Below, in pieces: positions 1-64,000 of a DNA stretch of 64,000 nucleotides. Numbering within the stretch: the stretch's first letter is position 1; each line of letters opens with the position of its first letter. This DNA comes from a virus. Its lineage: Duplodnaviria > Caudoviricetes. The notes beneath the pieces are model-generated. The model saw only the letters and a list, made by a program, of their open reading frames with translations. It was not told the DNA's origin and ran no database searches. The translations under genes and the position numbers were made by a program. The DNA lies in the IMG/VR virus record IMGVR_UViG_3300031760_000002, positions 96,001 to 160,000 of that record. One strand, given 5' to 3'.

Positions 1-68
1 AGACGAGGCTGGACGACGCCGATATACTCGGCGACTTTCTCAGCGAGCGTATCGTAGTCCGTATCCAT
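1..68 (-). CDS. 5' fragment of next head-module gene (runs off window)
   Basis: ATG at 68, 2 nt after the stop of the scaffold-like gene; open frame MDTDYDTLAEKVAEYIGVVQPR to the window edge. Confidence 0.55.
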   Translation of the reverse strand, partial: MDTDYDTLAEKVAEYIGVVQPR

Positions 69-70
69 CG

Positions 71-1321
71 TTACTTGAGTCTTCTGAGAGCTTCGATCAG
101 CTTTCCAGCGGTCTCCCTGGCTGCGGCCTTCTTGACGGAAGCAGCCTTTTCAGCCGGGTCAGCCGTGGCTTCTTCGGCACCAGCTCCGGCATCGGCTCCG
201 GCCACGTCACCGGCAAGGGCCTCGGACGCCTCCGGGGAGTCGGATTGTTCGGAAATCGCCTGGACTAGCGCCTGGGCGTCTTCCTCGGACAGTTCTCCGG
301 ACTCGATCGCCTCGGTAATGGCCTCGGCAACGTCGTCCTCGGAAATGTCGTCAGGAGCGCCTTCGTCCTGGGCACCCTCGGACACGGCCTGCGTAATGGC
401 AGCCGCGGTCTCCTGGTCAATCGTGCCTTCGGACGCGAGGTCCTGGACGGCTTCGACGATCTCGTCTGCAGAGAACTCGTCAAGGGCAGAAGCAGCCTCC
501 TCCGGAGACAGCTCGCCACCGCCAACGTCGCCTCCCTCGCCTCCGGCAAGAGCGGCCTCGGCATCGGCAGCCCCCTGTGCTTCGGCTGCATCGCCAAGGG
601 CCGCTTCGGCGTCTTGAGCGCCCTGGGCCTCCTGGAGATCGCCGATCATGGATTCGGCATCCTGCGCGCCCTTCTCGAACTCGTACTGCGCCTGCTCTTC
701 GGCGGCCTGCTTCTCAAGAAGTTCGATGACCTCCTTCGCGAATTCCGCACCGGCCCTCTTCGTGAGGGCTTGCTGAACGGCGAACTGGCCTTCCTCGTCC
801 GCAAGCGTAATCGCCGCGATCTTGGCCAGCATTCCCATGTCGACCGTGATCTTCTCCGGCTGTGCCGCAGGGGCCGCCTGCTTCTGTACCGCCTGCTTCT
901 GCACCGGCTGCTTCTCCTCCTGTGCCTTGGCCGGAGCAGCAGCCTTCTTCTTGAGGATCATGTCAACAAGGCTGTTTCCGAGGCTGTCCAGGGCGGAGGC
1001 CTCCTTGGCATTGGCATCCGCCGTGTCAAGCGGCTTCTTGTCCGGAGTAAGGACGGACTCTTCGGCCGTGTACCCCTCGTCTACGACCGGTACGTCCGAT
1101 CCGGGTTCCGCGCCATTGAGATTCCTGTTCTTCATGTTGTCGATGGTGTCGTCCTTGAGCGCGTCCGTCGGAGTCTTGGCGCCGGACGGAATGTCCTTGT
1201 CGTGCTCTGCACCGGGGAGGGAATCCACGTCCTGCCCGGTGATGTTCTCGGATTCGCGCTCTCCGGCCTCCTTAACGTAAGCCTTCACTTCGTCCATCCA
1301 ATCTTTGATTGTGTCTGCCAT
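71..1321 (-). CDS. acidic, Ala/Glu-rich putative scaffolding/prohead core protein
   Basis: 416 aa, very acidic and low complexity, many K-x-A motifs (QKQAA, AKIAA, TKRAG, EKQAA, EKAAS, VKKAA); directly follows the prohead protease. Confidence 0.55.
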   Translation of the reverse strand: MADTIKDWMDEVKAYVKEAGERESENITGQDVDSLPGAEHDKDIPSGAKTPTDALKDDTIDNMKNRNLNGAEPGSDVPVVDEGYTAEESVLTPDKKPLDTADANAKEASALDSLGNSLVDMILKKKAAAPAKAQEEKQPVQKQAVQKQAAPAAQPEKITVDMGMLAKIAAITLADEEGQFAVQQALTKRAGAEFAKEVIELLEKQAAEEQAQYEFEKGAQDAESMIGDLQEAQGAQDAEAALGDAAEAQGAADAEAALAGGEGGDVGGGELSPEEAASALDEFSADEIVEAVQDLASEGTIDQETAAAITQAVSEGAQDEGAPDDISEDDVAEAITEAIESGELSEEDAQALVQAISEQSDSPEASEALAGDVAGADAGAGAEEATADPAEKAASVKKAAARETAGKLIEALRRLK

Positions 1322-1324
1322 GGT

Positions 1325-2734
1325 TTATCTCTTTTGTAGGTTGTTTATGGAAGCCAAGGCCTCCAGTTCTAGTTTGTTGCCACGCCGGCTGTTCACAACT
1401 GCGTCTATCGCAGACAATTGGTAAGACAAATAGGCCTCCGCCAGTTTTGTCGTAACACCGTCATTTACGCATTTATCCGAAATTGTGTCAAGGTTGTACT
1501 TGATATCTGACGGGCATATAGTTGCCGAAATGATCCTTTCAGGTATCGAACCGCCCTCCTTGGACATCAGTTCCGAGCATCGCCTCGACACGTACGTCCT
1601 GTCAAGATCGTCGAACGCGTCGTAGGTCGTATCGTTGCAAAGCTTCGACACGGACGAAGACTTGACAAGAGAAGAAAGTACGGCAGGAACGGCCTTTTCT
1701 ACACGATCCATGTACGGTTTAACGACCTTTTCATAGTCGTCGCCGGTGGCATATTTGAAGAACGTAGGCACGTCCATAACTATTCCGGCCCGGGCCAAAT
1801 CCGACATCGCGTTCTTGATCGGCTCCTCCCTTAGCCTGGACACCAGTTCGTCGGAAAGGTGGTCCGCCGCGATTTTCCTGAACTCGTACAGGTATCCGTC
1901 CCTCGCTGTAACTACAGAAGCGGATTTTGTCAACCACCCTACGAACTCGTCCTGCATGCCGGCTATGTCCCTGGCATACCCCAGCTTCCTTGATGCAGAA
2001 TCGGATTCTACCGCGAAATCGTCAGGCGCCGTCACTCCCTCCAGCTCGGCGTACTTCACCGAATCCAAGTCCAGCGCCGAAGCCACCTTGAGATTCCATG
2101 CAATCCTGTCAGCCGGCCTTCCTACGAACGAAATGTCGAAGAACTTCGGCTGGTCGTTGAACGTTCCGACCTTGCGTCCGTCGTCCCAGAGCTCCCCGAG
2201 ATGGTTGGCCACATGGTCGCACTCCGACGAATCGCCGGCGGATTTACGCAGGGAACCGCAGATGGAGCATCTGTCGTTGGGAACCGTGCATGCCATGCTA
2301 AACGGTATTTCGCCCTCCTTTTCGAGCCTTTCAAGCTCTGGAGCGGCCTTCTCCTTGTCCGCGTGTATGAACAGTTCGACCCGCCCCATCGGCTCGTTGT
2401 ACGCCGCAGCCGCGATCTTCCCTATGCCCTGCGTCTTGGAGTCCTTGTTCCTGTGATGCCTATACACGCACCCGTCCATGAACGTTGGGTGGTACTCGAT
2501 GCACGCCTTCTTGCTGAACAGATCGCCGTTCCTGTTCATGCCGTAGTGCTCCGCGTCGCCGAGCGCCACGACATGTATTCCAACGGACTTGTCGTCCGGC
2601 TTGAGCTCCTCGTACTCTTTTCCGAAAATGGTGGAAGCCTGCTTGTGCAGCTCCCCCTCCCTCGTTATTATCTCGGCACCGACTCCTATCGTCGGATCCC
2701 AAGACGACGAATGTATCAACTTAACCATGCTCAT
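1325..2734 (-). CDS. prohead (capsid maturation) serine protease, HK97/assemblin-like fold with Cys/His insert
   Basis: NRNGDLF, YRHH (candidate catalytic His), FSMAC (candidate catalytic Ser), DRCSICG...CDH, FFDISFVGRPADRIA: motif order typical of large-phage prohead proteases. Confidence 0.8.
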   Translation of the reverse strand: MSMVKLIHSSSWDPTIGVGAEIITREGELHKQASTIFGKEYEELKPDDKSVGIHVVALGDAEHYGMNRNGDLFSKKACIEYHPTFMDGCVYRHHRNKDSKTQGIGKIAAAAYNEPMGRVELFIHADKEKAAPELERLEKEGEIPFSMACTVPNDRCSICGSLRKSAGDSSECDHVANHLGELWDDGRKVGTFNDQPKFFDISFVGRPADRIAWNLKVASALDLDSVKYAELEGVTAPDDFAVESDSASRKLGYARDIAGMQDEFVGWLTKSASVVTARDGYLYEFRKIAADHLSDELVSRLREEPIKNAMSDLARAGIVMDVPTFFKYATGDDYEKVVKPYMDRVEKAVPAVLSSLVKSSSVSKLCNDTTYDAFDDLDRTYVSRRCSELMSKEGGSIPERIISATICPSDIKYNLDTISDKCVNDGVTTKLAEAYLSYQLSAIDAVVNSRRGNKLELEALASINNLQKR

Positions 2735-2735
2735 T

Positions 2736-3545
2736 CTAGTCAGCCCCGTTCAAAGCAGCCGAGCCAAGTCCGCTACCAAGGGAAATCGCGGCCAGCAACG
2801 CGATCTTCCTGGCATTTCTCCCCTTCCGTATCGCATCCATGTACTTCCTCGGATTTCCTCCGGTAATACCTGTGCCACCGGCCGGCCGAAGGCCTCTTAT
2901 ATACCTTCTAAATGCACGGTCCTTTCCGATCTGGGCACGCCTGGCTTTTTTACTGAACAGCATCTTTATGTCGTTCAAAATGCCAGATTTTGCCTTATCC
3001 CACTGTGCCGCCGTCTCCCTGATCCTGTCGACATCCGCCTGGCTCATGTTCCTGGTAGGATGGAGATCCCGCAGATAATTGGAGTCCTCCAATTTAAATA
3101 CGTTTGGAACGCTAGACCTTATTGCGGCATCCCTGTTCTCAAGCACCTTTTTCTGTATCTGGTAATACAGGCTTCTGCCGGCGGCCGTCCCGGTTCCTGC
3201 GGCAGTAAGCCCGGCAGCGGTGCTCCATCCGAACTCCGGTACGTTCCGCTGGAAAAACCCGGGCTTGTCTACGAGCATGCCGAGGCGCCTGCCAAGCCTG
3301 CTCATGCCGAATCCGCCGACGCCGCCAAGGGCAGCACCGGTAAGAATGTTGGTCAGCAGCCTCGACTTCTTGTCCTCGTCTTCGTCCTCTGGCGTCAATT
3401 TGTCAGCGACGTACCCCGCTCCGCCGCCAAGGACGGTTCCGGCTATAGCCATTGCAAGATCCGATTTGGCATCGGATTTCTTGCACAGGGCCGGAGCCGC
3501 GAATTTATACAGGCTCATAGCCTGGTCTGAAACGCTAGAACTCAT
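2736..3545 (-). CDS. hypothetical virion protein with Gly-zipper hydrophobic segments
   Basis: 269 aa, GxxxG-rich hydrophobic stretches, tight packing in the operon. Confidence 0.6.
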   Translation of the reverse strand: MSSSVSDQAMSLYKFAAPALCKKSDAKSDLAMAIAGTVLGGGAGYVADKLTPEDEDEDKKSRLLTNILTGAALGGVGGFGMSRLGRRLGMLVDKPGFFQRNVPEFGWSTAAGLTAAGTGTAAGRSLYYQIQKKVLENRDAAIRSSVPNVFKLEDSNYLRDLHPTRNMSQADVDRIRETAAQWDKAKSGILNDIKMLFSKKARRAQIGKDRAFRRYIRGLRPAGGTGITGGNPRKYMDAIRKGRNARKIALLAAISLGSGLGSAALNGAD

Positions 3546-4050
3546 AGACTTCTTCCTTCACAAGGTTTGAATTTATCTTCCTAAGCCTGTCGACGGCCTT
3601 GGCGATACGTTTCACAATCTCGTCTGCCCAAGACCTGGCACACAGGGCAGGGTCGTCGAAATCTTCCTCCCCGAATTCGACAAGTATCGGCATGTCGCTC
3701 CTGATCTTTTTCTCCTGTTCCGGAAGCTCGAAGCAGCAATCGTCATCATTGCTTTCATCGCAGCCGCAGTCTCCGCTCTGCGACGTAAGCTCTACGATAC
3801 CTGGATCCGTACCGTACCCGCTGTCCAGATCGTCCCGTACGATCATGCCAAGTTCCCTGTCCAGCCTGCCTTTTCTCCTGCCGTGCCGTTTGATGCACTT
3901 CGTGCAATGCTTGAGAAACTTTCCTCCGATCTGGATCGTAGGCTCCCCAAACCTGACGATCAGGTCGAGCTCGTGCCTGCTCCAGTCGTCGGTGGATATC
4001 ACGACGCTGAGAACGGAATTTATCCTGTTCTGGTTTACCCTTACCTTCAT
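3535..4050 (-). CDS. hypothetical protein
   Basis: start reassigned to MKVRVNQ (ATGA overlap with the upstream stop). Confidence 0.6.
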   Translation of the reverse strand: MKVRVNQNRINSVLSVVISTDDWSRHELDLIVRFGEPTIQIGGKFLKHCTKCIKRHGRRKGRLDRELGMIVRDDLDSGYGTDPGIVELTSQSGDCGCDESNDDDCCFELPEQEKKIRSDMPILVEFGEEDFDDPALCARSWADEIVKRIAKAVDRLRKINSNLVKEEVYEF

Positions 4051-5438
4051 GCCCTGGCCCCGATTTTTCCCTGGTTCTTGAGAAGCACGTTGTCGAGGTC
4101 GGCCCACTGTTTGGCGTCAAACGGCGACACCGCTACGGAATTGACGGACTGCCTAAGCACCGCCCTCACTATCTCCTTGTTCAAGGACGCCTGAGGAGCC
4201 ACGTCGACGAGATTCTGGTACGCCGACGTTACGGCTTCCGGATCGGCTTCGGACAAAACAGGGTCATTGGCGTACAGATCGCTTATGATGCTGCTCCTGA
4301 TCACGTTGTCGACGTAATTCTTGATCTTGGAGTCCTTCTTGTCGGACCCGCCGATGGCCTTGTCTATCTTCTCGGATGAAATTCCTCCGCCCTGTAGATA
4401 GTTCCATATCTCCTTGACTCCGGCAGGCGCTTCAGGGATTCCGGCCTTCAAACCTGCTTTTGTGGCCTTCCACGTACCTGAAACTCCTTTTCCAAGCCAT
4501 GGATCGTCCTTGTCCTTTTTGGAGTCCTTGTCGTCATCTCCGCCGCCATTCGGCTGCGGAGGTGGCGGAAAAGGGGGATTCGGAGCGGCTGCCTCCTTCT
4601 CAACCCTGTGGTAGTCCGCTATAAGCCTTTTCGCCTCGGATTCCCTGGACGCGACCAATTCTACCAACGAATGAAGCTCGGCGACCTTCTTCAGGTCCGA
4701 TTCGATCTGCTTGGCCATTTCGACTTCAACCCTGACGCCGGAATCGTCGAACACGTTGGACCTGTTGATCGCCTTGAGGTGCGGGCCGGCGGACTTTATC
4801 AGGTCTGGCCTTAGGACCTTGTCTATCTCCCTTACGGCCGACGGAAACTTCTTGGCGGCCGCGGCCTTGAAGATGGCGTACCTGGCCTCCGGTTCGTAGC
4901 CGGACGACAGCATGCGGGCAACCTTGTCAAGCCTGCTGGCTATGAGGGACTGTGACATGGCCTCGCGTTCCTCCGCGAAACGTCTGCGCCCTTCCAGTTC
5001 AGAAGCATACTTTACAACCCTGTCGACGACTTGTTTCCTCGTGAACCCGTCCGTGGCCTTGGGCCTCTTCTCCTCGGACGCCGCCTTCTCCATGTGGGCG
5101 GCCTTGCGGTAATCGGACTCGTCGAACCCGTACGCCGAGTAGTCGTACTCGGTATCGCCGAAGGACGCCTTCTTTTCGGTCCTGTCCTCGAAAAGCATGC
5201 GATGCACCTCGTTCTTGTCGGCTATGTCGCAATTGGACGTCCTGTCCTCCGCGTTCTTCTCGTAGTGGGCTATCACCCTGGCGGTGTTCATCGTCTCTAC
5301 AAGCCTGTCGGTCTGGTCGACATTGAGATTGAAGTCCGCCGCAGCCTTGACGATGGACGAATTTATATCCATGCCAGAGTTGTAGTAGTCAACCGTCTTA
5401 GGAAGGATCTCGTCCCTCAGCTGTTCCTTGAATGACAT
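4047..5438 (-). CDS. hypothetical head protein with repeated K-x-A motifs
   Basis: 463 aa helical protein; EKKAS, EKAAS, VKYAS, IKSAG, EKEAA. Confidence 0.65.
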   Translation of the reverse strand: MSFKEQLRDEILPKTVDYYNSGMDINSSIVKAAADFNLNVDQTDRLVETMNTARVIAHYEKNAEDRTSNCDIADKNEVHRMLFEDRTEKKASFGDTEYDYSAYGFDESDYRKAAHMEKAASEEKRPKATDGFTRKQVVDRVVKYASELEGRRRFAEEREAMSQSLIASRLDKVARMLSSGYEPEARYAIFKAAAAKKFPSAVREIDKVLRPDLIKSAGPHLKAINRSNVFDDSGVRVEVEMAKQIESDLKKVAELHSLVELVASRESEAKRLIADYHRVEKEAAAPNPPFPPPPQPNGGGDDDKDSKKDKDDPWLGKGVSGTWKATKAGLKAGIPEAPAGVKEIWNYLQGGGISSEKIDKAIGGSDKKDSKIKNYVDNVIRSSIISDLYANDPVLSEADPEAVTSAYQNLVDVAPQASLNKEIVRAVLRQSVNSVAVSPFDAKQWADLDNVLLKNQGKIGARA

Positions 5439-5439
5439 T

Positions 5440-6378
5440 TCAAGTGTCTCCTTTTGAAACTGATTTTACAACATTTCTACCGCTTTCGTCCAACTCAACG
5501 GAAGCCACAGCCGACTCGGCCCTCAGCCTTGCGGCTGTTGCCTCCTCTCGCATCCTGGCCTCGTCGACCCCCTTCGCCGTAGCGTCTATGACGGTAGGCG
5601 ACACAAGCCGCAGCATGTCCTGCATGGCTCTAACCATGCCTATGTCGGACTGGCCGGAATTCTTTCCGTCGGCTATTAGCTTCTGCTGGGCCGATATCGC
5701 CGAAAGAAGCTTTGCCATCGACTCATGCCCGACACGGTCCGCGAACATCGACATGAACAGCCTGGACTGTGCGAGCCTCCACATCTCGTCAAGGAGATAC
5801 TCCTGCGATTTGTTCTTTATGCCGTGGGCATCCTTCCACAGCCATACGGACACGAGCGTGTCGTACCCCATCAAGGAGCCGATCATCTTCCACATCTGTT
5901 CGGGCGGCGTGTCCTGGTTGAATTCGCCTGACGGAAGCGCAAAATACTGTCGAAGCTGGCACGACCTCGACAGACGGCCTTCGGAATCCCTGATATTGAA
6001 ATACAGCTTCTCGTACGCGATTATGGCGCCTATGTCCTGCCTGTCTCCAAGCAGATCCATGGAAATGGTGTCGTAGCTCGCTGCGGTGAGAAGCAGCGGC
6101 TCAAGCCTGAACCTTACATCGGATACGTTCGAACCCTGGAACCACAGGCTCGCAAGCCTTAGTTCAACCTGCTCCTTCGTGAGTATCGCGTTCCTCTTTA
6201 TGGCGCGAAAATACGAAAGCTGCTTCTTTACCCACGGGTCGTTCCTGTACCTTGCGTATACCGGGTCTATCCTGTCGTTGGATTCTGTCAACGCGACGGC
6301 AAGCTCATTGCGCCAATCCGGGTCGTACTGGCCCGGATTGTCCATAGGCGTTACTATGACCGTATCGTTGATCCGCAT
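5440..6378 (-). CDS. hypothetical protein
   Basis: 312 aa, 1-3 nt spacing to its neighbours. Confidence 0.65.
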   Translation of the reverse strand: MRINDTVIVTPMDNPGQYDPDWRNELAVALTESNDRIDPVYARYRNDPWVKKQLSYFRAIKRNAILTKEQVELRLASLWFQGSNVSDVRFRLEPLLLTAASYDTISMDLLGDRQDIGAIIAYEKLYFNIRDSEGRLSRSCQLRQYFALPSGEFNQDTPPEQMWKMIGSLMGYDTLVSVWLWKDAHGIKNKSQEYLLDEMWRLAQSRLFMSMFADRVGHESMAKLLSAISAQQKLIADGKNSGQSDIGMVRAMQDMLRLVSPTVIDATAKGVDEARMREEATAARLRAESAVASVELDESGRNVVKSVSKGDT

Positions 6379-6381
6379 GCA

Positions 6382-7176
6382 TTACTGTCCGAATTGCCGT
6401 CTGGCGACAGGCGCCGAATACGGCGCATCCCATGGTTTTGCAGGGGCGGGCTCCGGCTTCGGAGCCGCCTTGTAGTCGGCGACGGCCTTCCTCGACTCGC
6501 GCATCCTCTGGTTCCAGAGAACGGCATTTGGATCAAGCTCCTTGCCATCCTTCCTGTAGAACTCGCCGGTTTCTCCGTTGAACAGGTGGTTGTAGAACAT
6601 CGGAAGGCTTCTGCGCCCGTCCATCAGCTCCCTGTACATATCCCTCGGCGCGGCATTCGCAGCCGCCGGTGCCGACCGCCTCTTCAGGCCTCCGCCGTCG
6701 TAAAGGTAGAAGTCTCGTTCCTCGTTGGAAAGGCCGTTTCCATGTTCGTTGGCGGCAAGGGCCGTATCAATATGGCTGTTGAACTGGTCCAACCTCTCTC
6801 GAAGCTTAAGCCGCTCCTCCGGCGTGGCGGCTCCGGCCAGCTGGGCCTTCATCCAATTTTCGCCGGCGGACCTGAGCCCTTCAGCGTAACTGGCCCTCTC
6901 CTTACGTTCCCTCGCGTGGCTTCCGCTAAAAATGCTTCCGAGCGCCCTGGTCAGGAGCCATCCCTGCCTGTTGCCGTCTGCAAAACCGTCGTTAGGAAGA
7001 TACCTTGTAATGTCGCCAAGATATTTGTTGTTCTTCGCGAAGTCGAGGGCCATGTTGCGCTGGCCATTCCTGAAGTCGTCGTCTATGGCTATCTTGCACA
7101 GCACGGACGCGTCGTCGATCGACGCCCCAAGCTCCGCGCACTTCGAGAAAAACCCGTTTACATACCCCTGTGTCAT
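6382..7176 (-). CDS. GFxxKCAE-leader protein (putative capsid cargo)
   Basis: N-terminus MTQGYVNGFFSKCAELG...CKIA. Confidence 0.7.
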   Translation of the reverse strand: MTQGYVNGFFSKCAELGASIDDASVLCKIAIDDDFRNGQRNMALDFAKNNKYLGDITRYLPNDGFADGNRQGWLLTRALGSIFSGSHARERKERASYAEGLRSAGENWMKAQLAGAATPEERLKLRERLDQFNSHIDTALAANEHGNGLSNEERDFYLYDGGGLKRRSAPAAANAAPRDMYRELMDGRRSLPMFYNHLFNGETGEFYRKDGKELDPNAVLWNQRMRESRKAVADYKAAPKPEPAPAKPWDAPYSAPVARRQFGQ

Positions 7177-7185
7177 CGGTACCCC

Positions 7186-7554
7186 CTATTTAAAGAAAAG
7201 GTGTTCAACTATAGGCGCAACGACGACAGCAAGTATCGTAATGCCGCAAGTGATCCACACTGCGCTGTTCTTTTCCTTCGTCGCCATTGACGCCTTGATG
7301 CTCGCGATATCCGTCTTCATGTCGTCAAGTCCGCTTATCTTGTCTTTCACTTCCTTCAACTCCGTCCTGAAGTTTTCCATCTGGGCATGCATCGCGGCGA
7401 ACTGCGTTATCAACGGTGGCGTGCCATTGCCGTGCATGACGGTCTTCTCGAGCTTGTCGACCCTGCCTACGAGGCTATCCAGCACGGCCTTGTCCTTCGC
7501 CAGATAGCCACGGACCTCCTCCCGGAACGCCTCCTGTTTCTCCTCTTCAGACAT
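7186..7554 (-). CDS. coiled-coil protein with C-terminal TM helix (holin/XhlA-like architecture)
   Basis: start reassigned to MSEEEK; heptad-rich body, then AVWITCGITILAVVVAPIV. Confidence 0.5.
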   Translation of the reverse strand: MSEEEKQEAFREEVRGYLAKDKAVLDSLVGRVDKLEKTVMHGNGTPPLITQFAAMHAQMENFRTELKEVKDKISGLDDMKTDIASIKASMATKEKNSAVWITCGITILAVVVAPIVEHLFFK

Positions 7555-7555
7555 C

Positions 7556-10042
7556 TTATGCTCCAATCGTATCCACATCGGCGTCGGCGTCTCCGCCGCC
7601 AACGGCCTTGCGCTTCAAATCGAGGGTCAATTTGCCAAGTTGCTTGAAGCAGCTCCTGAGCGAATCCTCCATCTCGATGACGTCGTCGGTACCGTAGCGC
7701 TCTATGAAATCGTTGTGCTTCCAATAGTACAGGAACAGGACTCGGCCAAGACGGTCGACCGCCTGTATGAACTCCGGCAGGTACGAATCGATGACGGCTC
7801 CGGTATCATATACCTTCGCAAGCCCGCCTATCGCGGCCTTGTCGAAGACGTGCTTCTGACCGAGCTTCGCGGCCTCCTGTGCCAGCTGTCCGGCCTCCTC
7901 GTCGAAATCGGCCTCGCCGCCGGCGTCGCCGGACTCCTCCGACTGCCGCGAGATGTCGCCTCCTATGTTCTCTCCCTGGAAATTGTCCGGAGGAGGCAGC
8001 TCAACACCCGTAAACGGCATCTTGGACTCGTCGTAGTACGGAGATTCGTACACCGGGATTCCGGTGTACGGATCCGACTCCGGCGTCTGGCCGCCCGGCA
8101 TGTTCGTGCCAACGCCTACAAACTGTCCAAGTTTGAGCAGACACACCGACTTGCGGTTGACCGAAGCCTCCTTCAAAAGCCTCTTGGCGTCATGCCCGTC
8201 TACCCCAAGCCTCGTAACAAGCATTATCGCAGCCTGCTTGTACCCGTACGGCCGCGTGAAATGACCGCCGTCGAACCTTACGAGAAACTCGCTTCCGGTA
8301 TCCGACTGTATCTCCAGCTTCGCGGCGCCCTCCTTGCGGAGCTCCAGAGTAAGCGAGTCGATCGATCCGAGCCTGTACTCGACCTTGTCCCTCCGCTTCT
8401 TGTCTTCCGTGCTATCCGGGAATGGCGTCGTGTCGGAACCGAAATTTATGATCTCGCCGATCTGCAGCGCCTTCCAGTCGGACGGAAGCACAACGGTGCC
8501 TCCGACCTGTTTTGCGGATCCGGTGAAGTCGGCCAGCTCAATGGCGCTGATATAGCAGCTTCCGACGTTCTTCATGGACCCGTCCCTGTTATGGAACTCG
8601 TCCTTTGCCCAATAGTTGGTGAAATCGTCCTGCGGATCCGGCCTCCAATTGTCCTCCCCGTAGTACGAGAACGATCCGTTTATTACGGGGCGCTCGCCCT
8701 TGTCCCTCTTCAGGCTGGAAACGTGGTACTCCGGCATCGACGTACCGTTCTTGCTGATGAAGATGTAGTCTCCTCTAACCTCAACGTCCGGAATCTTCTT
8801 GGCGGCGTCCATAATGTCCTTTACGCCCCCAACGGCACCGCCTTCCGTGAAGATATCGCGGCTCTTCGCCGTGATCATCTGCCTGTTGTCCGGGAAATAG
8901 ACCACCATGGACGAATTGGCGCCCCTGTGGAACACCCTGTCCATGTTCATGACGTACGCCTTGACGGTCTTTCCGCCGTTCACGAGAACGTTGTAGACAC
9001 CGGGCTTGTCCGGGTTCTGGAAGTTCTTCTCGTAGTCCGTCTCGATGACGTCGGACTTCTGCTCCGGAGGACGGCTGTCGTGCACGATGAACCCGTCCTC
9101 AAGAACCTCCCTGGCCTCGTCCTCGTCCATGGCATCCGAAGTGATCCTGACTTTCGGGGCCTTCTCCGCGATCTCCTCGGCCTGCTTGCGAAGAAGATAG
9201 CAATCGCGGCCATGGTTCGGGTACGAATCGACGTGAAACGCAACCGGTCCTACGTAGAACTCCGCCGCGGCATTTGCCATTTTGACGTTGTTCAGAGACT
9301 TCAGAAGCGTTCTTTCTGCACGAGGGCCTCCCACCTTCAGGATGAAATCCCGAACCGGGGACGAAGCCGACTTCTTGAACGGGGTACGAACTCCACCCAT
9401 CGCGCAGCAGGAACCAACGAACGACGCCTTGAACTCAGGATCGTTGTCGAACCTGTCCTGTATGTCCTTCCTTATTACGTCCCATGCCTCGGCGAACTTC
9501 CACGGCTTGTCGTCGGCAGACGCGTACTTTGCGCTGTACCTTGGACCCCCGAGCGGCCCTACCGTTGGCCTCTGAAGGAACTGGAAGTTCGGATTCTCGA
9601 ACGTAGACTGGTCCCCGGCTATCTCCTGCGACTGCGCCGACGGGGCCTCGTTTCCAAGCTCCTTGGCCTTCCTGTTGATGATGTAGTTGATCCACTCCTC
9701 GGTAAGCGGCACGAACGAATTAGTCCTCTTGGACAGAATCGAATCTATGCCCTTGACCTGGCTGTTCATGAAGAACGCGGGGACGTAATAGTAATCCCCG
9801 TCGATCTTGAACCCGAAGATTCCAACGGCCCTCGTACCGTTCTCGGAGCGGTCTACGACCTCGAACCCCACGATGTACTGCATCAGGGCCGGGGCGCGAT
9901 CCTGGATGAACTGGAACGCAAGATTCGAAAAATCCTGTGCGAACTGCACTTCGTCCGGCTGCTCCTGCGCCTTCTTCTGAAGCCAGGTGTCGACGCCGGA
10001 ATCATGCGTAGCCAGCAGTGAATTGATATCGAGTTTAGCCAT
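7556..10042 (-). CDS. large hypothetical virion protein with repeated K-x-A motifs
   Basis: 828 aa; QKKAQ, AKYAS, KKSAS, VKMAN, RKQAE, YKQAA, LKEAS. Confidence 0.7.
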   Translation of the reverse strand: MAKLDINSLLATHDSGVDTWLQKKAQEQPDEVQFAQDFSNLAFQFIQDRAPALMQYIVGFEVVDRSENGTRAVGIFGFKIDGDYYYVPAFFMNSQVKGIDSILSKRTNSFVPLTEEWINYIINRKAKELGNEAPSAQSQEIAGDQSTFENPNFQFLQRPTVGPLGGPRYSAKYASADDKPWKFAEAWDVIRKDIQDRFDNDPEFKASFVGSCCAMGGVRTPFKKSASSPVRDFILKVGGPRAERTLLKSLNNVKMANAAAEFYVGPVAFHVDSYPNHGRDCYLLRKQAEEIAEKAPKVRITSDAMDEDEAREVLEDGFIVHDSRPPEQKSDVIETDYEKNFQNPDKPGVYNVLVNGGKTVKAYVMNMDRVFHRGANSSMVVYFPDNRQMITAKSRDIFTEGGAVGGVKDIMDAAKKIPDVEVRGDYIFISKNGTSMPEYHVSSLKRDKGERPVINGSFSYYGEDNWRPDPQDDFTNYWAKDEFHNRDGSMKNVGSCYISAIELADFTGSAKQVGGTVVLPSDWKALQIGEIINFGSDTTPFPDSTEDKKRRDKVEYRLGSIDSLTLELRKEGAAKLEIQSDTGSEFLVRFDGGHFTRPYGYKQAAIMLVTRLGVDGHDAKRLLKEASVNRKSVCLLKLGQFVGVGTNMPGGQTPESDPYTGIPVYESPYYDESKMPFTGVELPPPDNFQGENIGGDISRQSEESGDAGGEADFDEEAGQLAQEAAKLGQKHVFDKAAIGGLAKVYDTGAVIDSYLPEFIQAVDRLGRVLFLYYWKHNDFIERYGTDDVIEMEDSLRSCFKQLGKLTLDLKRKAVGGGDADADVDTIGA

Positions 10043-10062
10043 TACAGTCCACCCTTAGATTA

Positions 10063-10380
10063 TTAAGCCTTGCCAACGGTTACGACCTGTCCCATCGGGT
10101 CGAGCCCCGCGTAGTCCCTGACCTTGTTGCTGAGATGGGCCGCTCCGAGGCCAGCTAGGGACCCGATACCGACCCCTGCGAGTGCTCCGGCTCCGCCCTT
10201 TGCGGTGCCACCGGCAACTCCACCGGCGTATGCGCCAAGAAGGGCGCCAAGGATCAGCTTGAGCTTCCTTCTCCTTGCGACGTAGTCTATGTCGGCCGAC
10301 TCCTGGGCCAGTTTAAGCATGCGCTTGCATTCGGCTATGCGAACCGCATGCGCGATCTTGGTAAGATTTTCCTGTTTCAT
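10063..10380 (-). CDS. small Gly-zipper membrane-type protein
   Basis: TKIA/LKLA motifs followed by two GxxxG hydrophobic helices. Confidence 0.6.
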   Translation of the reverse strand: MKQENLTKIAHAVRIAECKRMLKLAQESADIDYVARRRKLKLILGALLGAYAGGVAGGTAKGGAGALAGVGIGSLAGLGAAHLSNKVRDYAGLDPMGQVVTVGKA

Positions 10381-10916
10381 TATGCCATTCCCTTCAAAAC
10401 TGCGTCGAGCTTCGCATCTACCTCGGTAAGTTTGGCCGGGTCTATCGCGGCTGGCTGGGCAGGAGCCGACGGAGCCTGTGCCACGCCGCTAGGCTGCTGG
10501 ATGCCGAGAACGCTCTTGAACACCTCTGCAAACTGCTTGAACAGCTTGCTGAGCTGCGTAGGCGTTATCTTCATGTACGGCTCTCCGGACGGAGACACGT
10601 CGCCGCCGGCGGCAGGATCGTCCATCGGAGGTGGCGGCATTCCACCCATCGGGTCTCCTCCGGGAGGAGGCATTCCGCCCATGGCAGCCGGGTCTCCGGG
10701 AGGCATTCCACCCATGGCGGCTGGATCGCCAGGAGGCATTCCGCCCATTGCGGCCGGGTCTCCAGGGGGCATTCCACCCATGGCGGCGGGATCGCCTCCC
10801 GGGGGAGGACCGCCGGCACCGGGATCGCCGCCAGCCATCGACGGATCCATAGGAACGAACTGCGCCTGCTTCTTCAGAAGAAGCTGTAGCTGCTTGTATT
10901 TGTTGTAGTCGAACAT
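10380..10916 (-). CDS. Pro/Gly/Met-rich repeat protein
   Basis: KKQA at residue ~15, then (GDPAAMGGMPP)n. Confidence 0.65.
   Translation of the reverse strand: MFDYNKYKQLQLLLKKQAQFVPMDPSMAGGDPGAGGPPPGGDPAAMGGMPPGDPAAMGGMPPGDPAAMGGMPPGDPAAMGGMPPPGGDPMGGMPPPPMDDPAAGGDVSPSGEPYMKITPTQLSKLFKQFAEVFKSVLGIQQPSGVAQAPSAPAQPAAIDPAKLTEVDAKLDAVLKGMA
10636..10797 (-). repeat. 33-bp coding tandem repeat (GDPAAMGGMPP x4 plus a partial copy)
   Basis: visible in the translation, with synonymous divergence in the DNA. Confidence 0.85.
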
Positions 10917-10936
10917 GTGTTACCTCGTTATTGGAG

Positions 10937-11341
10937 CTACTTTGTCCTGTTGAAGCTGAACTCGGGCATCCAATTCCCGTAGCCATGAGCCTTGGCGCCA
11001 GTTGCCAGCATCGATCCCAGCAATCCGTATAATATCATCTTTCTCCTCTTTGCGGAAGACGAATCATCAGGGTTCTTCAAAAGCGTATTGTACAGAAGAG
11101 CGCCTCCGGCAGCTCCTATCAGACCCGGTACGGCACCGTTGTTCATCCAATCTGACTTGACGGACGAAACGGTCTTGTTGAACGCGCCCTTGGTCCTGTC
11201 CCATGCTTTAGAAGCGGCATTGGACACACCGTCAAAGAACCCGCCGGCTTCTGCAATTTTAGTATAGACGTATCTGGCGGCATCGTCCGTCATGCCGTAC
11301 TCGGCGCATTTTGCAATAAATCCCTGTTCGTGTCTCGTCAT
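10937..11341 (-). CDS. GFxxKCAE-leader protein with two hydrophobic helices
   Basis: MTRHEQGFIAKCAEYG...TKIA. Confidence 0.7.
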   Translation of the reverse strand: MTRHEQGFIAKCAEYGMTDDAARYVYTKIAEAGGFFDGVSNAASKAWDRTKGAFNKTVSSVKSDWMNNGAVPGLIGAAGGALLYNTLLKNPDDSSSAKRRKMILYGLLGSMLATGAKAHGYGNWMPEFSFNRTK

Positions 11342-13326
11342 TGGCGCTTGCCTCCTAAATTCCTAAGAACATCCATTATCTTGTCCCCAGTGCCCTTCGG
11401 CTGTCTAAGATTTTGAATCCCATTGGCCAATGCGGCAGATCCAATACCGGCGGCAGCTATTGCCGGCAACTTGTACTTCAAAGGAACTTTTCCAAGGTTC
11501 TTGAACACTCTGCGAAGCCGCTGTGCGTCGGACAAGATTGCGTCCCTTGTCGCGCCTACGACCTCTTTATTACGAGAAGAAAGTTCTTTAAGCGCACCAG
11601 ATCTCAATGATAGCGCTTCTCTATTGGTAAGAGCGTTTCCAGTCGCATCAACGGACATCTGCTGTAAAGTTCTAGCATCTCTTATCAGCTGTCTTATTCT
11701 AGCTTTTCTTGAAAAAACAGCTCGTGGGTCAAATCCGTTTTTACCCCTGAGCAATTCGTCAAATCCAACAACGCGCCCTCTGTTTACGGCTGAATCTCTG
11801 AATTTTGAGTCAAGGAGCTCTCTGATGTCTTCCGTAAACTTGCGTCTTGCTGCGTCTCGTCCCTCTGCGCCCATTCGCATTGCACGGTCGAAAATGCTCT
11901 TTTCATCTGCAAGCGTACCTTGAGCAATGTGCATGCCCTTCAAATGATTGAAAGCGTCATCCACCGTTGCGCCGGGGTGGCTGCGCAGGAAATCTTCCAC
12001 ACGTCCGTAAACAGCCGCGGCAGCCGAATCGTATTCACGAATAGCTCCAAGACCCTTTTTCTTCGCAAATGCAATGTTGCCTGCGTTCAGGTTGGAATCC
12101 TGCATGAAGATTGACGGAGTCCGGATGCCAAGCATCTCCGTCGCGCTGGAGGAGCCGCCGTATGCAAGATTCAAGTCGGCCCCGTTGTACAGCTTCGATA
12201 TCAGCTGCTTTGGGACATAGTTCGTAACGGTGACCTTCCCGCTGCGAACAGCCTCTTCAAGCTCAGGAGCGATGTTGCCGTACCACTTGTGTGCTCCGCC
12301 TACGCCGCCACCAGTTTGCGCGAGGATGTGGACGTTGTCCATTCCTTCGGTGGCCTTGAGGACTTCCTTGATCTTGTCAGGTGCAAGAGGACCGGCCGAT
12401 CCTCCAGAAAGAAAGATAATCTTCTTTCCTGCAAGACTTTTCGGAACGCCTATCTTCCCGGCATCTTCTGTAGTGATGAACTTTTCTAGCACGCGCCGAT
12501 CGAGCCTGTGCTTTATACTTGACAGGATGTTCGACCGGTTGACGATTCCGGTGTCCATCGAACTGGCAGGGATGTACTTCTGTACCTCTGGCGTGTAGTT
12601 TGCCGCGAATCCTGCATCACGACCGATGTTCCTGGCCTTTCCGAGACGCTCACCGCCAACAACCTGGTTCCAGTCGTTTTTAAGGCCCGGAATCTGGGAA
12701 TACCGCATTCCACGTTCACCGGAAAAGATAAACCTGGACGGATCGCTCTTTGCCATTTCTCCGGACATCATCGGAAGACGTCCGGTGACTGCATCGGTTC
12801 CTAAAACCTTGAAGTTGTCGGAAAGCTCTCCAACACGGAACGTGTCGTACTTTCCTGCAACAAGTCCGGTCAGGACCTTCGCTTTCGCCTTCGGACCACC
12901 GGCAACGCGGGAAAACAACTCCTTCCACACGGAAACGGGAGCTCCGGCTATCTCTTTGACAGCAGGAGCCTTTCCTGACGCAACCGCATGCAGGGCCGCC
13001 TTGTCAGCCGCCGAAAACGCCCTGTGGTCGATCTTCAACGCGGCCTGGCCGTAGTCGGCCGGGTTGTTCACGCCGAGCGGATTGACAAAGACGCCGTTGA
13101 TACCGTGCCTACGGGCCATGATGGCGTTGTTCGCGGCCATCCTGGCTTCCCCGGAACCACCCGAAGCGCCGGCTCCGATTCCGGCAAGGTACTGGACCCT
13201 GTAACGCGGATTCCGACGCAGAAGCGCAAGTTGCAATGCATCGGAATCAAGCGCCATCGAAGCAGCAGATGCTCCCCCGACAGCACTTGCTCCGTTGATA
13301 ATGTTCCGTCTCTGCCTATCTGTCAT
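11338..13326 (-). CDS. protein with GT-B glycosyltransferase (GT28 C-terminal/MurG-like) domain and hydrophobic termini
   Basis: IIFLSGGSAG, VTNYVP..ISKLYNGADL.LAYGGSSSATEM...PSIF. Confidence 0.6.
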   Translation of the reverse strand: MTDRQRRNIINGASAVGGASAASMALDSDALQLALLRRNPRYRVQYLAGIGAGASGGSGEARMAANNAIMARRHGINGVFVNPLGVNNPADYGQAALKIDHRAFSAADKAALHAVASGKAPAVKEIAGAPVSVWKELFSRVAGGPKAKAKVLTGLVAGKYDTFRVGELSDNFKVLGTDAVTGRLPMMSGEMAKSDPSRFIFSGERGMRYSQIPGLKNDWNQVVGGERLGKARNIGRDAGFAANYTPEVQKYIPASSMDTGIVNRSNILSSIKHRLDRRVLEKFITTEDAGKIGVPKSLAGKKIIFLSGGSAGPLAPDKIKEVLKATEGMDNVHILAQTGGGVGGAHKWYGNIAPELEEAVRSGKVTVTNYVPKQLISKLYNGADLNLAYGGSSSATEMLGIRTPSIFMQDSNLNAGNIAFAKKKGLGAIREYDSAAAAVYGRVEDFLRSHPGATVDDAFNHLKGMHIAQGTLADEKSIFDRAMRMGAEGRDAARRKFTEDIRELLDSKFRDSAVNRGRVVGFDELLRGKNGFDPRAVFSRKARIRQLIRDARTLQQMSVDATGNALTNREALSLRSGALKELSSRNKEVVGATRDAILSDAQRLRRVFKNLGKVPLKYKLPAIAAAGIGSAALANGIQNLRQPKGTGDKIMDVLRNLGGKRQ

Positions 13327-13347
13327 TGCGAAACAAGAATGAAACTG

Positions 13348-13830
13348 CTACTTGCTTCTCTTCTTCTTGTCGTCTTCCTTGTCGCCTCTGTCTTTCTTCT
13401 TAGACGCGACAGCCGCAGTGCCGGCAGCAGCTCCGCCTATACCAAGAGCGGCAAGAAGCGACGCCTTAGCAGCCGGAGAAAGGGCGGACGTAGCCTGTCC
13501 TCCAGACAGAGCAGCAGCCGTACCTGCTCCTGCCGCTCCGGTAATCCCGAGCGTTGCCAGTATCCGGTCCCAGCGAAGCCCACCCTTTCCAAGCTTGGAC
13601 ACTTCGTTAAGACCGGAACCGCCAGACGACGCATAGTGCCCGCCCTTCCCGACTGCTGCCGGAACGGCCGTGACGCTATGGATCATCTTTCCCGGTTTGC
13701 GGTAAAATTTTCCAATGGCGCTCAGTACTCTTTCGAGTCCTGCCCTCTTCTGCATCTGCTCGAGTACGGCATTGCCGTCGACACCGTATTCGGCACACTT
13801 TTCGATGAACCCCTTTTCGTATCTGGTCAT
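13348..13830 (-). CDS. GFxxKCAE-leader protein with two hydrophobic helices
   Basis: MTRYEKGFIEKCAEYG...QKRA; AGGAG RBS. Confidence 0.7.
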   Translation of the reverse strand: MTRYEKGFIEKCAEYGVDGNAVLEQMQKRAGLERVLSAIGKFYRKPGKMIHSVTAVPAAVGKGGHYASSGGSGLNEVSKLGKGGLRWDRILATLGITGAAGAGTAAALSGGQATSALSPAAKASLLAALGIGGAAAGTAAVASKKKDRGDKEDDKKKRSK

Positions 13831-13871
13831 GTGTTTCTCCTTTGTCTGGCAATTCCAGTAGAGTTGCCGTT

Positions 13872-13900
13872 ATTAAAGCATTTTCCAAAAAATAATGCAA
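13872..13900 (-). promoter_or_regulatory. possible sigma70-like promoter
   Basis: TTGCAT-17 nt-TTTAAT with upstream TG, in an AT-rich intergenic gap. Confidence 0.35.
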
Positions 13901-13979
13901 CAGACTAAAAGCTCGCAGCCACCGCATTTTTAAGCGCAAATGCTAGCATGGTCTTGTTCATACGGCCCAGCACTTCGCC

Positions 13980-15839
13980 CTAGTAATGAAACTCCTCGTT
14001 CTTATGTCCGGGAGACCCCCACTGTCCGAGCGTTACGCCCTTGGCTACGGCAGGATACGGATTGATCCCCTTCGAATTGGACGTCGCGCCACGCTGTACG
14101 TCCTCGACAAGACGCTTTCCGATGTACGTCGTTCCAAGCCTTCCCATCCAGTCGTCGGTCTGGCCGGTCGTGTATACGACAGACTGCATCTCGGGGCGGA
14201 CGCCAACGGGCTTGTCGTTGTAGAGAACCGCCGGAACCTTGAACCTGTTCAGCTCGTCCGCGACCCGCTTGGTGATCCTGGTGCCTATCGTGTAGTGAAG
14301 GGCCGGCTGCTCCAGGTATTTCCCTATCGCCTTGCTGGGAGGGGCCTGCACCGAGTTCGTACGGGGCTTGTACCCCCACGCCCATCTGGCGTACGAGACG
14401 TTGTCCCCGGGCAGCATCTGGCCCTCGGCATCCTGGTCCTCCACGACGACGTTGTTTATCAGGGCTTTCGCAACGGCCTCCACGTTGCGCCTGTTCGTCT
14501 TGTACCCGGAATCCCTGTATGCCTTCGTGAACCTTTCCGTGAAATAACGGCGGCCTTCGCCGATCCCTTTCAGCCGGACCGCGTCGGCCGGGGAGACAAC
14601 GCCATCGGACAACTGGTCCCCGGCCTCGACCTCCTGGCCTTCCTTGACGATGAGGCCGTATCCGGCCGGAACGTAATGCCTCTGGTCGTTCACGTAGACG
14701 TACTCGCCTCCCTGCGGCGCCTTCTCGATCTTCTCCACGCGACCGTCTATCTCCGACACGGTTGCCCTGTCCTTGTACACCTCCGGAACCGTGGCCATCC
14801 TCTTCAGCATGTCGAACCCGGAATACCCTACGCCTTGCTGCTTCTTGCCAGAATGCTTCATGTTGAGGCCGCCTTGGGCGATCCTTTCCGCCAATGCAGA
14901 AGCGGAATTCAATCCAAGATTGTATCCGATCTCCGGGAACTTTCCGTTCTCGCGTATTCCGGCGCAATGGGCGCACACGCCGTTCTTGGCGTTGCATGTG
15001 GTAGGAGACCTTACGGATATCATGTCCTGCCCGGACGACTTGAGATCCGCCAGAACCGACTTTGTTATGACCGTACCGGCATCGTACCCGCCGGCCGGCA
15101 TGGCCAGAACCGCGCCTATGTTGTCGTTGTCGTCGGTCTTAACGGGAAGTCCGTTCGGAGTTCCGCAATCGTCCTCCGTGACCACCTGCTCTATGGCGGC
15201 CGAGTTGAACAGCTTGCCCAGCTCGCCGGCCCTTGCCGTCGCGAACTTGGTTGATATGATGGAGGCCCTCGCGCCGTAAAGGCTGGCCCAAAACTCCGCC
15301 GGAGACAGCCCGTCCGCATAACTGTGACGGATAAAAAGAGGTATGGTCCTGCCGGATGCGTCCTGGTAGACGCCCGGCGTATTGATCATGGCTGACAGCT
15401 GGTCCTTGTTGCCCCTCGCGTTCGACTTTACCTGGAGTGCGAAGCTGTTGTTCGCCTTCAGGGCCGCGTTGTACGCGTCCAGCTTCGTCTTGTCGTAGAC
15501 CTTCCGGTACACGTCGGACAGCACTTCCTTCTTCTCGTCGTCCGTCAGCGTCTTGTCGCCGTAGATCCTGTTTTCGGCGTCGTCCAGGTTTTTATATATT
15601 GTCGACCTGTCGAACGGCGGCGCAACGTCGGAAAGACGGATCGTCGTGCCTTCCTCGAACGCCGCCTTGTTGCCGGCCCGCATCAGCTTTGACGCTATTT
15701 CGCCGTACTTGTCCGGATCGTGAGCTATGATGTCCGTCAACAGCGCGTCCAGCTCGTCCGCACCAAGCGTACGATTGTAGTCCCGGTACCTCTCCGGGAG
15801 TATCTCGTTTATTATGAGCTGTCCTACCGTTGTAGCCAT
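13980..15839 (-). CDS. rpoC: multisubunit RNA polymerase, beta' C-terminal half (bridge helix, trigger loop, Zn site)
   Basis: TTVGQLIINEILP, SNARGN, GLSPAEFW...GAR...TARAGEL, EDDCGT, VRSPTTC...GVCAHCAG, AERIAQGGLNMKHSG. Confidence 0.92.
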   Translation of the reverse strand: MATTVGQLIINEILPERYRDYNRTLGADELDALLTDIIAHDPDKYGEIASKLMRAGNKAAFEEGTTIRLSDVAPPFDRSTIYKNLDDAENRIYGDKTLTDDEKKEVLSDVYRKVYDKTKLDAYNAALKANNSFALQVKSNARGNKDQLSAMINTPGVYQDASGRTIPLFIRHSYADGLSPAEFWASLYGARASIISTKFATARAGELGKLFNSAAIEQVVTEDDCGTPNGLPVKTDDNDNIGAVLAMPAGGYDAGTVITKSVLADLKSSGQDMISVRSPTTCNAKNGVCAHCAGIRENGKFPEIGYNLGLNSASALAERIAQGGLNMKHSGKKQQGVGYSGFDMLKRMATVPEVYKDRATVSEIDGRVEKIEKAPQGGEYVYVNDQRHYVPAGYGLIVKEGQEVEAGDQLSDGVVSPADAVRLKGIGEGRRYFTERFTKAYRDSGYKTNRRNVEAVAKALINNVVVEDQDAEGQMLPGDNVSYARWAWGYKPRTNSVQAPPSKAIGKYLEQPALHYTIGTRITKRVADELNRFKVPAVLYNDKPVGVRPEMQSVVYTTGQTDDWMGRLGTTYIGKRLVEDVQRGATSNSKGINPYPAVAKGVTLGQWGSPGHKNEEFHY

Positions 15840-18800
15840 TATTTTCGAAGTATCTCTATCGGGTCGTTTGGACCGATCTCACCCCTGGCATAGGCCGCCT
15901 TTGCCTCCGAGACCGTATTATACACCCGGACCGGCTTTTCCGTCATCGGCCTCGTCAAGGCATACAGGCCGAAAACCTGCTCCTTGCTCGGCGTGTGCCT
16001 TGGCGAACGAAGATCCGTCAACGACGTTAGGTTCTTGGACGGAAGCATCTTCTCGTACGCCTGCCTGACCGCCTTCTCCGACGACGGCACGTGCGCGTTC
16101 ATCTGGTCTCCGTCGAAATCCGCGGTGAACGACTGCGTGATAAGCGGGCATACCTTGATCGTGCTTCCGTCCGTGAGGAATGGCCTGAACGCCGTGAAGT
16201 TGAACTTGTGCCACGTCGGCGCACGGTCAAGGATGACCGGGCGCTTCTCCATCTCCTTGACCAGAATGCTCCTGGCCGTGGCATCCCTGTCCGCGATCAT
16301 CTTGGTCGATACGGACGCCGGATACCCGTTTCTTGACAGCTCGCGCATGATGTACGGCTTGTACATCGGCCATGCCATGTCCTCCGGTATGCCGCACTGG
16401 TCCATGTCCAGGTTCGGATCCGGCGTTATGACTCCGCGGGACACGCCTCCAACGGCCTTCGATATGACCTTGTTCTGGTACATGCCGAACTTTGGCCTGG
16501 ACCCTATCACCTGCCTTATCGCGCCTTTGACGCCTTTCGCGGCGTTCTCCGGCGTTATCGGCTGTCCAAGCCCGTACGCGGCCTTCACCGACTCGTAGAT
16601 GTTCAGCCTTTCGTCAGAAACGCCATCGTCGGACAGATCCTTCCTGAGCTCCCTGAAATGGTTCGCGTTCTCTATGATGTCCTTGTACAGCTTGTTCATG
16701 TCGGAAGTAAGGGCGACGTCGCCCATCTTCGACACGGGCCTGAACATCGGAGGTATGACCGGAACCTTCGATATCATCCAATCCTTGGGATGCAGCCCCT
16801 GGTTCTTCATCGCCGTCAAGTATCTATAAACCTTGACCGCATCGTCCCTCTTCTGGCCGCGGAACGTGGTTATGCCCCTCGACGCCTCCTCGATCCTCTT
16901 GTCGACGTCTATCTTGGACAGCGCGTCCTTCAAAGCCTGGCCGCCGGTCTTGCCGTCGAGCTTCTCACGACCGGACAGTATGTCCTCCATCCTTGACGTG
17001 GTCAGGCCGAGCACCCTCCTGACAGGCTCCTCCATTATCGGGTTCGGAACAGGTTCCGGAAGCTCTATCATGGACCATTGGTTTCCGGCCATACCGCCGG
17101 TCTTGCCAAGATCGAACAAGCCTCCCTTTACCGGCTCGAAGTCGGAATCAACCATGTCGGAGGACGATATGACACGTCCTCCGGCCATCTTCTCGACATC
17201 CTTGTCGGTCTGCGGCATTATCCGGGTTATCGACCCTTTTTCAGTGACATTTATGCCGCCAGCCCTCAACGTGTTCAGGAACTTGTTGTATATGAACGGC
17301 ACATCGGGCTCCGGCGTCGGAAGCCCCAGCTGCAGCGCCCTCCAATAATCGTCGTTCCTGGTGCCGCGTATGATCTGGGTGTCTTTTATCACCTCCGGCA
17401 CGTTGTGCGCAAGCATTCCCCACAAGTCCATGCCCGAGCTCTTCTTGGCGCCCTCAAAGCCTCCCTTCGCCGGCTGTTCGTCCTGCGTATAGGCGCCGTC
17501 TGCCCCTCGGGCCGACGCCTTCTTCTCGGACAGGTGGTGGAACGCATGCATGTAGATCCATCCGTCGCCGACGTTCTTGATTGTCTTCCCGGACACGGGA
17601 TCGAACACGTCTGCTGACTCCTTGACACCGGCTTTGTCCATCTGCGCCTTCGTCCACCTGTACCACCCTTCCGGCGGAGGAAGCTGGGGGATCCGTATCT
17701 GCTTTCCGGTGGCCTTCGCCACCTTTCCGAGGGAAATCTCCATGAGCTGGTTTGGCGCCGTCCTCGACAGGAATCCCATCGGGTTGACGAGGACGTCGTA
17801 CGGTTCGTTCGTGACGGCGTCCCTCGGCATCTTGTCCATCGGTATGATGGTGCCGACCACCCCCTTCAGACCGGAGAACGGAGACAGCTTGTCGCCCACC
17901 CTAACGGGGGGCTGCGCATGCACGTTCACCTTCGCTCCAGACGACGTCTTGACAGCGTCGACGACCGTGCCCTCGTAGTCATGCTCCCAGGTCTCCGACC
18001 TGTCGGTATAAGAATTGCGAAGCGCCTTGGACAGCTTTCCAAGCGCCTTGTCGGACGATGTGAGTACCTTTGGCCCGAGCGACAACACGATAGGATCGCC
18101 CCTGTGCAGCACGGTCCCCGGCTTGACGATTCCGTTTTCGTCCAAGGTTGCTATCTGGTCCTTGGTGAACTTTGACGGGAACGCTGATATGTACCTGTTC
18201 CTGCCGAGCTGCACTCCGTTCCTGGCCTCGTGGTCGAAACTGTACAGCCTGTCCGTGGCGAGCTTCTTCGCCGCGTCCTCGCTGATCGTCCACGCGTCCT
18301 CGTAGCTCATGCCGTTCCACGGAAGTATGGCGGCCCTGAGGTTTTGGCCCATATTCAGTGCCCCGGTCTTCGCGTCCGTGTAGTTGGAATGCGCTATCAT
18401 GTCGCCGGGCTTCACGCTTTGCCCCTCCTTGACGGACGGGAAATAGCTTATTGCGGACAGCCTGTTGAACGGTACGTTCTTGGTAAGCTCGACCTTGACG
18501 GTCTTGCCGTCGTCGCCCTTGATCGTAACCGTATCGTCGTCAACCTTCGTGACAACTCCGGAAACGTCGGACTTTAGCGTACCGATTTTCCTGCCGTAGT
18601 ATTCGGACCACGTCGTCTTTCCGTCAGGCATCAGCGAGTCGACCAACGGAACCTCTCCGTTCTTCTGCGGAAGGTACTGCGACCAGAACTTCGACCCGTA
18701 GAACTGCCTCGTGGACTGGACTCCGGTCGGCATGATGTTCATGTTCGTGTTCGAGGTTATCATATGGCCGTACGACGGAACGGTGTACCGCACCTCGCTT

Positions 18801-20209
18801 CGCTTCACCCTCTGCGGTATGCCGTCCTTCATCGCAATGACGTACGGCTTTGTCATGTCCTGCCCCGGAAAGGCCACAAGCCCGTCCGACGCAGTCGCTA
18901 TGTCGACGTATGTAAGCTTCCCGGTTCTGTTGTCTATGAACTCGCCGTACAGCTTGTTGTCCTTGCCAAGGAACGTGTTGTAAGCGGCACGGACGTCTAC
19001 ACCCACTTTTTCCGACTCGGGACCCGAGTTCATGTCGACGAACCCCAAGTAGTCCCCCTGGACGTCGCGCGCCTCCATCGTGACCGCCTCCGGAGACCCT
19101 ATGCCTCCCAGTCCGAACTTGGATATCCTGGACATCTGCTCCAACGTGGAAAGCGGGTTCGCCTCCTCGCCGGGCATGGCGAGCCCAGATCCGTTTATGA
19201 TCGTATCGACCCACGGGTTAAGGGCGTTCCTCTGGATGGATTTAAGATTTCCGTTCCTCCTGGCCTTGTACAGAAGCGTATTGGCCAGGCGTCCGGCGTT
19301 CTTCTCGATGCGTTCCTTGAAATAGTCCTCGACGCCGTAGAACTTGGAAAACCTGGGGCTGTCCCTGTTGTCGGCCTTCTCATCGCCCCTGGAGACGTTC
19401 AGAAGCTTCTGCGAGGCCCTGAGGAGGAGCTCCGGCGTAACATGGTCGACGCCACGGAGGCCCATGGTCCTCTCGACGACCTCCGGATCCACCTCGTATC
19501 CGGCGATGGCGTCGCGAACGAACTGGATCTTGTCATCCTGCGTGGCGGCCGGATTCGACTTGTACCCGGCCATCCTGGAATAAAGCTTGTTCCACGCCTG
19601 AGGGTCCGCCTTTGCGGAGTTTGCCGCGGCAACGTCCGCGCCCCAGTATTTGACAATGCTCTTGTCGTCTACCCCAAGCCCGCGCAAAACCTGGTACAGC
19701 GGTATCTGCCCCTGTCCGGTCTGCAGCGACATGACGCCGGTCTCCGGGTTCAGCCCGAAATGGAACGCGTGCCCTGTGCCCGGCCTGATGTTGAACTGCG
19801 CCTCGTATTCGCCGTTGGACTTCCGCCTTGCATAGACGCCAGGACGAAGCCTTGACTGCGAAATGACCGTGTACTCGGACCCGTTGTTTATAATCGTTCC
19901 GCGGTCGGTCCAGTACGGAACCTGCATGACGGAATCCTTGCGCTGGTCCAGCACCTTCCCGGTCTTCTTGTCGGTGAGCCTCCAGGTGCCGACCAGGTTT
20001 GTCCTTAGATTCCTGTTCCTCAGGATGGCGTCCTTCTGCTGCTTCAGCGTGAACTCCTGCGGACCGTCGTATGCGATGTCCACAAGCTCCAGCCTGTAGT
20101 TGTCGTCCTCGACTGGAAAACGCTTCTGCATCGCGGAAAGAACATTGTCGTAAATGTTCCTTCTGGCCGATTTTGCATCGTCGAACGCCCTGAGACCGTC
20201 TGGAATCAT
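15839..20209 (-). CDS. rpoB: multisubunit RNA polymerase, beta fused to the N-terminal catalytic half of beta'
   Basis: beta motifs GTIINNGSEY..ISQ..RPG, NPL...RISKFGLGG, GQNL..AILPWNG.SYEDA, GDKL...GLKGVV, NPMG..SR; beta' motifs VPVIPP.FRP, DRAPTWH, TADFDGDQM. Confidence 0.93.
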   Translation of the reverse strand: MIPDGLRAFDDAKSARRNIYDNVLSAMQKRFPVEDDNYRLELVDIAYDGPQEFTLKQQKDAILRNRNLRTNLVGTWRLTDKKTGKVLDQRKDSVMQVPYWTDRGTIINNGSEYTVISQSRLRPGVYARRKSNGEYEAQFNIRPGTGHAFHFGLNPETGVMSLQTGQGQIPLYQVLRGLGVDDKSIVKYWGADVAAANSAKADPQAWNKLYSRMAGYKSNPAATQDDKIQFVRDAIAGYEVDPEVVERTMGLRGVDHVTPELLLRASQKLLNVSRGDEKADNRDSPRFSKFYGVEDYFKERIEKNAGRLANTLLYKARRNGNLKSIQRNALNPWVDTIINGSGLAMPGEEANPLSTLEQMSRISKFGLGGIGSPEAVTMEARDVQGDYLGFVDMNSGPESEKVGVDVRAAYNTFLGKDNKLYGEFIDNRTGKLTYVDIATASDGLVAFPGQDMTKPYVIAMKDGIPQRVKRSEVRYTVPSYGHMITSNTNMNIMPTGVQSTRQFYGSKFWSQYLPQKNGEVPLVDSLMPDGKTTWSEYYGRKIGTLKSDVSGVVTKVDDDTVTIKGDDGKTVKVELTKNVPFNRLSAISYFPSVKEGQSVKPGDMIAHSNYTDAKTGALNMGQNLRAAILPWNGMSYEDAWTISEDAAKKLATDRLYSFDHEARNGVQLGRNRYISAFPSKFTKDQIATLDENGIVKPGTVLHRGDPIVLSLGPKVLTSSDKALGKLSKALRNSYTDRSETWEHDYEGTVVDAVKTSSGAKVNVHAQPPVRVGDKLSPFSGLKGVVGTIIPMDKMPRDAVTNEPYDVLVNPMGFLSRTAPNQLMEISLGKVAKATGKQIRIPQLPPPEGWYRWTKAQMDKAGVKESADVFDPVSGKTIKNVGDGWIYMHAFHHLSEKKASARGADGAYTQDEQPAKGGFEGAKKSSGMDLWGMLAHNVPEVIKDTQIIRGTRNDDYWRALQLGLPTPEPDVPFIYNKFLNTLRAGGINVTEKGSITRIMPQTDKDVEKMAGGRVISSSDMVDSDFEPVKGGLFDLGKTGGMAGNQWSMIELPEPVPNPIMEEPVRRVLGLTTSRMEDILSGREKLDGKTGGQALKDALSKIDVDKRIEEASRGITTFRGQKRDDAVKVYRYLTAMKNQGLHPKDWMISKVPVIPPMFRPVSKMGDVALTSDMNKLYKDIIENANHFRELRKDLSDDGVSDERLNIYESVKAAYGLGQPITPENAAKGVKGAIRQVIGSRPKFGMYQNKVISKAVGGVSRGVITPDPNLDMDQCGIPEDMAWPMYKPYIMRELSRNGYPASVSTKMIADRDATARSILVKEMEKRPVILDRAPTWHKFNFTAFRPFLTDGSTIKVCPLITQSFTADFDGDQMNAHVPSSEKAVRQAYEKMLPSKNLTSLTDLRSPRHTPSKEQVFGLYALTRPMTEKPVRVYNTVSEAKAAYARGEIGPNDPIEILRK

Positions 20210-20937
20210 TACATGTTCCTCTGGTAGGATCCCGTCTGGTAGTTCCAGCCATACCTAGGCATGGCCTCCATATACTGTCTTTTCTCGGCGTAGCTTCCTG
20301 GCGCGGCCTTTGCATCCGGGTTGAACTGCTGCTGCTGTCTATAATCGTACAGCTGGCCTCGGAGATAATTGCCGCGTTCGGCCGGAGAAAGCCTGTCCCA
20401 GTCGCTCCTGCCCATGTACGCCTCGAGATTGTTGAAATTGGCATCGTTGTACGCTGCCCGCATTCCCGCCCTGGTAAGGACCGTCTTGCCGACCGGAAGT
20501 CCCGTTGCGGCTTGAAGACCGAACCTGCCGGCCCCGTATACCGCCCTTCCGAACCGTGTCGCGTTCAATGCATTTTTGGCGGCGATCGCATTTTTTCCGA
20601 CCCTGGTCGCCGCCAACGCGCCCTTGGTTCCGGCCAGCGCACTCCTTATCGCCGTTCCGCCTATTCCGAAAGACAGCAGATCGGCTATGCCGCTTCCTAT
20701 GCCAAGGCCAAGATTGCCGAGGCCGGACCATATATGCCCGTTTGCAAGAGACTTTATGCCATCGCCTATAGACAACGCAGAACCGAGTATCGGGGTTGCG
20801 TACATTGCGGTCTGGCCGAGTGCGCCTCCAAGACTCTTTGCTGCCGGAAGAACGGTATCGGCCTCCTTTCGGAGACCGGCCGTCTTCACGATGTAAGAGT
20901 CTATCTTTCTTTCAAGCGCGCATGTATTCACCGTCAA
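20209..20937 (-). CDS. hypothetical virion protein (paralog A)
   Basis: VKTAG/RKEAD at the N-terminus, amphipathic Gly-rich helices. Confidence 0.6.
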   Translation of the reverse strand: MTVNTCALERKIDSYIVKTAGLRKEADTVLPAAKSLGGALGQTAMYATPILGSALSIGDGIKSLANGHIWSGLGNLGLGIGSGIADLLSFGIGGTAIRSALAGTKGALAATRVGKNAIAAKNALNATRFGRAVYGAGRFGLQAATGLPVGKTVLTRAGMRAAYNDANFNNLEAYMGRSDWDRLSPAERGNYLRGQLYDYRQQQQFNPDAKAAPGSYAEKRQYMEAMPRYGWNYQTGSYQRNM

Positions 20938-21848
20938 CCCCCGTTTTCAGAAAGATACTCGTTAAGGGCCTGCCGCATAAGATCCCCCCTCTGCTGCGGC
21001 GTCATGGAATTCCAGTCGCCATGGCCTTGCGCCGACTTCGCGTCATTGGTGATCTTTTCGAAGTTGTTCGGATCGACCTTTTCCGGAATTATATACGGCG
21101 ATGCAATGGACGCGGCCATATCGGCAGCTATAAGCTTTCCGCTGTTCCTGGCGGCCCAGCCTATCGGCCCTCCCATGGTCCTCGCACGTTCAAACGGACG
21201 TACGACGCCGTTGAACACGCCGCCCGGGAAATGGCGGAGGAACGGCGTGAACAACGCCGCCCTGCCGAAGTTTACGGCGGCACTTCCGTAATTTCCCTCT
21301 CGAATGTTGTCTATGCCCTCCCCGACATCGCCGGCTATGAACACCGGATCGGCCATGGCCAGGGCCTTGGTACCATACCTCTTCAGCATGGACGCGGATG
21401 CAAGCGATCTGTTTCCGAACGCCTGCTGAACGTCCCTCAACGTCGAAAGGTTCCTCTCTGCTACGGCGCGATCAGCTCCAGAAAGGCCGCGTGCCCTGCG
21501 CTCTCCGGCCTCTATGGCCTTTTCGACCATGTCCTGGCGACTCCTGTTGAGGTACGCCGTTTCACCGCCCTTAAGTTCCTTCCTAAGGCCCTTCAGCTCT
21601 GAAAACCGGCCTTGATCCATCCTTGGGCCGGCGGACGCGAACTCGTGCTCAAGCTCCGCAAGCCTCCTGGATTTCATGGCAGCGTCGGCCCTGCTGGCCC
21701 TGAACTGGGACGCGAGCTCGGGACTTTCCCTCAGGGCCGCGCGTATCTTCGACGCATTGGCACTGGACCTCGACAGCCTTCCAGACCTCGAGAAGATCTT
21801 CAATATCCTTGAGCCAAGGGACGAAAATGGCAATGCTTCCTTATACAT
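20934..21848 (-). CDS. hypothetical virion protein (paralog B)
   Basis: starts MYKEA; shares two motifs with 20209..20937. Confidence 0.6.
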   Translation of the reverse strand: MYKEALPFSSLGSRILKIFSRSGRLSRSSANASKIRAALRESPELASQFRASRADAAMKSRRLAELEHEFASAGPRMDQGRFSELKGLRKELKGGETAYLNRSRQDMVEKAIEAGERRARGLSGADRAVAERNLSTLRDVQQAFGNRSLASASMLKRYGTKALAMADPVFIAGDVGEGIDNIREGNYGSAAVNFGRAALFTPFLRHFPGGVFNGVVRPFERARTMGGPIGWAARNSGKLIAADMAASIASPYIIPEKVDPNNFEKITNDAKSAQGHGDWNSMTPQQRGDLMRQALNEYLSENGG

Positions 21849-23562
21849 TTGCGGCCTCTAACGCCTTTGCCAGGCGATCCCTGTACTCTTCCGGTATGAC
21901 GCCGTCCAGATCTTCGTCGAATTCCACAACAACCTTTTTGTCTTCCTGCGGCTTGCCCTTTCTCCTTGGCATATCTTCCTTGATCCGGTTTATGGCGTCT
22001 ATGACTTCCTTGTTGGAATTGTCCTTCACCGTTTTCAGCCTGGAGGACAGGGCCAGCAGGTCGTTCAACGACGCCGTCTTCTGTACGCCGGAACCGGGAA
22101 ACGCGGACCCGTCAAGCCTGGTCCAGCCGCCTTTGGAAAAATCGTATCTTGACAGCATGTCGTTTATCGCCTCCGGGCTTACGCCAAGTTCGCTAAGCAT
22201 GCTGCCAGCTACCCTTTTCCTTCCGGATGCCGTGTTATTGGCGTACCACCCGACGATTCGCTTGACTAGAGGTCCTATCAACGGAATGGACGCAAGGGTG
22301 GAAAGAAACCCGCTGCCGTTGTGCAGGCCGGCTATCCGCTCGTCCGCCTTCATCCTGACGAGATCCCTGTTGCGCTCCTGCCCAAGAAGCTCGAACCATT
22401 CCTCCGGATTGTTGCGCGCGAGCTGCATGACATGCGACTTTACAGCGTCCTGGTACATCTCGGGGTTCTTCTGGTACGCGTGCAGGGACGGCCCGTACTT
22501 GAACAGGGTCGACATGGGCATCGAAAAATCGCTGTCGTCCCTCTTCAGGCCCTGTGTCTTCGCATATTGGTCCAGGATGTACTGCTTTCCGCCCTTCGCG
22601 TTCGCGATATCGTTCAGGAACCCGTAGTCTATGTCGCTACCGGCCATCTTGCTCATCGGAAGCGAGTCCGCTATGCAGTCGCGAAGTATTCCGACCGTGG
22701 CCAGCATCTGCTCCGGCTCGATTTCGCGTTCGAACGACCCGGACTTGAACAGGATCCTCGTCTTCTGCTCCGGCTCCTCCTCCTTCTTGGAGAAACGCTC
22801 CTCCAGCAGCTTCTTGACGATGTAGGCCGCGCCGCCCGTGGCCAGTATGTACGAGGCAAGGGCCGCACCGCCTATGTTCCTCGTCGTCCTTGAAATACCG
22901 CCAGGAAGGGACACTATGTCCGTGATTACGCCAGCGGACTTCTCGAACTCCTCCACCGAATCGTCCCCGAACATGAAAAGATCGGAAAACGCCTCCGCCG
23001 CCTTCAGCCTTCCGCCGCTGAGAAGCTGCACGTATTCGCGCTGCGCCGCGTCGACCTGCTTCTTCAGCCTCTTCTGCTCGAGTTTTTCGGCTATTTTCGA
23101 TACGACGACGTACCCGGCGACACCGCCTCCGATGGCGGACAGTATGTTGCCCGCCTGGTCCATCGGGCCCGACAGGAACGCCCTTTTCTCGGAGCCCATC
23201 GTGGAGTCAAGGCTCGTGTACTGGCCGTTCGTCTTCCTGGGCTGCCCGAACACCGGCCAGATCTCGCCGTCGACGGAGGATTCAACCTTGCATACCTTGT
23301 CGTGGCTGTCGCAGGATTCCTGGCAGGATCCGTCCTCGGCCGTCTTCCTGTTCTTGCCGATCGTGAGAACGATCGTATTCGGACCGATCTTGTCCGATAC
23401 GCGCTCCTCCTCCTTCTTCTTCTGCCTCCTGGCTTCCGCAACCTGCCTTATCAGCGCAACCAGGGCAGCCGCACCGGCGCCTACCGCAAACGCGTCGGCA
23501 CCATGGTACAGCATGCTCCCCATGTTCTGGCCCTCTTTACGCATTGTCGCCATCCTTTCCAT
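21841..23562 (-). CDS. hypothetical virion protein with repeated K-x-A plus hydrophobic-helix modules
   Basis: RKTAE, EKRAF, EKSAG, SKMAG, QKTAS; three hydrophobic helices. Confidence 0.65.
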   Translation of the reverse strand: MERMATMRKEGQNMGSMLYHGADAFAVGAGAAALVALIRQVAEARRQKKKEEERVSDKIGPNTIVLTIGKNRKTAEDGSCQESCDSHDKVCKVESSVDGEIWPVFGQPRKTNGQYTSLDSTMGSEKRAFLSGPMDQAGNILSAIGGGVAGYVVVSKIAEKLEQKRLKKQVDAAQREYVQLLSGGRLKAAEAFSDLFMFGDDSVEEFEKSAGVITDIVSLPGGISRTTRNIGGAALASYILATGGAAYIVKKLLEERFSKKEEEPEQKTRILFKSGSFEREIEPEQMLATVGILRDCIADSLPMSKMAGSDIDYGFLNDIANAKGGKQYILDQYAKTQGLKRDDSDFSMPMSTLFKYGPSLHAYQKNPEMYQDAVKSHVMQLARNNPEEWFELLGQERNRDLVRMKADERIAGLHNGSGFLSTLASIPLIGPLVKRIVGWYANNTASGRKRVAGSMLSELGVSPEAINDMLSRYDFSKGGWTRLDGSAFPGSGVQKTASLNDLLALSSRLKTVKDNSNKEVIDAINRIKEDMPRRKGKPQEDKKVVVEFDEDLDGVIPEEYRDRLAKALEAANV

Positions 23563-23917
23563 ACGAATTAGGCACCTTGGTGGTCGTCGACTTCTCGTTC
23601 TTCCTGAAATAGAACCACTCCATGTACCTCTTCCATGTATCGCCCATTACCTGAAGGTCGTTCCTGCATATGACACACTGCGACGCCTGCACCTTCTTGA
23701 AAAGCTCCTGCATCAGCTTCATGTACTCGAGCCTGTCAGACGACGAGGACATGTCGAATATGGCCACCTTGTAGTCCGTGACCTCGATGGGATACTTGTC
23801 GTACTTGGCCATTTCGACGCCGCGTTCTATCTCGTTCATCGGCGGAAACATGCCCGCAACGCCGCCGGACGACATATCGTACCACGGCGGCATGGCGTTC
23901 TGGATCGGATTCGTCAT
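23537..23917 (-). CDS. hypothetical protein
   Basis: 126 aa, coupled to its neighbours. Confidence 0.6.
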   Translation of the reverse strand: MTNPIQNAMPPWYDMSSGGVAGMFPPMNEIERGVEMAKYDKYPIEVTDYKVAIFDMSSSSDRLEYMKLMQELFKKVQASQCVICRNDLQVMGDTWKRYMEWFYFRKNEKSTTTKVPNSYGKDGDNA

Positions 23918-24231
23918 CTTACTACCCCCATGGCCCTTGAACTCTCGGCGGCAACGTCGTTGAAATGGTCAAGCTGCGCCTTCAGCTTCCTGGTCTTCTC
24001 CGAATCCTCCTTCAACGACGAGCTCAACGCGTACCATACGGCGCCTATCGGAGCCCCTATGAAAACGGCCGTACGAAGCGCCGTTCCCAAAAGGGACAGC
24101 GGGCCGGAATCGGCGGCCTCCTTCTGGAAAGTCGTCGGCGTAAGCCCCTCGGCGGCCAGCTTCTTGATGCCTCCGAGCCTCATTGCCTCCAGCCGTTCGC
24201 TTGGAGTAAGGAATTCGTTGATTCTGTACAT
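23914..24231 (-). CDS. small membrane-type protein with degenerate leader
   Basis: start reassigned to MYRINEF; GGIKKLAAEG...QKEA, then a hydrophobic helix. Confidence 0.6.
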   Translation of the reverse strand: MYRINEFLTPSERLEAMRLGGIKKLAAEGLTPTTFQKEAADSGPLSLLGTALRTAVFIGAPIGAVWYALSSSLKEDSEKTRKLKAQLDHFNDVAAESSRAMGVVR

Positions 24232-24596
24232 CAGTAACCTCTCAGTATCAGTCCGGGACCGACCTTCCTGTTGTACGGGTTCGGGTATCGGTCGTTGTAC
24301 ATCTTGTTCCCGTACATGGCGCCTCCGACGGTTGCAACGCCCCTCCAGAACGGATTCGCCCCCAGGTATTTGGCGGCCTGGTTGCCTATAATGCCGCCTC
24401 CAAGGACATAGGGTATCCTGGACGCCGGGGACTTTACGTCCAGGCCGGCGTTGTTTATCCTGTCGAACGCGGATCTCCGTATGTTCGGATTGGCGTTCAA
24501 GTTGGCGTTCCAACTATGCATGAAGTCCCCAACCGTCTGAACCGGTTGGAGACCCGCGATCTTCAGCAAGCCTGTAAAATCTCGTTTTCCTGTCAT
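24231..24596 (-). CDS. small Gly-zipper protein
   Basis: start reassigned to MTGKRDF...LKIAG. Confidence 0.6.
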   Translation of the reverse strand: MTGKRDFTGLLKIAGLQPVQTVGDFMHSWNANLNANPNIRRSAFDRINNAGLDVKSPASRIPYVLGGGIIGNQAAKYLGANPFWRGVATVGGAMYGNKMYNDRYPNPYNRKVGPGLILRGY

Positions 24597-25069
24597 TAGT
24601 CGGTCTTTTTCAAAACTTCCCTGTCCTTGAGGTCCACGGCTATCCCAAGCCAGTGCTGCAGACCTACGTTGTCTACAAGATACCACTGTTTGGCCGGCGA
24701 AGTCAATTCGGGCACGACTACGGTCTCGCCCGGAGAAACCAGGTTTATCCGGTCCCCGACGACGAACACGGTTGACTCCGTCCTTCCTCGTCCAATGGAC
24801 ATGCACCCGGACGGAGCAAACGCCGCGGAAGCCGCAAGGACGGCGCATATGATGGACCGTCCCTTGGACGAAAGCTCCTTCTCAAGCCTGTCAAGCTGCT
24901 TTTTCAATATGGCCACGTCGGTTACCCTCCCTTCCTCCAATGCCAGAACCAACCTCTTCTTTGTGTCCTCTATCTGGGACATGATGCGGTCGACCCGGTC
25001 CCTCCTCCTGGTGAATATGCCGGATACGAACCTGAGCAGCTCGGTTAGAAATCCTATCAAAGACGACAT
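24596..25069 (-). CDS. possible spanin/lipoprotein-like protein
   Basis: N-terminal amphipathic helix, coiled coil, internal hydrophobic stretch ending PSGC (lipobox-like). Confidence 0.4.
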   Translation of the reverse strand: MSSLIGFLTELLRFVSGIFTRRRDRVDRIMSQIEDTKKRLVLALEEGRVTDVAILKKQLDRLEKELSSKGRSIICAVLAASAAFAPSGCMSIGRGRTESTVFVVGDRINLVSPGETVVVPELTSPAKQWYLVDNVGLQHWLGIAVDLKDREVLKKTD

Positions 25070-25083
25070 CGAACACCTCCACA

Positions 25084-25578
25084 CTAAATCCCGTACGAAG
25101 ACGCGCCGTACGATCCGGTCATTCCCCTGAAGAAGCTCGCAAGGTCTTCGACGCCGGACCCGGACTGGTCCTTCGATTCCGACGGAAGCACGTCGGGGTA
25201 TTCAACGCGCAGGCCATTGATCAGCTCCACCCGCTGGCTCAGCATCTCCTTTACCTTGGATACGGGGACTGACCCCTTGGATGCCAGGAACCCGGCGGCC
25301 TCCGCCATGGACTGGAACTCCGACTCCGAGCCGTCGGTATCGTACACGACGACCTTGGTGCCCGACGCAAGCTTGTCCAGCCCGTCCATCATGCGGCGGA
25401 AATCGAACGAAGCCTTCTTCATGTCGGAATGCTTCGTCCTGGCGAAATGCTCCGCATCCTCGTCCGATATATGCTCGGCGACCTGCCGTATCTTCTTCGG
25501 GGCGTGCTTGAGCTTTCCGCGCTTGTACGCGGTTACCATTCCGAAAAGGCGCTGCTGCGATGGTGACTTGGCCGGCAT
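25084..25578 (-). CDS. DUF3008-like N-terminal domain protein
   Basis: MPAKSPSQQRLFG...AYKRG...A..IS..DAEHFARTKH. Confidence 0.65.
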   Translation of the reverse strand: MPAKSPSQQRLFGMVTAYKRGKLKHAPKKIRQVAEHISDEDAEHFARTKHSDMKKASFDFRRMMDGLDKLASGTKVVVYDTDGSESEFQSMAEAAGFLASKGSVPVSKVKEMLSQRVELINGLRVEYPDVLPSESKDQSGSGVEDLASFFRGMTGSYGASSYGI

Positions 25579-25614
25579 TTTGTACCTCTGTTCATGCGCA
25601 TTATACACAATACG

Positions 25615-26172
25615 TCACGAAATGTCATTAGATTCGTCGTTGGAATCGCCGGCGCCGCCGTAAATCCTCGCCGCCCTGATCCGCTCGGCCATTCCCCGGT
25701 CCCCGGCAAGCCTTGCATAGTCCTCCGCCGCGGCAAGGTATCCTATTGCCTTGGCCTTGTTTGAATCGATGTCCATGCCGGCGCCGGACGCATTGTCCAC
25801 CAGGGACAGCAGCAAGCCCTCGGCGTCCAGGTTGCAATCGCCGAACAGCTCTCCTATTGCGACGCGGCACATGTCCGACACCTCGGTGCATTTCAAAGCC
25901 TCGGCATGCTCCTTGGCGCACAGCAGGTTTCCAAGGCATAGAAGCTTCTCCGCCTGCCTGGATCTGTCCTCGTTGTATTCTACGAACTGCCTGTACGCGG
26001 CAGATATATGCTTAGCCAGGCAATTCCAGCATGCCAACGGGCTCTTCCCATCCCTAAGCTCGACTGGTATGTAGGCGACGTACCTCGGAGCCGGACCTGA
26101 CGATCCGGCCTCTTCGGAAAACGCCTTCGCCATGCGGGCTTCGGCCGATTTCTTGGAACAATTGCAAGACAT
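25615..26172 (-). CDS. hypothetical Cys-containing helical protein
   Basis: start MSCNC; CxxC motif. Confidence 0.55.
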   Translation of the reverse strand: MSCNCSKKSAEARMAKAFSEEAGSSGPAPRYVAYIPVELRDGKSPLACWNCLAKHISAAYRQFVEYNEDRSRQAEKLLCLGNLLCAKEHAEALKCTEVSDMCRVAIGELFGDCNLDAEGLLLSLVDNASGAGMDIDSNKAKAIGYLAAAEDYARLAGDRGMAERIRAARIYGGAGDSNDESNDIS

Positions 26173-26176
26173 GTCT

Positions 26177-27154
26177 CTACAAACCAGTTGGAATTGCAAC
26201 CTGCAGGGATACGAATCCGATCTTTCCTCCAGGAACGTTAACCCCTACACTTCCAGACCAGTCGTCGCTGGAGCTGCTGATGGTGTATGAACTTGTGACT
26301 TCATCGTCGATTCCCGCCTGAAGTCTTACCTGGTAATACCACTGCGGGTCATATTCATAATGCCCCGGCGTAGTCCTGGTCCTAGGTATCCAATGCCTAT
26401 ACCTCTCATAGTCTATGCTTTCAACGTTAAGCGATATGCTGCCAGGTTCGCTCGGCCTTATGGACGCAAAAGCGGAGGCTATGGCCGCGCATCCATGCTG
26501 CCTGGATCCGCAATATCCGTACGTAGAATTGTACTTTTGGTTGCAGGTATGCCATACGCCTCTCAAATCGGCGCCGCATACGGCTTCTGTCGAACCTGAG
26601 TCGGGCTCCGGGGCACTGATCACCTTTATAGCCCAGTCGTATGCATCGTTATAAAGGCCCTCGATGTTGCACTGGGAATCGGAACAAAGCTTCGTGCCGC
26701 TTGGAAAATTCGGGGTTGTGTACGGAGGCTTCGGACCGTTAAACCTCCTTCCGTATCTGCATTCGCAGCCGGAAAGGTCGGACGTACACGCCCACTCCTT
26801 GAAAGAATCGGAATTGGACGTAACCAACGGAGAGACGCTGGAATAGGCACCATTTATACCTACGCACGGAAACTCCAATACGATACCGGACAGCAACCGC
26901 GCCTTGCCCATGAAATTGGTAGGCCACCACTCGTAGTCGTTGTTGTCGACACTCTCCCAATCCCCGGAAGCGTCGCATTCTGGACAATATCCAGACTGGT
27001 CACGCGACACGGAATACCCTGAATTTTCGAAATTTAACGTCTTCTCTATTCCAGACGTTATTCCTAAGTCTATCGGAAGAAAATCCGATTCGGACGGAAC
27101 CGTCTGGCAGCAGCATCCGGACGATTCGCACGGACTTATGATTTTTGTCCTCAT
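26177..27154 (-). CDS. Cys/Ser-rich hypothetical (tail/baseplate-associated?) protein
   Basis: 325 aa at the end of the tail-fibre cluster. Confidence 0.5.
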   Translation of the reverse strand: MRTKIISPCESSGCCCQTVPSESDFLPIDLGITSGIEKTLNFENSGYSVSRDQSGYCPECDASGDWESVDNNDYEWWPTNFMGKARLLSGIVLEFPCVGINGAYSSVSPLVTSNSDSFKEWACTSDLSGCECRYGRRFNGPKPPYTTPNFPSGTKLCSDSQCNIEGLYNDAYDWAIKVISAPEPDSGSTEAVCGADLRGVWHTCNQKYNSTYGYCGSRQHGCAAIASAFASIRPSEPGSISLNVESIDYERYRHWIPRTRTTPGHYEYDPQWYYQVRLQAGIDDEVTSSYTISSSSDDWSGSVGVNVPGGKIGFVSLQVAIPTGL

Positions 27155-27212
27155 CCTAGTGCGTAAACCTTCCCGGCATGAGCGCCGCGACGCTCTGGAA
27201 CTGGGATGTTGT

Positions 27213-27890
27213 TCATGCTGAAAACTCCGGTGGCTTCACGCCGATTGCGGCTGCGGCTTTCACAAACGACGCATGCTCCTTCTTGAGGTCGAGACGGCCG
27301 TGTATCACAGACCACCCCGTCGGAAAGTGTATTCCGTGCTTGCCAGACGGGACATGCTGCGCGAACAAGCATCGAGACGCACGTCCGACCGGCCCCATCA
27401 TCACGCCGAAGATGTAGTCAGCCTTCCCGTTTCGAGTCCACGCATCGCAGTAGTCGAACATCGCACGCCGTGACAAAAGAGCGTAGGCGTGCGACCCCAT
27501 GAGAACCGAGCCATCCCACTCATCTTCAGATTGATCGTCGCACGGGAGCCAACCAAGCCGAAGCGCCACGTCGCCTCGATCCCTCGCAGCATCCAGTTCA
27601 GCCGGAAGGTCGGCCGCAGCACTATCACACGGAATCGCATCGTCCTCAAATACGAGAAGCGAGTCGAACCCGGCTGCAATGGCGTGGCGAACGAGTGCGT
27701 ACTGTGCGATTGCATTTCCAAGCTGGCCGTACCTGTAAATGCCGTCAGATGTCATTCCAGAGTGGAGCGACAGCCCCTTCCATTCCCGCACGGCATCAGA
27801 CGGCAGGCCGACCGCATCCCATGCCTTGCGGAACTGGGCAAGGCGGTCTGCATCGATTGACACGACGAATGCTGGTGGAAGGGCTCTCAT
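27213..27890 (-). CDS. glycosyltransferase family 25-like protein
   Basis: FVVSI..DRLAQF, GQLGNAIAQ, LLVFEDDA, GSHAYAL. Confidence 0.7.
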   Translation of the reverse strand: MRALPPAFVVSIDADRLAQFRKAWDAVGLPSDAVREWKGLSLHSGMTSDGIYRYGQLGNAIAQYALVRHAIAAGFDSLLVFEDDAIPCDSAAADLPAELDAARDRGDVALRLGWLPCDDQSEDEWDGSVLMGSHAYALLSRRAMFDYCDAWTRNGKADYIFGVMMGPVGRASRCLFAQHVPSGKHGIHFPTGWSVIHGRLDLKKEHASFVKAAAAIGVKPPEFSA

Positions 27891-28147
27891 TAGACTTGTG
27901 CGAGCACTAGGAATCCGTACGAATTGACGGACATCGAGTATTTAGTTCCGTTGATTACAATGTAGGATGCTTCGATAGTGTCTGTCGAGACTTGAACGGA
28001 TGCGGAGATAGTGTTTGCCGAGACGTTGCTGGCCGAAACATCGTTATATGCGGAGAGGCTATCGCAAGTAACTGCGCCGACGCTTCCGCTCGCGTCCTCC
28101 TTGAGCACGCTGTCGCCGAACGTGACGTTCTTGAGTTGTGTAGACAT
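27890..28147 (-). CDS. small beta-rich hypothetical protein
   Basis: 85 aa, AAGGAG RBS. Confidence 0.6.
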   Translation of the reverse strand: MSTQLKNVTFGDSVLKEDASGSVGAVTCDSLSAYNDVSASNVSANTISASVQVSTDTIEASYIVINGTKYSMSVNSYGFLVLAQV

Positions 28148-28180
28148 TTTTGTCTCCTTTTGTTGTGTTGTTAGTTAGAG

Positions 28181-28867
28181 TTATTTGTCCTGGCCTACGA
28201 TAAAGTCAGCTCCGCCTTCTTTTCCGTAAAGTTGTCCGTTCACCTTGTTGTATAGGAAGCCGGTATTTCCCTTGCGAACCGGGATCATATTGAACATCTG
28301 GGAAGTGTCGACGGTCAACTTGAACGAGAACAATCTAACCGGAAGAGAACAAACATGAAGTACTGAGCCGTCTTCTTCGCAGACGCAGAATAGACCAAAG
28401 TTTCTCATTCTGATTTTTTTTTCTGTACCGTATTTGGTCATGCCATTCCCGTCGAAATACGCAGTCGCTCGTGCGGTGTTAGCACCAAACGTATGCCTAC
28501 TAGTATCCTCTGTTCCGAAATTGAAATAACTGGATGGCATTCCAACGCCAAACGCAGACGCACCTTGCTCGCTGGTCTGGCCGTTGATGCAAGCATAGAG
28601 ATATGCTGACGCTGATCCGTAGCTATACGAGTATCCAAAACCTTCCAACTGAGTTGTAATGGAACCTCGCAGCGTGTCTAGGTATTGTACATCCAGAGTA
28701 AATGACATATGTTTACCTACACCAAAAACATTCACCGGAAGACGAAGATACGTGCCGGAGTTTGCGGATGTCTCTAGATACTCGACCTCCGCATCAAACA
28801 AAAAACTGTCCAGCATGCTGTGATGGGCCGCGATCACGATTCCGCTCCTTTCACGCCGACAAGCCAA
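28181..28867 (-). CDS. tail-fibre-associated beta-sandwich protein
   Basis: EVEYLET..., MIPVRKG.TGFLYNKVNG.LY..G..FIVG pattern seen in phage fibre accessory proteins; start uncertain. Confidence 0.5.
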   Translation of the reverse strand: MACRRERSGIVIAAHHSMLDSFLFDAEVEYLETSANSGTYLRLPVNVFGVGKHMSFTLDVQYLDTLRGSITTQLEGFGYSYSYGSASAYLYACINGQTSEQGASAFGVGMPSSYFNFGTEDTSRHTFGANTARATAYFDGNGMTKYGTEKKIRMRNFGLFCVCEEDGSVLHVCSLPVRLFSFKLTVDTSQMFNMIPVRKGNTGFLYNKVNGQLYGKEGGADFIVGQDK

Positions 28868-30072
28868 TGATTATCCGAAATCTCTGTGAACAGGACGACG
28901 TTGACACCTGCTCTGAGTTCGGAATTGAAATCCGAACCGATGTCGATTGTTTCCGTTGCCGGCAGCGTCAGTTCGTAAACAGAACCTGTCCCTGTCACGA
29001 CGTACCGAACGATGAAGTCACGTGCATAACCATCTACTTTTGGCGGGAGCAATAGCTTTATAGAACGTCCTGCGCTACCTGTGTCTTTGGAAAAGCTGTT
29101 GATTGCCCTGTCTTCAATGTCTACAACATACCCGTTGTCGTACCGGACTGTTTGCGACACGAGCTTGTACCGAAGGTCGGCAATGTTCGCCTTCCCGGAT
29201 ATGTCGGGTATTTTCTGTACAACAGTCCTCTTCTTGAAGTGAGAGGCGTCCCACGCGCCAGCCGCATGAGCCGTCGTGCACTCGTAGAGCATTCCGAAGC
29301 GCATGCAGAGCGCGCCGACGGCGTAGGCGGTCGTCTCGGAGAACGGAGCGGCAATCGCGTCTTGAAACGCGAGCGACCGCGTCCAAGACAGGTTCAGCGC
29401 CGCGTCGATTGCTTCCTGGATCGTGGCCGTTGTCGGAAGGCCAAGCTCGTTTCTGATATCGTCTGGCGTGAGGTTGTCCGACATCGTCAGCCCAACGGCT
29501 TCCGCAAGGTCGTCCCAGTCCTCGATTGGGCCATCATAACCGCCGCCATGCGTGACTTCAACCGTTCCGTCGTTCGTTGCCACGGCGGTTGTGTCCCCGT
29601 CCTGCGACACGAGATGGTCGAATGAATCCGGGATCTGGTCGGTGGTAGCAAGGACCTTCGTATCGTCCCTGGACACCGATATCGAGCCTACAAGAGTAAC
29701 AGTAGACGTATCAATCGCCACGGACGGAGAATCGGAATCGAAATTCTCAATGGCAAATCCTACACTGGCCTGGCTTCCTGCGCCGTCTGACACCATCACA
29801 AAGTGCGTCCCGTCTAAAATAACATAGTTGAACGTGTAGCCATACTTCACGACCTCCCAGTTGTACGTATTAACCCTGACGGCATCGTTCTCGAAGTCGA
29901 CGACAGAGTCTTCTGAGAACGAAACGGCATACGATGTTACGGTATTTGTCAAAGACGTACCGGACGCGAAAGTTACAATCGGTCTGGATAGCGGGTTATC
30001 AGGGATGACGACGCCACCGCCTCCCTTGGTGATGACCTTAAAGTCCTCGTTCTGCGCAAGCTTGATGTTCAT
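28834..30072 (-). CDS. tail fibre-like protein with CBM5/12-like module
   Basis: FSETTAYAVGALC...GMLYECTTAHAAGAWDASHF. Confidence 0.55.
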   Translation of the reverse strand: MNIKLAQNEDFKVITKGGGGVVIPDNPLSRPIVTFASGTSLTNTVTSYAVSFSEDSVVDFENDAVRVNTYNWEVVKYGYTFNYVILDGTHFVMVSDGAGSQASVGFAIENFDSDSPSVAIDTSTVTLVGSISVSRDDTKVLATTDQIPDSFDHLVSQDGDTTAVATNDGTVEVTHGGGYDGPIEDWDDLAEAVGLTMSDNLTPDDIRNELGLPTTATIQEAIDAALNLSWTRSLAFQDAIAAPFSETTAYAVGALCMRFGMLYECTTAHAAGAWDASHFKKRTVVQKIPDISGKANIADLRYKLVSQTVRYDNGYVVDIEDRAINSFSKDTGSAGRSIKLLLPPKVDGYARDFIVRYVVTGTGSVYELTLPATETIDIGSDFNSELRAGVNVVLFTEISDNHWLVGVKGAES

Positions 30073-30317
30073 TCGTCGCTGCCCTCCTCTCGGCCTGGGC
30101 GCATTGGCGGCTCTGGCCTAGCCTTCGGGTCCTTCATTCCGATGGACTCCCAGAACGCGGCACGCTCCTCGGCGGTGAACTCGCGCTCATCGTAGTTGTC
30201 GATAGAGTCGCCGACGCCGAGGTCGACGCCGTCGCCCAGGACAACGTTGTCCGACTTGCGGACGAACATCCTGCCGTCGTCGGCCAGGTAAAGATTCGTT
30301 CCCTCTTCGTGCTTCAT
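30069..30317 (-). CDS. small fibre-associated protein
   Basis: 82 aa; LYLADDGRMF...V.LG..DS.DNYDE. Confidence 0.55.
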   Translation of the reverse strand: MKHEEGTNLYLADDGRMFVRKSDNVVLGDGVDLGVGDSIDNYDEREFTAEERAAFWESIGMKDPKARPEPPMRPGREEGSDE

Positions 30318-30326
30318 CGCGTCTCC

Positions 30327-33278
30327 CTAGACTGAGATTGTTTCGGAGTTCGCCGGCCTGTACTCCGTCCTGAACGTCTGTCCGACCCTGGAGTCCGAGA
30401 TCGTCTTGTCCGAGACCCCGCTGCATACGACGACGTTCTGGAAGTACGCCGAGGAGGTCGTCGTTCCGGTTGGGTTCAGATACACGTTTTTGACACCAGG
30501 CTCCATCTTGATCCACCTACAGTACGACTTTGTAGCGGATGATGTTCCGAACGCGTTGGAGGAGCATTCGCCCATGAACGTGTTGGCGTAACAGCTGCTG
30601 CCGAATGTGTTGGAGTAACAGCTGCTGCCGAACGTGTTGTAGTTGCAGTCGCTGCCGAACGTGTTGGAGGAGCAGTAGCTCCCGAACGTGTTGGAGGAGC
30701 AGTAGCCCCCGAACGTGTTGTAGTTGCAGCCGCTCCCGAACGTGTTGGAGGAGCAGTTGTTATCGAACGTGTTGGAGGAGCAGTCGCTGCCGAACGTGTT
30801 GGAGTAGCATTCGCTGCCGAACGTGTTGGATAAGCAGTTGTTATCGAACGTGTTGGAGTAGCATTCGCTGCCGAACGTGTTGGATGAGCAGCTGCCGCCT
30901 AACGTGTTGGATGAGCAGTTGCTACCGAACGTGTTGGATGAGCAGATGCCGCCTAACGTGTTGGATGAGCAGTCGCTTCCGAACGTGTTGTAGGAGCAGT
31001 TGCCGCCTAACGTGTTGGAGTAACAATTGATCTCGAACGTGTTATAGGAGCAGGAGCTATCGAACGTGCTGTAGGAGCAGGAGCCCCCGAACGTGTTTGA
31101 GGAGCAGGAGCTCCCGAACGTGTTGTAGTTGCAATAGCTACCGAACGTGTTGGAGGAGCAGTTGCTACCGAACGTGTTGTAGTTGCAATAGCTACCGAAC
31201 GTGTTGGAGGAGCAGTCGCTGCCGAACGTGTTGGAGTAGCAGTCGCTGCCGAACGTGTTGGAGTAGCAGTTGTTATCGAACGTGTTGGAGTTGCAGCCGC
31301 TCCCGATAAACACTATGCCGTTCAACTTCGGCTTAACAGAATAGTGCCAAGGTCCAATCTTGTTTCCGTACACAGTACTCGATGCGGTCAACGACATGTC
31401 GACCGCATTGCCGGACACGATGTCGGAAAACGTGTAGTGCCACTGGCTCGTTGATGCGTCGACGATCAGCACCGTGCCGTTGACCGATATGTTCGAGCCC
31501 TTGTAGGCGAAGCATTTACCTGTTTCCGAATACGAGAACGAACTTACGAGCGATGAAACGTCACTTATCTTCGTGCTCGTGACATTTGTTATGGCCCATC
31601 GCTTGAACTGGATCCCCTTGAAGTCGTACGGGCAATCGTTGCCGAACTCGTCTATCAGCCTGTAGACGACGCCTTTTCCGTTCGTGGAATCCGCCCATGC
31701 GAACCTGTTCGTGTCGTTGTCCAGGCAATACTTCAGCTCCCAAGCCTCGAGATTGCAGCCGTCGAAGTACGTGTCTCCGGCATGCCGAATCGCATACGCG
31801 TTCTCGTTGAGCTTGTTGGTCGAGTCGGCTCTGACGATGATGTCGAAAGGATGGTTTGCAGACTGTGTGTCTGCCTGAACGGTTGTGGCCACATAGTCCG
31901 TAATTCGATACTGCTGCCCAGGAACTAGCGTCCCACCGTCGCGCAACGCCTTTAGCTCAGACCAGGTCTTCTCGACGACCGCCTGTACAAACGACTTGTC
32001 GAGGTTCGCAGACGGAATCTTCCCGTTTCCGTCCACGATTACCGTATCTCTGTACCTGAACGTATTAGACGTGTTAAGGTTCCCAAGCGTGCTCTCGCCA
32101 AGCTGAATGCTGTTCGTACCGGCTGTATCAACGCCGGCCCTCTTACCTATCGCGATAGACCCAGCCGCAAGCGACTTGGCGAATGTTCCAATAGCTATAG
32201 AACTCTCGCCACCGGAGTTTGTTGTATTGCTGTTGTCACCCGCGGAAATCGCTATGGACTTAATCCCGGCGGCCCGGGCTTTGTTGCCTATGCCTACAGA
32301 AAACGGGGAATTCGCCGTGGCATCATTTCCGGCCGCAATTGAGCTACCGCTCTTCCATCGGTTGAACTCGGCCTCCGAGGTGATGTACCCGGCGTCGTTC
32401 GTGAACGCGGACACGTTCGTAGGAACCGTCGGAATGTCGCTCTTGAGCGCGTAGTCACCGGCAGGCTGAAGCGGTTTGTCCGACTGCGAACCAAGTTTGT
32501 ATGAAGAGCTAAGTTTAGTTCTAGTGGCTGAAAATTCAACGCCAGGAGCGCTGTCCATGCCCTGTGCGACTATGGAAGTTCGTGTATCCGTTGGATAATA
32601 GAACTCCGCCAATGAGACACTGGGGGCGGATGAAGGATAGAACTGATAAAAAGTTTTACCAGTCGGGTCAGTTGTAAATCTAACCTTCGCCTCAGTTGTT
32701 ACCTCGCCATTTGCCCTGACAATCCACTCACTGAATTCAGCTATCTCCGTCAGCGTCGCATCGGCCTTGGTGGCTAGGTTGTCCAGGACCGTCTGATCGA
32801 TCTTGGCGGCGGTGACGGCGCCGTCTGGAATCGATATCTTCGCGTCGTCGTCGATTGAGATCCCCTGCCCTGGCGTGAGCTTCTTCTGGTACGCGGCCTG
32901 CGCCTCATCCTTCGTGAGGTACATGTCCATGGACGGGCCTAGCGGATCCCATACGGGGTCGTCGTTGCTGGTGTGGCCGGCGCATGCCACGTTCATGCCG
33001 TCCTCGACGACATTGTACACGTCGCCGACTTCGACTCCGTCCTTCGGCAGGTCTTCGTACGTAGGTACGGACCCCTTCCACCTGAGTACCTTCCCGAGCC
33101 CTGACAGGGCCTCGTCTATCGCGGACCTTATGCCGTCCGACGTAACCGGGTTCGACGACCCGGAGACGGGCTCATCGTCGAACGTAAGCAGGTCCTGCTT
33201 GGCGGACAGCAGCCCGTCGATCTCCTCGATCGAGTAGATCTTCTTTGCAAAGTCGACGAGTCCGAGCTTCTTGGGCAT
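30327..33278 (-). CDS. tail fibre/receptor-binding protein with YadA-head-like repeats and Cys-NTFG beta-solenoid repeats
   Basis: VPTNVSAFTNDAGY linker, SIAIG repeats, ~28 x CxxNTFGxx. Confidence 0.7.
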   Translation of the reverse strand: MPKKLGLVDFAKKIYSIEEIDGLLSAKQDLLTFDDEPVSGSSNPVTSDGIRSAIDEALSGLGKVLRWKGSVPTYEDLPKDGVEVGDVYNVVEDGMNVACAGHTSNDDPVWDPLGPSMDMYLTKDEAQAAYQKKLTPGQGISIDDDAKISIPDGAVTAAKIDQTVLDNLATKADATLTEIAEFSEWIVRANGEVTTEAKVRFTTDPTGKTFYQFYPSSAPSVSLAEFYYPTDTRTSIVAQGMDSAPGVEFSATRTKLSSSYKLGSQSDKPLQPAGDYALKSDIPTVPTNVSAFTNDAGYITSEAEFNRWKSGSSIAAGNDATANSPFSVGIGNKARAAGIKSIAISAGDNSNTTNSGGESSIAIGTFAKSLAAGSIAIGKRAGVDTAGTNSIQLGESTLGNLNTSNTFRYRDTVIVDGNGKIPSANLDKSFVQAVVEKTWSELKALRDGGTLVPGQQYRITDYVATTVQADTQSANHPFDIIVRADSTNKLNENAYAIRHAGDTYFDGCNLEAWELKYCLDNDTNRFAWADSTNGKGVVYRLIDEFGNDCPYDFKGIQFKRWAITNVTSTKISDVSSLVSSFSYSETGKCFAYKGSNISVNGTVLIVDASTSQWHYTFSDIVSGNAVDMSLTASSTVYGNKIGPWHYSVKPKLNGIVFIGSGCNSNTFDNNCYSNTFGSDCYSNTFGSDCSSNTFGSYCNYNTFGSNCSSNTFGSYCNYNTFGSSCSSNTFGGSCSYSTFDSSCSYNTFEINCYSNTLGGNCSYNTFGSDCSSNTLGGICSSNTFGSNCSSNTLGGSCSSNTFGSECYSNTFDNNCLSNTFGSECYSNTFGSDCSSNTFDNNCSSNTFGSGCNYNTFGGYCSSNTFGSYCSSNTFGSDCNYNTFGSSCYSNTFGSSCYANTFMGECSSNAFGTSSATKSYCRWIKMEPGVKNVYLNPTGTTTSSAYFQNVVVCSGVSDKTISDSRVGQTFRTEYRPANSETISV
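30547..31304 (-). repeat. 27-bp coding tandem repeat, ~28 copies (C-x-x-N-T-F-G-x-x)
   Basis: core cgaacgtgttg recurs every 27 nt on the + strand. Confidence 0.92.
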
Positions 33279-33288
33279 CTATGGCCTC

Positions 33289-33741
33289 CTACTTGTCAAG
33301 GAACAGGAGATTGGACCTCTTAGATCCGCTCTTGTTCATCACGAAGAACAGGACCTTCTTGGCCCTGTCGAACCTGGCGCCGTCCCATCCCTTGTAGCCG
33401 TCGTGTATGTTGTCGAACTCGCGGCGCACCCTGTCGACGGAGCCCCATTCCCAGAATCCGCCGTACCACTCGCCGGACTCCTCGAAGAAGATGCAGTTCC
33501 TGGCGTAGGCCTTGTCGTGGGTGTAGCCCCACATCCCGCCTTGCCCGTTGAACGTTATTGCCTTGTTTGACACCGATCCGGAAACGAGCTTGTACCCGCC
33601 GTCCGACGTGTCCTCTTTGGCGGCCGACCCGTTGCATCCGCCGTACTTCCATTGCAGCCTGGAATAGTCAAACGGCTCCTCCTGTTCGATGTCCAGCCAG
33701 CGAAGTATCTTCTTCCAAAGCTTCTTAAGGAACTTCTCCAT
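33289..33741 (-). CDS. hypothetical aromatic-rich protein
   Basis: start reassigned to MEKFLKK, AAGGAGG RBS. Confidence 0.6.
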   Translation of the reverse strand: MEKFLKKLWKKILRWLDIEQEEPFDYSRLQWKYGGCNGSAAKEDTSDGGYKLVSGSVSNKAITFNGQGGMWGYTHDKAYARNCIFFEESGEWYGGFWEWGSVDRVRREFDNIHDGYKGWDGARFDRAKKVLFFVMNKSGSKRSNLLFLDK

Positions 33742-33807
33742 GTATGCCTCCTTGCCGCACGGGGCCGCGGCATGCGCCGCCGTACTGCCGTGCTGCACGA
33801 CAGTATA

Positions 33808-34119
33808 CTATTTGGCGGGCCTCTTTGCAACGGTCGGTATGCGTATGCTCTGGCCGGGTCGTATCGCCAGTGCCGACGGCATCCCGTTCTCCGCCATGAC
33901 GTCGTCCATGGACACGTTGTACTTCCTGGCTATCCCGGAGAGGACCTCCCCGGGCCTTACCGTGTGCCTCCTGGTCGTGAGCCAGTCCTTGAAGATCTCG
34001 GACGCCCTTTGCAGGTTCGGATCACCCGACTCGGCCAGCTTCATAAGTCCAGAAGCCAGTTGTTCGGGAATGCCGAACGACTGGCATCTGGACATGAATC
34101 CGGACTCGTACGGAGTCAT
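33808..34119 (-). CDS. leader + LysM peptidoglycan-binding domain protein
   Basis: MTPYESGFMSRCQSFG...MKLA; HTVRPGEVLSGIARKYNVS...NG...IRPGQSIRIP. Confidence 0.85.
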   Translation of the reverse strand: MTPYESGFMSRCQSFGIPEQLASGLMKLAESGDPNLQRASEIFKDWLTTRRHTVRPGEVLSGIARKYNVSMDDVMAENGMPSALAIRPGQSIRIPTVAKRPAK

Positions 34120-34120
34120 G

Positions 34121-34588
34121 CTAGTAGGCTGTCCCCGCCGGAGGCGTTATCCTGGCCGGGGCTTCCGTTTTCGTTCCAACCGGAAGCGCAGGTTTTCCGT
34201 TTCCGGCGAGCTGGCTGGCCTCAGGCGCACCGGAAAGCTTTCCTCCGGCGTACCCCCCGACGCCACCCACAATACGTCCGAGCCCGCCGCCTAGAAGTGC
34301 GCCTCCAATAGCGCCAACCGGCCCAAGCACGGCCCCGCCAAGCGCCCCCGTGGCCGCTCCGATCCCGGTACCCCACTTGCGGCCCGTGCTCTTGTAGCTC
34401 TCCATCGACCTGTTTGGATCTTTCCTGTTAAACAGGTGGGAAATAAGGCCATATGCGCCTATGCTGCCAAGTCCCCCAAGCAGAAATCGGCCTAAGCCGG
34501 CCTGTTTCCTCATCAGCTGGACGGCCGTGTCTTCATCGACGCCGTACTCGGCGCACTTCGTGAGAAATCCATGTTCGTATGGTGTCAT
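34121..34588 (-). CDS. GFxxKCAE-leader protein with glycine zipper
   Basis: MTPYEHGFLTKCAEYG...RKQA; long GxxxG run. Confidence 0.75.
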   Translation of the reverse strand: MTPYEHGFLTKCAEYGVDEDTAVQLMRKQAGLGRFLLGGLGSIGAYGLISHLFNRKDPNRSMESYKSTGRKWGTGIGAATGALGGAVLGPVGAIGGALLGGGLGRIVGGVGGYAGGKLSGAPEASQLAGNGKPALPVGTKTEAPARITPPAGTAY

Positions 34589-34600
34589 TTTGTCTCCTTT

Positions 34601-35422
34601 TTACAGTAAAGCAAGAATCGATTTTATGTTTTTTGTCCTTGCTTCGTTAGACTTCTGTTTTTTCTGAATACTGTTTCCATATCCGTTCGCAATTGACCCG
34701 GTAAGGATCGTGGGCAGCGAAAAATACGAAACGGCATTGGACTGCACCTGGTTTCTATACGTGTCCAGCGCAGCCTCCCTGATTGGATTTCCCTTGCCCA
34801 ACCCGGCGTTGTCCCATGCCCTGCTCTCCATCCTCACCAAATGGGAATCGTCTGGATGTGCTATGTACCTGAGCACCTGCTTCAGGTCCCTTGGTTTCGA
34901 CAGCAACGACTTGATTACGACGTTCCGCCCATGCCTGGCCACGTCCTCGGCGTGTCCGAGCTCGTGCATGAGCACATAGGGGTTCAGCTCCCCCTTGTTG
35001 CCGAGCGAAACGTACGACATGGCCGGATTGTAATGCGGTCCGTTGAAAACGGGGGACATGATGACCTTGAGCCTGTCGGCCAGCGACGAATTGGACAATA
35101 TATGTTTTCTTATGATATTGCCGTCCTGGTACACCGGAACGGGCCCGCCGAGCCCGTAATTTCCTCCGATCCCCTTGTAGACGGAATCCGCCCATTCGTA
35201 TTTCGGAAGTGACTTTCCCGTCTCCGCCATGTGCCTTGCAACGGCCGCGTCGACCTCGGCCCTGCTTCCGAGCATCCCGGCGCTGATGAGCTTCCTCAAC
35301 CTACGTGCGCGGACGGCTCCACGCAGCGAAAATATAATCGGAGCGGAAACACCGGCCGCCACCAGTGACCGGCCGATGCTCTTCGCCACATTCGAATTGG
35401 TCCTATCTCCTGCCATTGGCAT
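34601..35422 (-). CDS. putative zinc metallopeptidase
   Basis: VLMHELGHA (HExxH) with downstream E..AW; hydrophobic termini. Confidence 0.65.
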   Translation of the reverse strand: MPMAGDRTNSNVAKSIGRSLVAAGVSAPIIFSLRGAVRARRLRKLISAGMLGSRAEVDAAVARHMAETGKSLPKYEWADSVYKGIGGNYGLGGPVPVYQDGNIIRKHILSNSSLADRLKVIMSPVFNGPHYNPAMSYVSLGNKGELNPYVLMHELGHAEDVARHGRNVVIKSLLSKPRDLKQVLRYIAHPDDSHLVRMESRAWDNAGLGKGNPIREAALDTYRNQVQSNAVSYFSLPTILTGSIANGYGNSIQKKQKSNEARTKNIKSILALL

Positions 35423-35427
35423 TTCTT

Positions 35428-35769
35428 CTATACCGATCCGGCAATGCGTTCCACTTCCGGAGCCATACTCTTCGTACGTCTCAGAAAATGGTCTCCCAGG
35501 ACGCCTACGCCGAATCCGGCCCCTATGAACGACGGAACCCTAAGCATCCCGGCCACGTTCGACAGCATGTTCTTTACGCCGGGCTTGGTCGCCTCGCCGC
35601 CAAGCCTGGTGACGAACGGCATTATCCTCTGCCCGAACGGCGAACCGACAAACTTGGTGAAAGCCTGCAGGAACCCCGCCTCCTTGGCGAGGCCGGACGG
35701 GTCTACGCCGGCTTCCGCGCATTTGCACAGGAAGCCGGCGATGTATGCGTCGCACGGATCGGCCTTCAT
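35428..35769 (-). CDS. GFxxKCAE-leader protein
   Basis: AYIAGFLCKCAEAGVD...AKEA. Confidence 0.7.
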   Translation of the reverse strand: MKADPCDAYIAGFLCKCAEAGVDPSGLAKEAGFLQAFTKFVGSPFGQRIMPFVTRLGGEATKPGVKNMLSNVAGMLRVPSFIGAGFGVGVLGDHFLRRTKSMAPEVERIAGSV

Positions 35770-35771
35770 GG

Positions 35772-36389
35772 CTATCTCTGCCCTATGGCCACCGTGTCAA
35801 GGGAAGGATCCTTGCCCTCCCACATCCTGAGCCTTGCGTTGGCGTCGGCGGTAGCGCCTCCGATAAGCGCGCCTCCGCCGAGACCATAGCCAAGGCCCTT
35901 CAACGCCGCTCCTCGCATCATCTTGCCGCCGTATCCGGCAAGACGCGCCATATGCTTTCCGTTCCCCGCATGGCGCATCATCATGGATGCGAGCCTTGCT
36001 CCCTTGCCTCTCGAGAAGAGCGCAAGGGCCACCGCGGCAGGAACGCCCAGCAGCGCGCCCTTCAATGCGCCGCTTCCTGCGCCCTTGAGATCGTTCACGA
36101 TCAGGCGCCGCCTCGTGTAGTCGGTATTGTTGTCGAAGTACCGCTGGTTCCTGTCCATGTTGTTCGTATTTCCGGAAGCGGCCATGGACGCCGGAAGGTC
36201 GGGCATCTTTCCGCCGACCACGTCCGTGTTGAACGCACGGCTCCCAAGGTATCCGAGGCCAAGCCCTCCGGCCAGCATGGCCGGGATCTTCCAGTTGAGC
36301 GCCTTCTTCTCCAGAAGCTTGCTTCCATCTACGCCGTGCTCGGCGCACTTGGTGAGAAATCCGTTGCTGTACCTGTCCTGAACGGTCAT
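35772..36389 (-). CDS. GFxxKCAE-leader protein with three hydrophobic helices
   Basis: start reassigned to MTVQDRYSNGFLTKCAEHG...EKKA; GGAGG RBS. Confidence 0.72.
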   Translation of the reverse strand: MTVQDRYSNGFLTKCAEHGVDGSKLLEKKALNWKIPAMLAGGLGLGYLGSRAFNTDVVGGKMPDLPASMAASGNTNNMDRNQRYFDNNTDYTRRRLIVNDLKGAGSGALKGALLGVPAAVALALFSRGKGARLASMMMRHAGNGKHMARLAGYGGKMMRGAALKGLGYGLGGGALIGGATADANARLRMWEGKDPSLDTVAIGQR

Positions 36390-36406
36390 TTTGTGTACCT
36401 CCGTTG

Positions 36407-37114
36407 TTATTGTATGTAACGTCTTCCGCCCGGCGTGGCGAACGGGTTGCCGGAAGGCTGCTGAGGCGCCGGCGGCTGAAACTGCTGTCCTCGCATCTGA
36501 TCTCCGGCCGACGTTCCACGGATAGGCTGCTGCGGCTGCTGAACCTGGTTGGTGTTCACTACGCCACTTTGTCCACGAACGGGCTGCACGTTCGGATTCC
36601 AGTTCGGGGCCGTATACTTGGCAGCCTCGGTCGTCTGCCACTGGGTGTTTCCACGGGCGAACCTCTGGTTCGGATCCACGTCCTGGATGCCCTTGACGGT
36701 CTCGACCCTGCCGCCGGTATTGAGCCTGTTCACGCCAAGCGTACGGGCGTTCGCGCGATTCTTCTCCTCCTGCATCCTCTGCATGACTTCCTGCGCGTTC
36801 TCGTCGATGCTTCGGCCATACTCCTCCTCCTGCCAGTCCTTGGAGTGGAAGTTCCTGTTGAACCACCTGCCGAGAGCGGTACCGGCCTTTCCGGAATCCT
36901 TCCTGGCCATGAGCTGCTCGAACCTGGCCCTGTCGCCTTCGCTCATGTTCTGGGTATACTGGCCCATGATGTCCTTCTGCGTACCGGTGATGGACTCGTT
37001 CCTATGGCCGTCCGAATCCCAGAAATACGCCCTCTTCATTAGAAAATGCGCAACTTCCTCCGGAATGCCGGATTCGGCGCACTTGGTGAGAAATCCCTGT
37101 TCGTATGGTGTCAT
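36407..37114 (-). CDS. GFxxKCAE-leader protein, Gln/Pro-rich tail
   Basis: MTPYEQGFLTKCAESG...MKRA; AAGGAG RBS. Confidence 0.75.
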   Translation of the reverse strand: MTPYEQGFLTKCAESGIPEEVAHFLMKRAYFWDSDGHRNESITGTQKDIMGQYTQNMSEGDRARFEQLMARKDSGKAGTALGRWFNRNFHSKDWQEEEYGRSIDENAQEVMQRMQEEKNRANARTLGVNRLNTGGRVETVKGIQDVDPNQRFARGNTQWQTTEAAKYTAPNWNPNVQPVRGQSGVVNTNQVQQPQQPIRGTSAGDQMRGQQFQPPAPQQPSGNPFATPGGRRYIQ

Positions 37115-37129
37115 TTTTGTCTCCTTTTT

Positions 37130-37357
37130 CTACGAAATCCCAAATCTAGCCTTCGCCTCTTCCCAATCGCTGTCCGATTTGTTCGCGAAACACCAGGTAT
37201 CGTCCACTATCCTGGACATGAACGCCACCGGTTCTCCCCTGTTGCTGCGAATGACCACGGTCCTTGCCTTGTTCGTGTCAAGCAACGGCCTGTCGAACAC
37301 GTTGTCCGACAGGACCGTAACATTGCCACGGGCGTAGTCTGAACTTTGCTCCGACAT
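37130..37357 (-). CDS. small hypothetical protein
   Basis: 75 aa, coupled to the upstream stop. Confidence 0.55.
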   Translation of the reverse strand: MSEQSSDYARGNVTVLSDNVFDRPLLDTNKARTVVIRSNRGEPVAFMSRIVDDTWCFANKSDSDWEEAKARFGIS

Positions 37358-38022
37358 TAATTAACACCCGGTGTCCTCAGGCTCTGCTGCAGCTTCTTGC
37401 GCCTGAGCGCCTCGACCTTATTGACCGCAGCCTCGAGATTAGGATCATTTCCTGGCTGCCCGGGCATTACCAGGCCAGACCTATGAATTACGGTTCGCTG
37501 GGCGGTCCTCGGTGCAGGGCTTGTAACGGTCCTTGGAGCCGGGCTTGTAACGGTCCTTGGAGCCGGGCTTGTAACGGTTCTTGGTGCAGGGCTTGTAACG
37601 GTCCTGGGCGCAGCGGGCCTTGGCTGTTGAGCCGGCCTCGCCGGATATGGCCTAGGCTGCGGAGCTGGCCTTGGTTGCGGAGCCGGTCTAGCCGGGGCTG
37701 GCCTCGGCTGTGGAGCCGGTCTAGCCGGGGCTGGCCTCGGCTGTGGAGCCGGTCTAGCCGGGGCTGGCCTCGGCTGTGGAGCCGGTTGTGGCGTAGGTTG
37801 AGAGCCACTTGCAGAACCGGTCGGAACGCCTGGAGCCGGCAGATCGTCGCCAGGATGCCAGTTCGGATCCATCAGCCTTGCCTTGTTCTGCTGCCATTGG
37901 TCATGGGTCATTGACTGGCCGCCTATCTGCAGGTCGGACATCTTCAAAAGACCGAAAGCCACTTCCGGGTGAATCCCGAATGCGGCGCACTTGGTTAGAA
38001 ATCCCTGTTCGTATGGTGTCAT
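37357..38022 (-). CDS. GFxxKCA-leader protein with Pro-rich repeats
   Basis: MTPYEQGFLTKCAAFG...LKMS; (PAPQPRPAPAR)x3, (PRTVTSPA)x4. Confidence 0.72.
   Translation of the reverse strand: MTPYEQGFLTKCAAFGIHPEVAFGLLKMSDLQIGGQSMTHDQWQQNKARLMDPNWHPGDDLPAPGVPTGSASGSQPTPQPAPQPRPAPARPAPQPRPAPARPAPQPRPAPARPAPQPRPAPQPRPYPARPAQQPRPAAPRTVTSPAPRTVTSPAPRTVTSPAPRTVTSPAPRTAQRTVIHRSGLVMPGQPGNDPNLEAAVNKVEALRRKKLQQSLRTPGVN
37505..37790 (-). repeat. two coding tandem repeats (33 bp x3, 24 bp x4)
   Basis: near-identical DNA units ggagccggtctagccggggctggcctcggctgt and gggcttgtaacggtccttggagcc. Confidence 0.85.
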
Positions 38023-38942
38023 CTGAAGATTTTTCCTCCGAATCCCTTCCCGAATTGTGTCTTTATCGGCGTGTTCGGTTCGCCACGCATTTTTTTATCA
38101 AGCTTCGACCACACCTCGGAATAGGTACGGCCTTTGCCATAGGATTGTATCAGCTTGTTCGTAAAAATTCCACCTGTCCCTGCTCCGTACGAGTATTCAT
38201 TCTCCTGCGACGCCGACCAGCACAGCAGCCTCGGACCCGCCTTTTCGTACCTGTCCAGCGCCTGTTCGACGTACCTGCTCTTCTCGTAGTCCGGAAGCGA
38301 CATGGCATCGGATTTTGCCCTTGAAAGGTCCAAATCCCTGTCGAATTCGTACTTGTGTAGGAACCTACGAAACGTAAACGGGTACGGCCCCGTCTTCATG
38401 TCTATGGACTCCTTGCGGTCTATCGCACGGTACATCGTACCGGAATGGCAGCAATCGAATATGCACATCACCCTGCCCTTCGACTTGCATATTATGGACC
38501 ATATCCGGTCGTCCAGAATCATTCTGTCGTACGGGCAAAGATATTCGTTCCTCCCGTCCGTCTCCCCGAACCTGTTCTTGGATTCGTTCTCGTCCCTTCC
38601 ACCATGACCGGAGTAATAGAATATGCACAGGTCGTGCCCAACGGCCGCTTCCAACGCCGAAACGACGTTTGCCGCGGTGGCCTGCTGGTTCAGAAGCAAC
38701 GTTAGGCCGCCGGACGCGTATTGCTTCAACAGCGAAGCCATGTTGGACGCGTCAATGCCCGCGCCGGGGCAGTTTCCGGCGAACCTGGACTTCTCGAGGC
38801 CGACGCATACCACCGCCGTGTCCTTCGACTCCTCGGACCTGTCCGAAAGCTTCGACTTTATCCTGCCCCAGTTCGCAAAAAGGGTGAATCCCGCTACCGC
38901 GAGCCCCGAGGCTCCGAAAAGAATCTCGCCAAGCATGCGCAA
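38019..38942 (-). CDS. caspase-like/metacaspase cysteine peptidase (C14) with N-terminal membrane anchor
   Basis: FYYSGHGG and IFDCCHSG catalytic dyad motifs; SASQENEYS, GIFTNKL. Confidence 0.88.
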   Translation of the reverse strand: MRMLGEILFGASGLAVAGFTLFANWGRIKSKLSDRSEESKDTAVVCVGLEKSRFAGNCPGAGIDASNMASLLKQYASGGLTLLLNQQATAANVVSALEAAVGHDLCIFYYSGHGGRDENESKNRFGETDGRNEYLCPYDRMILDDRIWSIICKSKGRVMCIFDCCHSGTMYRAIDRKESIDMKTGPYPFTFRRFLHKYEFDRDLDLSRAKSDAMSLPDYEKSRYVEQALDRYEKAGPRLLCWSASQENEYSYGAGTGGIFTNKLIQSYGKGRTYSEVWSKLDKKMRGEPNTPIKTQFGKGFGGKIFR

Positions 38943-38952
38943 ACCTCCGTTC

Positions 38953-39174
38953 TCAAAGGATGAAAAACAGCCAAGACAGCATAAGAAATCCCTCCAGCCA
39001 CAAAATGGACCTCATCATCGACTCGACGACGAAGTCGTACCAGTCGTACCGGACGCCCGGTTTCCTGGGAGGATCCCTGGAAACGGCCAGTACGACGAAC
39101 GACGCCGCCATCACCGACGCGGATACGGACAGCCCTCCGTAAAGCAAATACCGTATGAAATCCTGTATTGACAT
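38953..39174 (-). CDS. small two-TM membrane protein
   Basis: start reassigned to MSIQDFIRY; two hydrophobic helices. Confidence 0.5.
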   Translation of the reverse strand: MSIQDFIRYLLYGGLSVSASVMAASFVVLAVSRDPPRKPGVRYDWYDFVVESMMRSILWLEGFLMLSWLFFIL

Positions 39175-41837
39175 TAACCGCCCTGCTGCATCTGCTGGAT
39201 CATCATTTGCTGTCCTTGCGACGACAGCTGCTGCCTCTGGTCTTGAAGCTGCCCCTTCACCATGGCCCACAGCGTCGGGTTGGTCTGCTTGATTGACGCG
39301 AGGGTCTGCCTTGTATGGGCCGGATTGTTCTCGGCGATCAGCTGCTGCGCGATCTGCTCGGCCTGCTGCGCAACGTCGCCGGGGGTGGCGCCTACCTGGC
39401 CGCCGGGACCGTTCATGCCGCTCCCGCCTCCTCCGCCACCGCCTCCGCCGCCTCCCATGGCGCCGTTGGCCTGCTGGGCCTGGGCGTCCGCCATGGCCTT
39501 CTCCTGCATCTTCTGGACGTCCTGCTGCTCCTTGATGATCCTGCGCTGCTCGTCGAGGTAGTCGATGCCGATCGTCCTGTACGCGGTCTGCTTCGAGATG
39601 TCCTGCCCTGCGGCGGCCTGCATCTGGATGCCCTTCTTCTCGAGGTCGTCGGCGAGCGTGATCGGGGTAAGATGGACTTCGACCGGATCCCACTGCATGT
39701 AGTTGGAGATCTCGTCGGTGATCCACTGCAGGATGTTGTTTATGCCGGAAACGAACGGGTTCCATTCGCGTTCGAACAGCCTGAGCGCAACCGGCGCGGC
39801 CTGCAGCGACAGGGTGCCGGCGAACAGCTCCTGGGGGAATCCAAGCGAGTTCAGGAGCTCCTGGGTCGCCTCCTGGATCGACTCCTTTGGCGCAAGCTGC
39901 TTTGCCTCTCCTCCGATCAGCTCGTACCCGATGGCCCACGGTGCCACTTCGATGGAGGTCATGTTCATACGCTTCTTCTCCACCATGGACGACATGGCGG
40001 CTATGAAGGTCTGCATGGAAATCTGGGTGAGCGGATCCTGGCCTCCCGGCGCGTTTCCCTGCGGGTACAGGATGCGGAACGGCACGATGAAGTCCAACGC
40101 AATCGCTTCGTCGTAACGACGCATGAGCTGGATGTAGTATGCCAGCTTGAAGTAGGGAAGGATCGGCGGGATGCCCCAGCCCTTGATCGGAAGACCGGCG
40201 AAAACGGCGTCCCTGAGATGGTATATCTTGTCCGGATCGAACTCGAAGAGGTGCTCCTCCCCGTCCCCCGTGTGGTCGTCGTTAAGGCAGGTCTCTATGA
40301 ATCCCCAGGACACGTTGTTGATGTAGAACGGGTCTCCCTTCCTGACCCTTTCGACGAACTTGGGATCCATCTTGTAGTAGTACTTCAGCTCTCCGGTGAT
40401 GTCGTTCACCTTCAGCTTTATCCTTTTAGGATCCCAACGGTTTATCCTTATCTTGGAAGTATCCCTTGAACGCCTGTCCACGCGCTTGAACGGAACCTTG
40501 CCATGCTTGCACTTCGGGCATTCGCAAATGAATTCGCCTTTGGTGGCCGAGAACTCGTATTTTATCTTGGATATATGCACCTGTGCACCGCAGCCGGGGC
40601 ACTGCAGGTACCTCTCGAACGGAAGATACACGGAGACGAAGGAGTTTCCGTAGCAGTTTCCCGTCACGAGCCCTCCTTCGAGGGCGAACGTATGCGTTGC
40701 CGGTTCTACGCAGCAGAACACCTCCTCCGTACGGTACCTGCTTCCGATCCTGGTCGGCGAGGTGGCTATCCTGGCCTTCACGGTCTTGGACGTCCTGTAC
40801 AGGTCCTTCTGGTCCTGGCACAGGAAATCGTCCTCGAGAAGGCTTGAAATGCGGAACGGCATGTAGTACCGTTCGTAGTCGGACCATATCCTGCGCTTCA
40901 CGATCGACTTTGGCACAAGCCCCAGCTGTATCATGCCCTCCCGCACCGCGGAAAGCTTCTTCCTGTCGTTGTGGGTAAGGAAGAACGAATTGGCCTTCGG
41001 CTGGAAGAATCCCGATACCGAGGCCATTCCGCCGAAGAATCCGTACCAATACGACCGGGACGCGTTCTTTGGCACGTCCTTCATGGAGGCGTCGACCTCC
41101 AGACCGTATGCGGACTTGTACTCCTCAAGGAACCTGGATTCGTAATAAAGCGGCTTCTCCCTGAGGCCGAAGACTATCCCGTGCAGCCCTCCGGCCACGT
41201 AGTCCCGGTTCTTTTCCGGCCTTGGAACCATGACGACCGGTATCCGGCTGCTCTTCTTGAGCTCGTCCGTCCTGCACTGGACGTAGGCGTGCTCCTCCTT
41301 GCCGTTGCACTTCCTGTACCACCTGTGGTCGGCCGTGACCCTGCACTCCGTGCCGTTCCCGAAATGGACGTCGACCGTCTTCTGCCTGCCGAACGACTTG
41401 AACGACGCGACATGCCACTTTCCGTCTATCGACAGCACCTTGGCCCTCTTTCCGGCCAGGTCCCTTATCTTGAACACGCCCTTGTCCGTGACAACCCTTG
41501 TGCTTCCGCCGAAGCAGAAATAGTCCTTGCCTATGTCCTGCAGCCTCTGGATGATGTTGATGTCCTTGTCGAACACCTTCTCGTACTTCTCGCGTACGTC
41601 GTCGGCCACGTCGTTGATCTCGACATCGGTGAGAAAGTACGATACGACCCTGTTTATGACGGCCATGAACGGCGGTATGGTGAGCATCAGGTACTCGGAC
41701 CACGTGAACGCGTCGTTGATGTTCGTCGGTATGTACGCCGACGCGATGTCCATGAACGGGTTCGGATACTTGTAGGCGTCCGGAAACCTGCCCCCGTCCC
41801 ACGGTGTGCCTGAAAACGCGGATGTATTCTGTGTCAT
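39174..41837 (-). CDS. portal protein with intein and zinc-ribbon insertion
   Basis: spliced extein DIGKDYF|CYGNSFVS, IYHLR...WGIPPI, LGFPQEL; first gene of the morphogenesis operon; start reassigned to MTQNTS because the upstream GTG lies inside a tRNA. Confidence 0.75.
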   Translation of the reverse strand: MTQNTSAFSGTPWDGGRFPDAYKYPNPFMDIASAYIPTNINDAFTWSEYLMLTIPPFMAVINRVVSYFLTDVEINDVADDVREKYEKVFDKDINIIQRLQDIGKDYFCFGGSTRVVTDKGVFKIRDLAGKRAKVLSIDGKWHVASFKSFGRQKTVDVHFGNGTECRVTADHRWYRKCNGKEEHAYVQCRTDELKKSSRIPVVMVPRPEKNRDYVAGGLHGIVFGLREKPLYYESRFLEEYKSAYGLEVDASMKDVPKNASRSYWYGFFGGMASVSGFFQPKANSFFLTHNDRKKLSAVREGMIQLGLVPKSIVKRRIWSDYERYYMPFRISSLLEDDFLCQDQKDLYRTSKTVKARIATSPTRIGSRYRTEEVFCCVEPATHTFALEGGLVTGNCYGNSFVSVYLPFERYLQCPGCGAQVHISKIKYEFSATKGEFICECPKCKHGKVPFKRVDRRSRDTSKIRINRWDPKRIKLKVNDITGELKYYYKMDPKFVERVRKGDPFYINNVSWGFIETCLNDDHTGDGEEHLFEFDPDKIYHLRDAVFAGLPIKGWGIPPILPYFKLAYYIQLMRRYDEAIALDFIVPFRILYPQGNAPGGQDPLTQISMQTFIAAMSSMVEKKRMNMTSIEVAPWAIGYELIGGEAKQLAPKESIQEATQELLNSLGFPQELFAGTLSLQAAPVALRLFEREWNPFVSGINNILQWITDEISNYMQWDPVEVHLTPITLADDLEKKGIQMQAAAGQDISKQTAYRTIGIDYLDEQRRIIKEQQDVQKMQEKAMADAQAQQANGAMGGGGGGGGGGGSGMNGPGGQVGATPGDVAQQAEQIAQQLIAENNPAHTRQTLASIKQTNPTLWAMVKGQLQDQRQQLSSQGQQMMIQQMQQGG
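40656..41516 (-). mobile_element. intein (287 aa) with degenerate LAGLIDADG-like endonuclease region
   Basis: block A CFGGSTRVVT, block B RVTADHRW, C-terminus VFCCVEPATHTFALEGGLVTGN|C. Confidence 0.9.
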
Positions 41838-41850
41838 GTCGCTATGAAGA

Positions 41851-41924
41851 TGGTTGCGGGTCCAGGAATCGAACCTGGTTCGAGGGATTATGAATCCCAC
41901 GTGTTTCCGTTACACCAACCCGCG
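41851..41924 (-). tRNA. tRNA-Met(CAT), initiator-like
   Basis: full cloverleaf, loop TTCATAA, C1xA72 mismatch, encoded CCA. Confidence 0.85.
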
Positions 41925-41942
41925 GTTTATGGAATTTGCACC

Positions 41943-41972
41943 AATATACGGCAAAAACCGCTTCTATGTCAA
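41943..41972 (-). promoter_or_regulatory. sigma70-like promoter upstream of tRNA-Met/portal
   Basis: TTGACA-18 nt-TATATT. Confidence 0.6.
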
Positions 41973-41977
41973 TAAAT

Positions 41978-42040
41978 AAAAAACCGGGCCTGTAGCGAGC
42001 CATGTACTCCCCCAAACCAACAACCGCCCTTGGGCCCGGC
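41978..42040 (-). ncRNA. candidate ~63-nt small RNA
   Basis: own promoter, terminal stem CCGGGCC/GGCCCGG, U-tract end. Confidence 0.4.
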
Positions 42041-42046
42041 AATAGA

Positions 42047-42075
42047 AGTATCGCATATGCGGCGGAAAGAGTCAA
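42047..42075 (-). promoter_or_regulatory. sigma70-like promoter
   Basis: TTGACT-17 nt-GATACT with extended TG. Confidence 0.5.
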
Positions 42076-42080
42076 CAGAT

Positions 42081-42107
42081 AAAAAAAAACGCCGGCCTAA
42101 GCCGGCG
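42081..42107 (-). terminator. rho-independent terminator
   Basis: CGCCGGC-TTAG-GCCGGCG followed by T9. Confidence 0.85.
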
Positions 42108-42115
42108 CCGCCCCG

Positions 42116-42364
42116 CTAGGGACTGTCTTTTTTCAAATCTTTCCGTCTATGCCTTATAGGCACGTCAAGCGATACCCTGAGCAGCCCGCACCTCTTCTTC
42201 GTAGCCTCGTCTATCCTTGCAACCAGCCTGTTGGCCTCGGCCCTGTCAGTGATCTCGAGCTTCGCGCCGTCAAACTCCAGAACCAATACGTCTCCGGTTA
42301 GCTTTTTACGTATGTACCTCGACCGAAGTATCCTGCTTACCAGCGGCTGACCCTCTATCGTCAT
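42116..42364 (-). CDS. hypothetical protein
   Basis: 82 aa, ATGA-coupled. Confidence 0.55.
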   Translation of the reverse strand: MTIEGQPLVSRILRSRYIRKKLTGDVLVLEFDGAKLEITDRAEANRLVARIDEATKKRCGLLRVSLDVPIRHRRKDLKKDSP

Positions 42365-42555
42365 TCCTTGTCCGCCTTTTCGTCCTCTTCAATAGCCTTG
42401 TTCATCGATTCCATCTTGATCCTGATCTGCTCGATGCTGGTCTGCGCTTCCTTCATGATCCCCTGGGCCCTGTTTATGCAGGCGGCCGCCGTCTTGATCG
42501 CCTCGTCGGAAGCTTCCTTGATCCTGGCCTCCGTGGCCACGTTCCTCTTTTCCAT
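42361..42555 (-). CDS. small coiled-coil protein
   Basis: 64 aa. Confidence 0.55.
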   Translation of the reverse strand: MEKRNVATEARIKEASDEAIKTAAACINRAQGIMKEAQTSIEQIRIKMESMNKAIEEDEKADKE

Positions 42556-42559
42556 TTTT

Positions 42560-43144
42560 TTATCCCTTCTGTTTCTTCAGCTCCATTGCGAGCTGGTGTT
42601 CGTCTGAAAGCAACGCGCTCATCACGCAATTGGAGACAAGCGTGTCGCTGAATTCGTTCCTTAGCCTGGCCATGGCCCTGTCTATGCAGTACGCAACCTT
42701 GCCGGCCGTGTCCCATCCTTCGCCCTTCAAATTGATCACGGATCCTACGGCTGACCGGACCGACCCCCTGGCCAGCTCAAGGTACTTCTTCGCCTTCGGA
42801 TCGTCCTTCCTTCCCTGCGTGACCCAGATGTCGTACTTCATGAAAAGCCGTGCCGCCTCCATCAGGTGGTCGAAGCACTCCTGCACGCTGTCCGGCACCA
42901 CCCTGGTGGCTTCGGAACATGTGGCCTTCGTCTTCTCAGTACAGCCCTTTCCCGCGTCCTGCAGACTCTGGATCCGGACTATGATCCCTTTCTTGACGAG
43001 GTCGACGACCTTCCTGTGCAGTTCGTTGCGGCCCATTTTTCCGGCCCTTCTGCACTCAATCCCGCAATCGTTGCAAGCCTTGGCGTACAGCTTCCTGAGC
43101 TCGCTAGTCTCGCATTTGTCTAGATCAAGTTCCGTGAACGTCAT
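42560..43144 (-). CDS. hypothetical protein
   Basis: 194 aa. Confidence 0.6.
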   Translation of the reverse strand: MTFTELDLDKCETSELRKLYAKACNDCGIECRRAGKMGRNELHRKVVDLVKKGIIVRIQSLQDAGKGCTEKTKATCSEATRVVPDSVQECFDHLMEAARLFMKYDIWVTQGRKDDPKAKKYLELARGSVRSAVGSVINLKGEGWDTAGKVAYCIDRAMARLRNEFSDTLVSNCVMSALLSDEHQLAMELKKQKG

Positions 43145-43273
43145 CTCGAAAATCCGGTTGAATGCCGTCCGCGCGACAGGGTTGTCCGATCTACCTGCAT
43201 CTCCTGGGCGACTTACCGGACGGCCATGCCCCGTCCGGTTGTTAGTCTACGCGCGGACCACGTCGTTGCTTCG

Positions 43274-44233
43274 CTACTTCGATTCGAACGAATTGAACTT
43301 GAGCCCCTCGACGATCTTGTCGAACCGCTTGGCGATGAGGTCGTCCCTGTCGCCGCCGATACGGACGTTGAGGTAGGCCGGCTCATAGCTCTGCTTGTCG
43401 GCCGGAACGCTCTTGTAGCTCTTCTGGAAGAACTGGACCTCGTACACGAAGTTTCCGTGCTTCACGTCTACGTGCGACGCCACGAACTTCACGCGGGAGG
43501 ACGGAACGGCGTACTTGCTGCATTCCAGGACCGTCTTCTTGAGGTCGTCGATCATCGGGGTGACGCGCTGCTTCTTCACCTTCGGCTTGGCGGTCGGCTT
43601 CTTCACCGGCTTCTTGAACTCCTTGCCGCCGTCCTTCGCCAAGTCCACGGACTCGTCTTTGGTGGGCTTCGGCTTCGCCTTGAGCGGCGGACGCATCACG
43701 GTGAACGAGGAAACGGCGGTGTCGAACGCCGCGATCGAGTCCTCCAGGATTGGGGTGACGCGAACTATGGCGGATTCTGAGCATACCCTGGTGGTCCCGG
43801 CGTCGTCCTTTTCGGTCTTTCCGACGGACACGGCGAACGAGACGGAATTCCCGTCGTCAAGCTCCGGGACACGCCTGCCGGAAACGTCGAACCCGCTGAA
43901 ATCGAACTTGGACCTCTCCACCATGATGCGGAACATGCGGTCCGCAGGATCGTACCCTGCGCAGCCGGCCGTCTCCTTGCCTCCTTCGACGACCATGCCG
44001 GAAAGGGCCTTGCAGACGTCGGCGCAAGACTGCGCCTCCCTGGACAGGAACCTCATGACGCCCTCCAGCTTTTTTGCCGCATCGGCGTATTCGCCGGCCT
44101 TTCGACGGTTGTCGTCGAACATCTTCCTGACGACAGCGTCCACGTCGAACGGAACCTTGGCCCCGTCGTGGTCATTCTTGCATACGCAAGCCTTCTTGCA
44201 AGCATGCTTGCACGTCTTGTTCTCGTGTTTCAT
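43274..44233 (-). CDS. hypothetical protein
   Basis: start reassigned to MKHENK, downstream of a promoter. Confidence 0.65.
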   Translation of the reverse strand: MKHENKTCKHACKKACVCKNDHDGAKVPFDVDAVVRKMFDDNRRKAGEYADAAKKLEGVMRFLSREAQSCADVCKALSGMVVEGGKETAGCAGYDPADRMFRIMVERSKFDFSGFDVSGRRVPELDDGNSVSFAVSVGKTEKDDAGTTRVCSESAIVRVTPILEDSIAAFDTAVSSFTVMRPPLKAKPKPTKDESVDLAKDGGKEFKKPVKKPTAKPKVKKQRVTPMIDDLKKTVLECSKYAVPSSRVKFVASHVDVKHGNFVYEVQFFQKSYKSVPADKQSYEPAYLNVRIGGDRDDLIAKRFDKIVEGLKFNSFESK

Positions 44234-44269
44234 GTGTGTTTGTTGTTGGTTGGTGGTCAACGCCCGCAT

Positions 44270-44298
44270 ATCATATGAAAAACTTGGTTCTGTGTCAA
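44270..44298 (-). promoter_or_regulatory. sigma70-like promoter
   Basis: TTGACA-17 nt-TATGAT. Confidence 0.7.
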
Positions 44299-45191
44299 GC
44301 CGTTTCGGTGGATTCTTTCTTCTTGTCGACGATGAAGCACAGGCCCATTATGCCAAGCTCCTCTATGTCGAAGCTGACCCCGGTGTATATCGTATCGGAC
44401 ACGGAATCCTTGACCCCTATCCTCACATGCGCGCCGGTCCTCGGCACGAACGTCATGGAGTCGTTGTTCGTAGGGAGTATGACCGTGATCCCGTACAGAG
44501 ACCTTACAACGGCGACGGCCGACACGTTGAAGGTCGTCTCCGTCGTGCCGATCTGCACTCTCGTACGGCGCTTCGACCATTCCTCGAACGGGCCAGGCTT
44601 GACGACCTCCTTCTCGACGACCTTCTCGACCTCCTTGTATACAGGAACCTCCTTCGTGACGTATACGGGCTTCTCCACGACCTTCTCAACGACCTGCGAC
44701 CGCCTTTTCCTGGCCCCCTGCTTCACCGATGGGGCCTCGACGGCCACCTCCTCGGAGACAACTGGAACGGACTCCGTACGAACGGGAACGGGCTCCGTGC
44801 GAACGGCCTCGCTCGCGGTTGCGTCGACGGAGGAGACCGGACCGCCCTGCTCGGGGGCCGGGCCATCCCCGACCTTCATCTTCAGCAGTTCGACCTGCTC
44901 CTCGGTGAGCGCCCCGTGCTGCGCGACGTGCATCTTGTTGTACGGGGAGTTGGACGACGGGTGGTCGTACAGGGCCGGGTCGTTGTCATCGATGCCGCCG
45001 GGGATCGGAGGCAACTCGCCGCGTAGCCTCTTGTTCATGTTCGACGCAGCCTCCATGTAGTCCACGGGCTTCCCGTACGAGATGGCCTTCTTGTTCGGTG
45101 GGATGCCGCCCACGCCGAGCTGTATCCCCGAACCGTCGGTCCTCGGAACCCTGGGAAAATCCTTCAAAGAATCGAATGTGACGTTTTCCAT
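44295..45191 (-). CDS. hypothetical protein with VEKVVEK low-complexity segment
   Basis: 298 aa, GGAGG RBS. Confidence 0.65.
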   Translation of the reverse strand: MENVTFDSLKDFPRVPRTDGSGIQLGVGGIPPNKKAISYGKPVDYMEAASNMNKRLRGELPPIPGGIDDNDPALYDHPSSNSPYNKMHVAQHGALTEEQVELLKMKVGDGPAPEQGGPVSSVDATASEAVRTEPVPVRTESVPVVSEEVAVEAPSVKQGARKRRSQVVEKVVEKPVYVTKEVPVYKEVEKVVEKEVVKPGPFEEWSKRRTRVQIGTTETTFNVSAVAVVRSLYGITVILPTNNDSMTFVPRTGAHVRIGVKDSVSDTIYTGVSFDIEELGIMGLCFIVDKKKESTETA

Positions 45192-45201
45192 GCGTTGCCT
45201 C

Positions 45202-45966
45202 CTATAGAAATTCCGATTTGAATTCGATGCCGGACATCGACGATATCTCCCCGTCGTAATCGCGGCACCTGTTGCGATACCTTCTGTTTATGCCTATCAC
45301 GTCGACGAAGGGCTCCGGCTTCCCGTCGTCCGACGCCGTCTTGACCGACTTGGGGAACAGCACCCTGGCGTTGTCGGTGTAGCCGTAGTTGTTGTCGATC
45401 AGGTACTGGCATGCCGCGCCATGCGACATGTCGTGGAGCAGCCCGCCAGGCATGAACTCCGACGGCCTCGCCATGAACGGGCACGTCGGGTCTATGACAT
45501 GCGGGCAGCACACGTTGTTTGAGCCTATCTGCCAGAAGTCGTCGGAATACCCGTTGAGCGCGTATCCGCAAATGCCGGTCGCATGGGCCATGACCCATCC
45601 GGAAAGCTGCACCATCTTGACGGAGTGGTCGTCCGCAAGAACCCTCTCGACCTTGGAAAGCCCCATTCGGAAAACGGGCCACCAGAACGGGGGAAGCACG
45701 AGGACCGGCCTGTCCTCCTTCACCCGTACGTTCAGGAAGAACGACTCGACCGTTGCGGCTACGGCGGACGTCGTGTTCATCGCCGAAACGGAGGCCCTCA
45801 CGAACGGTATGCCGTCCCTCTCCAGCATCCCGGACACGCGGGACGACCCGGAGATGAAGATCGGCTCGGACGACTCGATCCTGTCGGGAACGGCTGACAC
45901 GTAGGCCGAGCACATGCTCTCTATGCACGGGATGGACGCGGACGGAACCGGGATCAGCACTTTCAT
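45202..45966 (-). CDS. hypothetical protein (possibly a divergent glycosyltransferase)
   Basis: start reassigned to MKVLIPVP, ATGA-coupled to the GT8 gene. Confidence 0.55.
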   Translation of the reverse strand: MKVLIPVPSASIPCIESMCSAYVSAVPDRIESSEPIFISGSSRVSGMLERDGIPFVRASVSAMNTTSAVAATVESFFLNVRVKEDRPVLVLPPFWWPVFRMGLSKVERVLADDHSVKMVQLSGWVMAHATGICGYALNGYSDDFWQIGSNNVCCPHVIDPTCPFMARPSEFMPGGLLHDMSHGAACQYLIDNNYGYTDNARVLFPKSVKTASDDGKPEPFVDVIGINRRYRNRCRDYDGEISSMSGIEFKSEFL

Positions 45967-47840
45967 TTCGAGCACTCCATCGCGATCCTCCTGTTGAGCA
46001 GGAAGGCGGTCGCATAATGCCTCATGGACTCCGGTAGGGCCGTAAGGTCGAACTTGGTCTTCGCGCCAAGCGTGACGAAATGCACCGCGTACGGAACCTT
46101 CCCCGACTTCGACACGTCGTCGCGATACGACGGGAACCACAGGTAGTCCGATATGTCGAAGATCTCGTCGTCCCTGGCACACTTTACGGACGAGTAGTCG
46201 TCGTTCACATGGCAGCACCTGGACCACATGCTCCTGAACAGGAACCTCCTCATGTCGGACTTCGGATTGAACAGGAAGAACCCGCCGAGCGGGAACGCGG
46301 ACGTGTCGTACATCTCGATTCCGAGGTTCCTCGAGATCCTGGTCCGCCCGACGATCATGTTCCTGTCGGTGAAGGTGTCGCACAGGGCGAACAGGTCCTC
46401 CACGTCCCTGAGCACGTACACGTCCGTGTCCATGAACAGCACGAAGTCGTCGATGTCCAGCACCGACGAGCACAACTGCGGAAGGTAGCATCCGATGCCG
46501 GCCCACCTGTTGTTGAGGTCGAAGCACTCCAGGTCGACCTTCGACGGGACGTCGTAGAACCTGCACGAATCGTGCCTGCCGAGCTTTTCGCACACGGCGT
46601 AGAACGAATCCTCGTTGCGGCCGGAGCATCCGTCCGAGTCCGTAAGGAAATGGAACGAAAGCGCCGATCCCGTGTGCTCCATGGCGGACATGGCCGTCGG
46701 AAGGGCCATCTCCACGAAATGCCCGCGCCCGGTGAACGACATCACGACGTTCCTGGCGGAACCGTTCGATCCATGGTACGGCTCCGCGATCCGCTCGACC
46801 GACGGGATGTTCCTGTACTCCCTAAACGACGTCTCGCACCTCAGCTCGCCGACGGCCCGTATCCTGTCGGCAAGGACGACAGCCGGGTTCACCTTCCTGG
46901 CGAAAGGGAACGCGAAAGCGTCCGAATTCCTGTACGCCACCTTGTACGAGGTGGTATGGATGAACAGCGTCCTTCCCGGGTTGTCGATCTCTTCCTCTTC
47001 GTCCTTCGTGAGCTGCCTTCCCATGAACCCGGAATAGTTCGGGCGGTTCGAATCCCCGTTGTTGAAGGTGACCGTCAGCGCAAGCAGGGGGTCGAATATG
47101 TCGAAGTCCAGGCCTTCGTCTATGAGCAGCATGTTTATCTCGCTCTGGTCGTGCCATGCCGCCTGTATTTCCGTCTTCGGATCTACCTTGTCAGGGTAGA
47201 CGTCCCTCCTAACTATGTTCCAGTACGATTTCAGCAGCGCCCAGTCGTTGTCCCTGAGCATCCTGGTGTTGAACAGGAGGAGCCCCGTGCAGACCTCGAA
47301 GTCGATCCCGTTCCTGGAAAGCCTCCTTATCCCGTCCTTCTTGTGCACATACGGGTCCAGCGTTCCGACGAGCACGTTGGATCCGACGTTCGACAGCCTG
47401 TCGACGGACCCACCGTTGGAGAAGACGTCGTTGTCGAAGCACAGAACCTCGTCGTACTCCGGGAACAGCTCCGCGCAGCACGGCTTGCACAGGGCCATCC
47501 TGGCGAACCTGCCGTCGTTCCTGGACCTGGATTCCGACACCCTCGCTACGTCGTCCCTGAACCTGGACCGACCGATGTATTCGTATGTGTCCACGACCGA
47601 CACCGACACGTCCTTCCCGGGGAAGAACACGGGAACCGACTTCAGTATGTCCCTGAACCGCCTTGGAACGCCCTTGGCCAGGATCCTGATGTCCAGCGGG
47701 ACATCCGAGTACATGCACACCGACACGATACTGGTAAGAAGCATCTGCAGGGGGTCCATCCCGTTCGACGACCTTACGTCCACCGACGCGTCCATTATGT
47801 AGAACACGCCGACCCTTCCCATGCTTCCAATCCGTTCCAT
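45963..47840 (-). CDS. tandem two-domain GT8-like glycosyltransferase
   Basis: ELFPEYDEVLCFDNDV...GLLLFN...HDQSEINML; second domain FVLFMDTDVYVLRDVEDLF...GFFLFN. Confidence 0.75.
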   Translation of the reverse strand: MERIGSMGRVGVFYIMDASVDVRSSNGMDPLQMLLTSIVSVCMYSDVPLDIRILAKGVPRRFRDILKSVPVFFPGKDVSVSVVDTYEYIGRSRFRDDVARVSESRSRNDGRFARMALCKPCCAELFPEYDEVLCFDNDVFSNGGSVDRLSNVGSNVLVGTLDPYVHKKDGIRRLSRNGIDFEVCTGLLLFNTRMLRDNDWALLKSYWNIVRRDVYPDKVDPKTEIQAAWHDQSEINMLLIDEGLDFDIFDPLLALTVTFNNGDSNRPNYSGFMGRQLTKDEEEEIDNPGRTLFIHTTSYKVAYRNSDAFAFPFARKVNPAVVLADRIRAVGELRCETSFREYRNIPSVERIAEPYHGSNGSARNVVMSFTGRGHFVEMALPTAMSAMEHTGSALSFHFLTDSDGCSGRNEDSFYAVCEKLGRHDSCRFYDVPSKVDLECFDLNNRWAGIGCYLPQLCSSVLDIDDFVLFMDTDVYVLRDVEDLFALCDTFTDRNMIVGRTRISRNLGIEMYDTSAFPLGGFFLFNPKSDMRRFLFRSMWSRCCHVNDDYSSVKCARDDEIFDISDYLWFPSYRDDVSKSGKVPYAVHFVTLGAKTKFDLTALPESMRHYATAFLLNRRIAMECSK

Positions 47841-47841
47841 G

Positions 47842-48540
47842 CTACTTAGGAACCCCCGGCGCGCCCTTCATGGCCGCCTTCATCCTCTCCCCCTCGACGA
47901 TCCCCTTCCCAAAGTCCGGCATGCCGGGAGGGACGTCGTCCTTGTGCGACTGGTACCATTTCGGGTCCGTCGGCACGACGGTCGACCCGGCCACGACACC
48001 GGGCTTGTTCGAGATGGGCTTGCCGGACGCCGTGGTCATTATGGCCAGGTTGTTCTCGAGAACGGACCTGAGGTCGTCCTTCATGTCCTCGTGGACGACC
48101 GGCTTCACGTCCTCGCGCACGGCCTGCGTGACTACCTTGTCGTTGACCGGATTGCCGGACTCGTCTATGAAGTTCGATTCGGCCTGTATCCTGGCCTCCT
48201 TTTCCCTCTCGGCCCGTATGGCCTTGGAGATGGCCGACTGCCTCTCTATTCTCCTGGACACGATCCTGTCCACGAGCTTGTCGAAACCTCCCCTGGAATC
48301 CGCCCTGCACGCCGTGCCGGGCTCGTCCAGAAGCTCCCCCTCGACCCAGTCCCTCACAATGGACCTAAGGACGCGGAGATCGTTGTCGGACAACCTTACT
48401 TTGAACCCCTTGGTGTCCTTCCGTATCCCGTCGTAGGCCGACACGAATACGTCAAGGTCCCTGGACCTTCCACCGGGAAGTATGGTCTTGTTGGCCAGCT
48501 TCGAATACTTCTGCGAGCCGGAATCGTTTATCAGGTACAT
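47842..48540 (-). CDS. hypothetical protein
   Basis: 232 aa, GGAGG RBS. Confidence 0.65.
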   Translation of the reverse strand: MYLINDSGSQKYSKLANKTILPGGRSRDLDVFVSAYDGIRKDTKGFKVRLSDNDLRVLRSIVRDWVEGELLDEPGTACRADSRGGFDKLVDRIVSRRIERQSAISKAIRAEREKEARIQAESNFIDESGNPVNDKVVTQAVREDVKPVVHEDMKDDLRSVLENNLAIMTTASGKPISNKPGVVAGSTVVPTDPKWYQSHKDDVPPGMPDFGKGIVEGERMKAAMKGAPGVPK

Positions 48541-48601
48541 TCGTCGTCCTCCGTCTATAGCGGCTGGCCCGCCGGCAGGGGCGGGCCGTTCCGCCGTCCG
48601 T

Positions 48602-48865
48602 CTACAGGGAAGCCTGGGCCCTGCACAGGCGCTCCTCGAGGGCCGCCCTGTACATCGACATCGCCTTGCGCTGCTTCTTCAGCATGCGGAGGTTGCACCT
48701 GTCGTCCTTGGTCCTTCCGACCATGGACTCGAGCTTGTCGATGGCCGCGTCGATCTTCACGAGGCGGTCGATGAGCTGCTTGAGCTCCGCCTGCAGCCTC
48801 CTGACGAACGCCGGAAGCTTGGCTACGACCGACGCGACTCCCTTCTTGCTTGTCTTTTCCTTCAT
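48602..48865 (-). CDS. crAss001_48-like small helical protein
   Basis: RL.AEL..L.DRL.K...L..Q..AM..Y..AL.ERL pattern. Confidence 0.5.
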   Translation of the reverse strand: MKEKTSKKGVASVVAKLPAFVRRLQAELKQLIDRLVKIDAAIDKLESMVGRTKDDRCNLRMLKKQRKAMSMYRAALEERLCRAQASL

Positions 48866-49398
48866 TTTTTGTTTTTCCCTTCGGCACCTGCTGTTGCGGA
48901 CGACGTACGGTGCCGCTCCGTCGCCTCGCACATCGCCAGAGACAGCCTCCTCCTGTACCTGGATTCGGCCTTCTCCAGCCTCCTTTCGTTCCTTCTGCGG
49001 TGGAACCCGCCGTTGCACCGGTGGCCCGATACGCCGTTGCGCATGTCCTCCATGTACGACCTGTACGACTTCAGGAACAGCTCCCCCTCCTCCGTTATCG
49101 TGTAAGCCAGCGCACGGTTGAACCCACGCTTCACCACGGGTTCGCCCCTTCCGGGAGGCAGCCTCAGCGGCAGCCTCCTTATGAAGGAGTTCCTCTCGGC
49201 CGACCGTACGATCCGTTCGCAAAGGTGGGTCGCCTTCCTTCTTCCAAGCGACAGGGCTCTGCCCTCGCCGAGCACGGCGCAGGTCATTTCCCAGACGGAC
49301 ACCGGCCTCTCCCTGGTGAATATGCCAAGGAGCTCCGACATCCTCCGCTGGACCCTGTGCGCCTGCGGTATGGAGAAAAAGCCCTGTCCCTTCTGCAT
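48862..49398 (-). CDS. possible winged-helix DNA-binding protein
   Basis: basic; YTITEEGELFL wing motif. Confidence 0.4.
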   Translation of the reverse strand: MQKGQGFFSIPQAHRVQRRMSELLGIFTRERPVSVWEMTCAVLGEGRALSLGRRKATHLCERIVRSAERNSFIRRLPLRLPPGRGEPVVKRGFNRALAYTITEEGELFLKSYRSYMEDMRNGVSGHRCNGGFHRRRNERRLEKAESRYRRRLSLAMCEATERHRTSSATAGAEGKNKK

Positions 49399-50168
49399 CA
49401 GTAAAGGCCCACGACCTTGACCTGGTCCTTGCGGGCCTCCTCCGGCGTCACGACGCCCTTCTGGGACATCCCGGCCGGAAGGCCCGACGGAAGAACGATC
49501 TTCCTGGCCCTGTCCTCCGCGTCCTTGTTCCTGTCGATCTCCGGATCCTTGTCGAAATCGGCGTCCTCGACGAGGCCCTTGAACTTATCCAGGGCACCCT
49601 TCCGGAACGCTTCGGCCGCCTTCAGCATCGTGCGGTACAGGGAGACGATGTTCTCCTTGCGCTGCTCCTTCATGGTGTTCACCATCGGGGAAACCGCGGG
49701 AACGCCGTCGAACGTGGCGATGACGACGGCACCGTCCATCCTGGAGCGCGCGAAGCACTGTGAGGCTGTCTGCTCGAACGCCAGCATGCAGTAGTCGCCG
49801 GGGAGCACGAGCTTGGCCAGCGCCTCCATGGCCCCCGGTATCGACATGCCCTCGATCTCCGCGCCTCCGACAATGTAGGGGCCTTCCCACCTGGGCTCTC
49901 CGTCCTTCGGCGGATCCGACTTCTCCTCGTTCTCGAAGGAATGGACGGACACCTTGATGCCCTCCATCTCCTCCTTGGACTTCGTCTCGGCCAGCCGTTC
50001 CGTGATGCAGTCCATCACTGAGAACACGTCGCGCCCCACGATCTTCACCGACCCGTCTCCGGACGACGATTCGAATATGACCTTGGCCATGGTGGACATG
50101 ACCACCTTCCTCTTGGCCCCTTCGGACCCCTTCGCGGCGTTCGCCGCATCATTGCTGTTGTCAGCCAT
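49398..50168 (-). CDS. hypothetical protein
   Basis: 256 aa. Confidence 0.65.
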   Translation of the reverse strand: MADNSNDAANAAKGSEGAKRKVVMSTMAKVIFESSSGDGSVKIVGRDVFSVMDCITERLAETKSKEEMEGIKVSVHSFENEEKSDPPKDGEPRWEGPYIVGGAEIEGMSIPGAMEALAKLVLPGDYCMLAFEQTASQCFARSRMDGAVVIATFDGVPAVSPMVNTMKEQRKENIVSLYRTMLKAAEAFRKGALDKFKGLVEDADFDKDPEIDRNKDAEDRARKIVLPSGLPAGMSQKGVVTPEEARKDQVKVVGLY

Positions 50169-50541
50169 TTTTCTCTTGCTCCTTTTTCTGTTTTGCGAAT
50201 ACCTTCGCCAAATGCTCGACGTATGCCTTGCCGAGGTCCGTCATCCACCGCATCGATACGGTAGGCCCGGCCTTCGGGTCCGGGAACCTGAAATTGACGA
50301 CATAGTCCCTTCCCTCCGTGGGCAGCTCCCTGGCCATCTTCATGTACACCTCACCGATCTGCATCAGCTGGCCTTGGGTGAACTCGGGCCCCTTCGGCGC
50401 ACCCTTGACGACTTCGTACATCCTGCCTTCATGCTCGACGTACTCGGTCTCTCCGGGGCCTGCCGCGCCGTTCCAGGGCCCATGGGCTCCGTCCATATGT
50501 CCCTGGGCACCAACGGTTTGTCCGTCAACGGAATCGGCCAT
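50161..50541 (-). CDS. hypothetical protein
   Basis: 126 aa. Confidence 0.6.
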   Translation of the reverse strand: MADSVDGQTVGAQGHMDGAHGPWNGAAGPGETEYVEHEGRMYEVVKGAPKGPEFTQGQLMQIGEVYMKMARELPTEGRDYVVNFRFPDPKAGPTVSMRWMTDLGKAYVEHLAKVFAKQKKEQEKNG

Positions 50542-50542
50542 C

Positions 50543-51013
50543 CTACAGCTCTATGGTTTTCTGGTTGCCGGTCCCCGGGACGCCGTCCGGCCGATCCTGG
50601 CTGACGTATGACCGTGGGCCGACGGAAAGGTCATTGGAGGCCATGACCTGCTTGAACTGCGAATCGCTGCTGACGATGTAGTTCCAGCTGGAGGACAGGT
50701 CCTTCATGTCGTCCCCGTCAGGCACGAGGGACATGGACGAGATGCCGAACGCGGACATGACGCCGCCGATCGACTCTATGGCCGGGTACACCCACTTGGA
50801 CAGGCCGTCCGGAACGCCGTCGAAGAACTCGGTCTCCGTGGGCCTGAGGCTGTGGCCCCCCATGGTCTCGAACGAGGAAAGCCTCATCGACCTGATGCCG
50901 CACGACTGCATTAGCTGCGACAGGGCCTTGGCTGCCTGCATGGACAGGTTAAGCATGGCCTTGCCGTCCTGGTGCGACATTATGGACTGCACCCTGGTGA
51001 TGTTCATCTTCAT
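50543..51013 (-). CDS. hypothetical protein
   Basis: 156 aa. Confidence 0.6.
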   Translation of the reverse strand: MKMNITRVQSIMSHQDGKAMLNLSMQAAKALSQLMQSCGIRSMRLSSFETMGGHSLRPTETEFFDGVPDGLSKWVYPAIESIGGVMSAFGISSMSLVPDGDDMKDLSSSWNYIVSSDSQFKQVMASNDLSVGPRSYVSQDRPDGVPGTGNQKTIEL

Positions 51014-51016
51014 GGG

Positions 51017-51277
51017 TTATTCGGCCCTCATGAGCTTGAGCTCGTTGTCCTTCTTGATCTTGATGCGATACGACGCCTCGACCTTGTTTATTATCAGGTC
51101 CCTGCTCTCCTTGTCGGCTACCAGCGTGCCGTTGCACTCCTCGGCGTCCACGAACTGGATGATCGGTCCGGCGCACTCGCCTCCGAAGTAGGTGGGCTTG
51201 AGCGTGATGACGCCGCCTTCCTGCTTCACGATCTCCATGTCTCCCTGGCTGGGCATGATCAGCTTGATGAGTTTCAT
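51017..51277 (-). CDS. hypothetical protein
   Basis: 86 aa, AGGAG RBS. Confidence 0.6.
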   Translation of the reverse strand: MKLIKLIMPSQGDMEIVKQEGGVITLKPTYFGGECAGPIIQFVDAEECNGTLVADKESRDLIINKVEASYRIKIKKDNELKLMRAE

Positions 51278-51286
51278 TTGGTTCTC

Positions 51287-52195
51287 CTATCGAATTACGT
51301 TGTTCCCCTCTTCGGTGCAGCAGTAGACCCCTCCCGGGAGGTCGAGAACCTCCCTTGCGATGTCCTGGTACAGTGTGGTTTCCAGACCATGCATGTCCGA
51401 CAGGTTGTCATTCCACAGCTGCACCGTCTCGTTCGCGAACGAGATGTACGTGAACGGGCTGCTGCAGCCATCCGGGTTCACGGTGTCCGTATCGAAGAAG
51501 ACCGGATTGTCGCGGAACGCCGCCCGTAGAAGGGCCTCCTTCGACGAGTACCCCATCGTCGTAGAGGACATCACGGTGACGTCAAGAACGACATTGCCGA
51601 ACTCCCTCTTCGTCGGAAGAAGCAGCTTCAACGCCTCGCGCTTGGACGGGTCGTCCACATACAGGACGAGCCTCATCGTGGACTCGTCGTACGCGATCTT
51701 GATCTGGGGATCCTTGCCGAACAGCGCCTTGATCTTGCGGACGTACGTGTTCCAAGGAGCGGAAAGCTTTAGGGCCTCCTCCTTGGTGATTGGCCTCTGG
51801 TAGCCCAGCGTGGCCTGCCCGGATCCTGTCTCCGGGTCTACGGCAGTCGTCTCGCCCCAGCTGTCGAGCACGGGACAGGCTTTGTTCGCGAACGGGCAGT
51901 CGCCCAGCTGCGGTGGGTACGTGGGATGCACGATTCCCGTGCACTTTCCGTCCTTGAACTTGTCGCATCCGTCGCGACAGGTCTTGCCATACCAGCACCT
52001 ACAGTCGTTCTTGCGCTGGGTAACCTTCTCGACGACGTATTCACCGTCCGCAAGTTCCCGCTGTGATTTCACTCCTTCCATTTCTATTTTCCTTTCATGT
52101 TGTCTTTTGTACTTGCAGTTCCTGCAATCTCCCTCGATACAGTTTGCCGTAGGATACGGCCCTGGTTTGTAGGGGCAGTCAACCGGCTTTTTCAT
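51287..52195 (-). CDS. hypothetical protein, Cys-rich N-terminus
   Basis: 302 aa; C-terminal KLSAPW..Y...I..LF..D domain. Confidence 0.6.
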   Translation of the reverse strand: MKKPVDCPYKPGPYPTANCIEGDCRNCKYKRQHERKIEMEGVKSQRELADGEYVVEKVTQRKNDCRCWYGKTCRDGCDKFKDGKCTGIVHPTYPPQLGDCPFANKACPVLDSWGETTAVDPETGSGQATLGYQRPITKEEALKLSAPWNTYVRKIKALFGKDPQIKIAYDESTMRLVLYVDDPSKREALKLLLPTKREFGNVVLDVTVMSSTTMGYSSKEALLRAAFRDNPVFFDTDTVNPDGCSSPFTYISFANETVQLWNDNLSDMHGLETTLYQDIAREVLDLPGGVYCCTEEGNNVIR

Positions 52196-52370
52196 CCTTC
52201 TTGTCTATCTCCATCAGTCTATTTTTCCAACTTTTACACACCTTACCGTTATCCAGCTCATTACACAGTTTCATAAGCGAGGACTCCTTCACGCCCCATA
52301 ATTCAGATAACGGACCTACAGTATCTTCATTCACCAGGACACTGACGCTATTTGGATGTCTCAGTTTCAT
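52179..52370 (-). CDS. small hypothetical protein
   Basis: 63 aa. Confidence 0.45.
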   Translation of the reverse strand: MKLRHPNSVSVLVNEDTVGPLSELWGVKESSLMKLCNELDNGKVCKSWKNRLMEIDKKDEKAG

Positions 52371-52551
52371 CCTTCTTCTCCTTGTTTTCCGTCCCTAGAC
52401 TTAGCTTCGGAGTCGTAAGCACCGCGAACATCGCGAACACGGCGGCGAAGTACGGATGGCTGTACAGTACCATGACGACGGCCGCCGCAAGGAACGACAG
52501 CATCGGCACCATGCACAGAAGCATGCATAGGATGTTGTATACCGCCGTCAT
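52348..52551 (-). CDS. small two-TM membrane protein
   Basis: 67 aa, hydrophobic. Confidence 0.5.
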   Translation of the reverse strand: MTAVYNILCMLLCMVPMLSFLAAAVVMVLYSHPYFAAVFAMFAVLTTPKLSLGTENKEKKDETETSK

Positions 52552-52763
52552 ACGAATTTCGTCCCAAAGATTAGCACCCTACTAGTTGTCAGCAGGAACC
52601 TGATGTCGTGGTTGACCCTAGCCTCGAGATCGTCGCCGCTGGATCCGTCGTCGCTGTACGACGTCACCGTGTGCCACCTGAACGGAAAGACCCTCTCCTG
52701 CAGCTCGTACCTCCGAGTGAGCCCGCTTTCCTTCGACACGTACCTTACGATCCTAAGCTTCAT
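52548..52763 (-). CDS. small hypothetical protein
   Basis: 71 aa, ATGA-coupled. Confidence 0.5.
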   Translation of the reverse strand: MKLRIVRYVSKESGLTRRYELQERVFPFRWHTVTSYSDDGSSGDDLEARVNHDIRFLLTTSRVLIFGTKFV

Positions 52764-53128
52764 TCCTTCATTCCATCCTTGTAAAGCTTTGCGACCCTCT
52801 CGTCAGCCACCTCCGACGTGCACGCATCAATCACGTCGTCAGAATCCTCGTCCACGTACAGGACGAACGGAGCCTTGTCTCCATAATACGGCAGTGACCG
52901 TATGACGTTGTAGTCCACCCACTCTACTGCGTCCGTATCCGGATCTTCGGAGTCCCTGAACTCCTTCGAGAACGTCTGCACGAGACGCTCGTAGTCGTAG
53001 ATGAACCTTCCGGACTCGACGTCGAACGCCACGATGGCCGGATAGTAGGCCTCGCGCTCATCCTCGTTTCCGATGAGCACGGAGACCGGGCTCGTCTCCG
53101 CGATTTTGCCGACTTCCTCCTTGGTCAT
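52760..53128 (-). CDS. hypothetical acidic protein
   Basis: start reassigned to MTKEEVG, GGAGG RBS. Confidence 0.6.
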   Translation of the reverse strand: MTKEEVGKIAETSPVSVLIGNEDEREAYYPAIVAFDVESGRFIYDYERLVQTFSKEFRDSEDPDTDAVEWVDYNVIRSLPYYGDKAPFVLYVDEDSDDVIDACTSEVADERVAKLYKDGMKE

Positions 53129-53760
53129 TTCGTAACCTCCGAATCGAACTTGGCCTGGATGTCGGCGAAGCAGTCGTACATGCCGTCCACGCACAGCTGC
53201 CTTAGGATCTCACGTGCTACCGCACGGATCTCCCACTGGGCATGCCTGTCCAGTCGAAGCTGCAGGAAGTGACGCCACTCGCGGAAGTTCGCGGTCATGT
53301 ACAGCGAGGTCTGGTAGCCTTGCGGCATGGCGAACCTGGCGTCCTCCGGAGGTACGCCTTCGGTGAGCATCGCCCTATAGAGCGCGTACGACTTCTTCAT
53401 GTGTTCCGTGTACTGAAGCATGAGCGCATCGTCCATCGAAGCTGAATGAAGCTTTGCCGGAAGAACGAACCCGCATCCATTCTCCGCATCGTACTTCGTG
53501 TATCGGTCGCTCTTCTGGCTGAAACTGGCTAGGCGGTGCCGCACGATCTGGTGGCTACACGCCCTGCTGATTCCTTCGATGAGGAACGTGGCAGACGCGT
53601 GCTCCAACGGAGACTCGTGCCCGTTCTTGATGAGCTTCCTGATGAACTCGGAGTTCACCTTCGGGTCGAACGGCTCGTTCTTCGAGTCGTACGAGATGCG
53701 GGCGCAAGTCTCGATGAGCTTCTGCGGTTCCGGCGTATGTGTAATTCGTGTGACGTGCAT
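53125..53760 (-). CDS. thyX: flavin-dependent thymidylate synthase
   Basis: GHESPLEH, SRACSHQIVRHRLASFSQKSDRY, EDARF.MP, NFREWRHF..LR...HAQWEIR. Confidence 0.95.
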   Translation of the reverse strand: MHVTRITHTPEPQKLIETCARISYDSKNEPFDPKVNSEFIRKLIKNGHESPLEHASATFLIEGISRACSHQIVRHRLASFSQKSDRYTKYDAENGCGFVLPAKLHSASMDDALMLQYTEHMKKSYALYRAMLTEGVPPEDARFAMPQGYQTSLYMTANFREWRHFLQLRLDRHAQWEIRAVAREILRQLCVDGMYDCFADIQAKFDSEVTK

Positions 53761-54083
53761 TACGACCTCCCTATCAACGAACAGTTCATCACGTCCAAAA
53801 CAGGCTGCAAGATCGAGGTGCGCTGATTGTAATCCATTTTTCTGAACTGCTCCTGCGTGTATCCGAATATCCTGGTGTCGTCAATCCTAGGATTTCTCTC
53901 CCGGTGATCCTCGTCGAGCAACTGTGCAAGAACGCAGTTCGCGTCGCCGATCACTTCTAGAAGGTGCTCCTTCATCGCAAGATCGGCGTCCTTCTCCTCC
54001 CAGGCCGCGGCCTCTCGATAAAGGTACTTGTGTAGGATCTTTAGGACTGTCATCGTCCTGTCACTGCTTTTGGCTGCGTTCAT
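53760..54083 (-). CDS. hypothetical protein
   Basis: start reassigned to MNAAKSS. Confidence 0.55.
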   Translation of the reverse strand: MNAAKSSDRTMTVLKILHKYLYREAAAWEEKDADLAMKEHLLEVIGDANCVLAQLLDEDHRERNPRIDDTRIFGYTQEQFRKMDYNQRTSILQPVLDVMNCSLIGRS

Positions 54084-54268
54084 TTGCTTTTCCTTTCTAT
54101 TACACGGATCCGAAACTCGTCGTAGTCGTCCAGGTTCGTCCCGTTGTGCCTCCAGAAGTGCCACAGCCTTCTGCATGCCCCAAGGAATCCGATGTCGCAG
54201 TACTCCCTGGACGAGGATCCGGACGAGTCGGTGCCGGCGGACTTAATGACTTCGACGATCTTCTTCAT
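54080..54268 (-). CDS. small hypothetical protein
   Basis: 62 aa. Confidence 0.45.
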   Translation of the reverse strand: MKKIVEVIKSAGTDSSGSSSREYCDIGFLGACRRLWHFWRHNGTNLDDYDEFRIRVIERKSK

Positions 54269-54376
54269 TTGCCAGCGTCCTTCCTGAAGACCACGTTGAC
54301 CACGGCGTTCTACCTCCTGGCAGGGAGGCTGTTCCGCGTAAACTAAGCCCCGGTTGCGTCGTGTCGTGGTTGAAAT

Positions 54377-54610
54377 TCATTTGTCCAGTTCCCCGTCGAG
54401 ACCTTCCTTCGGGTAGTCGTCGGTCCAGTTGTCCGCGAACCCGGGCCTCCTGTCCATCAGGTTCGTGCGGTTCCTCGAAACCATGTGGAACCCGTTGGCG
54501 TCGCAATAGTGCTCGCACTCCTTCTGCGACGTGAAGCCCATGACGTACATGCCGCCCTTCGTGACGGCGTACCAGGGATAGCTCCAGTTGCGTTCGGCGA
54601 GCTCCATCAC
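54377..54610 (-). CDS. small hypothetical protein
   Basis: 77 aa. Confidence 0.5.
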   Translation of the reverse strand: MMELAERNWSYPWYAVTKGGMYVMGFTSQKECEHYCDANGFHMVSRNRTNLMDRRPGFADNWTDDYPKEGLDGELDK

Positions 54611-55578
54611 TTGATCCCCGGATCGCCAGGGTCCTTCATGGTGGCGGACGGAACGATGCTCACGTTGCCGTGGCAGTCCCCGTGCAGGACGTACAGCCTC
54701 GGGTCTAGGCCGTGAGAAGCGCAGTACTCCTCGAACAGACAGGTCATCTGGTGCATCGTGTCCTCGTCCATCTTCCTGCCCTTGAACGTCTCGGTCAGGT
54801 AGTCGATGAACTCCGGCTCGTCCATCTCGGACACCGGCTTGTAGTAGCCGGTATTGATCCCCTTGAAATGCTCGGCGGTCCTGTGCGCCAGATCGTCCGG
54901 CGTCACCTCCGACGACTTGTGGATGCCCTTGAGAGGAATCTCGGTCTTCGGCCAGCTGTTCCAGAAGATGAATTCGGCCGCACGGTTGTTGTAGGCCATG
55001 ACGACCGACTGGACCTTGTTGCCCTTCCTGTCGTATGCGACGACGTCGTACATCGGCAGCGGAGCGATAGCGTCGCCGTACCGGCTGTGCAGGTCCGACT
55101 CGGCCGAGTAAAGCGCGGACCTGTCCTTGCAGTCCAGGTCCTCATTGGCCCACGTAAGGCAGTACTGGTACCTGTCCGGATCATGCGTGCGCAGCCACTC
55201 GGCGAACCAGATGCCGCCCTTGTGTGCGGAGAACCGGCCCATCTTGTGGCACTTCGGGCATAGGGCGATCCCGTTCTCCGGGGCGAAGCGCAATGCGGAA
55301 AACATCTGCCTCGGCATGATGTGGTGCGCGTTGAGCGGAGCCTCCTTCGAGTGCTCCTTGCCGCAAATGGCACAGCGGTTGTTGTAGTATGAATGCACGA
55401 TCGCGGCCCACGTCTTGTAGAGACGCGTCGTGATCGTCTTCGTCGACTCCTTCTTCGGACGGTGGAGCTTCGGGATGCGGGGCTTCTTGGCCTTTCGCGT
55501 CCTCTTCGCCTTGCGTGGCTTCCTGGATGCCCTCTCCTTGAGGGCTTCAGCGATGACTGGCGTTGGATCGAGCGGCAT
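54607..55578 (-). CDS. HNH endonuclease domain protein (NinG-like) with C-terminal extension
   Basis: CAICG...LNAHHI...LRF..ENGIALCPKCH; start reassigned to MPLDPTP. Confidence 0.8.
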   Translation of the reverse strand: MPLDPTPVIAEALKERASRKPRKAKRTRKAKKPRIPKLHRPKKESTKTITTRLYKTWAAIVHSYYNNRCAICGKEHSKEAPLNAHHIMPRQMFSALRFAPENGIALCPKCHKMGRFSAHKGGIWFAEWLRTHDPDRYQYCLTWANEDLDCKDRSALYSAESDLHSRYGDAIAPLPMYDVVAYDRKGNKVQSVVMAYNNRAAEFIFWNSWPKTEIPLKGIHKSSEVTPDDLAHRTAEHFKGINTGYYKPVSEMDEPEFIDYLTETFKGRKMDEDTMHQMTCLFEEYCASHGLDPRLYVLHGDCHGNVSIVPSATMKDPGDPGIK

Positions 55579-55612
55579 GGTTGGCGGTCCTGGTTGGGTG
55601 GAACAGCGCGGG

Positions 55613-55641
55613 AGTCTACTACAATTCCGGTTCTGTGTCAA
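55613..55641 (-). promoter_or_regulatory. sigma70-like promoter
   Basis: TTGACA-17 nt-TAGACT; shares GCTTGACACAGAACC with the promoter at 44270. Confidence 0.7.
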
Positions 55642-55682
55642 GCGGTATCCGTGGATTTTTTTAACTATAGTCCGTGATAGGT

Positions 55683-55728
55683 AAAAAATGGGGGAAGCGA
55701 CGGCCCTTCGGCCGTACGCCACCCCCAT
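55683..55728 (-). terminator. rho-independent terminator
   Basis: ATGGGGG..ACGGCC-GAAG-GGCCGT..CCCCCAT followed by a T run. Confidence 0.7.
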
Positions 55729-55733
55729 TGCCG

Positions 55734-55976
55734 CTAGCGTTCGCGCTTTTCGAACATGCGGGAATACAGCCTCACGGCTGACGCGACCAGGGCGCACGGA
55801 AGCAAAACGACGATGCCGAGGACCGCCATCATGCCGCCGAGGACCGCCAGCTTTCCGAGACCGAACAGTATCGCGACCGGCAGGACGAAGAAGTACTGCA
55901 GGATCATCGGCACGCCGATCCTGGCGGACTTGTCGTCGCACCAGTCGACCACTTTCCAGATCCCAGACTTGCTCAT
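55734..55976 (-). CDS. small membrane protein
   Basis: start reassigned to MSKSGIW; long hydrophobic stretch. Confidence 0.55.
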   Translation of the reverse strand: MSKSGIWKVVDWCDDKSARIGVPMILQYFFVLPVAILFGLGKLAVLGGMMAVLGIVVLLPCALVASAVRLYSRMFEKRER

Positions 55977-56335
55977 CTGCCGCCTCCGATGCGGAAACCC
56001 CTGTGGTGCGCGGCGTCCGGATCGCTGCCGGGCGAAACGGAGAACCTTTCGTCGGTGCCCTTCGGCATCTCCGACAAGGCCTCCTTCAGGGCCATGTTGT
56101 AGGCATGGCGCCGCTCCGGCCAGGTGTTCATGTCGTCCTGTATCATGTTGTACATTTTGGTCATGCTGGTTGTTACGTCGCCGTGCGCCGTCTTCACGAA
56201 CGCCCTCGTCGGGCTGAGGAGGACGACCTCCTTGACCTCGCCGTGCATCTTCGCCCGGCGGGCCCTGCAGCATTGGGTCCAGGCCCATTTCGCGACCCGT
56301 ATTGAAGGGTCGGCCTTCGAGAATCTGAAAGACAT
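55973..56335 (-). CDS. hypothetical protein
   Basis: start reassigned to MSFRFSK. Confidence 0.55.
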   Translation of the reverse strand: MSFRFSKADPSIRVAKWAWTQCCRARRAKMHGEVKEVVLLSPTRAFVKTAHGDVTTSMTKMYNMIQDDMNTWPERRHAYNMALKEALSEMPKGTDERFSVSPGSDPDAAHHRGFRIGGGR

Positions 56336-56423
56336 TTTTTGTCCTTTTTTTGTCGGTGCGGAGAGTATGAGGACAGGCCCCGGCCGCACCGGCCGGGACC
56401 AATCCGTTTTTTTTATGTATCGC

Positions 56424-56708
56424 CTACCCCAGATCGACCCGTTTCCTTTTTTCGTCCCACGAGCACGCCAGGCTTCCGAGGAACCTGTCGCGCTCGGCAG
56501 GGCTAAAAAGGATCGAGTAGGCTTCTGAGAAGGCGGCCAGCCGGATCCCGTCGTCACGAAGACGTTTGAGCGTCATCCGGTACAACGGGTCCGACTTGGC
56601 ATGCTGCGGAAGCCGGCTCTTGACCGACTGCAGCATCTTGAGGAGGCCCCTGGCCTCGTCAACGGTCTCGGAGAACCTCTCCTCGAATTCCGGCCTGTGC
56701 TCGTTCAT
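56424..56708 (-). CDS. hypothetical protein
   Basis: start MNEHRPE. Confidence 0.5.
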   Translation of the reverse strand: MNEHRPEFEERFSETVDEARGLLKMLQSVKSRLPQHAKSDPLYRMTLKRLRDDGIRLAAFSEAYSILFSPAERDRFLGSLACSWDEKRKRVDLG

Positions 56709-56749
56709 GCGGGCGCATGATAGCACAGGACGGAATCCGATTCAAGGCC

Positions 56750-57565
56750 TTAAAACCGGACGCAGCTCATCATGGGTGCCGTGTTCCGCGGTTTCGGAAC
56801 GTACAGCTTGACCCAGGATGATAGACATCCGACCCTCCATGCCTTCCCGTCCTCCACCTCTTCCGAGTCGAGGATGCCGGAGGTGATCTCCGGCATGATC
56901 GACAGGAATGGCGTGGACGAGTAGGGCCACTCCTTCAGCGAGGGTATCTCGCTGACGGGGCGCAACCCGTACCCAAGGGCCTGTGCGGCTCCCTGGGCGG
57001 CGGCCGGTACGGACGGCGAGGGCTCGATGCCGGGTCCGCCGGCAACGACCATGGGGAATTCGAACTCCCCTGCACCGGAGTCGTTGAAGACCCCGATGGC
57101 CTCGTTGGCCAGGGGATCCCTGAGATCCCCAAGCATACCGTCGAATTCCGCCGACGGTATGTCAATCTTGCTGAGGGTCAGCGGCCCCTCGGCACAGAAC
57201 GGGCACGTCAGGTGGCTTGTCCCCTTGAAGGGGAACAGGTCCTGACGTCCGCAGGACTTGCAGGTGTAGTGATACACGTTGCAAGTCCCCATCCCGCAGC
57301 CACGGCTGTGGAAGTCCGGGAACCGTTTACGGTCCCAGAACTGCGGAGCCTCATAGCGCATGAAGCTCCACAGCACTTTCTTGCCGTCCAGGGTGTACGC
57401 AAGGTACCCCAGGATCGGCCAGACCGGGGGTTGGTCTGGCGAGACCTTCTTCAGGTACTCGTCAGAGCTGTCGAAATCCCGGCGAACGAGCTCCGACGCC
57501 GGGATCCCATGTTGTCCGTCTTTTTCTGGGCAGTGACGGAAAGCTGCCGCTATCCCAATTCTCAT
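56750..57565 (-). CDS. zinc-ribbon-containing hypothetical protein
   Basis: CKSCG...CPFC; start probably at MRIGIAA (the upstream extension runs through the palindromic region). Confidence 0.55.
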   Translation of the reverse strand: MRIGIAAAFRHCPEKDGQHGIPASELVRRDFDSSDEYLKKVSPDQPPVWPILGYLAYTLDGKKVLWSFMRYEAPQFWDRKRFPDFHSRGCGMGTCNVYHYTCKSCGRQDLFPFKGTSHLTCPFCAEGPLTLSKIDIPSAEFDGMLGDLRDPLANEAIGVFNDSGAGEFEFPMVVAGGPGIEPSPSVPAAAQGAAQALGYGLRPVSEIPSLKEWPYSSTPFLSIMPEITSGILDSEEVEDGKAWRVGCLSSWVKLYVPKPRNTAPMMSCVRF

Positions 57566-57680
57566 TTTTTTGAATTGATTGCGTAGGGCTGCGCCTTGCC
57601 GAAACGCTCGGCAATGTAAAGCGGATACCCTCCACATTGTTATAACTCGAATAAGACCCGTTTTCACAACCTCACTTCGA

Positions 57681-57936
57681 AGTGTACACTTCGTGTACAC
57701 GTAGAAGTGGCCGGTTTCGATTAGTGGTGGTCTCACGCGCGCGGGACAGGTTTCACCAGGTTCGGATCCTAGCGGATCCGAACCTGGCTCACCTGTCGGA
57801 ACCTTTCCAAAAATTGCAAGAGACCCCTGAACGAGGTATACGAAGTATACCGAGTGAAGGGGGATCTTGCTACGTGCGCGCGAGGCTCGCCACCTATCAA
57901 AACCGGCCACCTTTACGTGTACACGAAGTGTACACT
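57681..57936. repeat. ~62-bp imperfect inverted repeat enclosing further hairpins
   Basis: arms 57681-57742 and 57875-57936; inner perfect 14-bp hairpin 57756-57787. Confidence 0.9.
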
Positions 57937-58027
57937 ACAAGGTGCAATCGGAAAGGGTCCGAAGGACCGCCACGTGGATCTATGTTCCGCGGCTATGACG
58001 ATTCCAATGGACATGCAGACGCATATG

Positions 58028-58160
58028 GCCCGTAGAAGGCCCGTAGAGGCCCGTGGAGCGCGTTCTACCCCTAGACCCGGTAAAGTGTACCTTTTTCGAA
58101 AGAAATCGATTCTAGGGGCCTTGTAGCCGATTCTAGGGGCTGTTGATAACTTGTAGATAA
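58028..58160. repeat. short direct repeats and two DnaA-box-like 9-mers
   Basis: ggcccgtRga x3, cgattctaggggc x2, TTATCAACA and TTATCTACA on the minus strand (58141-58160). Confidence 0.6.
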
Positions 58161-58162
58161 CT

Positions 58163-58600
58163 TCAATTGTCGATCAGGAGCAGCTGGGCAAGGTCCATCT
58201 TGTCTCCGGATCTGGCCTGCCAGGTGACGCCCAGCTTGTAGGACTCCAATATGCATCTGGCGACAGCCCTGGCCCCCTCCCTGGTAAGCCGTTGCAGGAG
58301 CCTCGACGCCAGCCCTAGGCCGGATTCTATCCCGGCCCTGACCTTCTTCCTTCCGTCCACCGTCTCGTAGAACCCGAAGCAGTCTTCGTCTACCACGAAC
58401 TTCCTTACGGCCTGCAGGTCTGCATAGAGACCTGCGTTCGCCTTCCAGTCGTCCTGCGTCCATCCGTCCGATTCGGACATGAGCCTGTCGAGCTCGACGC
58501 CGAATTCGGAGAGAAGCCTTTCGGCCCCCATCTGGAGCCTCTCCCTGACCTTGGTCCTGTTGACCGGCCTTATGAACGAAAACTCCTTGTTGCCCTTCAT
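58163..58600 (-). CDS. hypothetical protein
   Basis: start reassigned to MKGNKEF. Confidence 0.6.
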   Translation of the reverse strand: MKGNKEFSFIRPVNRTKVRERLQMGAERLLSEFGVELDRLMSESDGWTQDDWKANAGLYADLQAVRKFVVDEDCFGFYETVDGRKKVRAGIESGLGLASRLLQRLTREGARAVARCILESYKLGVTWQARSGDKMDLAQLLLIDN

Positions 58601-58818
58601 GCCAGACTCGACAGTGCTATGAGCGCCATGCCGGCCAGCCCGAGGGACGATACCAGCTTCACCATGGTCAGGAACATCTCCTTCCTGGCCTGCACGAAAT
58701 CGATCTCCCACCTGTAGTCGAACTGCGTGGTCGACGATCTCTTCCATACGTACGCCAGGAACGACGTAACGGCACCTACGCACGACAGGATGCCAAGAAG
58801 CGAAAGGGCCTCCTTCAT
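58597..58818 (-). CDS. small two-TM membrane protein
   Basis: start reassigned to MKEALSL. Confidence 0.55.
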   Translation of the reverse strand: MKEALSLLGILSCVGAVTSFLAYVWKRSSTTQFDYRWEIDFVQARKEMFLTMVKLVSSLGLAGMALIALSSLA

Positions 58819-59651
58819 TTCAAGGCCTCCCCGAGCGCCTTGATCGTGTCGCCGTCGTAGTCGGCCACCTTGAACGCGTAGTACGCGCACACGGGGCAGC
58901 CCTTGGCCTTGATGCGCTTCGCCCAATCCCTGACCTTGTTGGGGTCGCCGTGGTTCTCGAGTCCGCCGCCGATGTTGAGCTCGCGGATGATGAGACCGTG
59001 GTCGGACACGACGAACGCGTCCTTGGGGTTTGTGGCCGCGATCTTGGACGGGTGGACCGCGTAGTATCCCATGCCCGCGATCGGCTTCGTCGGATGTCCG
59101 CCGCTGCCGTTGTAGACGAGCTTGAACCCCTTTCCGACGAGCTTCTGGATGCAGTACTGCTCGAACTTCTTTCCAGCCGCCGTCTGCGTCTCCGCGACCG
59201 GCTGGACGAACACTCCGTCCTTTCCGCCGGCCATGACGACGTCCACGAGCTTCTGTGCGCAGGAATACGCCTTCTCCAGCGTCGGGCCGGTATCGCCGTA
59301 CTTGCCCTTGCCCATGTTGTCGTTCACGATGGAAACAAACAGCCACAGCTTTCTGGCGCGGCACTCGGACAGGAGCCAGCCGTACCACTCCTTCACCTCG
59401 TCGACCCACTTCGAGGTCCACTGCTTGTTCTTGTAGCTGCCCCAGCCGGACATCTCGATGAGATACCCGGAGCAACCCCTCTTGACGATCTGGTCGAGCT
59501 CCTTCTTGAGCACGTCCTTCGAGACTGCCCAGCGGTTAACCCTGCCGTACCATCCCTGCGTCTTGCCGATCTTCACCTCGGCATACCTGTCCCTGGCCCT
59601 CTTGAGGCCCAGAAGCGCCAGGACCATGTCCCAGAGTTCCTTGATCTTCAT
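58815..59651 (-). CDS. hypothetical alpha/beta protein, possibly TIM-barrel glycoside hydrolase-like
   Basis: alternating strand/helix pattern, AAGGAG RBS; family not recognised. Confidence 0.45.
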   Translation of the reverse strand: MKIKELWDMVLALLGLKRARDRYAEVKIGKTQGWYGRVNRWAVSKDVLKKELDQIVKRGCSGYLIEMSGWGSYKNKQWTSKWVDEVKEWYGWLLSECRARKLWLFVSIVNDNMGKGKYGDTGPTLEKAYSCAQKLVDVVMAGGKDGVFVQPVAETQTAAGKKFEQYCIQKLVGKGFKLVYNGSGGHPTKPIAGMGYYAVHPSKIAATNPKDAFVVSDHGLIIRELNIGGGLENHGDPNKVRDWAKRIKAKGCPVCAYYAFKVADYDGDTIKALGEALK

Positions 59652-59988
59652 CGTTGCTTTCGCTCCTTTCCAGGTTGAGCCTGCGTATCGCGCGCAGGCA
59701 TATCGCCATTACCCTCTCCATACTAAGTTCAGCCGCGCCTAGATCTCCTTCCGCGTACGCCAGGTACGCCCTGGCCAGCTCGATTCCGACGACGTCCTCC
59801 ACTGAATCGATGCCGGCTACCTTGAACTCGTCGTACAGGCGCTCCCTGGCCGAGACCAGCTTTTTCGCGTTATCGGCCGGCCAGTTCGTGAACTTGGACA
59901 CGAACACCGGGTCGTCCGTGCACATCGCGGCGTATTCCTCCACGACCGCGGACATCACGCCGTCAGGTATCTCGCTGTTCAGGTCCAT
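59536..59988 (-). CDS. hypothetical protein
   Basis: start MDLNSEI, just after the last tRNA; 3' end overlaps the next gene. Confidence 0.5.
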   Translation of the reverse strand: MDLNSEIPDGVMSAVVEEYAAMCTDDPVFVSKFTNWPADNAKKLVSARERLYDEFKVAGIDSVEDVVGIELARAYLAYAEGDLGAAELSMERVMAICLRAIRRLNLERSESNDEDQGTLGHGPGASGPQEGQGQVCRGEDRQDAGMVRQG

Positions 59989-59994
59989 CTTGGT

Positions 59995-60078
59995 TGGTGG
60001 GGGCGGGGAGGGTCGAACTCCCACGCCTTTCGGCACGGGATCCTAAGTCCCGCGTGGCTGCCATTACACCACACCCCC
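59995..60078 (-). tRNA. tRNA-Leu(TAG)
   Basis: cloverleaf, long variable arm, CCA. Confidence 0.9.
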
Positions 60079-60115
60079 GCGTCCAAGTCAACAACTTTGT
60101 GCAAGTCCAAGAATC

Positions 60116-60730
60116 CTACTTACGCCTGCGGCGGCAAAGCCACAGTATAACAGCCCCTACCAGGGCCAGGCACGCCACGTTCGGCTCCGGTATCGCGCCG
60201 TAGAACACGGAAGGCCTCCACGGCGTCTCCGTCGGAGGAAGCAGCGTTCCGGACTCGTACGTGTGCGGCGACCACAGGTCCCCTAGCGAGGCCGAGGCGT
60301 ACGCCACTGGTACGAACGACCAGCCGGCGTCCTCGTCCCAGTACCCGATGTCGAAGTACACCGTCGAACCCTGGTCCGCGATGTCCAGCCGTATCGGCTG
60401 CCAGTCCGCCAGCTGTCCGGTCGGTTCGTCGTTGCCGTCTAGCACCAGGAGCCCGAACTCCGTTATGTCGTCGTCGAAGGACACGGCGGGCGGCTGCATG
60501 CCGATCGGGTACTCGTACCCTGCCGGCATGGCTCGGTCGCCTATCCGTATCCTACCTCCTATGTCCACGGGGCTGCAGGGGAGCGTCGAGAACCAGTCCG
60601 CGACGTGTATCCGGTTCCCTCCTATATCCACCACGGCGTTCCCGTCCATGCCCGCCCACAGTATCCTGGCGGGCAGCGCTACCATCGGCAGAAACGAGAT
60701 GGCCGTTGAAATGATCGTTTTCAGTTTCAT
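60116..60730 (-). CDS. PEP-CTERM sorting-signal protein with N-terminal signal peptide
   Basis: MKLKTIISTAISFLPMVALPA...; C-terminus IPEP-hydrophobic helix-RRRRK. Confidence 0.85.
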   Translation of the reverse strand: MKLKTIISTAISFLPMVALPARILWAGMDGNAVVDIGGNRIHVADWFSTLPCSPVDIGGRIRIGDRAMPAGYEYPIGMQPPAVSFDDDITEFGLLVLDGNDEPTGQLADWQPIRLDIADQGSTVYFDIGYWDEDAGWSFVPVAYASASLGDLWSPHTYESGTLLPPTETPWRPSVFYGAIPEPNVACLALVGAVILWLCRRRRK

Positions 60731-60766
60731 GCGCGAAAATATACCATTTTCGTGCATTTAAGTAAA

Positions 60767-60850
60767 TGGTGCCATGGGCGGGACTCGAACCCGCACGGGA
60801 ATCCCGGCGGATTTTGAGTCCGCTGCGTCTGCCTTTCCGCCACCTATGGC
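60767..60850 (-). tRNA. tRNA-Leu(CAA)
   Basis: cloverleaf, long variable arm, CCA. Confidence 0.9.
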
Positions 60851-60851
60851 A

Positions 60852-60928
60852 TGGTGCACCTGGCGGGGCTCGAACCCGCGCTGAGGGGATTTTAAGTCCC
60901 CTGGCTCTGCCGATTGGCCTACAGGGGC
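60852..60928 (-). tRNA. tRNA-Leu(TAA), short variable arm
   Basis: loop CTTAAAA, 5-nt variable region, CCA. Confidence 0.8.
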
Positions 60929-60931
60929 AAA

Positions 60932-61009
60932 TGGTGGACCGGGTGGGGCTTGAACCCACAGTCTCAATCTTATAAGGATTTTGCTCGAACCAATCGCAGC
61001 TGCCGGTCC
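60932..61009 (-). tRNA. tRNA-Ile(TAT)
   Basis: loop CTTATAA, CCA. Confidence 0.8.
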
Positions 61010-61074
61010 GTTGTGCGATTGAGTATCCTGATGCAGGTCGGATTAGCGACCCGGATTGAGACTTACCAAAATCA

Positions 61075-61150
61075 TGGTGCGCCCAGCAGGACTCGAACCT
61101 GCAGCCGAGGGATTAGAAATCCCTTGCACAATCCATTATGCTATGGGCGC
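61075..61150 (-). tRNA. tRNA-Arg(TCT)
   Basis: loop TTTCTAA, CCA. Confidence 0.9.
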
Positions 61151-61154
61151 AGGT

Positions 61155-61229
61155 TGGAGCCAGCGGCAGGAGTCGAACCTGTAGCCTGCTGATTACAAAT
61201 CAGCCGCACTGCCATTGTGCTACACTGGC
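61155..61229 (-). tRNA. tRNA-Thr(TGT)
   Basis: loop TTTGTAA, CCA. Confidence 0.9.
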
Positions 61230-61230
61230 A

Positions 61231-61306
61231 TGGTCGGAGTGGGGCGACTCGAACGCCCGACGGCTTGCTCCCAAAGCAAGTGCGCTACCAACTGCGCTAC
61301 ACTCCG
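61231..61306 (-). tRNA. tRNA-Pro(TGG)
   Basis: loop TTTGGGA, CCA. Confidence 0.92.
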
Positions 61307-61309
61307 AAA

Positions 61310-61386
61310 TGGCGTCGCTGAGAGGATTCGAACCTCCGACCCGCAGTTTAGGAAACTGCTGCTCTATCCTGCTGAGCTACAACGAC
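61310..61386 (-). tRNA. tRNA-Arg(CCT)
   Basis: loop TTCCTAA, CCA. Confidence 0.92.
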
Positions 61387-61391
61387 TTAAA

Positions 61392-61467
61392 TGGTGGATG
61401 CGGAAGGATTCGAACTTTCACTTGATGGCTTCTGGGACCATTGCCTCTGCCGTTGGGCTACGCATCC
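61392..61467 (-). tRNA. tRNA-Leu(CAG), short variable arm, C33
   Basis: loop CCCAGAA, CCA. Confidence 0.7.
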
Positions 61468-61469
61468 GT

Positions 61470-61555
61470 TGGCGGAAGGAGCAGGACTCGAACCTGCATG
61501 TCCTTTCGGACGACGTCTTAGCAAGGCGTTCCTTTGACCGTTCAGGCATCCTTCC
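61470..61555 (-). tRNA. tRNA-Ser(GCT)
   Basis: loop TTGCTAA, long arm, G73, CCA. Confidence 0.88.
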
Positions 61556-61645
61556 TGGCGGAGAGTGCAGGTTCCGACCCTGCGATCCGGCGTTACCGGA
61601 AACCGGTTTTCAGGACCGGCGCTTTTGCCATTCAGCCAACTCTCC
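61556..61645 (-). tRNA. tRNA-Ser(TGA), C33, atypical T-loop
   Basis: loop CCTGAAA, long arm, T-loop GTCGGAA, CCA. Confidence 0.75.
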
Positions 61646-61731
61646 TGGCGGAGGGGGCAGGATTCGAACCTGCGGGACTTGCGCCCTCCGGTTTTCGGGA
61701 CCGGTGCCTTAAGCCTCTCGGCTACCCCTCC
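61646..61731 (-). tRNA. tRNA-Ser(CGA), C33
   Basis: loop CCCGAAA, long arm, CCA. Confidence 0.85.
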
Positions 61732-61745
61732 CAAACGGAAAACCG

Positions 61746-61810
61746 ATCCGGCCAGCGACTCGAACGCTAGACCCTCTGTACGGGCCGACAACCACGACGC
61801 AGGACCGGCT
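61746..61810 (-). pseudogene. degenerate tRNA-like remnant
   Basis: intact T-arm TAGCG-TTCGAGT-CGCTG, partial acceptor stem, no proper D-arm or CCA. Confidence 0.35.
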
Positions 61811-61814
61811 GAAA

Positions 61815-61888
61815 TGGAGCGACGTACCGGGGTCGAACCGGTCTAACCAGCTTGGAAGGCTGGGACCCAGCCGCTAGGCCAACGTCGC
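61815..61888 (-). tRNA. tRNA-Gly(TCC)
   Basis: loop CTTCCAA, U73, CCA. Confidence 0.9.
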
Positions 61889-61892
61889 AAAA

Positions 61893-62022
61893 TGGCTTGC
61901 CCACCGGGACTTCCACCCGGACCTCCGGTCCCCGGTATTCTGTTCACCGGGCCTCTGCTAGCATTGACCCGGCATAGCCCCTTACCCCTCGCGATGGGCG
62001 TTTGGGCTTATACTATGGGCAA
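61893..62022 (-). ncRNA. 130-nt tRNA-like RNA with two hairpins inserted in the D-loop and a vestigial anticodon arm
   Basis: acceptor TTGCCCA/TGGGCAA-G-CCA, T-arm CCGGG-TGGAAGT-CCCGG, D-stem GTAT/ATAC. Confidence 0.6.
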
Positions 62023-62026
62023 GATG

Positions 62027-62099
62027 TGGAGCCAGTGAGACTCGAACTCACGACATTCGGCTTGCAAAGCCGACTCTCTACCGACTGAGCTATGGCCCC
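62027..62099 (-). tRNA. tRNA-Ala(TGC), CCA not encoded
   Basis: loop TTTGCAA, G3:U70. Confidence 0.9.
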
Positions 62100-62215
62100 A
62101 TGAAGGGATGCCAGTCGATCCGGGAATCGCGATCCGCCGGTGCCTGCCGTAGCGCCTCGTTCGAGGATGCGGTGCTGCTCGTAAACGCGTCGGTCCGTAC
62201 GGGACTGGCAGTAAA

Positions 62216-62302
62216 TGGTCGTGGGGGCTGGACTCGCACCAGCGCTGTTTCGAGTGTCACAGATTTACAGTCTGCTGCCTTCGCTGCTCGGCACACCCCA
62301 CG
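62216..62302 (-). tRNA. tRNA-Tyr(GTA) with C1:G72
   Basis: loop CTGTAAA, long arm, CCA. Confidence 0.82.
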
Positions 62303-62307
62303 TAAAA

Positions 62308-62434
62308 ACCGGCGCTCGTGCCCCCGAGCTGCATGCTTTCGCACGGAAGGATTCGAACCTCCGCCTCCGGTGTGCCGCGCTCTGCCAATTGAGCTACCGC
62401 TTTCGCGGGCTGGATTCGAACCAGCATACCCGGC
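62308..62434 (-). ncRNA. two tandem circularly permuted tRNA-like modules (YrlA-like topology)
   Basis: each module: T-arm (TTCGAAT loop), acceptor-like stem capped by GAAA, D-arm GCTC/GAGC. Confidence 0.7.
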
Positions 62435-62441
62435 TTCAAAA

Positions 62442-62515
62442 TGGCACGAAGAGCCAGAATCGAACTAGCATCGGCGGATTTGGAGTCCGCGGTCCTACCA
62501 TTGAACGATCTTCGT
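62442..62515 (-). tRNA. tRNA-Trp(CCA)
   Basis: loop CTCCAAA, A1:U72, G73, CCA. Confidence 0.9.
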
Positions 62516-62516
62516 G

Positions 62517-62596
62517 TGGATACGGAGGCTGGACTCGAACCAGCGACGCGGGGCAAAGCTGTAGGGCCCCCGCACTACCATCTGTGCTACTCCGAA
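62517..62596 (-). tRNA. tRNA with 11-nt anticodon loop (identity undetermined)
   Basis: normal D and T arms, GGGGC-CCTACAGCTTT-GCCCC, CCA. Confidence 0.6.
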
Positions 62597-62598
62597 AA

Positions 62599-62683
62599 TG
62601 GCTCCAGAGACAGGACTCGAACCTGTAGTTGCTTTCGCCACGGATTAACAATCCGCTGCCCTACCAATTAGGCTGACTCTGGA
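62599..62683 (-). tRNA. tRNA-Asn(GTT) with long variable arm
   Basis: loop TTGTTAA, G73, CCA, variable region GGCGAAAGCAACT. Confidence 0.82.
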
Positions 62684-62743
62684 AAACGGAGGGCGCTTTT
62701 CGCACGCCCTCGGAAACCGATCCTGCGCATGGCAGGCCGGAAA

Positions 62744-62820
62744 TGGCGGACCCTGTGGGGATCGAACCCACTACCTCCGAATCGACAGTCCGGCGTTCTA
62801 GCCAACTGAACTAAGGGTCC
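62744..62820 (-). tRNA. tRNA-Asp(GTC)
   Basis: loop CTGTCGA, G73, CCA. Confidence 0.9.
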
Positions 62821-62826
62821 TAAAAA

Positions 62827-63006
62827 TGGCTATCTTGCTGGTAACTACGGGAGGTTCTTCTCCTTTCGTCCCTTCGTGCCTTTCGGCGACGCCGCTGAAG
62901 AACGGTAGCCAGCCGAGGTTGCCCACCGAATTTCACAGGCAGTGCACTACCCCGGAGCCCCACTGCCAGGTTGCTCCGGTGCGTTTCATGCTACTTTACG
63001 GCAGCC
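62827..63006 (-). ncRNA. candidate structured RNA with pseudoknot
   Basis: CCGGAGC/GCTCCGG crossed with GGCAGTG/CACTGCC; GTTCTTC/GAAGAAC stem; GAAA tetraloop. Confidence 0.4.
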
Positions 63007-63020
63007 TTATCGGACTTATT

Positions 63021-63125
63021 TGGTCGTGCCCTCCCGGTCGTACTCCCCGCTCCCGAGAACGTGTGCCGGATTCGAACCGGCCAGGTGGTACGATTTGTTC
63101 GGTAAGGTAATCCGGTGAGGGCATG
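63021..63125 (-). ncRNA. candidate T-arm-containing RNA ending in ACCA
   Basis: terminal stem TGCCCTC-A-CCGG/CCGG-GAGGGCA, internal GCCGG-TTCGAAT-CCGGC. Confidence 0.5.
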
Positions 63126-63192
63126 CCCCTCTTAGGCGTCCGGTACACCCCACGGCGGTGAGGAACGCCGTGGAAGTTTCTGGATTCTTGGA

Positions 63193-63204
63193 TTGTCAAA
63201 GATC
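63193..63204 (-). promoter_or_regulatory. boxA-like antitermination element
   Basis: GATCTTTGACAA immediately after the first tRNA of the array. Confidence 0.5.
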
Positions 63205-63209
63205 TTGGA

Positions 63210-63285
63210 TGGTTCTCGGGGTGGGACTCGAACCCACGGTCATTCGGATGTAAACCGAAGGTTTTAGCCGCTAAACTACCCGAGA
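63210..63285 (-). tRNA. tRNA-Val(TAC)
   Basis: loop TTTACAT, CCA. Confidence 0.88.
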
Positions 63286-63356
63286 GCGGAAAACCGCCAC
63301 GTACCAGCGGAAGGCTTGATCGGACCGATGATACGTGGCGGTATTCATGCAGGCGG

Positions 63357-63385
63357 ATTCTATACTAGAACCGTATTTGTGTCAA
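63357..63385 (-). promoter_or_regulatory. sigma70-like promoter of the tRNA array
   Basis: TTGACA-17 nt-TAGAAT. Confidence 0.75.
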
Positions 63386-63990
63386 ACGATTTCGCACTGC
63401 TGGCTCTGAAGCACCTTCAAAGCCGCCTCGTGAGATTCGTTCGTCACGTCCGCGCACGCGTCCTTGTGGACCACGATCTTGGCGTCCGGGTACTTGGCCC
63501 GAATCAGGACCGCGTTCGCGAGGACGCAGATCGAAGTGCAAACGCCGCAGATGTGGATCTCCAGTTCGCCGCCCTTCGTTCCGAATGGAAGCGTTACGTC
63601 ATGCTCGAAGTCCAAGGACTCCCTGATTTCGTAATCGACAAGGTCGAGGCTGCCGAACGTGTTCTTCTCCACCGTGCGATAGTGACCGGTCGAATCAAGC
63701 GCCTTCTTCACGTCGTCGTGCAGCTCGTGGCCCCATGTGCCGTAGACACAATGCGGGACCGGCAGCTTCTCCCCCTCCAACGTCTTCTGGTAGTTGCCGA
63801 AATGCGTGTCCAGCGTGCAGACGACGGCGTCCCAATTGATGCCGACGTCGATCAATTTGCATACTTCGCCGACCACGTCTTTCGTCGCATTGTCGTCATC
63901 GTTCTTGTGAACGTAAAGCGATCCGCGCTCGTACACGAAGTCGTTCTGCATGTCCACTACGACAAGCACCTGTGCGATCCCGTCTTTCAT
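63382..63990 (-). CDS. pncA: nicotinamidase/isochorismatase-family cysteine hydrolase
   Basis: VVDMQNDF, TLDTH, PHCV.GT.G, KNTFGS, GVCTSICV. Confidence 0.85.
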   Translation of the reverse strand: MKDGIAQVLVVVDMQNDFVYERGSLYVHKNDDDNATKDVVGEVCKLIDVGINWDAVVCTLDTHFGNYQKTLEGEKLPVPHCVYGTWGHELHDDVKKALDSTGHYRTVEKNTFGSLDLVDYEIRESLDFEHDVTLPFGTKGGELEIHICGVCTSICVLANAVLIRAKYPDAKIVVHKDACADVTNESHEAALKVLQSQQCEIV

Positions 63991-64000
63991 TGTTTTTCCT

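Follow-up and report, generated by a model that had tools for sequence, protein, structure and literature searches.

A folded hairpin tag on otherwise unrelated proteins of uncultured contractile-tailed phages: a candidate head-loading signal

Nine genes of the window, by which we mean the whole 64,000-nucleotide stretch of phage DNA analysed here, encode proteins that begin with the same short module and continue into unrelated tails. According to its structural model, this module folds autonomously into a helix-turn-helix hairpin, and it is a clade-wide mark of uncultured contractile-tailed phages with genomes of 140-206 kb. The best explanation available to us, for which we see about an even chance, is that the hairpin would act as a head-loading tag, functioning like the capsid targeting sequence (CTS) of phage T4.

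The shared module and its tails

The module starts nine minus-strand open reading frames (ORFs), matched by a leader-profile hidden Markov model (HMM) in the six-frame genome at E 4e-20 to 4e-11. An initial annotation of this DNA had named nine such genes, and ORFs are indeed present at all nine starts (the upper coordinates of leader genes 1 to 9 in Table 1), each with the motif first. Its degenerate tenth example at 24231 (ORF 23914-24231) did not survive; that ORF resembles the motif by eye only and has an HMM E of 14. Two head proteins of 128 and 140 residues contain K-x-A-E-Y, and the leader profile recognises neither.

The tag spans about 26-30 residues, with the consensus MTRYEQGFLTKCAEYGVD followed by a second helix that ends in L-L-K-x-A. 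Conservation peaks over residues 1-16 and falls to background immediately after K-x-A, precisely where the similarity had been said to stop. Lys11 and Cys12 are invariant, and the Glu of K-C-A-E, which lies inside the hairpin, is nearly so (136 of 145 family members; it is missing from two of the nine window leaders); the boundary L-L-K-x-A carries no conserved Glu. AlphaFold2, run on an alignment headed by leader gene 5, predicts a helix over residues 3-14, a turn, a second helix over residues 19-26 and disorder beyond (pLDDT 85.6). Curated families gave no match over tag residues 1-30, either in Pfam (E<=1) or in PHROGs (E<=0.1), and a fold search of the PDB with a 36-residue tag model found nothing better than matches at E of at least 4.9. 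A feature-based search of the ESM Atlas for the tag was likewise negative, and the structure-based search there returned generic helical hairpins only. A Sec, Tat or lipoprotein signal peptide was ruled out, the tag being an amphipathic charged hairpin without a hydrophobic run, as was a lipobox before the Cys, which is immediately preceded by Lys.

The tails are as unrelated as the initial annotation had held, with no tail-versus-tail BLASTP pair below E 0.08, and the types that it listed are present: one LysM domain, several glycine-zipper or transmembrane (TM)-like tails and two Pro/Gln-rich chains, including that of leader gene 1 with its PAPQPR-type repeats (pI 12). A pI above 9 is found in all nine window tails, compared with 31% of the remaining small ORFs (Fisher p 8e-5), and in the tails of 124 of the 145 family members; mature T4 IPII and IPIII have a pI of 9.6. 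The cargo is mostly small, basic and of low complexity, so its earlier description as diverse effectors finds no footing here: low-complexity tails without recognisable enzymes leave the term "effector delivery" unsupported.

Distribution of the tag and its place among head genes

A search of 1.84 billion proteins with the tag profile returned 581 protein clusters at E<=1e-3, about 90% of them matched at residues 1-29. Among the best 150 of the 581 representatives, 136 are single-copy and about 131 have the tag at the extreme N-terminus; 12 carry two or three copies (in some cases at the very C-terminus), and in three the only copies are internal. Some family proteins terminate right at the tag boundary K-x-A. 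In 130-132 of 145 members, Met and Thr keep a constant spacing to the motif, and this constant Met-Thr start in roughly 90% suggests that a free N-terminus may matter, as it does with propeptides. The initial annotation had expected an exclusively N-terminal tag and counted internal matches against its packaging proposal; the N-terminal placement stands for about 90% of the family and fails for the approximately 8% with internal or C-terminal copies. Taken with the folded hairpin, those copies make a binding domain more plausible than a simple propeptide, and the module is thus a domain, beyond a mere propeptide. Pfam matches on the 150 representatives are confined to tail domains. One distant family member adjoins an RNA polymerase beta homologue.

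Five related virus contigs (82-190 kb) carry 4-12 tag copies each in the same gene slots as here: behind the portal gene, around those for RNA polymerase, and behind two structural genes (662 aa and 828 aa). Core genes of these genomes share merely 33-50% identity, and the tag peptide is still kept; across them it is the only conserved part of the leader genes. The tail of leader gene 7 shows partial conservation in one relative (G002). The tag, with 581 clusters and five tagged relatives, is widespread within one phage clade. Profile searches found no tag in the genomes of Arash or Vibrio phage D69, and a near-consensus leader had no tblastn match at E<=1 among 50,697 phage records; within that scope, no cultured phage carries the tag. 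The present phage comes from cattle gut and is present in virus-enriched samples of it; no RNA run is listed among the sequencing runs with this phage.

The leader genes belong to a head-morphogenesis block and neighbour a prohead protease of the T4 gp21 fold (Table 1). The block holds a portal gene, an Arash-type RNA polymerase and then, in this gene order, the prohead protease, a scaffold-like protein and the capsid protein. The protease model (pLDDT 84.5) matches 5JBL in a VIA comparison with Z 12.1 and an rmsd of 3.1 A over 147 of 165 residues, the runner-up being the VZV protease at Z 6.8, and 5JBL also fills the top three places in Foldseek. A profile of the protease had no match among PDB sequences, and the identification is one of fold comparison only. 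The protease family numbers at least 497 homologues. Residues H54, S146 and H174 are invariant, and S-V-K-x-A-E-x-E-G is conserved at the protease domain boundary (residues 225-233). The adjacent 416-aa protein is likely the scaffolding protein, judged only by position and composition. Mass spectrometry of virions of Arash, a relative, found the RNA polymerase homologue to be their most abundant protein (PMC10585845), which implies that protein cargo is carried in the heads of this lineage.

Table 1. Tagged genes and head-block features (positions in the window unless given as genome positions)
Feature	Position	Strand	Description
Scaffolding-protein candidate	71..1321	-	416 aa, acidic, Ala/Glu-rich; between protease and capsid genes
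Prohead protease	1325..2734	-	469 aa; N-terminal domain of T4 gp21 / assemblin fold
Leader gene 9	6382..7176	-	264 aa; slot after 828-aa structural gene
Leader gene 8	10937..11341	-	134 aa; start overlaps stop of 662-aa gene
Leader gene 7	13348..13830	-	160 aa; slot directly after RNA polymerase beta'C gene
Two-gene multisubunit RNA polymerase	13980..20209	-	1456 aa + 619 aa; homologous to Arash Gp206, Gp216
Leader gene 6	33808..34119	-	103 aa; tag + LysM domain (PF01476, Pfam 6.1e-13)
Leader gene 5	34121..34588	-	155 aa; glycine-zipper-dense tail
Leader gene 4	35428..35769	-	113 aa; 7 extra residues before tag; hydrophobic tail
Leader gene 3	35772..36389	-	205 aa; glycine-zipper / TM-like tail
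Leader gene 2	36407..37114	-	235 aa; Gln/Asn-rich, disordered-looking tail
Leader gene 1	37357..38022	-	221 aa; hairpin tag in first ~30 codons
Peptidase_C14, caspase-like	38019..38942	-	N-terminal hydrophobic segment; Pfam 9.7e-19
Portal protein	39174..41900	-	908 aa; core ~residues 417-881 behind long N-terminal extension
Capsid protein	genome 94077-95069		next to scaffolding-protein candidate in gene order
Tenth tagged gene	genome 48442-49377		outside window; leader-profile match
Partial internal tag copy	genome 52248-53525		within 425-aa DUF6582 protein

Head loading and competing readings

If the hairpin is a head-loading tag, it would dock the tagged proteins on the core of the prohead during assembly or on the inside of the capsid; they would be enclosed along with the DNA and able to exit with it at infection, and the gp21-fold prohead protease would probably trim the tag. 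Characterised phage gp21-type proteases cleave after Glu in the motif [ILV/A]-x-E, which the tag end does not contain. One candidate cut could fall inside the hairpin, after K-x-A-E (residues 11-14), because those enzymes have Glu specificity and K-x-A-E recurs at the domain boundary of the protease itself. The cut could also fall after K-x-A at the hairpin end, as the initial annotation proposed; this is a guess, and one that fits the Ala specificity of the protease's herpesvirus relatives. A complex prediction of the leader with the full-length protease scored 0.01, which argues neither for nor against an interaction. The K-x-A-E motif is about twice as common as in shuffled proteins (35 versus 14.7), an excess that we do not count as evidence because helical Ala/Lys/Glu-rich sequence alone can yield it. 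The idea that the tag is a copy of hairpin repeats in the scaffold was dropped, the leader profile giving an hhalign probability of 0.1 against the scaffold-like protein. Repeats in Arash gp223 bear a visual resemblance to the tag, and nothing beyond. A more far-reaching version of head loading, which we think unlikely, would make the hairpin a position-independent, portable head address that loads hypervariable injected proteins throughout an uncultured clade of gut and environmental phages; the gp21-fold protease would cleave at the invariant K-C-A-E, would process multi-copy members as polyproteins in the head and would free its own C-terminal domain at the same motif, and/or cargo would be reversibly tethered inside the head by the invariant Cys.

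An alternative would be an adaptor that is never cut, with the hairpin permanently anchoring proteins to the portal (which has a long N-terminal extension), to the inner or outer capsid surface, or to the tail, much like the anchor of a decoration protein or the coat-binding helix-turn-helix end of a scaffolding protein. The hairpin is confidently folded, its boundary coincides with the K-x-A at which some proteins end, its tandem, internal and C-terminal copies are more easily reconciled with a binding domain than with a disposable propeptide, six leader genes directly follow the portal gene, and the tag end lacks the canonical Glu cleavage motif. We nevertheless regard a permanent anchor as doubtful, given the Met-Thr start and constant distance to the N-terminus seen in roughly 90% of the family, the pI values near 10 and hydrophobic glycine-zipper tails, which would be odd for surface decoration, and the presence of a gp21-fold protease, a family that typically trims head-internal proteins. 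It is decidedly unlikely, in our estimation, that the tag is instead a recognition or substrate module of another enzyme, either the Peptidase_C14 protein (a possible alternative processing enzyme) or a modifier of the Cys, with the tagged products acting in the host envelope. Metacaspase-type enzymes cleave after Lys or Arg, which would suit L-L-K-x-A; here the C14 gene and leader gene 1 overlap, stop to start, and in genome G003 a leader gene has the C14 gene immediately upstream. The invariance of Lys11 and Cys12 would also be in keeping with an enzyme substrate, as would the many tails that look membrane-active and the one predicted from its sequence to bind peptidoglycan. Yet the C14 gene is missing from G005, with its eight tags, and is distant from the tags in G002 and G004; leader genes keep the same places between head and RNA polymerase genes clade-wide; and the genome is without a radical-SAM enzyme (the complete 176,839-base sequence has no hit to the maturase family PF04055, which all control genomes match).

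The DNA of the leaders bears on whether the peptide matters at all, as opposed to a set of paralogues in which a duplicated ribosome-binding site and 30 codons have been spread by recombination while the tails diverged or were replaced, the conserved start serving expression or folding needs only. Leaders 38022, 37114 and 34588 do share about 90% DNA identity across their first ~50 bases, and two of them have AAGGAGACAAA upstream in common, as such duplication would predict. Among the leader paralogues as a whole, however, mean DNA identity is only 53%, which indicates that the peptide is the target of selection, and about half of the identical residues are encoded by different codons. The peptide is also kept over 581 clusters and genomes with 33-50% core identity, and it recurs in internal and C-terminal copies, where expression signals are irrelevant. 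An origin with no targeting role is accordingly the reading to which we attach very little probability.

Relation to known capsid-targeting systems

The T4 internal proteins are diverse and have only the CTS in common, a sequence that binds to the prohead core and that gp21 cleaves off. The likeness to the CTS of IPI, IPII, IPIII and Alt is that a short conserved N-terminal peptide sits on unrelated small basic proteins, a gp21-fold prohead protease is encoded, and the genes turn over fast while the tag persists. By eye only, residues 1-14 also recall the CTS, with Tyr4, an acidic/amide pair, Phe plus an aliphatic residue and then Ala-Glu. The present tag is nonetheless three times longer, hairpin-folded and marked by invariant Gly-Phe, Lys-Cys and Gly; it lacks a terminal [IL]-x-E, and in some proteins it is internal or C-terminal. 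Moreover, at least ten tagged genes per genome lie here among core head and polymerase genes, whereas T4 has separate ip loci. The initial annotation had called the tag independent of the CTS, which is fair: hmmsearch with the leader profile detects no homology, and the N-termini of T4 IPII and IPIII do not align.

Other systems resemble the tag in part. In phiKZ-like giant phages such as SPN3US, the gp21-like protease gp245 cleaves the N-terminal propeptides of ejection proteins at A-x-E. These phages are comparable in having many internal or ejected head proteins, including RNA polymerase subunits, together with a gp21-like protease, and in having N-terminal propeptides proposed to direct proteins into the prohead; those propeptides, however, run to about 110-130 residues and share no common sequence, whereas here one short module is common to all. 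The first 30 residues of P1 DarB direct a reporter to the capsid, and a folded structure may be needed. That N-terminal stretch is of similar length to the tag, but the Dar proteins have no common consensus, which is the defining feature here. P22-type scaffolding proteins end in a coat-binding helix-turn-helix domain that docks inside the procapsid; like the tag, it is a helical hairpin about 30 residues long in which basic residues are conserved. The P22-type domain differs in being C-terminal and on a single scaffolding protein, and neither the tag fold search nor a profile comparison with the scaffold-like protein gave a match in support of the likeness.

Should the hairpin turn out to serve as a retained anchor, or as the substrate of an enzyme, it would still be a clean case of one module placed on very diverse partners. 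K-x-A-E, found both in the tags and at the domain boundary of the protease, offers a concrete handle on the cleavage code. If the hairpin is a head-loading signal, it would provide a second, structurally distinct capsid address alongside the existing 10-residue T4 signal used for protein delivery, in the form of a folded hairpin usable at either protein end. It would then define the set of packaged and injected proteins of a sizeable clade of uncultured large phages, a set that amounts to hundreds of protein families without known function.

The tag and its family

The nine minus-strand genes to which the initial annotation assigned a common leader (starts at 7176, 11341, 13830, 34119, 34588, 35769, 36389, 37114 and 38022) each show the motif in translation, and a leader profile matches all nine. 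The window covers bases 96001-160000 of a single 176,839-base IMG/VR contig (CheckV: 100% complete, linear). Run against six frames of this source genome, the profile recovered the nine and one further N-terminal copy, the tenth, beyond the window (E 4e-20 to 4e-11), as well as a weak internal match in a DUF6582 protein (E 6e-4); it does not recognise the "degenerate tenth" proposed at 24231 (E 14). No Pfam or PHROGs family covers the leader region. The remainders (tails) are unrelated, as had been claimed, with a best BLASTP pair of only E 0.08; one is a LysM tail (6e-13), two are Pro/Gln-rich chains, and glycine zippers or TM-like segments are abundant in several. Mean DNA identity between paralogous leaders is 53%, and the peptide is therefore the conserved entity. 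Three leader starts with about 90% identical DNA, two with a common upstream AAGGAGACAAA ribosome-binding site, point to recent copying or gene conversion among the tagged genes.

Searched with the profile, 1.84 billion representative proteins gave 581 clusters with the tag at E<=1e-3, from metagenomes throughout; the tag was not found in Salmonella phage Arash, Vibrio phage D69 or a 50,697-record phage collection. Among the best 150 of these clusters, 136 representatives carry a single copy. The expectation that the leader would be exclusively N-terminal holds for about 131 of the 150, where it occupies the very protein start, but not for 12 in which the tag occurs two or three times, in some cases at the extreme C-terminus (P0001, P0068), nor for three with internal copies only, two of them downstream of a DUF3008 domain. 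The window itself encodes a DUF3008-like protein, and in other metagenomic phages (P0004, P0063) an N-terminus of this kind is joined to a single tag copy or to two. In the aligned profile, a nearly invariant first block (M-T-x-Y-E-x-G-F-x-x-K-C-A-E-x-G) precedes a weaker second one ([VIL]-[DP]...A..[LM][LM]-K-x-A), after which information content falls to background, where similarity had been said to stop. An AlphaFold2 model built from a 119-sequence alignment (pLDDT 85.6) places helices at residues 3-14 and 19-26, a turn at G16 and disorder from residue 27; the tag is thus predicted to be a small folded hairpin ending at K-x-A. Tail pI exceeds 9 in all nine window proteins, against 31% of the genome's other small ORFs (p 8e-5), and in 124 of 145 family members. 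About half of the family tails have glycine-zipper or TM-like segments, and 142 of them fall into 112 unrelated groups; apart from glycine zippers, the Pfam matches are confined to a LysM, a collagen repeat and a DUF3008, one of each.

Genomic setting

The window has a GC content of 57% and nearly all of its genes on the minus strand, and near-identical DNA occurs in cattle-gut metagenomes of two studies. Judged by the large RNA polymerase subunit, the nearest cultured relatives are Arash (30% identity at 99% coverage) and three Vibrio phages, D69, D181 and D148. An IMG/VR scan yielded five more contigs with the tag (82-190 kb, 4-12 copies each), all syntenic relatives in which tagged genes occupy the same slots: behind the portal gene, next to the polymerase genes, and behind each of the 662-aa and 828-aa genes; between genomes, the tag alone is conserved. 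In a distant two-copy tag protein, the gene immediately precedes a polymerase homologue. The DUF6582 protein is conserved in relatives (58-60% identical) and directly followed by a tagged gene in one of them, G004.

Features of the locus, with the ordered genes running from high to low window coordinates
Feature	Position (window unless marked)	Strand	Remark
Portal, 908 aa	39174-41900	-	PHROG portal profiles; 29% identity to Arash portal
Caspase-like Peptidase_C14 protein	38019-38942	-	Pfam 9.7e-19
Six tagged genes	next after Peptidase_C14 gene	-	then tail-fibre-like and unknown genes
Leader protein with repeats P-A-P-Q-P-R / A-P-R-T-V-T-S-P	37357-38022	-	tandem peptide repeats
Leader starts	34540-34602, 37066-37129, 37972-38022		~90% identical DNA, first 50 bases
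273-aa protein, HExxH zinc-protease-like motif (HELGH)	34601-35422	-	within tagged-gene array; no tag
DUF3008-like protein	25084-25608	-	E 0.0015
Small glycine-zipper/TM-like head-block proteins	2736-3545, 10063-10380, 20209-20937	-	no tag
Two RNA polymerase genes	13980-20209	-	
Tagged, 662-aa, tagged, 828-aa, tagged genes	after polymerase genes, in this order	-	
Protein with G-G-M-P-P-G-D-P-A-A-M repeat	10380-10916	-	tandem, four times
Arash gp220 and gp222 homologues	after last tagged gene of this order	-	
S-V-K-x-A-E-x-E-G motif	2035-2061	-	protease residues 225-233, directly after catalytic domain
Acidic scaffold-like protein	71-1321	-	end of order
128-aa helical protein	genome 95682-96068 (to window base 68)	-	between scaffold-like and capsid genes
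Tenth N-terminal tag copy	genome 48442-49377		outside window; leader profile, six-frame search
DUF6582 protein, 425 aa	L001 (stretch of same genome) 5249-6526 = genome 52248-53525	-	internal partial tag K-C-A-E-Y-G-I

The portal matches known portals roughly over residues 417-881 and, compared with ~580 aa in Arash, bears an N-terminal extension of ~400 residues conserved in relatives G002 and G004. Between its gene and the tagged-gene array lies that of the Peptidase_C14 protein (His motif YSGHG, Cys motif DCCHSG, N-terminal hydrophobic segment). No family matches the HELGH protein significantly (Peptidase_M91, E 0.11), and the related loci have no homologue of it. The 828-aa product is a homologue of Arash structural protein gp218, and the genes for the capsid protein (27% identity to that of Arash, E 4e-30) and tail sheath lie just outside the window. 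The 128-aa protein has a tag-like start (Y-D-T-L-A-E-K-V-A-E-Y-I-G-V), which the tag profile does not recognise. Mass spectrometry of Arash virions ranks the polymerase homologues with the most abundant proteins (PMC10585845), and heads of this lineage therefore contain protein cargo.

Protease and candidate cleavage sites

The gp222 homologue (1325-2734) is, on structural modelling, the prohead protease: its N-terminal domain (pLDDT 84.5) superposes on T4 gp21 with Z 12.1 (rmsd 3.1 A over 147 residues), a herpesvirus protease ranks second (Z 6.8), and the top three Foldseek matches are all gp21. Its S-V-K-x-A-E-x-E-G motif, almost invariant across 34 homologues, is similar to the tag core K-C-A-E-x-G and may be a self-processing site. 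Within the tag, any cleavage could fall at K-x-A-E (residues 11-14): those phage gp21-type proteases that have been characterised cleave after a Glu, and this is the tag's sole near-invariant Glu. Over all six frames, the genome contains ten matches to K-x-A-E-x(1,2)-G-[VILM], every one of them in the coding frame: seven times in leaders and once each in the DUF6582 protein, the N-terminus of the 128-aa protein and the boundary of the protease catalytic domain. The Glu is absent from two of the nine window leaders, and the site is a lead rather than proof. Cleavage at K-x-A at the hairpin end, as initially proposed, would agree with the specificity for Ala that herpesvirus members of this fold have.

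Function of the tag

T4 internal proteins are diverse and basic and have in common only a 10-residue N-terminal tag, the capsid targeting sequence, which attaches to the prohead core and which gp21 cuts off once; P1 DarB has a 30-residue capsid-targeting signal. The present system resembles the former in its logic of one tag on diverse basic proteins and the latter in length, and on these precedents we consider head loading the likeliest function, with middling confidence. Since internal and C-terminal copies exist, the hairpin is arguably itself a binding domain. That the tag is instead an anchor retained on a virion component is unlikely. Less probable still is that it serves another enzyme, for instance the adjacent C14 peptidase, as a substrate or recognition module: the C14 gene, found in four of the five relatives, is absent from one that has eight tags and elsewhere often lies far from them, and the genome encodes no radical-SAM enzyme. 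A gene-start cassette that spreads without any targeting role appears most doubtful of all.

The concept itself has precedents in T4, in P1 and in the giant phages. New here are how long the tag is and how it folds, the invariant Gly-Phe, Lys-Cys and Gly, the use of the tag inside proteins and at their C-termini, the absence of a canonical cleavage motif at its end, and its spread over a large uncultured clade.

Follow-up and report, generated by a model that had tools for sequence, protein, structure and literature searches.

The RNA polymerase (RNAP) of an uncultured tailed phage with a 177-kb genome is encoded as two proteins, the first a fusion of beta with the N-terminal part of beta' (beta::beta'N) and the second a separate chain with the remainder of beta' (beta'C). 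Both genes lie in the window, by which we mean the whole 64,000-nucleotide stretch of DNA that was analysed (positions 96,001 to 160,000 of IMG/VR record IMGVR_UViG_3300031760_000002), and their features, in window coordinates except for the last, are as follows.

13348..13830, minus strand: first gene downstream of beta'C, with the N-terminal leader MTxYExGFxxKCAE
13980..15839, minus strand: beta'C gene (P0002), a 619-aa ORF; Pfam Rpb1_5, E 6e-11
14772..14924, minus strand: trigger loop (residues 306-356 of P0002), which lacks an SI3 insertion and bears Met-Lys-His at its tip
14964..15167, minus strand: second zinc site, C225, C282, C289 and C292, invariant in 39 homologues
15192..15302, minus strand: bridge helix, P0002 residues 180-216, by alignment to Salmonella beta' 769-805
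15837..15841, minus strand: TAATG, stop of the fused gene and start of beta'C with one base in common (TAA 15841-15839, ATG 15839-15837)
15839..20209, minus strand: fused-chain gene beta::beta'N (P0001), a 1456-aa ORF
15842..17230, minus strand: N-terminal module of beta' (residues 994-1456), corresponding to E. coli beta' ~17-555 (alignment and PDB phmmer search)
16106..16126, minus strand: catalytic loop TADFDGD, residues 1362-1368, three Asp kept and the Asn of NADFDGD replaced by Thr
16577..16699, minus strand: beta' clamp helices, where sigma region 2 docks, retained (alignment)
17051..17122, minus strand: site of the deleted beta' N-terminal zinc ribbon (four Cys, E. coli ~66-97; alignment)
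17231..20209, minus strand: beta module, residues 1-993, collinear with E. coli beta 51-1337 (BLASTP and alignment)
18014..18064, minus strand: beta flap-tip helix, where sigma region 4 docks, retained (alignment)
19115..19192, minus strand: counterpart of rifampicin cluster I, where several drug-contact residues differ from those of E. coli (Q513, F514, D516, H526; alignment)
20207..20211, minus strand: TAATG, in which the 242-aa ORF upstream ends and the fused gene begins, with one base in common
20209..20937, minus strand: upstream coupled ORF, 242 aa, poorly conserved even among close relatives
77912-78772 of the genome, minus strand: sigma-70-family gene (Pfam), 18 kb outside the window

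The preliminary description of this DNA had read the 1456-aa frame as running through beta and on, without a stop, into the N-terminal half of beta' with its catalytic loop, and ORF, Pfam, BLASTP and alignment agree on that reading. Pfam places Rpb2_6 (residues 549-916, E 9.5e-40), Rpb2_3, Rpb1_1 and Rpb1_2 (E 6.4e-23) in the one chain, which is collinear in BLASTP with Salmonella RpoB and RpoC (residues 25-988 with beta 51-1337, residues 1082-1420 with beta' 174-515) and matches gp206 of Salmonella phage Arash at 99% coverage and 30% identity. A complete bacterial-type beta, lacking in the alignment the SI1 and SI2 insertions of the E. coli subunit, is followed by the N-terminal third of beta' and the catalytic loop. 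The junction had been put near 17245, and the alignment bears this out: beta ends at LRAGGINVTEKGS (residues 981-993, nt 17231-17269) and passes directly, with no linker, into ITRIMPQTD, which aligns at about residue 17 of E. coli beta'. Fusion thereby brings both double-psi barrels, the DxDGD Mg loop, the clamp helices and the flap tip together in a single polypeptide. Conserved basic residues of the beta barrel region (Rpb2_6) are present as ...EKKASARG...QPAKGG..., and DxDGD is kept in all members of the fused family with a readable motif, its first position being N, G, T or A. At the site of the zinc ribbon stands instead the loop GKTGGMAGNQ, some 32 columns being absent in every aligned member of the family; the ribbon is kept in the aligned beta' of Rhizobium phage RHph_Y65 and Vibrio phage Va2.

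The gene that follows had been described as overlapping the first by one nucleotide, starting at TTVGQ and supplying the bridge helix and trigger loop, all of which holds: its N-terminus, MATTVGQ, aligns with E. coli TTVGR, and both catalytic elements lie downstream of it. P0002 is collinear with Salmonella beta' in BLASTP (residues 3-331 and 388-485 with 572-938 and 1188-1284), PDB beta' chains match its residues 2-485 in a single stretch (E 2e-41), such unbroken matches to the beta' of Actinobacteria and Firmicutes agreeing with the lack of SI3, and its AlphaFold2 model (mean pLDDT 75) matches bacterial beta' in Foldseek at E 1e-27; region H of beta' is also present. Between them the two chains hold the Rpb2_6 barrel, Mg loop barrel, bridge helix, trigger loop and second zinc site of a bacterial-type enzyme, an architecture from which template-dependent RNA synthesis is predicted; what they lack by comparison with bacterial-type RNAP is the zinc ribbon and an alpha dimer and omega encoded alongside. 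The earlier remark that both parts are much shorter than cellular subunits was right in direction and somewhat overstated in degree, with a beta part of about 990 aa against 1150-1340 in bacteria and a beta' total, over both chains, of about 1085 aa against 1150-1400.

The polymerase of Arash (gp206, 1525 aa, and gp216, 606 aa) is fused and cut at the same places, as are those of Vibrio phages D69 (0261 and 0264), D148 and D181 and of three IMG/VR relatives with both ORFs intact at 73-82% identity. Further afield the layout recurs in no fewer than 150 clusters of proteins (50% identity). The best 150 all match at E<1e-198, and those of the matches that are unbroken run across the beta/beta' junction; PF00562 and PF00623 lie in one chain in 120 of 120 among the word-index matches listed, and most fused chains with a locatable catalytic motif end 90-99 aa past it. 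Among the clusters listed for beta'C, at least 120 in number, most have a stand-alone protein of 603-630 aa, and the longer homologues mostly bear inteins. Judged from these sequences, environmental phages with the layout number in the hundreds, and a few phages in culture have it too. Identity to bacteria is 24-26%, as against 46-90% among bacteria of nine phyla, and even in the most conserved 227 aa the best bacterial identity is 34-41% (185,579 species representatives, none above 41%). The tree, a quick LG+G4 search with long branches over nine phyla and without archaeal or eukaryotic outgroup, places the fused family as one clan outside 24 bacteria, with SH-aLRT 100 for both sides of the branch.

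No alpha, omega or sigma gene had been recognised in the window, a claim that stands genome-wide for the first two and, for sigma, within the window only. Pfam profiles alone (PF01000, PF01193, PF01192), which matched 14 of 14 control genomes, gave no alpha or omega match at E<=10 in the whole 177-kb genome; such an absence is consistent with an enzyme that is possibly alpha-independent, and may also be compatible with use of host alpha or with a very divergent alpha. For the sigma protein, Pfam gives a match in region 3 at E 4.7e-13 and one in region 4 at E 1.1e-6 but none in region 2, and its AlphaFold2 model (mean pLDDT 81) aligns with sigmaA and sigmaS chains over ~255-300 columns, near full length; it thus appears to have all three regions, 3 and 4 by Pfam and 2 by structural match. 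The protein is homologous to Arash gp10, and its homologues, on contigs equal in length to those with polymerase matches, co-occur with the polymerase across the family; with a phage sigma so conserved, the enzyme probably does not do without one. A predicted complex of sigma with a beta' clamp fragment scored a weak 0.58 (best of three controls 0.00; runs sharing at least 43% of contacts, partner pLDDT at least 65), a mark that in calibration 58 of 80 solved complexes attained, as did 2 of 110 mismatched pairs, although passes at or below 0.60 comprised only 7 of the 80 solved complexes and both passing mismatches, and because sigma and the beta' clamp are a solved textbook pair the result may reflect likeness only. 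A phage promoter motif was sought and none was found.

The two polymerase genes, spaced at -1 nt here, are separated by ~90 nt, 1.7 kb or 2.2 kb in relatives and by 6.6 kb in Arash, and elsewhere the distance exceeds 10 kb. The 242-aa ORF coupled to the fused gene from upstream is probably no polymerase subunit, given its weak conservation in close relatives. Both genes lie inside a long minus-strand run whose Arash counterparts have been detected in virions, and those downstream match Arash gp218, gp220 and gp222, which are virion-detected and annotated structural (PMC10585845). Mass spectrometry of Arash virions also detected both polymerase chains and sigma, with 3516 spectra for gp206 (the highest), 1210 for gp216 and 467 for sigma gp10 (PMC10585845); by our own arithmetic this is 2.3 and 2.0 spectra per residue for the two chains, or near 1:1. 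Among 268 relatives, 60 carry an inorganic pyrophosphatase and six a LysM domain and tail lysozyme at the fused-chain N-terminus. By analogy with Arash, and from synteny and the lysozyme domains of relatives, the RNAP of this phage may be virion-packaged. Arash, as a packaging model, is only ~30% identical to the chains of this phage.

On balance we consider it probable that the products of the two genes form the catalytic core of a two-polypeptide RNAP, bacterial in type but specific to phages, which works with a phage sigma and is packaged in the virion. The covalent beta-beta' tether would take the place of the alpha-dimer assembly platform, the TAATG overlap would couple synthesis of the fused chain and beta'C, and the phage sigma would dock on the retained clamp helices and flap tip and so confer recognition of phage promoters. 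The enzyme, made late, would be loaded into the head and delivered together with the ejected DNA, and early transcription would as a consequence be independent of the host polymerase; with its altered rifampicin pocket it would probably be insensitive to the drug.

The same two-chain enzyme might instead be no virion component and be made during infection for middle and late genes, the host polymerase reading the early ones. Because the 116 proteins of the Arash virion proteome include many non-structural enzymes, such as ribonucleotide reductase and kinases, carry-over of abundant cytoplasmic proteins is possible, and the authors themselves raise co-purification (PMC10585845); taken literally, the Arash spectral counts would imply implausibly high copies per capsid, and the leader MTxYExGFxxKCAE, common to several neighbouring (presumed head-cargo) genes, was sought on both polymerase chains and is absent from either. 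Set against this, the polymerase set is the only one in the 177-kb genome, its genes share a long co-directional run with virion-protein homologues, sigma too was detected in Arash virions, and the peptidoglycan-binding and lytic module that relatives have on the chain makes sense chiefly if the protein is ejected. In N4 and phiKZ, likewise, the genes for virion polymerases lie among those for virion proteins. We regard an exclusively intracellular enzyme as unlikely.

A hybrid enzyme, in which the phage chains are assembled on a host alpha dimer (and omega) and are not alpha-independent, strikes us as rather unlikely. Retention of beta' region H and the beta C-terminal region, which have assembly roles in bacteria, counts in its favour, as do beta::beta' fusions of the Helicobacter type, which still use alpha. 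Yet bacterial beta and beta' share only 24-26% identity overall with the phage chains, which makes it unlikely that alpha-contact surfaces would fit hosts as varied as those of this family (Salmonella, Vibrio); a virion enzyme would moreover need host alpha brought along, and the phiKZ and AR9 polymerases function without alpha (PMC13282480). An artefact (faulty assembly, a frameshift or contaminating bacterial DNA) or a recent capture of rpoBC from a bacterium is almost certainly not the explanation; assembly error and recent capture had been named in the preliminary description as ways to be wrong. Nothing was found in favour of either, fusion and cut recur in isolates and hundreds of independent assemblies, both ORFs are intact in relatives at 73-82% identity, and the family is a separate, long-stemmed clan that does not nest within bacteria.

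The packaged two-chain RNAP proposed here resembles several known systems in part. Arash (gp206, gp216 and sigma gp10; OQ632216; PMC10585845) has the same two-chain partition, junction, cut and zinc-ribbon loss, a sigma homologue, and proteins detected in its virions that match neighbouring genes here; both chains, like those of Vibrio D69, D148 and D181, are collinear with the present ones over their full length, at only ~30% identity. In Arash, however, nine oppositely oriented genes lie between the two, and the fused gene comes after the portal gene, whereas here the portal homologue is ~19 kb off. The Arash paper names the proteins beta and beta' without mention of a fusion or cut (PMC10585845). 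In the GenBank record both gp206 and gp216 are annotated as beta subunits (OQ632216). The mReC (Weinheimer & Aylward 2020, PMC7481178), RHph (Kleczkowskaviridae) and Va2 enzymes are likewise bacterial-like beta/beta' pairs of tailed phages, recognisable by cellular profiles and branching outside bacteria, but mReC subunits, in every row covered from one part of that paper's table, are separate uncut ORFs (beta 900-1521 aa, beta' 899-1391 aa), and RHph_Y65 and Va2 have a single-chain beta' (1127 and 1192 aa) with the four-Cys zinc ribbon kept. The filters of the mReC paper (both subunits at least 800 aa, NADxDGD; PMC7481178) would miss the present pair, because it is fused and cut, with a beta'C of 619 aa and the motif TADFDGD; by the same features it falls outside mReC.

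The phiKZ/AR9-type polymerases are also phage-encoded two-barrel enzymes without alpha or omega, with beta' cut past the catalytic barrel and, putatively, packaging in common (one of their sets is in the virion), but their beta is in two or three pieces, nothing is fused, and they have two paralogous sets and no sigma-70 homologue. The present enzyme, with beta whole and fused, one set and a sigma homologue, is not of this type; that phiKZ RNAPs are far more divergent, as had been claimed, is seen in PHROG families annotated as RNA polymerase beta subunit, which match here at no better than E 1e-5 to 1e-16, whereas Pfam Rpb2_6 attains 1e-40. The split beta' of cyanobacteria and plastids (gamma/RpoC1 and RpoC2) is also divided between catalytic barrel and bridge helix, but cyanobacterial beta is not fused to gamma, and gamma (8syi_D, 624 aa) continues for ~65 residues beyond the point where the phage chain stops. 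TTxG therefore lies in the first part there, whereas here it starts the second. The phage cut (E. coli ~555-572, before TTVG) is upstream of the cyanobacterial one (~615, after TTxG), much as first described, and is not of that kind. RpoB::RpoC of Helicobacter and Wolbachia and engineered E. coli beta-beta' tethers join the C-terminus of beta to the N-terminus of beta', and in them beta' is whole, the zinc ribbon kept, and alpha and omega used; the phage chain has the covalent join, but with beta' cut and the ribbon deleted. A literature search found no description of the beta::beta'N plus beta'C partition. It is this partition that seems to be undescribed, phage beta/beta' polymerases as such having been published already (mReC, Arash).

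Bacterial RNAP is thought to depend on the alpha dimer as its assembly platform. If the present reading is right, a natural and widespread enzyme with both barrels in one chain, the remainder of beta' in a second and apparently no alpha, omega or zinc ribbon would be a much smaller working version of the bacterial type. Such an enzyme would lend itself well to work on structure and assembly, with cultured members at hand in Arash, on Salmonella Typhimurium, and Vibrio phages D69, D148 and D181. With its fixed cut point and its many inteins, the family offers a good case in which to study how large genes come to be divided anew. Annotation pipelines at present label its fused chain simply 'beta'. 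If packaged with sigma it would be, to our knowledge, the first sigma-dependent polymerase delivered with phage DNA, and a new solution beside those of N4, phiKZ/AR9, the crAss-like phages and P23-45. It is conceivable, though we lean slightly towards doubt, that the family is a third lineage of phage multisubunit RNAP, very common in metagenomes, bacterial in type and built of two polypeptides without alpha, omega or zinc ribbon, with a sigma of its own, carried in the capsid and ejected for rifampicin-insensitive early transcription, and in some lineages bearing a pyrophosphatase and a cell-wall hydrolase on the chain.

The IMG/VR record, of which the window spans bases 96001-160000, is 176,839 bp long, is rated complete by CheckV and carries a single polymerase set, whose parts lie in the window as follows:

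15839-20209, minus strand: P0001, the 1456-aa chain in which beta is fused to the N-terminal part of beta' (beta::beta'N)
16106-16126, minus strand: catalytic loop TADFDGD
13980-15839, minus strand: P0002, the 619-aa C-terminal part of beta' (beta'C)

The P0001 stop (TAA) and P0002 start (ATG) overlap by one base as TAATG, and the same one-base TAATG overlap joins an upstream 242-aa ORF to P0001. In P0001, Pfam recognises Rpb2_6 (E 9.5e-40) and, weakly, Rpb2_2 and Rpb2_3 of beta together with Rpb1_2 (E 6.4e-23) and Rpb1_1 of beta'; in P0002 it recognises Rpb1_5. By BLASTP the two chains are collinear with Salmonella RpoB and RpoC: residues 25-988 of P0001 match beta 51-1337, without the enterobacterial insertions, residues 1082-1420 match beta' 174-515, and residues 3-331 and 388-485 of P0002 match beta' 572-938 and 1188-1284. 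With Foldseek, the AlphaFold2 model of P0002 (mean pLDDT 75) retrieved bacterial beta' chains (E 1e-27). ORFs, Pfam domains and collinearity thus uphold the preliminary description of a beta+beta'N fusion followed by a separate beta'C. The two-chain polymerase is probably active.

To place the junction and the cut, 24 bacteria, 24 members of the fused family (phages sharing this two-chain layout) and two other phage beta' chains were aligned. The beta C-terminus (...LRAGGINVTEKGS, P0001 residues 981-993) runs without a linker directly into ITRIMPQTD, which aligns near residue 17 of E. coli beta'. The four-Cys zinc ribbon of beta' is missing from every aligned family member, unlike Rhizobium phage RHph_Y65 and Vibrio phage Va2, whose unfused beta' retains it. 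RHph_Y65 and other Kleczkowskaviridae RHph phages gave tblastn matches to the beta' part of the query only, their beta being either much more divergent or absent. P0001 ends at the equivalent of about E. coli beta' 555 and P0002 begins with MATTVGQ, equivalent to TTVGR at about 573; the cut falls in a surface segment of variable length. As the cyanobacterial gamma chain (8syi_D, 624 aa) reaches about 65 residues beyond the end of P0001, the phage cut lies close to the cyanobacterial site without coinciding with it, as had been proposed from the sequence. The clamp helices, flap-tip helix, bridge helix, trigger loop (with no SI3), second zinc site and region H are all kept, and several contact positions are substituted in the equivalent of rifampicin cluster I. 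The three catalytic Asp residues are kept family-wide wherever the motif is readable. In cellular enzymes the Asn of NADFDGD contacts the substrate ribose; across the fused family this first position is N, G, T or A, and variation extends to the following two motif positions, as in the NMDHDGD of the pyrophosphatase-bearing group.

The fusion and split could in principle be an assembly artefact, which is ruled out by recurrence of the layout in cultured phages, intact relatives and many contigs. Megablast of the locus against a phage collection returned no match. Salmonella phage Arash (gp206, 1525 aa; gp216, 606 aa) and Vibrio phages D69/D148/D181 share the two-chain layout, at about 30% identity to P0001 across 95-99% of its length, and three IMG/VR contigs at 73-82% identity have both ORFs intact. 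A word-index search gave 2020 matches, and every one of the 120 listed has beta and beta' domains together in a single chain, the contigs reaching 206 kb. For beta'C, most of 120 listed clusters hold a stand-alone protein of 603-630 aa. With a cutoff of E<=1e-30, a full phmmer scan of 1.84 billion representatives gave 2056 matches. At 50% identity, the 150 best clusters all have E below 1e-198 and, where no intein interrupts, match as a single stretch spanning the beta/beta' junction; most chains with a locatable catalytic motif end 90-99 residues past it. Spacing between the two genes ranges from -1 nt in the window through about 90 nt in the IMG/VR relative L006, 1.7 kb in relative L004 and 2.2 kb in relative L005 to 6.6 kb in Arash and >10 kb in relative L095, which points to an old cut and to repeated separation of the genes. 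The genes inserted between the two polymerase genes of L004 and L005 were considered as possible homing endonucleases that might account for the cut, a reading that Pfam did not support.

Across the family, both polymerase genes often carry inteins: L006:9980-16819 carries a LAGLIDADG intein of about 530 aa directly after the DFDGD motif and a second insertion in the beta barrel, and beta'C versions of about 996 aa are intein-bearing.

Recent capture from a bacterium fares no better than misassembly. A pattern scan of 185,579 bacterial species representatives retrieved ordinary rpoC only, 34-41% identical across the best-conserved 227 aa. Counting every aligned column, the window shares 24-26% identity with bacteria, while bacteria of nine phyla share 46-90% among themselves. 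In a tree of 50 rows and 1923 columns (IQ-TREE quick search, LG+G4, archaeal and eukaryotic outgroup left out), all 24 family members are split off together by a branch with SH-aLRT 100, and so are all 24 bacteria, albeit with long branches and from a quick search. The preliminary description had named nesting inside a bacterial clade as the outcome that would count against it; the family instead stands apart from the 24 bacteria, and this split and the low identity together rule out recent capture.

The absence of recognisable alpha and omega genes, first remarked for the window, extends to the whole genome: Pfam profiles for alpha (PF01000, PF01193) and omega (PF01192) found no match there at E<=10, and matched in 14/14 control genomes. 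As hidden alpha or omega we considered the upstream ORFs coupled to the fused gene (242 and 304 aa), and likewise Arash gp205 and D69_0260; none has a Pfam match, conservation is poor even between close relatives, and they were rejected as core subunits. A sigma factor is encoded outside the window:

genome 77912-78772, minus strand: sigma-70-family gene, 18 kb ahead of the window

Pfam recognises sigma regions 3 (E 4.7e-13) and 4 (E 1.1e-6) in the product, whose AlphaFold2 model (mean pLDDT 81) aligns over nearly full length to chains of sigmaA and sigmaS. The protein is a homologue of Arash gp10, and its homologues lie on contigs matching polymerase-bearing contigs in length. The predicted complex of sigma with a beta' clamp fragment weakly supports the pairing: it scored 0.58 (best of three controls, 0.00), with contact agreement between runs of at least 43% and partner pLDDT of at least 65. 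The mark for such scores is reached by 58/80 solved complexes and 2/110 mismatched pairs, and scores at 0.60 or under comprise only 7 of the 80 solved complexes and both passing mismatches; since the pair is textbook-like, the passing score may reflect likeness only. K-mer enrichment across 81 upstream intergenic regions yielded a ribosome-binding motif and no phage promoter, and a scan of 10-26 kb for sigma-70 promoter and terminator consensus did not rise above shuffled controls.

The 'virion operon' setting proposed in the preliminary description rests on tblastn synteny with Arash, because 30 neighbouring ORFs scanned with PHROG and Pfam gave next to nothing. The genes that follow beta'C match Arash gp218, gp220 and gp222, which are virion-detected and annotated as structural (PMC10585845). 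In Arash virion mass spectrometry gp206 has the most spectra (3516), with 1210 for gp216, 1333 for capsid protein gp226 and 467 for sigma gp10, from a preparation listing 116 proteins that, its authors caution, abundant infection-stage enzymes may contaminate (PMC10585845). By our own arithmetic from the published counts, gp206 and gp216 are close to 1:1 in spectra per residue. Further features of the neighbourhood are:

39174-41900, minus strand: portal homologue (to Arash gp204), 908 aa
13348-13830, 6382-7176, 34121-34588, 36407-37114 and 37357-38022, minus strand: otherwise unrelated leader-bearing genes (MTPYEQGFLTKCAE.G...)
54607-55941, minus strand: HNH endonuclease (Pfam)
45963-47840, minus strand: family-8 glycosyltransferase (Pfam)
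30327-33278, minus strand: 983-aa YadA-head-repeat protein (Pfam)

The last three are the only others that Pfam recognised among 20 large ORFs tested. Residues 418-792 alone of the portal homologue align with the 579-aa Arash protein, leaving large extra N- and C-terminal parts. Genes with the N-terminal leader MTxYExGFxxKCAE flank the polymerase genes, whose own chains lack it; the leader is also frequent around relatives' polymerase genes, with at least nine copies in L006 and others in L005 and L004. By analogy with T4 internal proteins, it looks like a capsid-targeting or propeptide signal. A small Gly/Pro/Ala/Met-repeat protein (GGMPPGDPAAMGG...; 10380-10916, minus strand) has a counterpart near the polymerase genes of L005 (15072-15638).

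In 60/268 family members the fused chain bears an N-terminal inorganic pyrophosphatase domain (PF18823), relatives of this type including P0088, P0063 and P0069 (L095:10001-15373); the window's whole genome has no inorganic pyrophosphatase gene. Six members also have LysM and phage tail lysozyme domains on the same chain, a wall-binding and lytic module that is hard to explain on a polymerase unless the protein exits the capsid through the envelope.

Bacterial-like phage polymerases are already published. No published description of a beta::beta'N plus beta'C partition was found in open-access papers and bioRxiv. The Arash paper names gp206 and gp216 beta and beta' (PMC10585845). Metagenomic tailed phages with bacterial-like polymerases have been described, and the table rows compared give separate beta and beta' ORFs (PMC7481178); in the text, fusion is mentioned for crAss-like phages only (PMC7481178). 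The window's relatives do not appear by contig name among the rows compared for these multisubunit-RNAP-encoding Caudovirales, which are unfused pairs (PMC7481178). Jumbo-phage overviews cover phiKZ/AR9-type enzymes only. The window's enzyme is a real, conserved two-chain bacterial-type polymerase, for which we infer, with decreasing certainty, that it works without alpha, pairs with the phage sigma and is packed into the virion. The two-chain polymerase is common in nature and, with cultured representatives in existence, directly testable.

Follow-up and report, generated by a model that had tools for sequence, protein, structure and literature searches.

In the genome of a cattle-gut phage (an IMG/VR record of 176,839 bp, judged complete by CheckV), 20 tRNA genes form an array that lies entirely on the minus strand and houses a double tRNA-like element of 127 nt composed of two abutting modules. 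The element occupies positions 62308-62434 (minus strand) of the window, the whole 64,000-nucleotide stretch of DNA that was analysed, and has no ORF beside it. Within the operon it is flanked upstream by tRNA-Trp (CCA anticodon, 62442..62515) and downstream by tRNA-Tyr (GTA anticodon, 62216..62302), both on the minus strand and both found by ARAGORN and by Rfam. The spacer TTTTGAA (62435..62441, minus strand) follows the encoded CCA of tRNA-Trp and is a likely 5' processing boundary. The spacer TTTTA (62303..62307, minus strand) precedes tRNA-Tyr, where, by established tRNA processing, RNase P would set the 3' boundary.

Both modules present their parts in the same order: closing stem, variable region, T arm, a short acceptor hairpin capped by GAAA, D arm, and closing stem. 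All parts are read on the minus strand. Module 1 (62374..62434, 61 nt) has the closing stem GCCG/CGGC (62431-62434 with 62374-62377), the variable region GGTAT (62426-62430), the T arm GCTGG-TTCGAAT-CCAGC (62409-62425), the acceptor hairpin CCGC-GAAA-GCGG (62397-62408), U8 and A9 (TA, 62395-62396), and the D arm GCTC-AATTGGCA-GAGC (62379-62394), followed by G26 at 62378. A linker of 2 nt, AC (62372..62373), lies between the two closing stems. Module 2 (62308..62371, 64 nt) has the closing stem ACCGG/CCGGT (62367-62371 with 62308-62312), the variable region AGGC (62363-62366), the T arm GGAGG-TTCGAAT-CCTTC (62346-62362), the acceptor hairpin CGTGC-GAAA-GCATG (62332-62345), C8 and A9 (CA, 62330-62331), and the D arm GCTC-GGGGGCAC-GAGC (62314-62329), followed by G26 at 62313. 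G18 and G19, the T54-A58 T loop, and G53-C61 are retained in both. The sequence given in the original prediction and every stem that it listed are present here, and its statement that the stems differ between modules and keep their pairing holds: standard base pairs are found at 36 of the 36 proposed positions, and the two modules are 54% identical to each other. That identity is near the bottom of the range for the family as a whole, so the pair is not a recent duplication.

An anticodon loop, a discriminator base, and CCA are absent from the sequence of both modules. Circularly permuted tRNA genes are known from Cyanidioschyzon merolae, a red alga (Soma et al. 2007, as cited in 10.1101/312249); there the T arm, which is the 3' half, is encoded ahead of the D arm, the 5' half. 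The permuted order of parts in the phage element, together with the lack in this phage of tRNA-Cys and tRNA-Phe, both present in the sister phage described below, might suggest a pair of permuted pre-tRNA genes that are processed to functional tRNAs. The C. merolae genes, however, possess an anticodon loop as well as full acceptor stems and yield working tRNAs, whereas the phage modules have acceptor stems of 4-5 bp that are sealed by GAAA, and contain no bulge-helix-bulge motif; moreover, the type of splicing endonuclease needed for permuted pre-tRNAs is not known in bacteria (10.1101/312249). This reading is close to refuted by the sequence.

A promoter-like site of the sigma-70 type, TTGACA-17-TAGAAT (63357..63385, minus strand), with 11 of 12 consensus matches, lies between an isochorismatase-family gene and tRNA-Val, the first tRNA of the block. 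Promoter-like sites in the region are no more numerous than in shuffled sequence, and the site is a consensus match only; it is the likely candidate start of the tRNA operon that includes the double element. Because every gene of the array is on the minus strand and a near-consensus promoter-like site lies upstream, the double element and the tRNAs are likely to be co-transcribed. Such a placement raises the question of a purely cis-acting role, in which the element would be a structured spacer that guides or insulates processing by RNase P, RNase E or RNase Z, a block to exonucleases, or a partial terminator, with no function as a free RNA. Its exact position between two tRNAs and the U-rich spacers would suit such a role, as would a weak terminator-like site formed by the D arm of module 2 and a U run. 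Terminator-like sites, however, are likewise no more numerous than in shuffled sequence, the other tRNAs of the array abut with 0-7 nt between them and need no spacer, and a full elbow mimic is far too elaborate for a spacer or a terminator. We consider a cis-acting role improbable.

Two other stretches of the operon are unusual. Between tRNA-Tyr and tRNA-Ala, a spacer of some 115 nt (62100-62215, minus strand) is near-identical in the sister phage (L010:7712-7829) and contains many paired segments; it is a candidate for a further small RNA of the tRNA operon, and the part of it that was searched has no Rfam match. A tRNA-like gene at 62517-62596 (minus strand), whose acceptor, D, and T arms are good, has an oversized anticodon loop; ARAGORN reports it as tRNA-???, and it scores 41.1 bits against the Rfam tRNA model. 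Its T arm is almost equal to that of module 1.

Against the Rfam model for YrlA (RF02553), module 1 scores 31.4 bits (E 5e-5), with an alignment confined to model positions 23-88 of 114, the tRNA-like domain. Module 2 scores 12.3 bits (E 3.2), which is not significant. Both scores are below the Rfam gathering score of 69 bits, that of module 1 because the Ro60-binding part is absent. In addition, 119 metagenome stretches were gathered by a module pattern and 80 distinct modules were aligned; the resulting covariance model, R2, was trained on these 80 YrlA-type modules, none of them from the window. Under R2, module 1 obtains 60.4 bits and module 2 obtains 42.3 bits, where the parts of the score contributed by the T loop, GAAA, and AGCTC are partly circular, since the training pattern was abstracted from these modules, and the parts contributed by the stems, the D-loop GG, and the tertiary pairs are free of circularity. 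The best score for a tRNA-tRNA junction in the array, a known class of false positives, is 38.0 bits and requires an insert of 17 nt. RNAalifold, applied to the aligned modules, recovers the T arm, the acceptor hairpin, the D arm, and the closing stem with strong covariation. In the consensus structure of 82 modules, 95.7% of cells are paired, and the covariation score is 0.554 versus 0.133 in shuffles. Searches with the YrlA model and with a custom covariance model had both been proposed in advance as checks, and their scores, the Rfam alignment to positions 23-88, and the covarying consensus together uphold the claim of a permuted, YrlA-type order of T arm, capped acceptor, and D arm.

The likeness to YrlA extends to details. 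The permuted order of variable region, T arm, closed acceptor hairpin, U8 and A9, D arm, and closing stem is shared, as are the GCUC/GAGC D stem, the GG-UUCGA-CC T loop, and the tertiary pairs, and short acceptor hairpins capped by GAAA are frequent in the family. An ordinary tRNA was also considered and is rejected, given the capped acceptor hairpins of 4-5 bp, the missing anticodon loop, and the fact that ARAGORN does not call the double element a tRNA. The Rfam tRNA model gives a partial match only, at 62345-62397 (29.0 bits), which spans the junction between the modules. We hold with considerable confidence that the double element is a real YrlA-type tRNA mimic that has neither handle nor partner gene.

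The minimum-energy fold reproduces the structure of module 1. The folding energy is not better than that of shuffled sequences (z -0.52), and when flanking sequence is added, the two T loops, which are palindromic, pair with each other in the minimum-energy fold, as is common for tRNA-like sequences; folding energies are therefore uninformative about the proposed fold. The Levitt pair (15-48) covaries in the family, being C-G in 57 of 82 sequences and U-A in 20 of 82, and is A15-U48 in module 1 and G15-C48 in module 2. Were the D arms partnered across modules, the same positions would read A/C and G/U, both mismatched. The covariation of the Levitt pair between the modules thus supports two independent L-shaped folds. 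In module 2, C8 stands with G14, whereas 78 of the 82 sequences have U8 with A14; the C8-G14 combination is otherwise seen only in L019 and L130, two of the metagenome loci (designated here by L numbers), and would fit an isosteric replacement of the 8-14 tertiary pair.

Since the closing stems share CCGG cores, a different topology is conceivable. The D arm of module 1, a mini anticodon hairpin of 3 bp (CGG-CACA-CCG), and the T arm of module 2 would form a tRNA body in normal order with a collapsed anticodon arm, enclosed by the outer GCCGG/CCGGT as a terminal stem. The partial Rfam tRNA match coincides with this central body, and the two wirings are nearly equal in energy (-48.2 kcal/mol for the alternative, -48.4 for the permuted modules). 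Against it, the acceptor strands of the central body pair at just one of seven positions, its Levitt positions are the mismatched A/C and G/U rather than A-U and G-C, and both T arms run directly into their own capped hairpins. The poor acceptor pairing and the Levitt mismatch across modules decide for two independent permuted modules and make the alternative wiring very improbable.

The element is unlike YrlA in what accompanies the tRNA-like domain. It has no Ro60-binding helix: the Rfam match ends with the tRNA-like domain, and the U-rich flanks TTTTGAA and TTTTA, next to tRNAs, cannot pair. Nor does the complete 176,839-bp genome contain a match to TROVE/Ro60 (PF05731) by a search whose positive control was found in two genomes. 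The original prediction had seen neither a Ro60-binding stem nor a Ro60 gene and had suggested a genome-wide TROVE search; both absences are confirmed, the second now for all 177 kb. A canonical Ro60-bound YrlA is accordingly rejected, there being no binding helix, no TROVE gene, and no score that reaches 69 bits. Also absent from the complete genome are RtcB (PF01139) and Band-7 (PF01145), for both of which the controls matched, and an Rnl2-type RNA ligase. DUF2828/DUF7788 has no match in the complete genome, either with the protein of locus L048 or with PF25043, a model that finds the gene of the sister phage at 150 bits. DUF7873 is not found among the 71 ORFs of 170-340 aa in the whole genome, which match 12 Pfam families. 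No further YrlA-type module occurs elsewhere in the complete genome.

One close relative, the sister phage G003, was recovered through the flanking proteins and the tRNA-Tyr sequence as a fragment of 36 kb (loci L010 and L207). Its array includes the tRNA-Cys and tRNA-Phe genes that are missing here. In the slot between tRNA-Trp and tRNA-Tyr, G003 has tRNA-Cys and a 126-nt stretch that consists of two hairpins; both carry the motif (A/T)ACAGCAAAC, after which comes an A run. The stretch folds better than shuffled sequence (z -2.83) and has no Rfam match. G003 also encodes a DUF2828/DUF7788 protein of 555 aa, 37% identical to the L048 protein, and two more motif hairpins lie directly upstream of its gene. 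The four hairpins, each carrying (A/T)ACAGCAA(A/C)C on a 7-bp stem, and the 555-aa gene are found at L010:7499-7624 (G003 about 23590-23715), L206:499-2163, and G003 about 5630-5790. In metagenome loci L048 and L089, YrlA-type elbows beside DUF2828/DUF7788 proteins are likewise flanked by this motif on a stem, and the ACAGCAA-type stem probably serves a Ro60-like particle as its protein-binding handle. The window contains no match to ACAGCAAAC; those looser matches that the genome does contain resemble coding sequence, not hairpins (a judgement from context only), and one of them is conserved in the sister phage.

The DUF2828/DUF7788-associated Y-like RNAs thus share with our element the type of elbow, in L048 and L089, and the tRNA-Trp/tRNA-Tyr slot, through the hairpins of the sister phage; they differ from it in having the stem with the ACAGCAA-type motif and in travelling with the protein. 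In the present phage, the neighbourhood of the DUF2828/DUF7788 gene has been replaced by other DNA between conserved flanks, and the absence of the gene is therefore no artefact of an assembly end. The sister phages are mosaic: G003 2024-8751, the DUF2828/DUF7788 block, corresponds to 38283-49374 of the present genome (G000), where other DNA stands in its place. The lineage thus uses Y-like RNAs in its tRNA array, and here the slot contains handle-less elbows and the protein is missing. Beyond G003, no module scores above 40 bits in two complete relatives (RNA polymerase identity of 71-73%) or in two further phages, and blastn of the region against the phage collection gave no match. The double element is known from one genome only, and its closest relative has a different insert in the slot.

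This distribution bears on the main rival to a functional RNA, namely a neutral relic that folds and does nothing, whether recombination debris of tRNA genes in an array that changes fast or the remnant of a Y-like RNA that has lost its Ro60-like protein and handle. The contents of the slot differ between sister phages, the element is missing from all relatives examined, and the protein and motif hairpins of the sister phage are both lacking here, with the gene neighbourhood replaced. The T arm of module 1 also resembles those of its neighbours, GCTGG/CCAGC being found in the odd tRNA at 62517-62596 and in tRNA-Tyr. Against a relic, both modules are flawless in every helix, at the elbow positions, and at the Levitt positions; each has a shortened acceptor stem with a GAAA cap, and the modules have diverged strongly yet are fully compensated. 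No remnant of a handle is present, and a handle-less double layout occurs independently in two other loci, described below. A relic is unlikely on this evidence, though it is the alternative that we take most seriously.

YrlA-type modules in metagenomes occur in several gene contexts. A TROVE ORF lies within the locus in 60 of the 119, a count made with six Pfam-verified TROVE ORFs, and 15 of these 60 loci also have RtcB. Band-7 is found in 11 of the 119, together with RtcB in 6 of the 11. Two to three T arms follow one another in series among the Band-7 loci (L035, L038, L091, L092, L112, L113, and L129), and chains of modules lie beside Band-7 in the genome contigs L172-L174 and L182 as well. 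The chains lie directly upstream of the Band-7 (SPFH) gene in L035 (2395-2630), L091 (11890-12126), L112, L113, L092, L172-L174, and L182, and abutting modules of T arm, capped hairpin, and D arm are visible in L035, L172, and L174. In these chains, too, the Levitt pairs match within modules and not across them. A full anticodon-like terminal arm is present in at least L091/L038, L092/L104, L172, L174, and L182; L104, which has the same RNA as L092, has no Band-7 ORF in the stretch examined. The Band-7-associated chains correspond to the Band-7-associated tRNA-like RNA (b7a-tRNA; Burroughs and Aravind 2016) and the YrlA beside Band-7 genes that are described, the former by citation, in 10.1101/312249.

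The phage element resembles b7a-tRNA in having multiple abutting tRNA-like modules per RNA, and in the alignment module 1 is closest to the first modules of the Band-7 RNAs, at 74-75% identity. Taken with the adjacency of two- and three-module chains to Band-7, often with RtcB, and with the published association (10.1101/312249), this likeness could indicate that the phage RNA is not a competitor at all, and instead serves as a cofactor of RNA repair or decay encoded by the host (RtcB with Band-7, or Rsr/Ro60 with PNPase), as the multi-module RNAs beside Band-7 and RtcB would. The Band-7 RNAs, however, are bacterial and lie upstream of Band-7, whereas the phage has neither RtcB nor Band-7, and those listed above end in the full anticodon-like arm that the phage RNA does not have. 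A cofactor role is therefore quite unlikely in our estimation, less so than a cis-acting one.

Handle-less doubles with abutting modules, in the same layout of closing stem, linker of 2-3 nt, and closing stem, were found in two metagenome loci. The L080 double (L080:8880-9033, minus strand) has the closing stems GAGG/CCUC and CCCG/CGGG, joined by the linker AAA, and its second acceptor hairpin is long; tRNA-Val and tRNA-Ala flank it, and the surrounding stretch of a metagenome contig of 218 kb contains 14 tRNAs and a tmRNA. The L068 double (L068:1300-1434) has the linker AA and a first acceptor hairpin capped by GUAG, on a contig of 3.8 kb whose ORFs have no PHROGs match. These are independent recurrences on unrelated metagenome contigs. 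The arrangement is less unusual than the original prediction implied, since abutting doubles occur also in L068 and L080 and chains of modules lie beside Band-7 and RtcB genes.

Single elbows with no TROVE in the stretch examined occur in phage contexts in L019/L130 (beside a tail protein), L084 (a tail fibre and 18 tRNAs), and L001/L002. The strict module pattern has two matches only in IMG/VR, these same L001 and L002, which are single YrlA-like RNAs with another 5' arm. A pattern specific for the tandem arrangement found mostly tRNA-like genes in normal order from Phocaeicola phages, with an anticodon loop of 4 nt. In a family of Phocaeicola phages or prophages (L151-L168, L185, L197) this tRNA-like gene comes immediately after a stop codon and has intact acceptor, D, and T arms and an anticodon arm of 4 bp with the 4-nt loop; in L157 and L165, which are large phage contigs, a similar gene has a loop of 5 nt.

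What appears to be new relative to YrlA is that the tRNA-like domain is doubled, handle-less, and partner-less: the phage element consists of two modules with a 2-nt joint inside a phage tRNA operon, with no Ro60-binding helix and, in the whole genome, no Ro60/TROVE gene. Our literature search found no description of handle-less tandem elbows in phage tRNA arrays, and none of Y-like RNAs associated with DUF2828/DUF7788. Chen et al. 2014 (PMC4201824) restricted their report to candidates no more than 4 kb from Ro60 and removed those that overlapped tandem tRNA genes, so that elements like the phage double were excluded by design. YrlA's tRNA-like domain adopts the L-shape of tRNA (Wang et al. 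2018, bioRxiv 10.1101/312249), and the same study proposes that it binds an effector, which it leaves unnamed, specific for the elbow and the T and D stems.

The reading that we prefer, with somewhat less than even confidence in identity and mechanism taken together, is a small RNA of two tandem YrlA-type domains that acts as a free competitor or sponge, or as a scaffold independent of the ring protein. The element would be transcribed together with the phage tRNAs and released, as a single small RNA of about 127-139 nt, by 3' processing after tRNA-Trp and by RNase P at tRNA-Tyr. In each of the two domains, the T arm would stack on the GAAA-capped acceptor hairpin of 4-5 bp and the D arm would dock on the T loop, giving a tRNA elbow, and a stem of 4-5 bp would replace the anticodon stem. 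With no anticodon, no free CCA end, and no handle of the Ro60 or DUF2828 type, such an RNA could neither decode nor be charged, nor could it bind a ring protein. It would offer two tRNA corners with YrlA-type D and T stems to a factor that binds this surface, and during infection may act as free competitor, sponge, or ring-independent scaffold for an elbow-binding effector of Y-RNA particles and RNA-repair systems. To our knowledge, no binding partner is known even for YrlA's tRNA-like domain.

Because the RNA could not bind a ring protein, its simplest role is that of a free competitor or sponge, and a ring-independent scaffold or a cofactor of host RtcB/Band-7 is the next option. A role as decoy or sponge is plausible. 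The original prediction suggested a bivalent decoy against tRNA-sensing or tRNA-cleaving defences. Most known tRNA-cleaving defences read the anticodon loop, a part that is missing from this RNA, which makes a decoy against them less likely than one directed at the elbow; a factor that binds the elbow or the T and D stems seems the likelier target. A broader proposal, which we regard as unlikely in its full form, is that handle-less multi-elbow RNAs (those of this phage, L080, and L068) constitute a distinct and so far undescribed class of phage tRNA mimics in tRNA arrays, acting as bivalent decoys that titrate an elbow-binding effector of the Ro60-like particles of a host or rival phage, or of systems that repair or sense tRNA damage. 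Were it true, multi-elbow decoys would be an RNA-based device of counter-defence or of competition between phages, and the opposing strategy would be that of the sister phage, which has the protein and, in this slot, the motif hairpins.

Comparison of the two sister genomes shows what look like the halves of a Y RNA, separated. The double element suggests that YrlA's tRNA-like domain can work alone and, having no handle, would be a natural bait for the effector of that domain. Should the free double elbow turn out to act as a decoy, an RNA-only tool would be added to the conflict between phage and host over tRNA and RNA repair.
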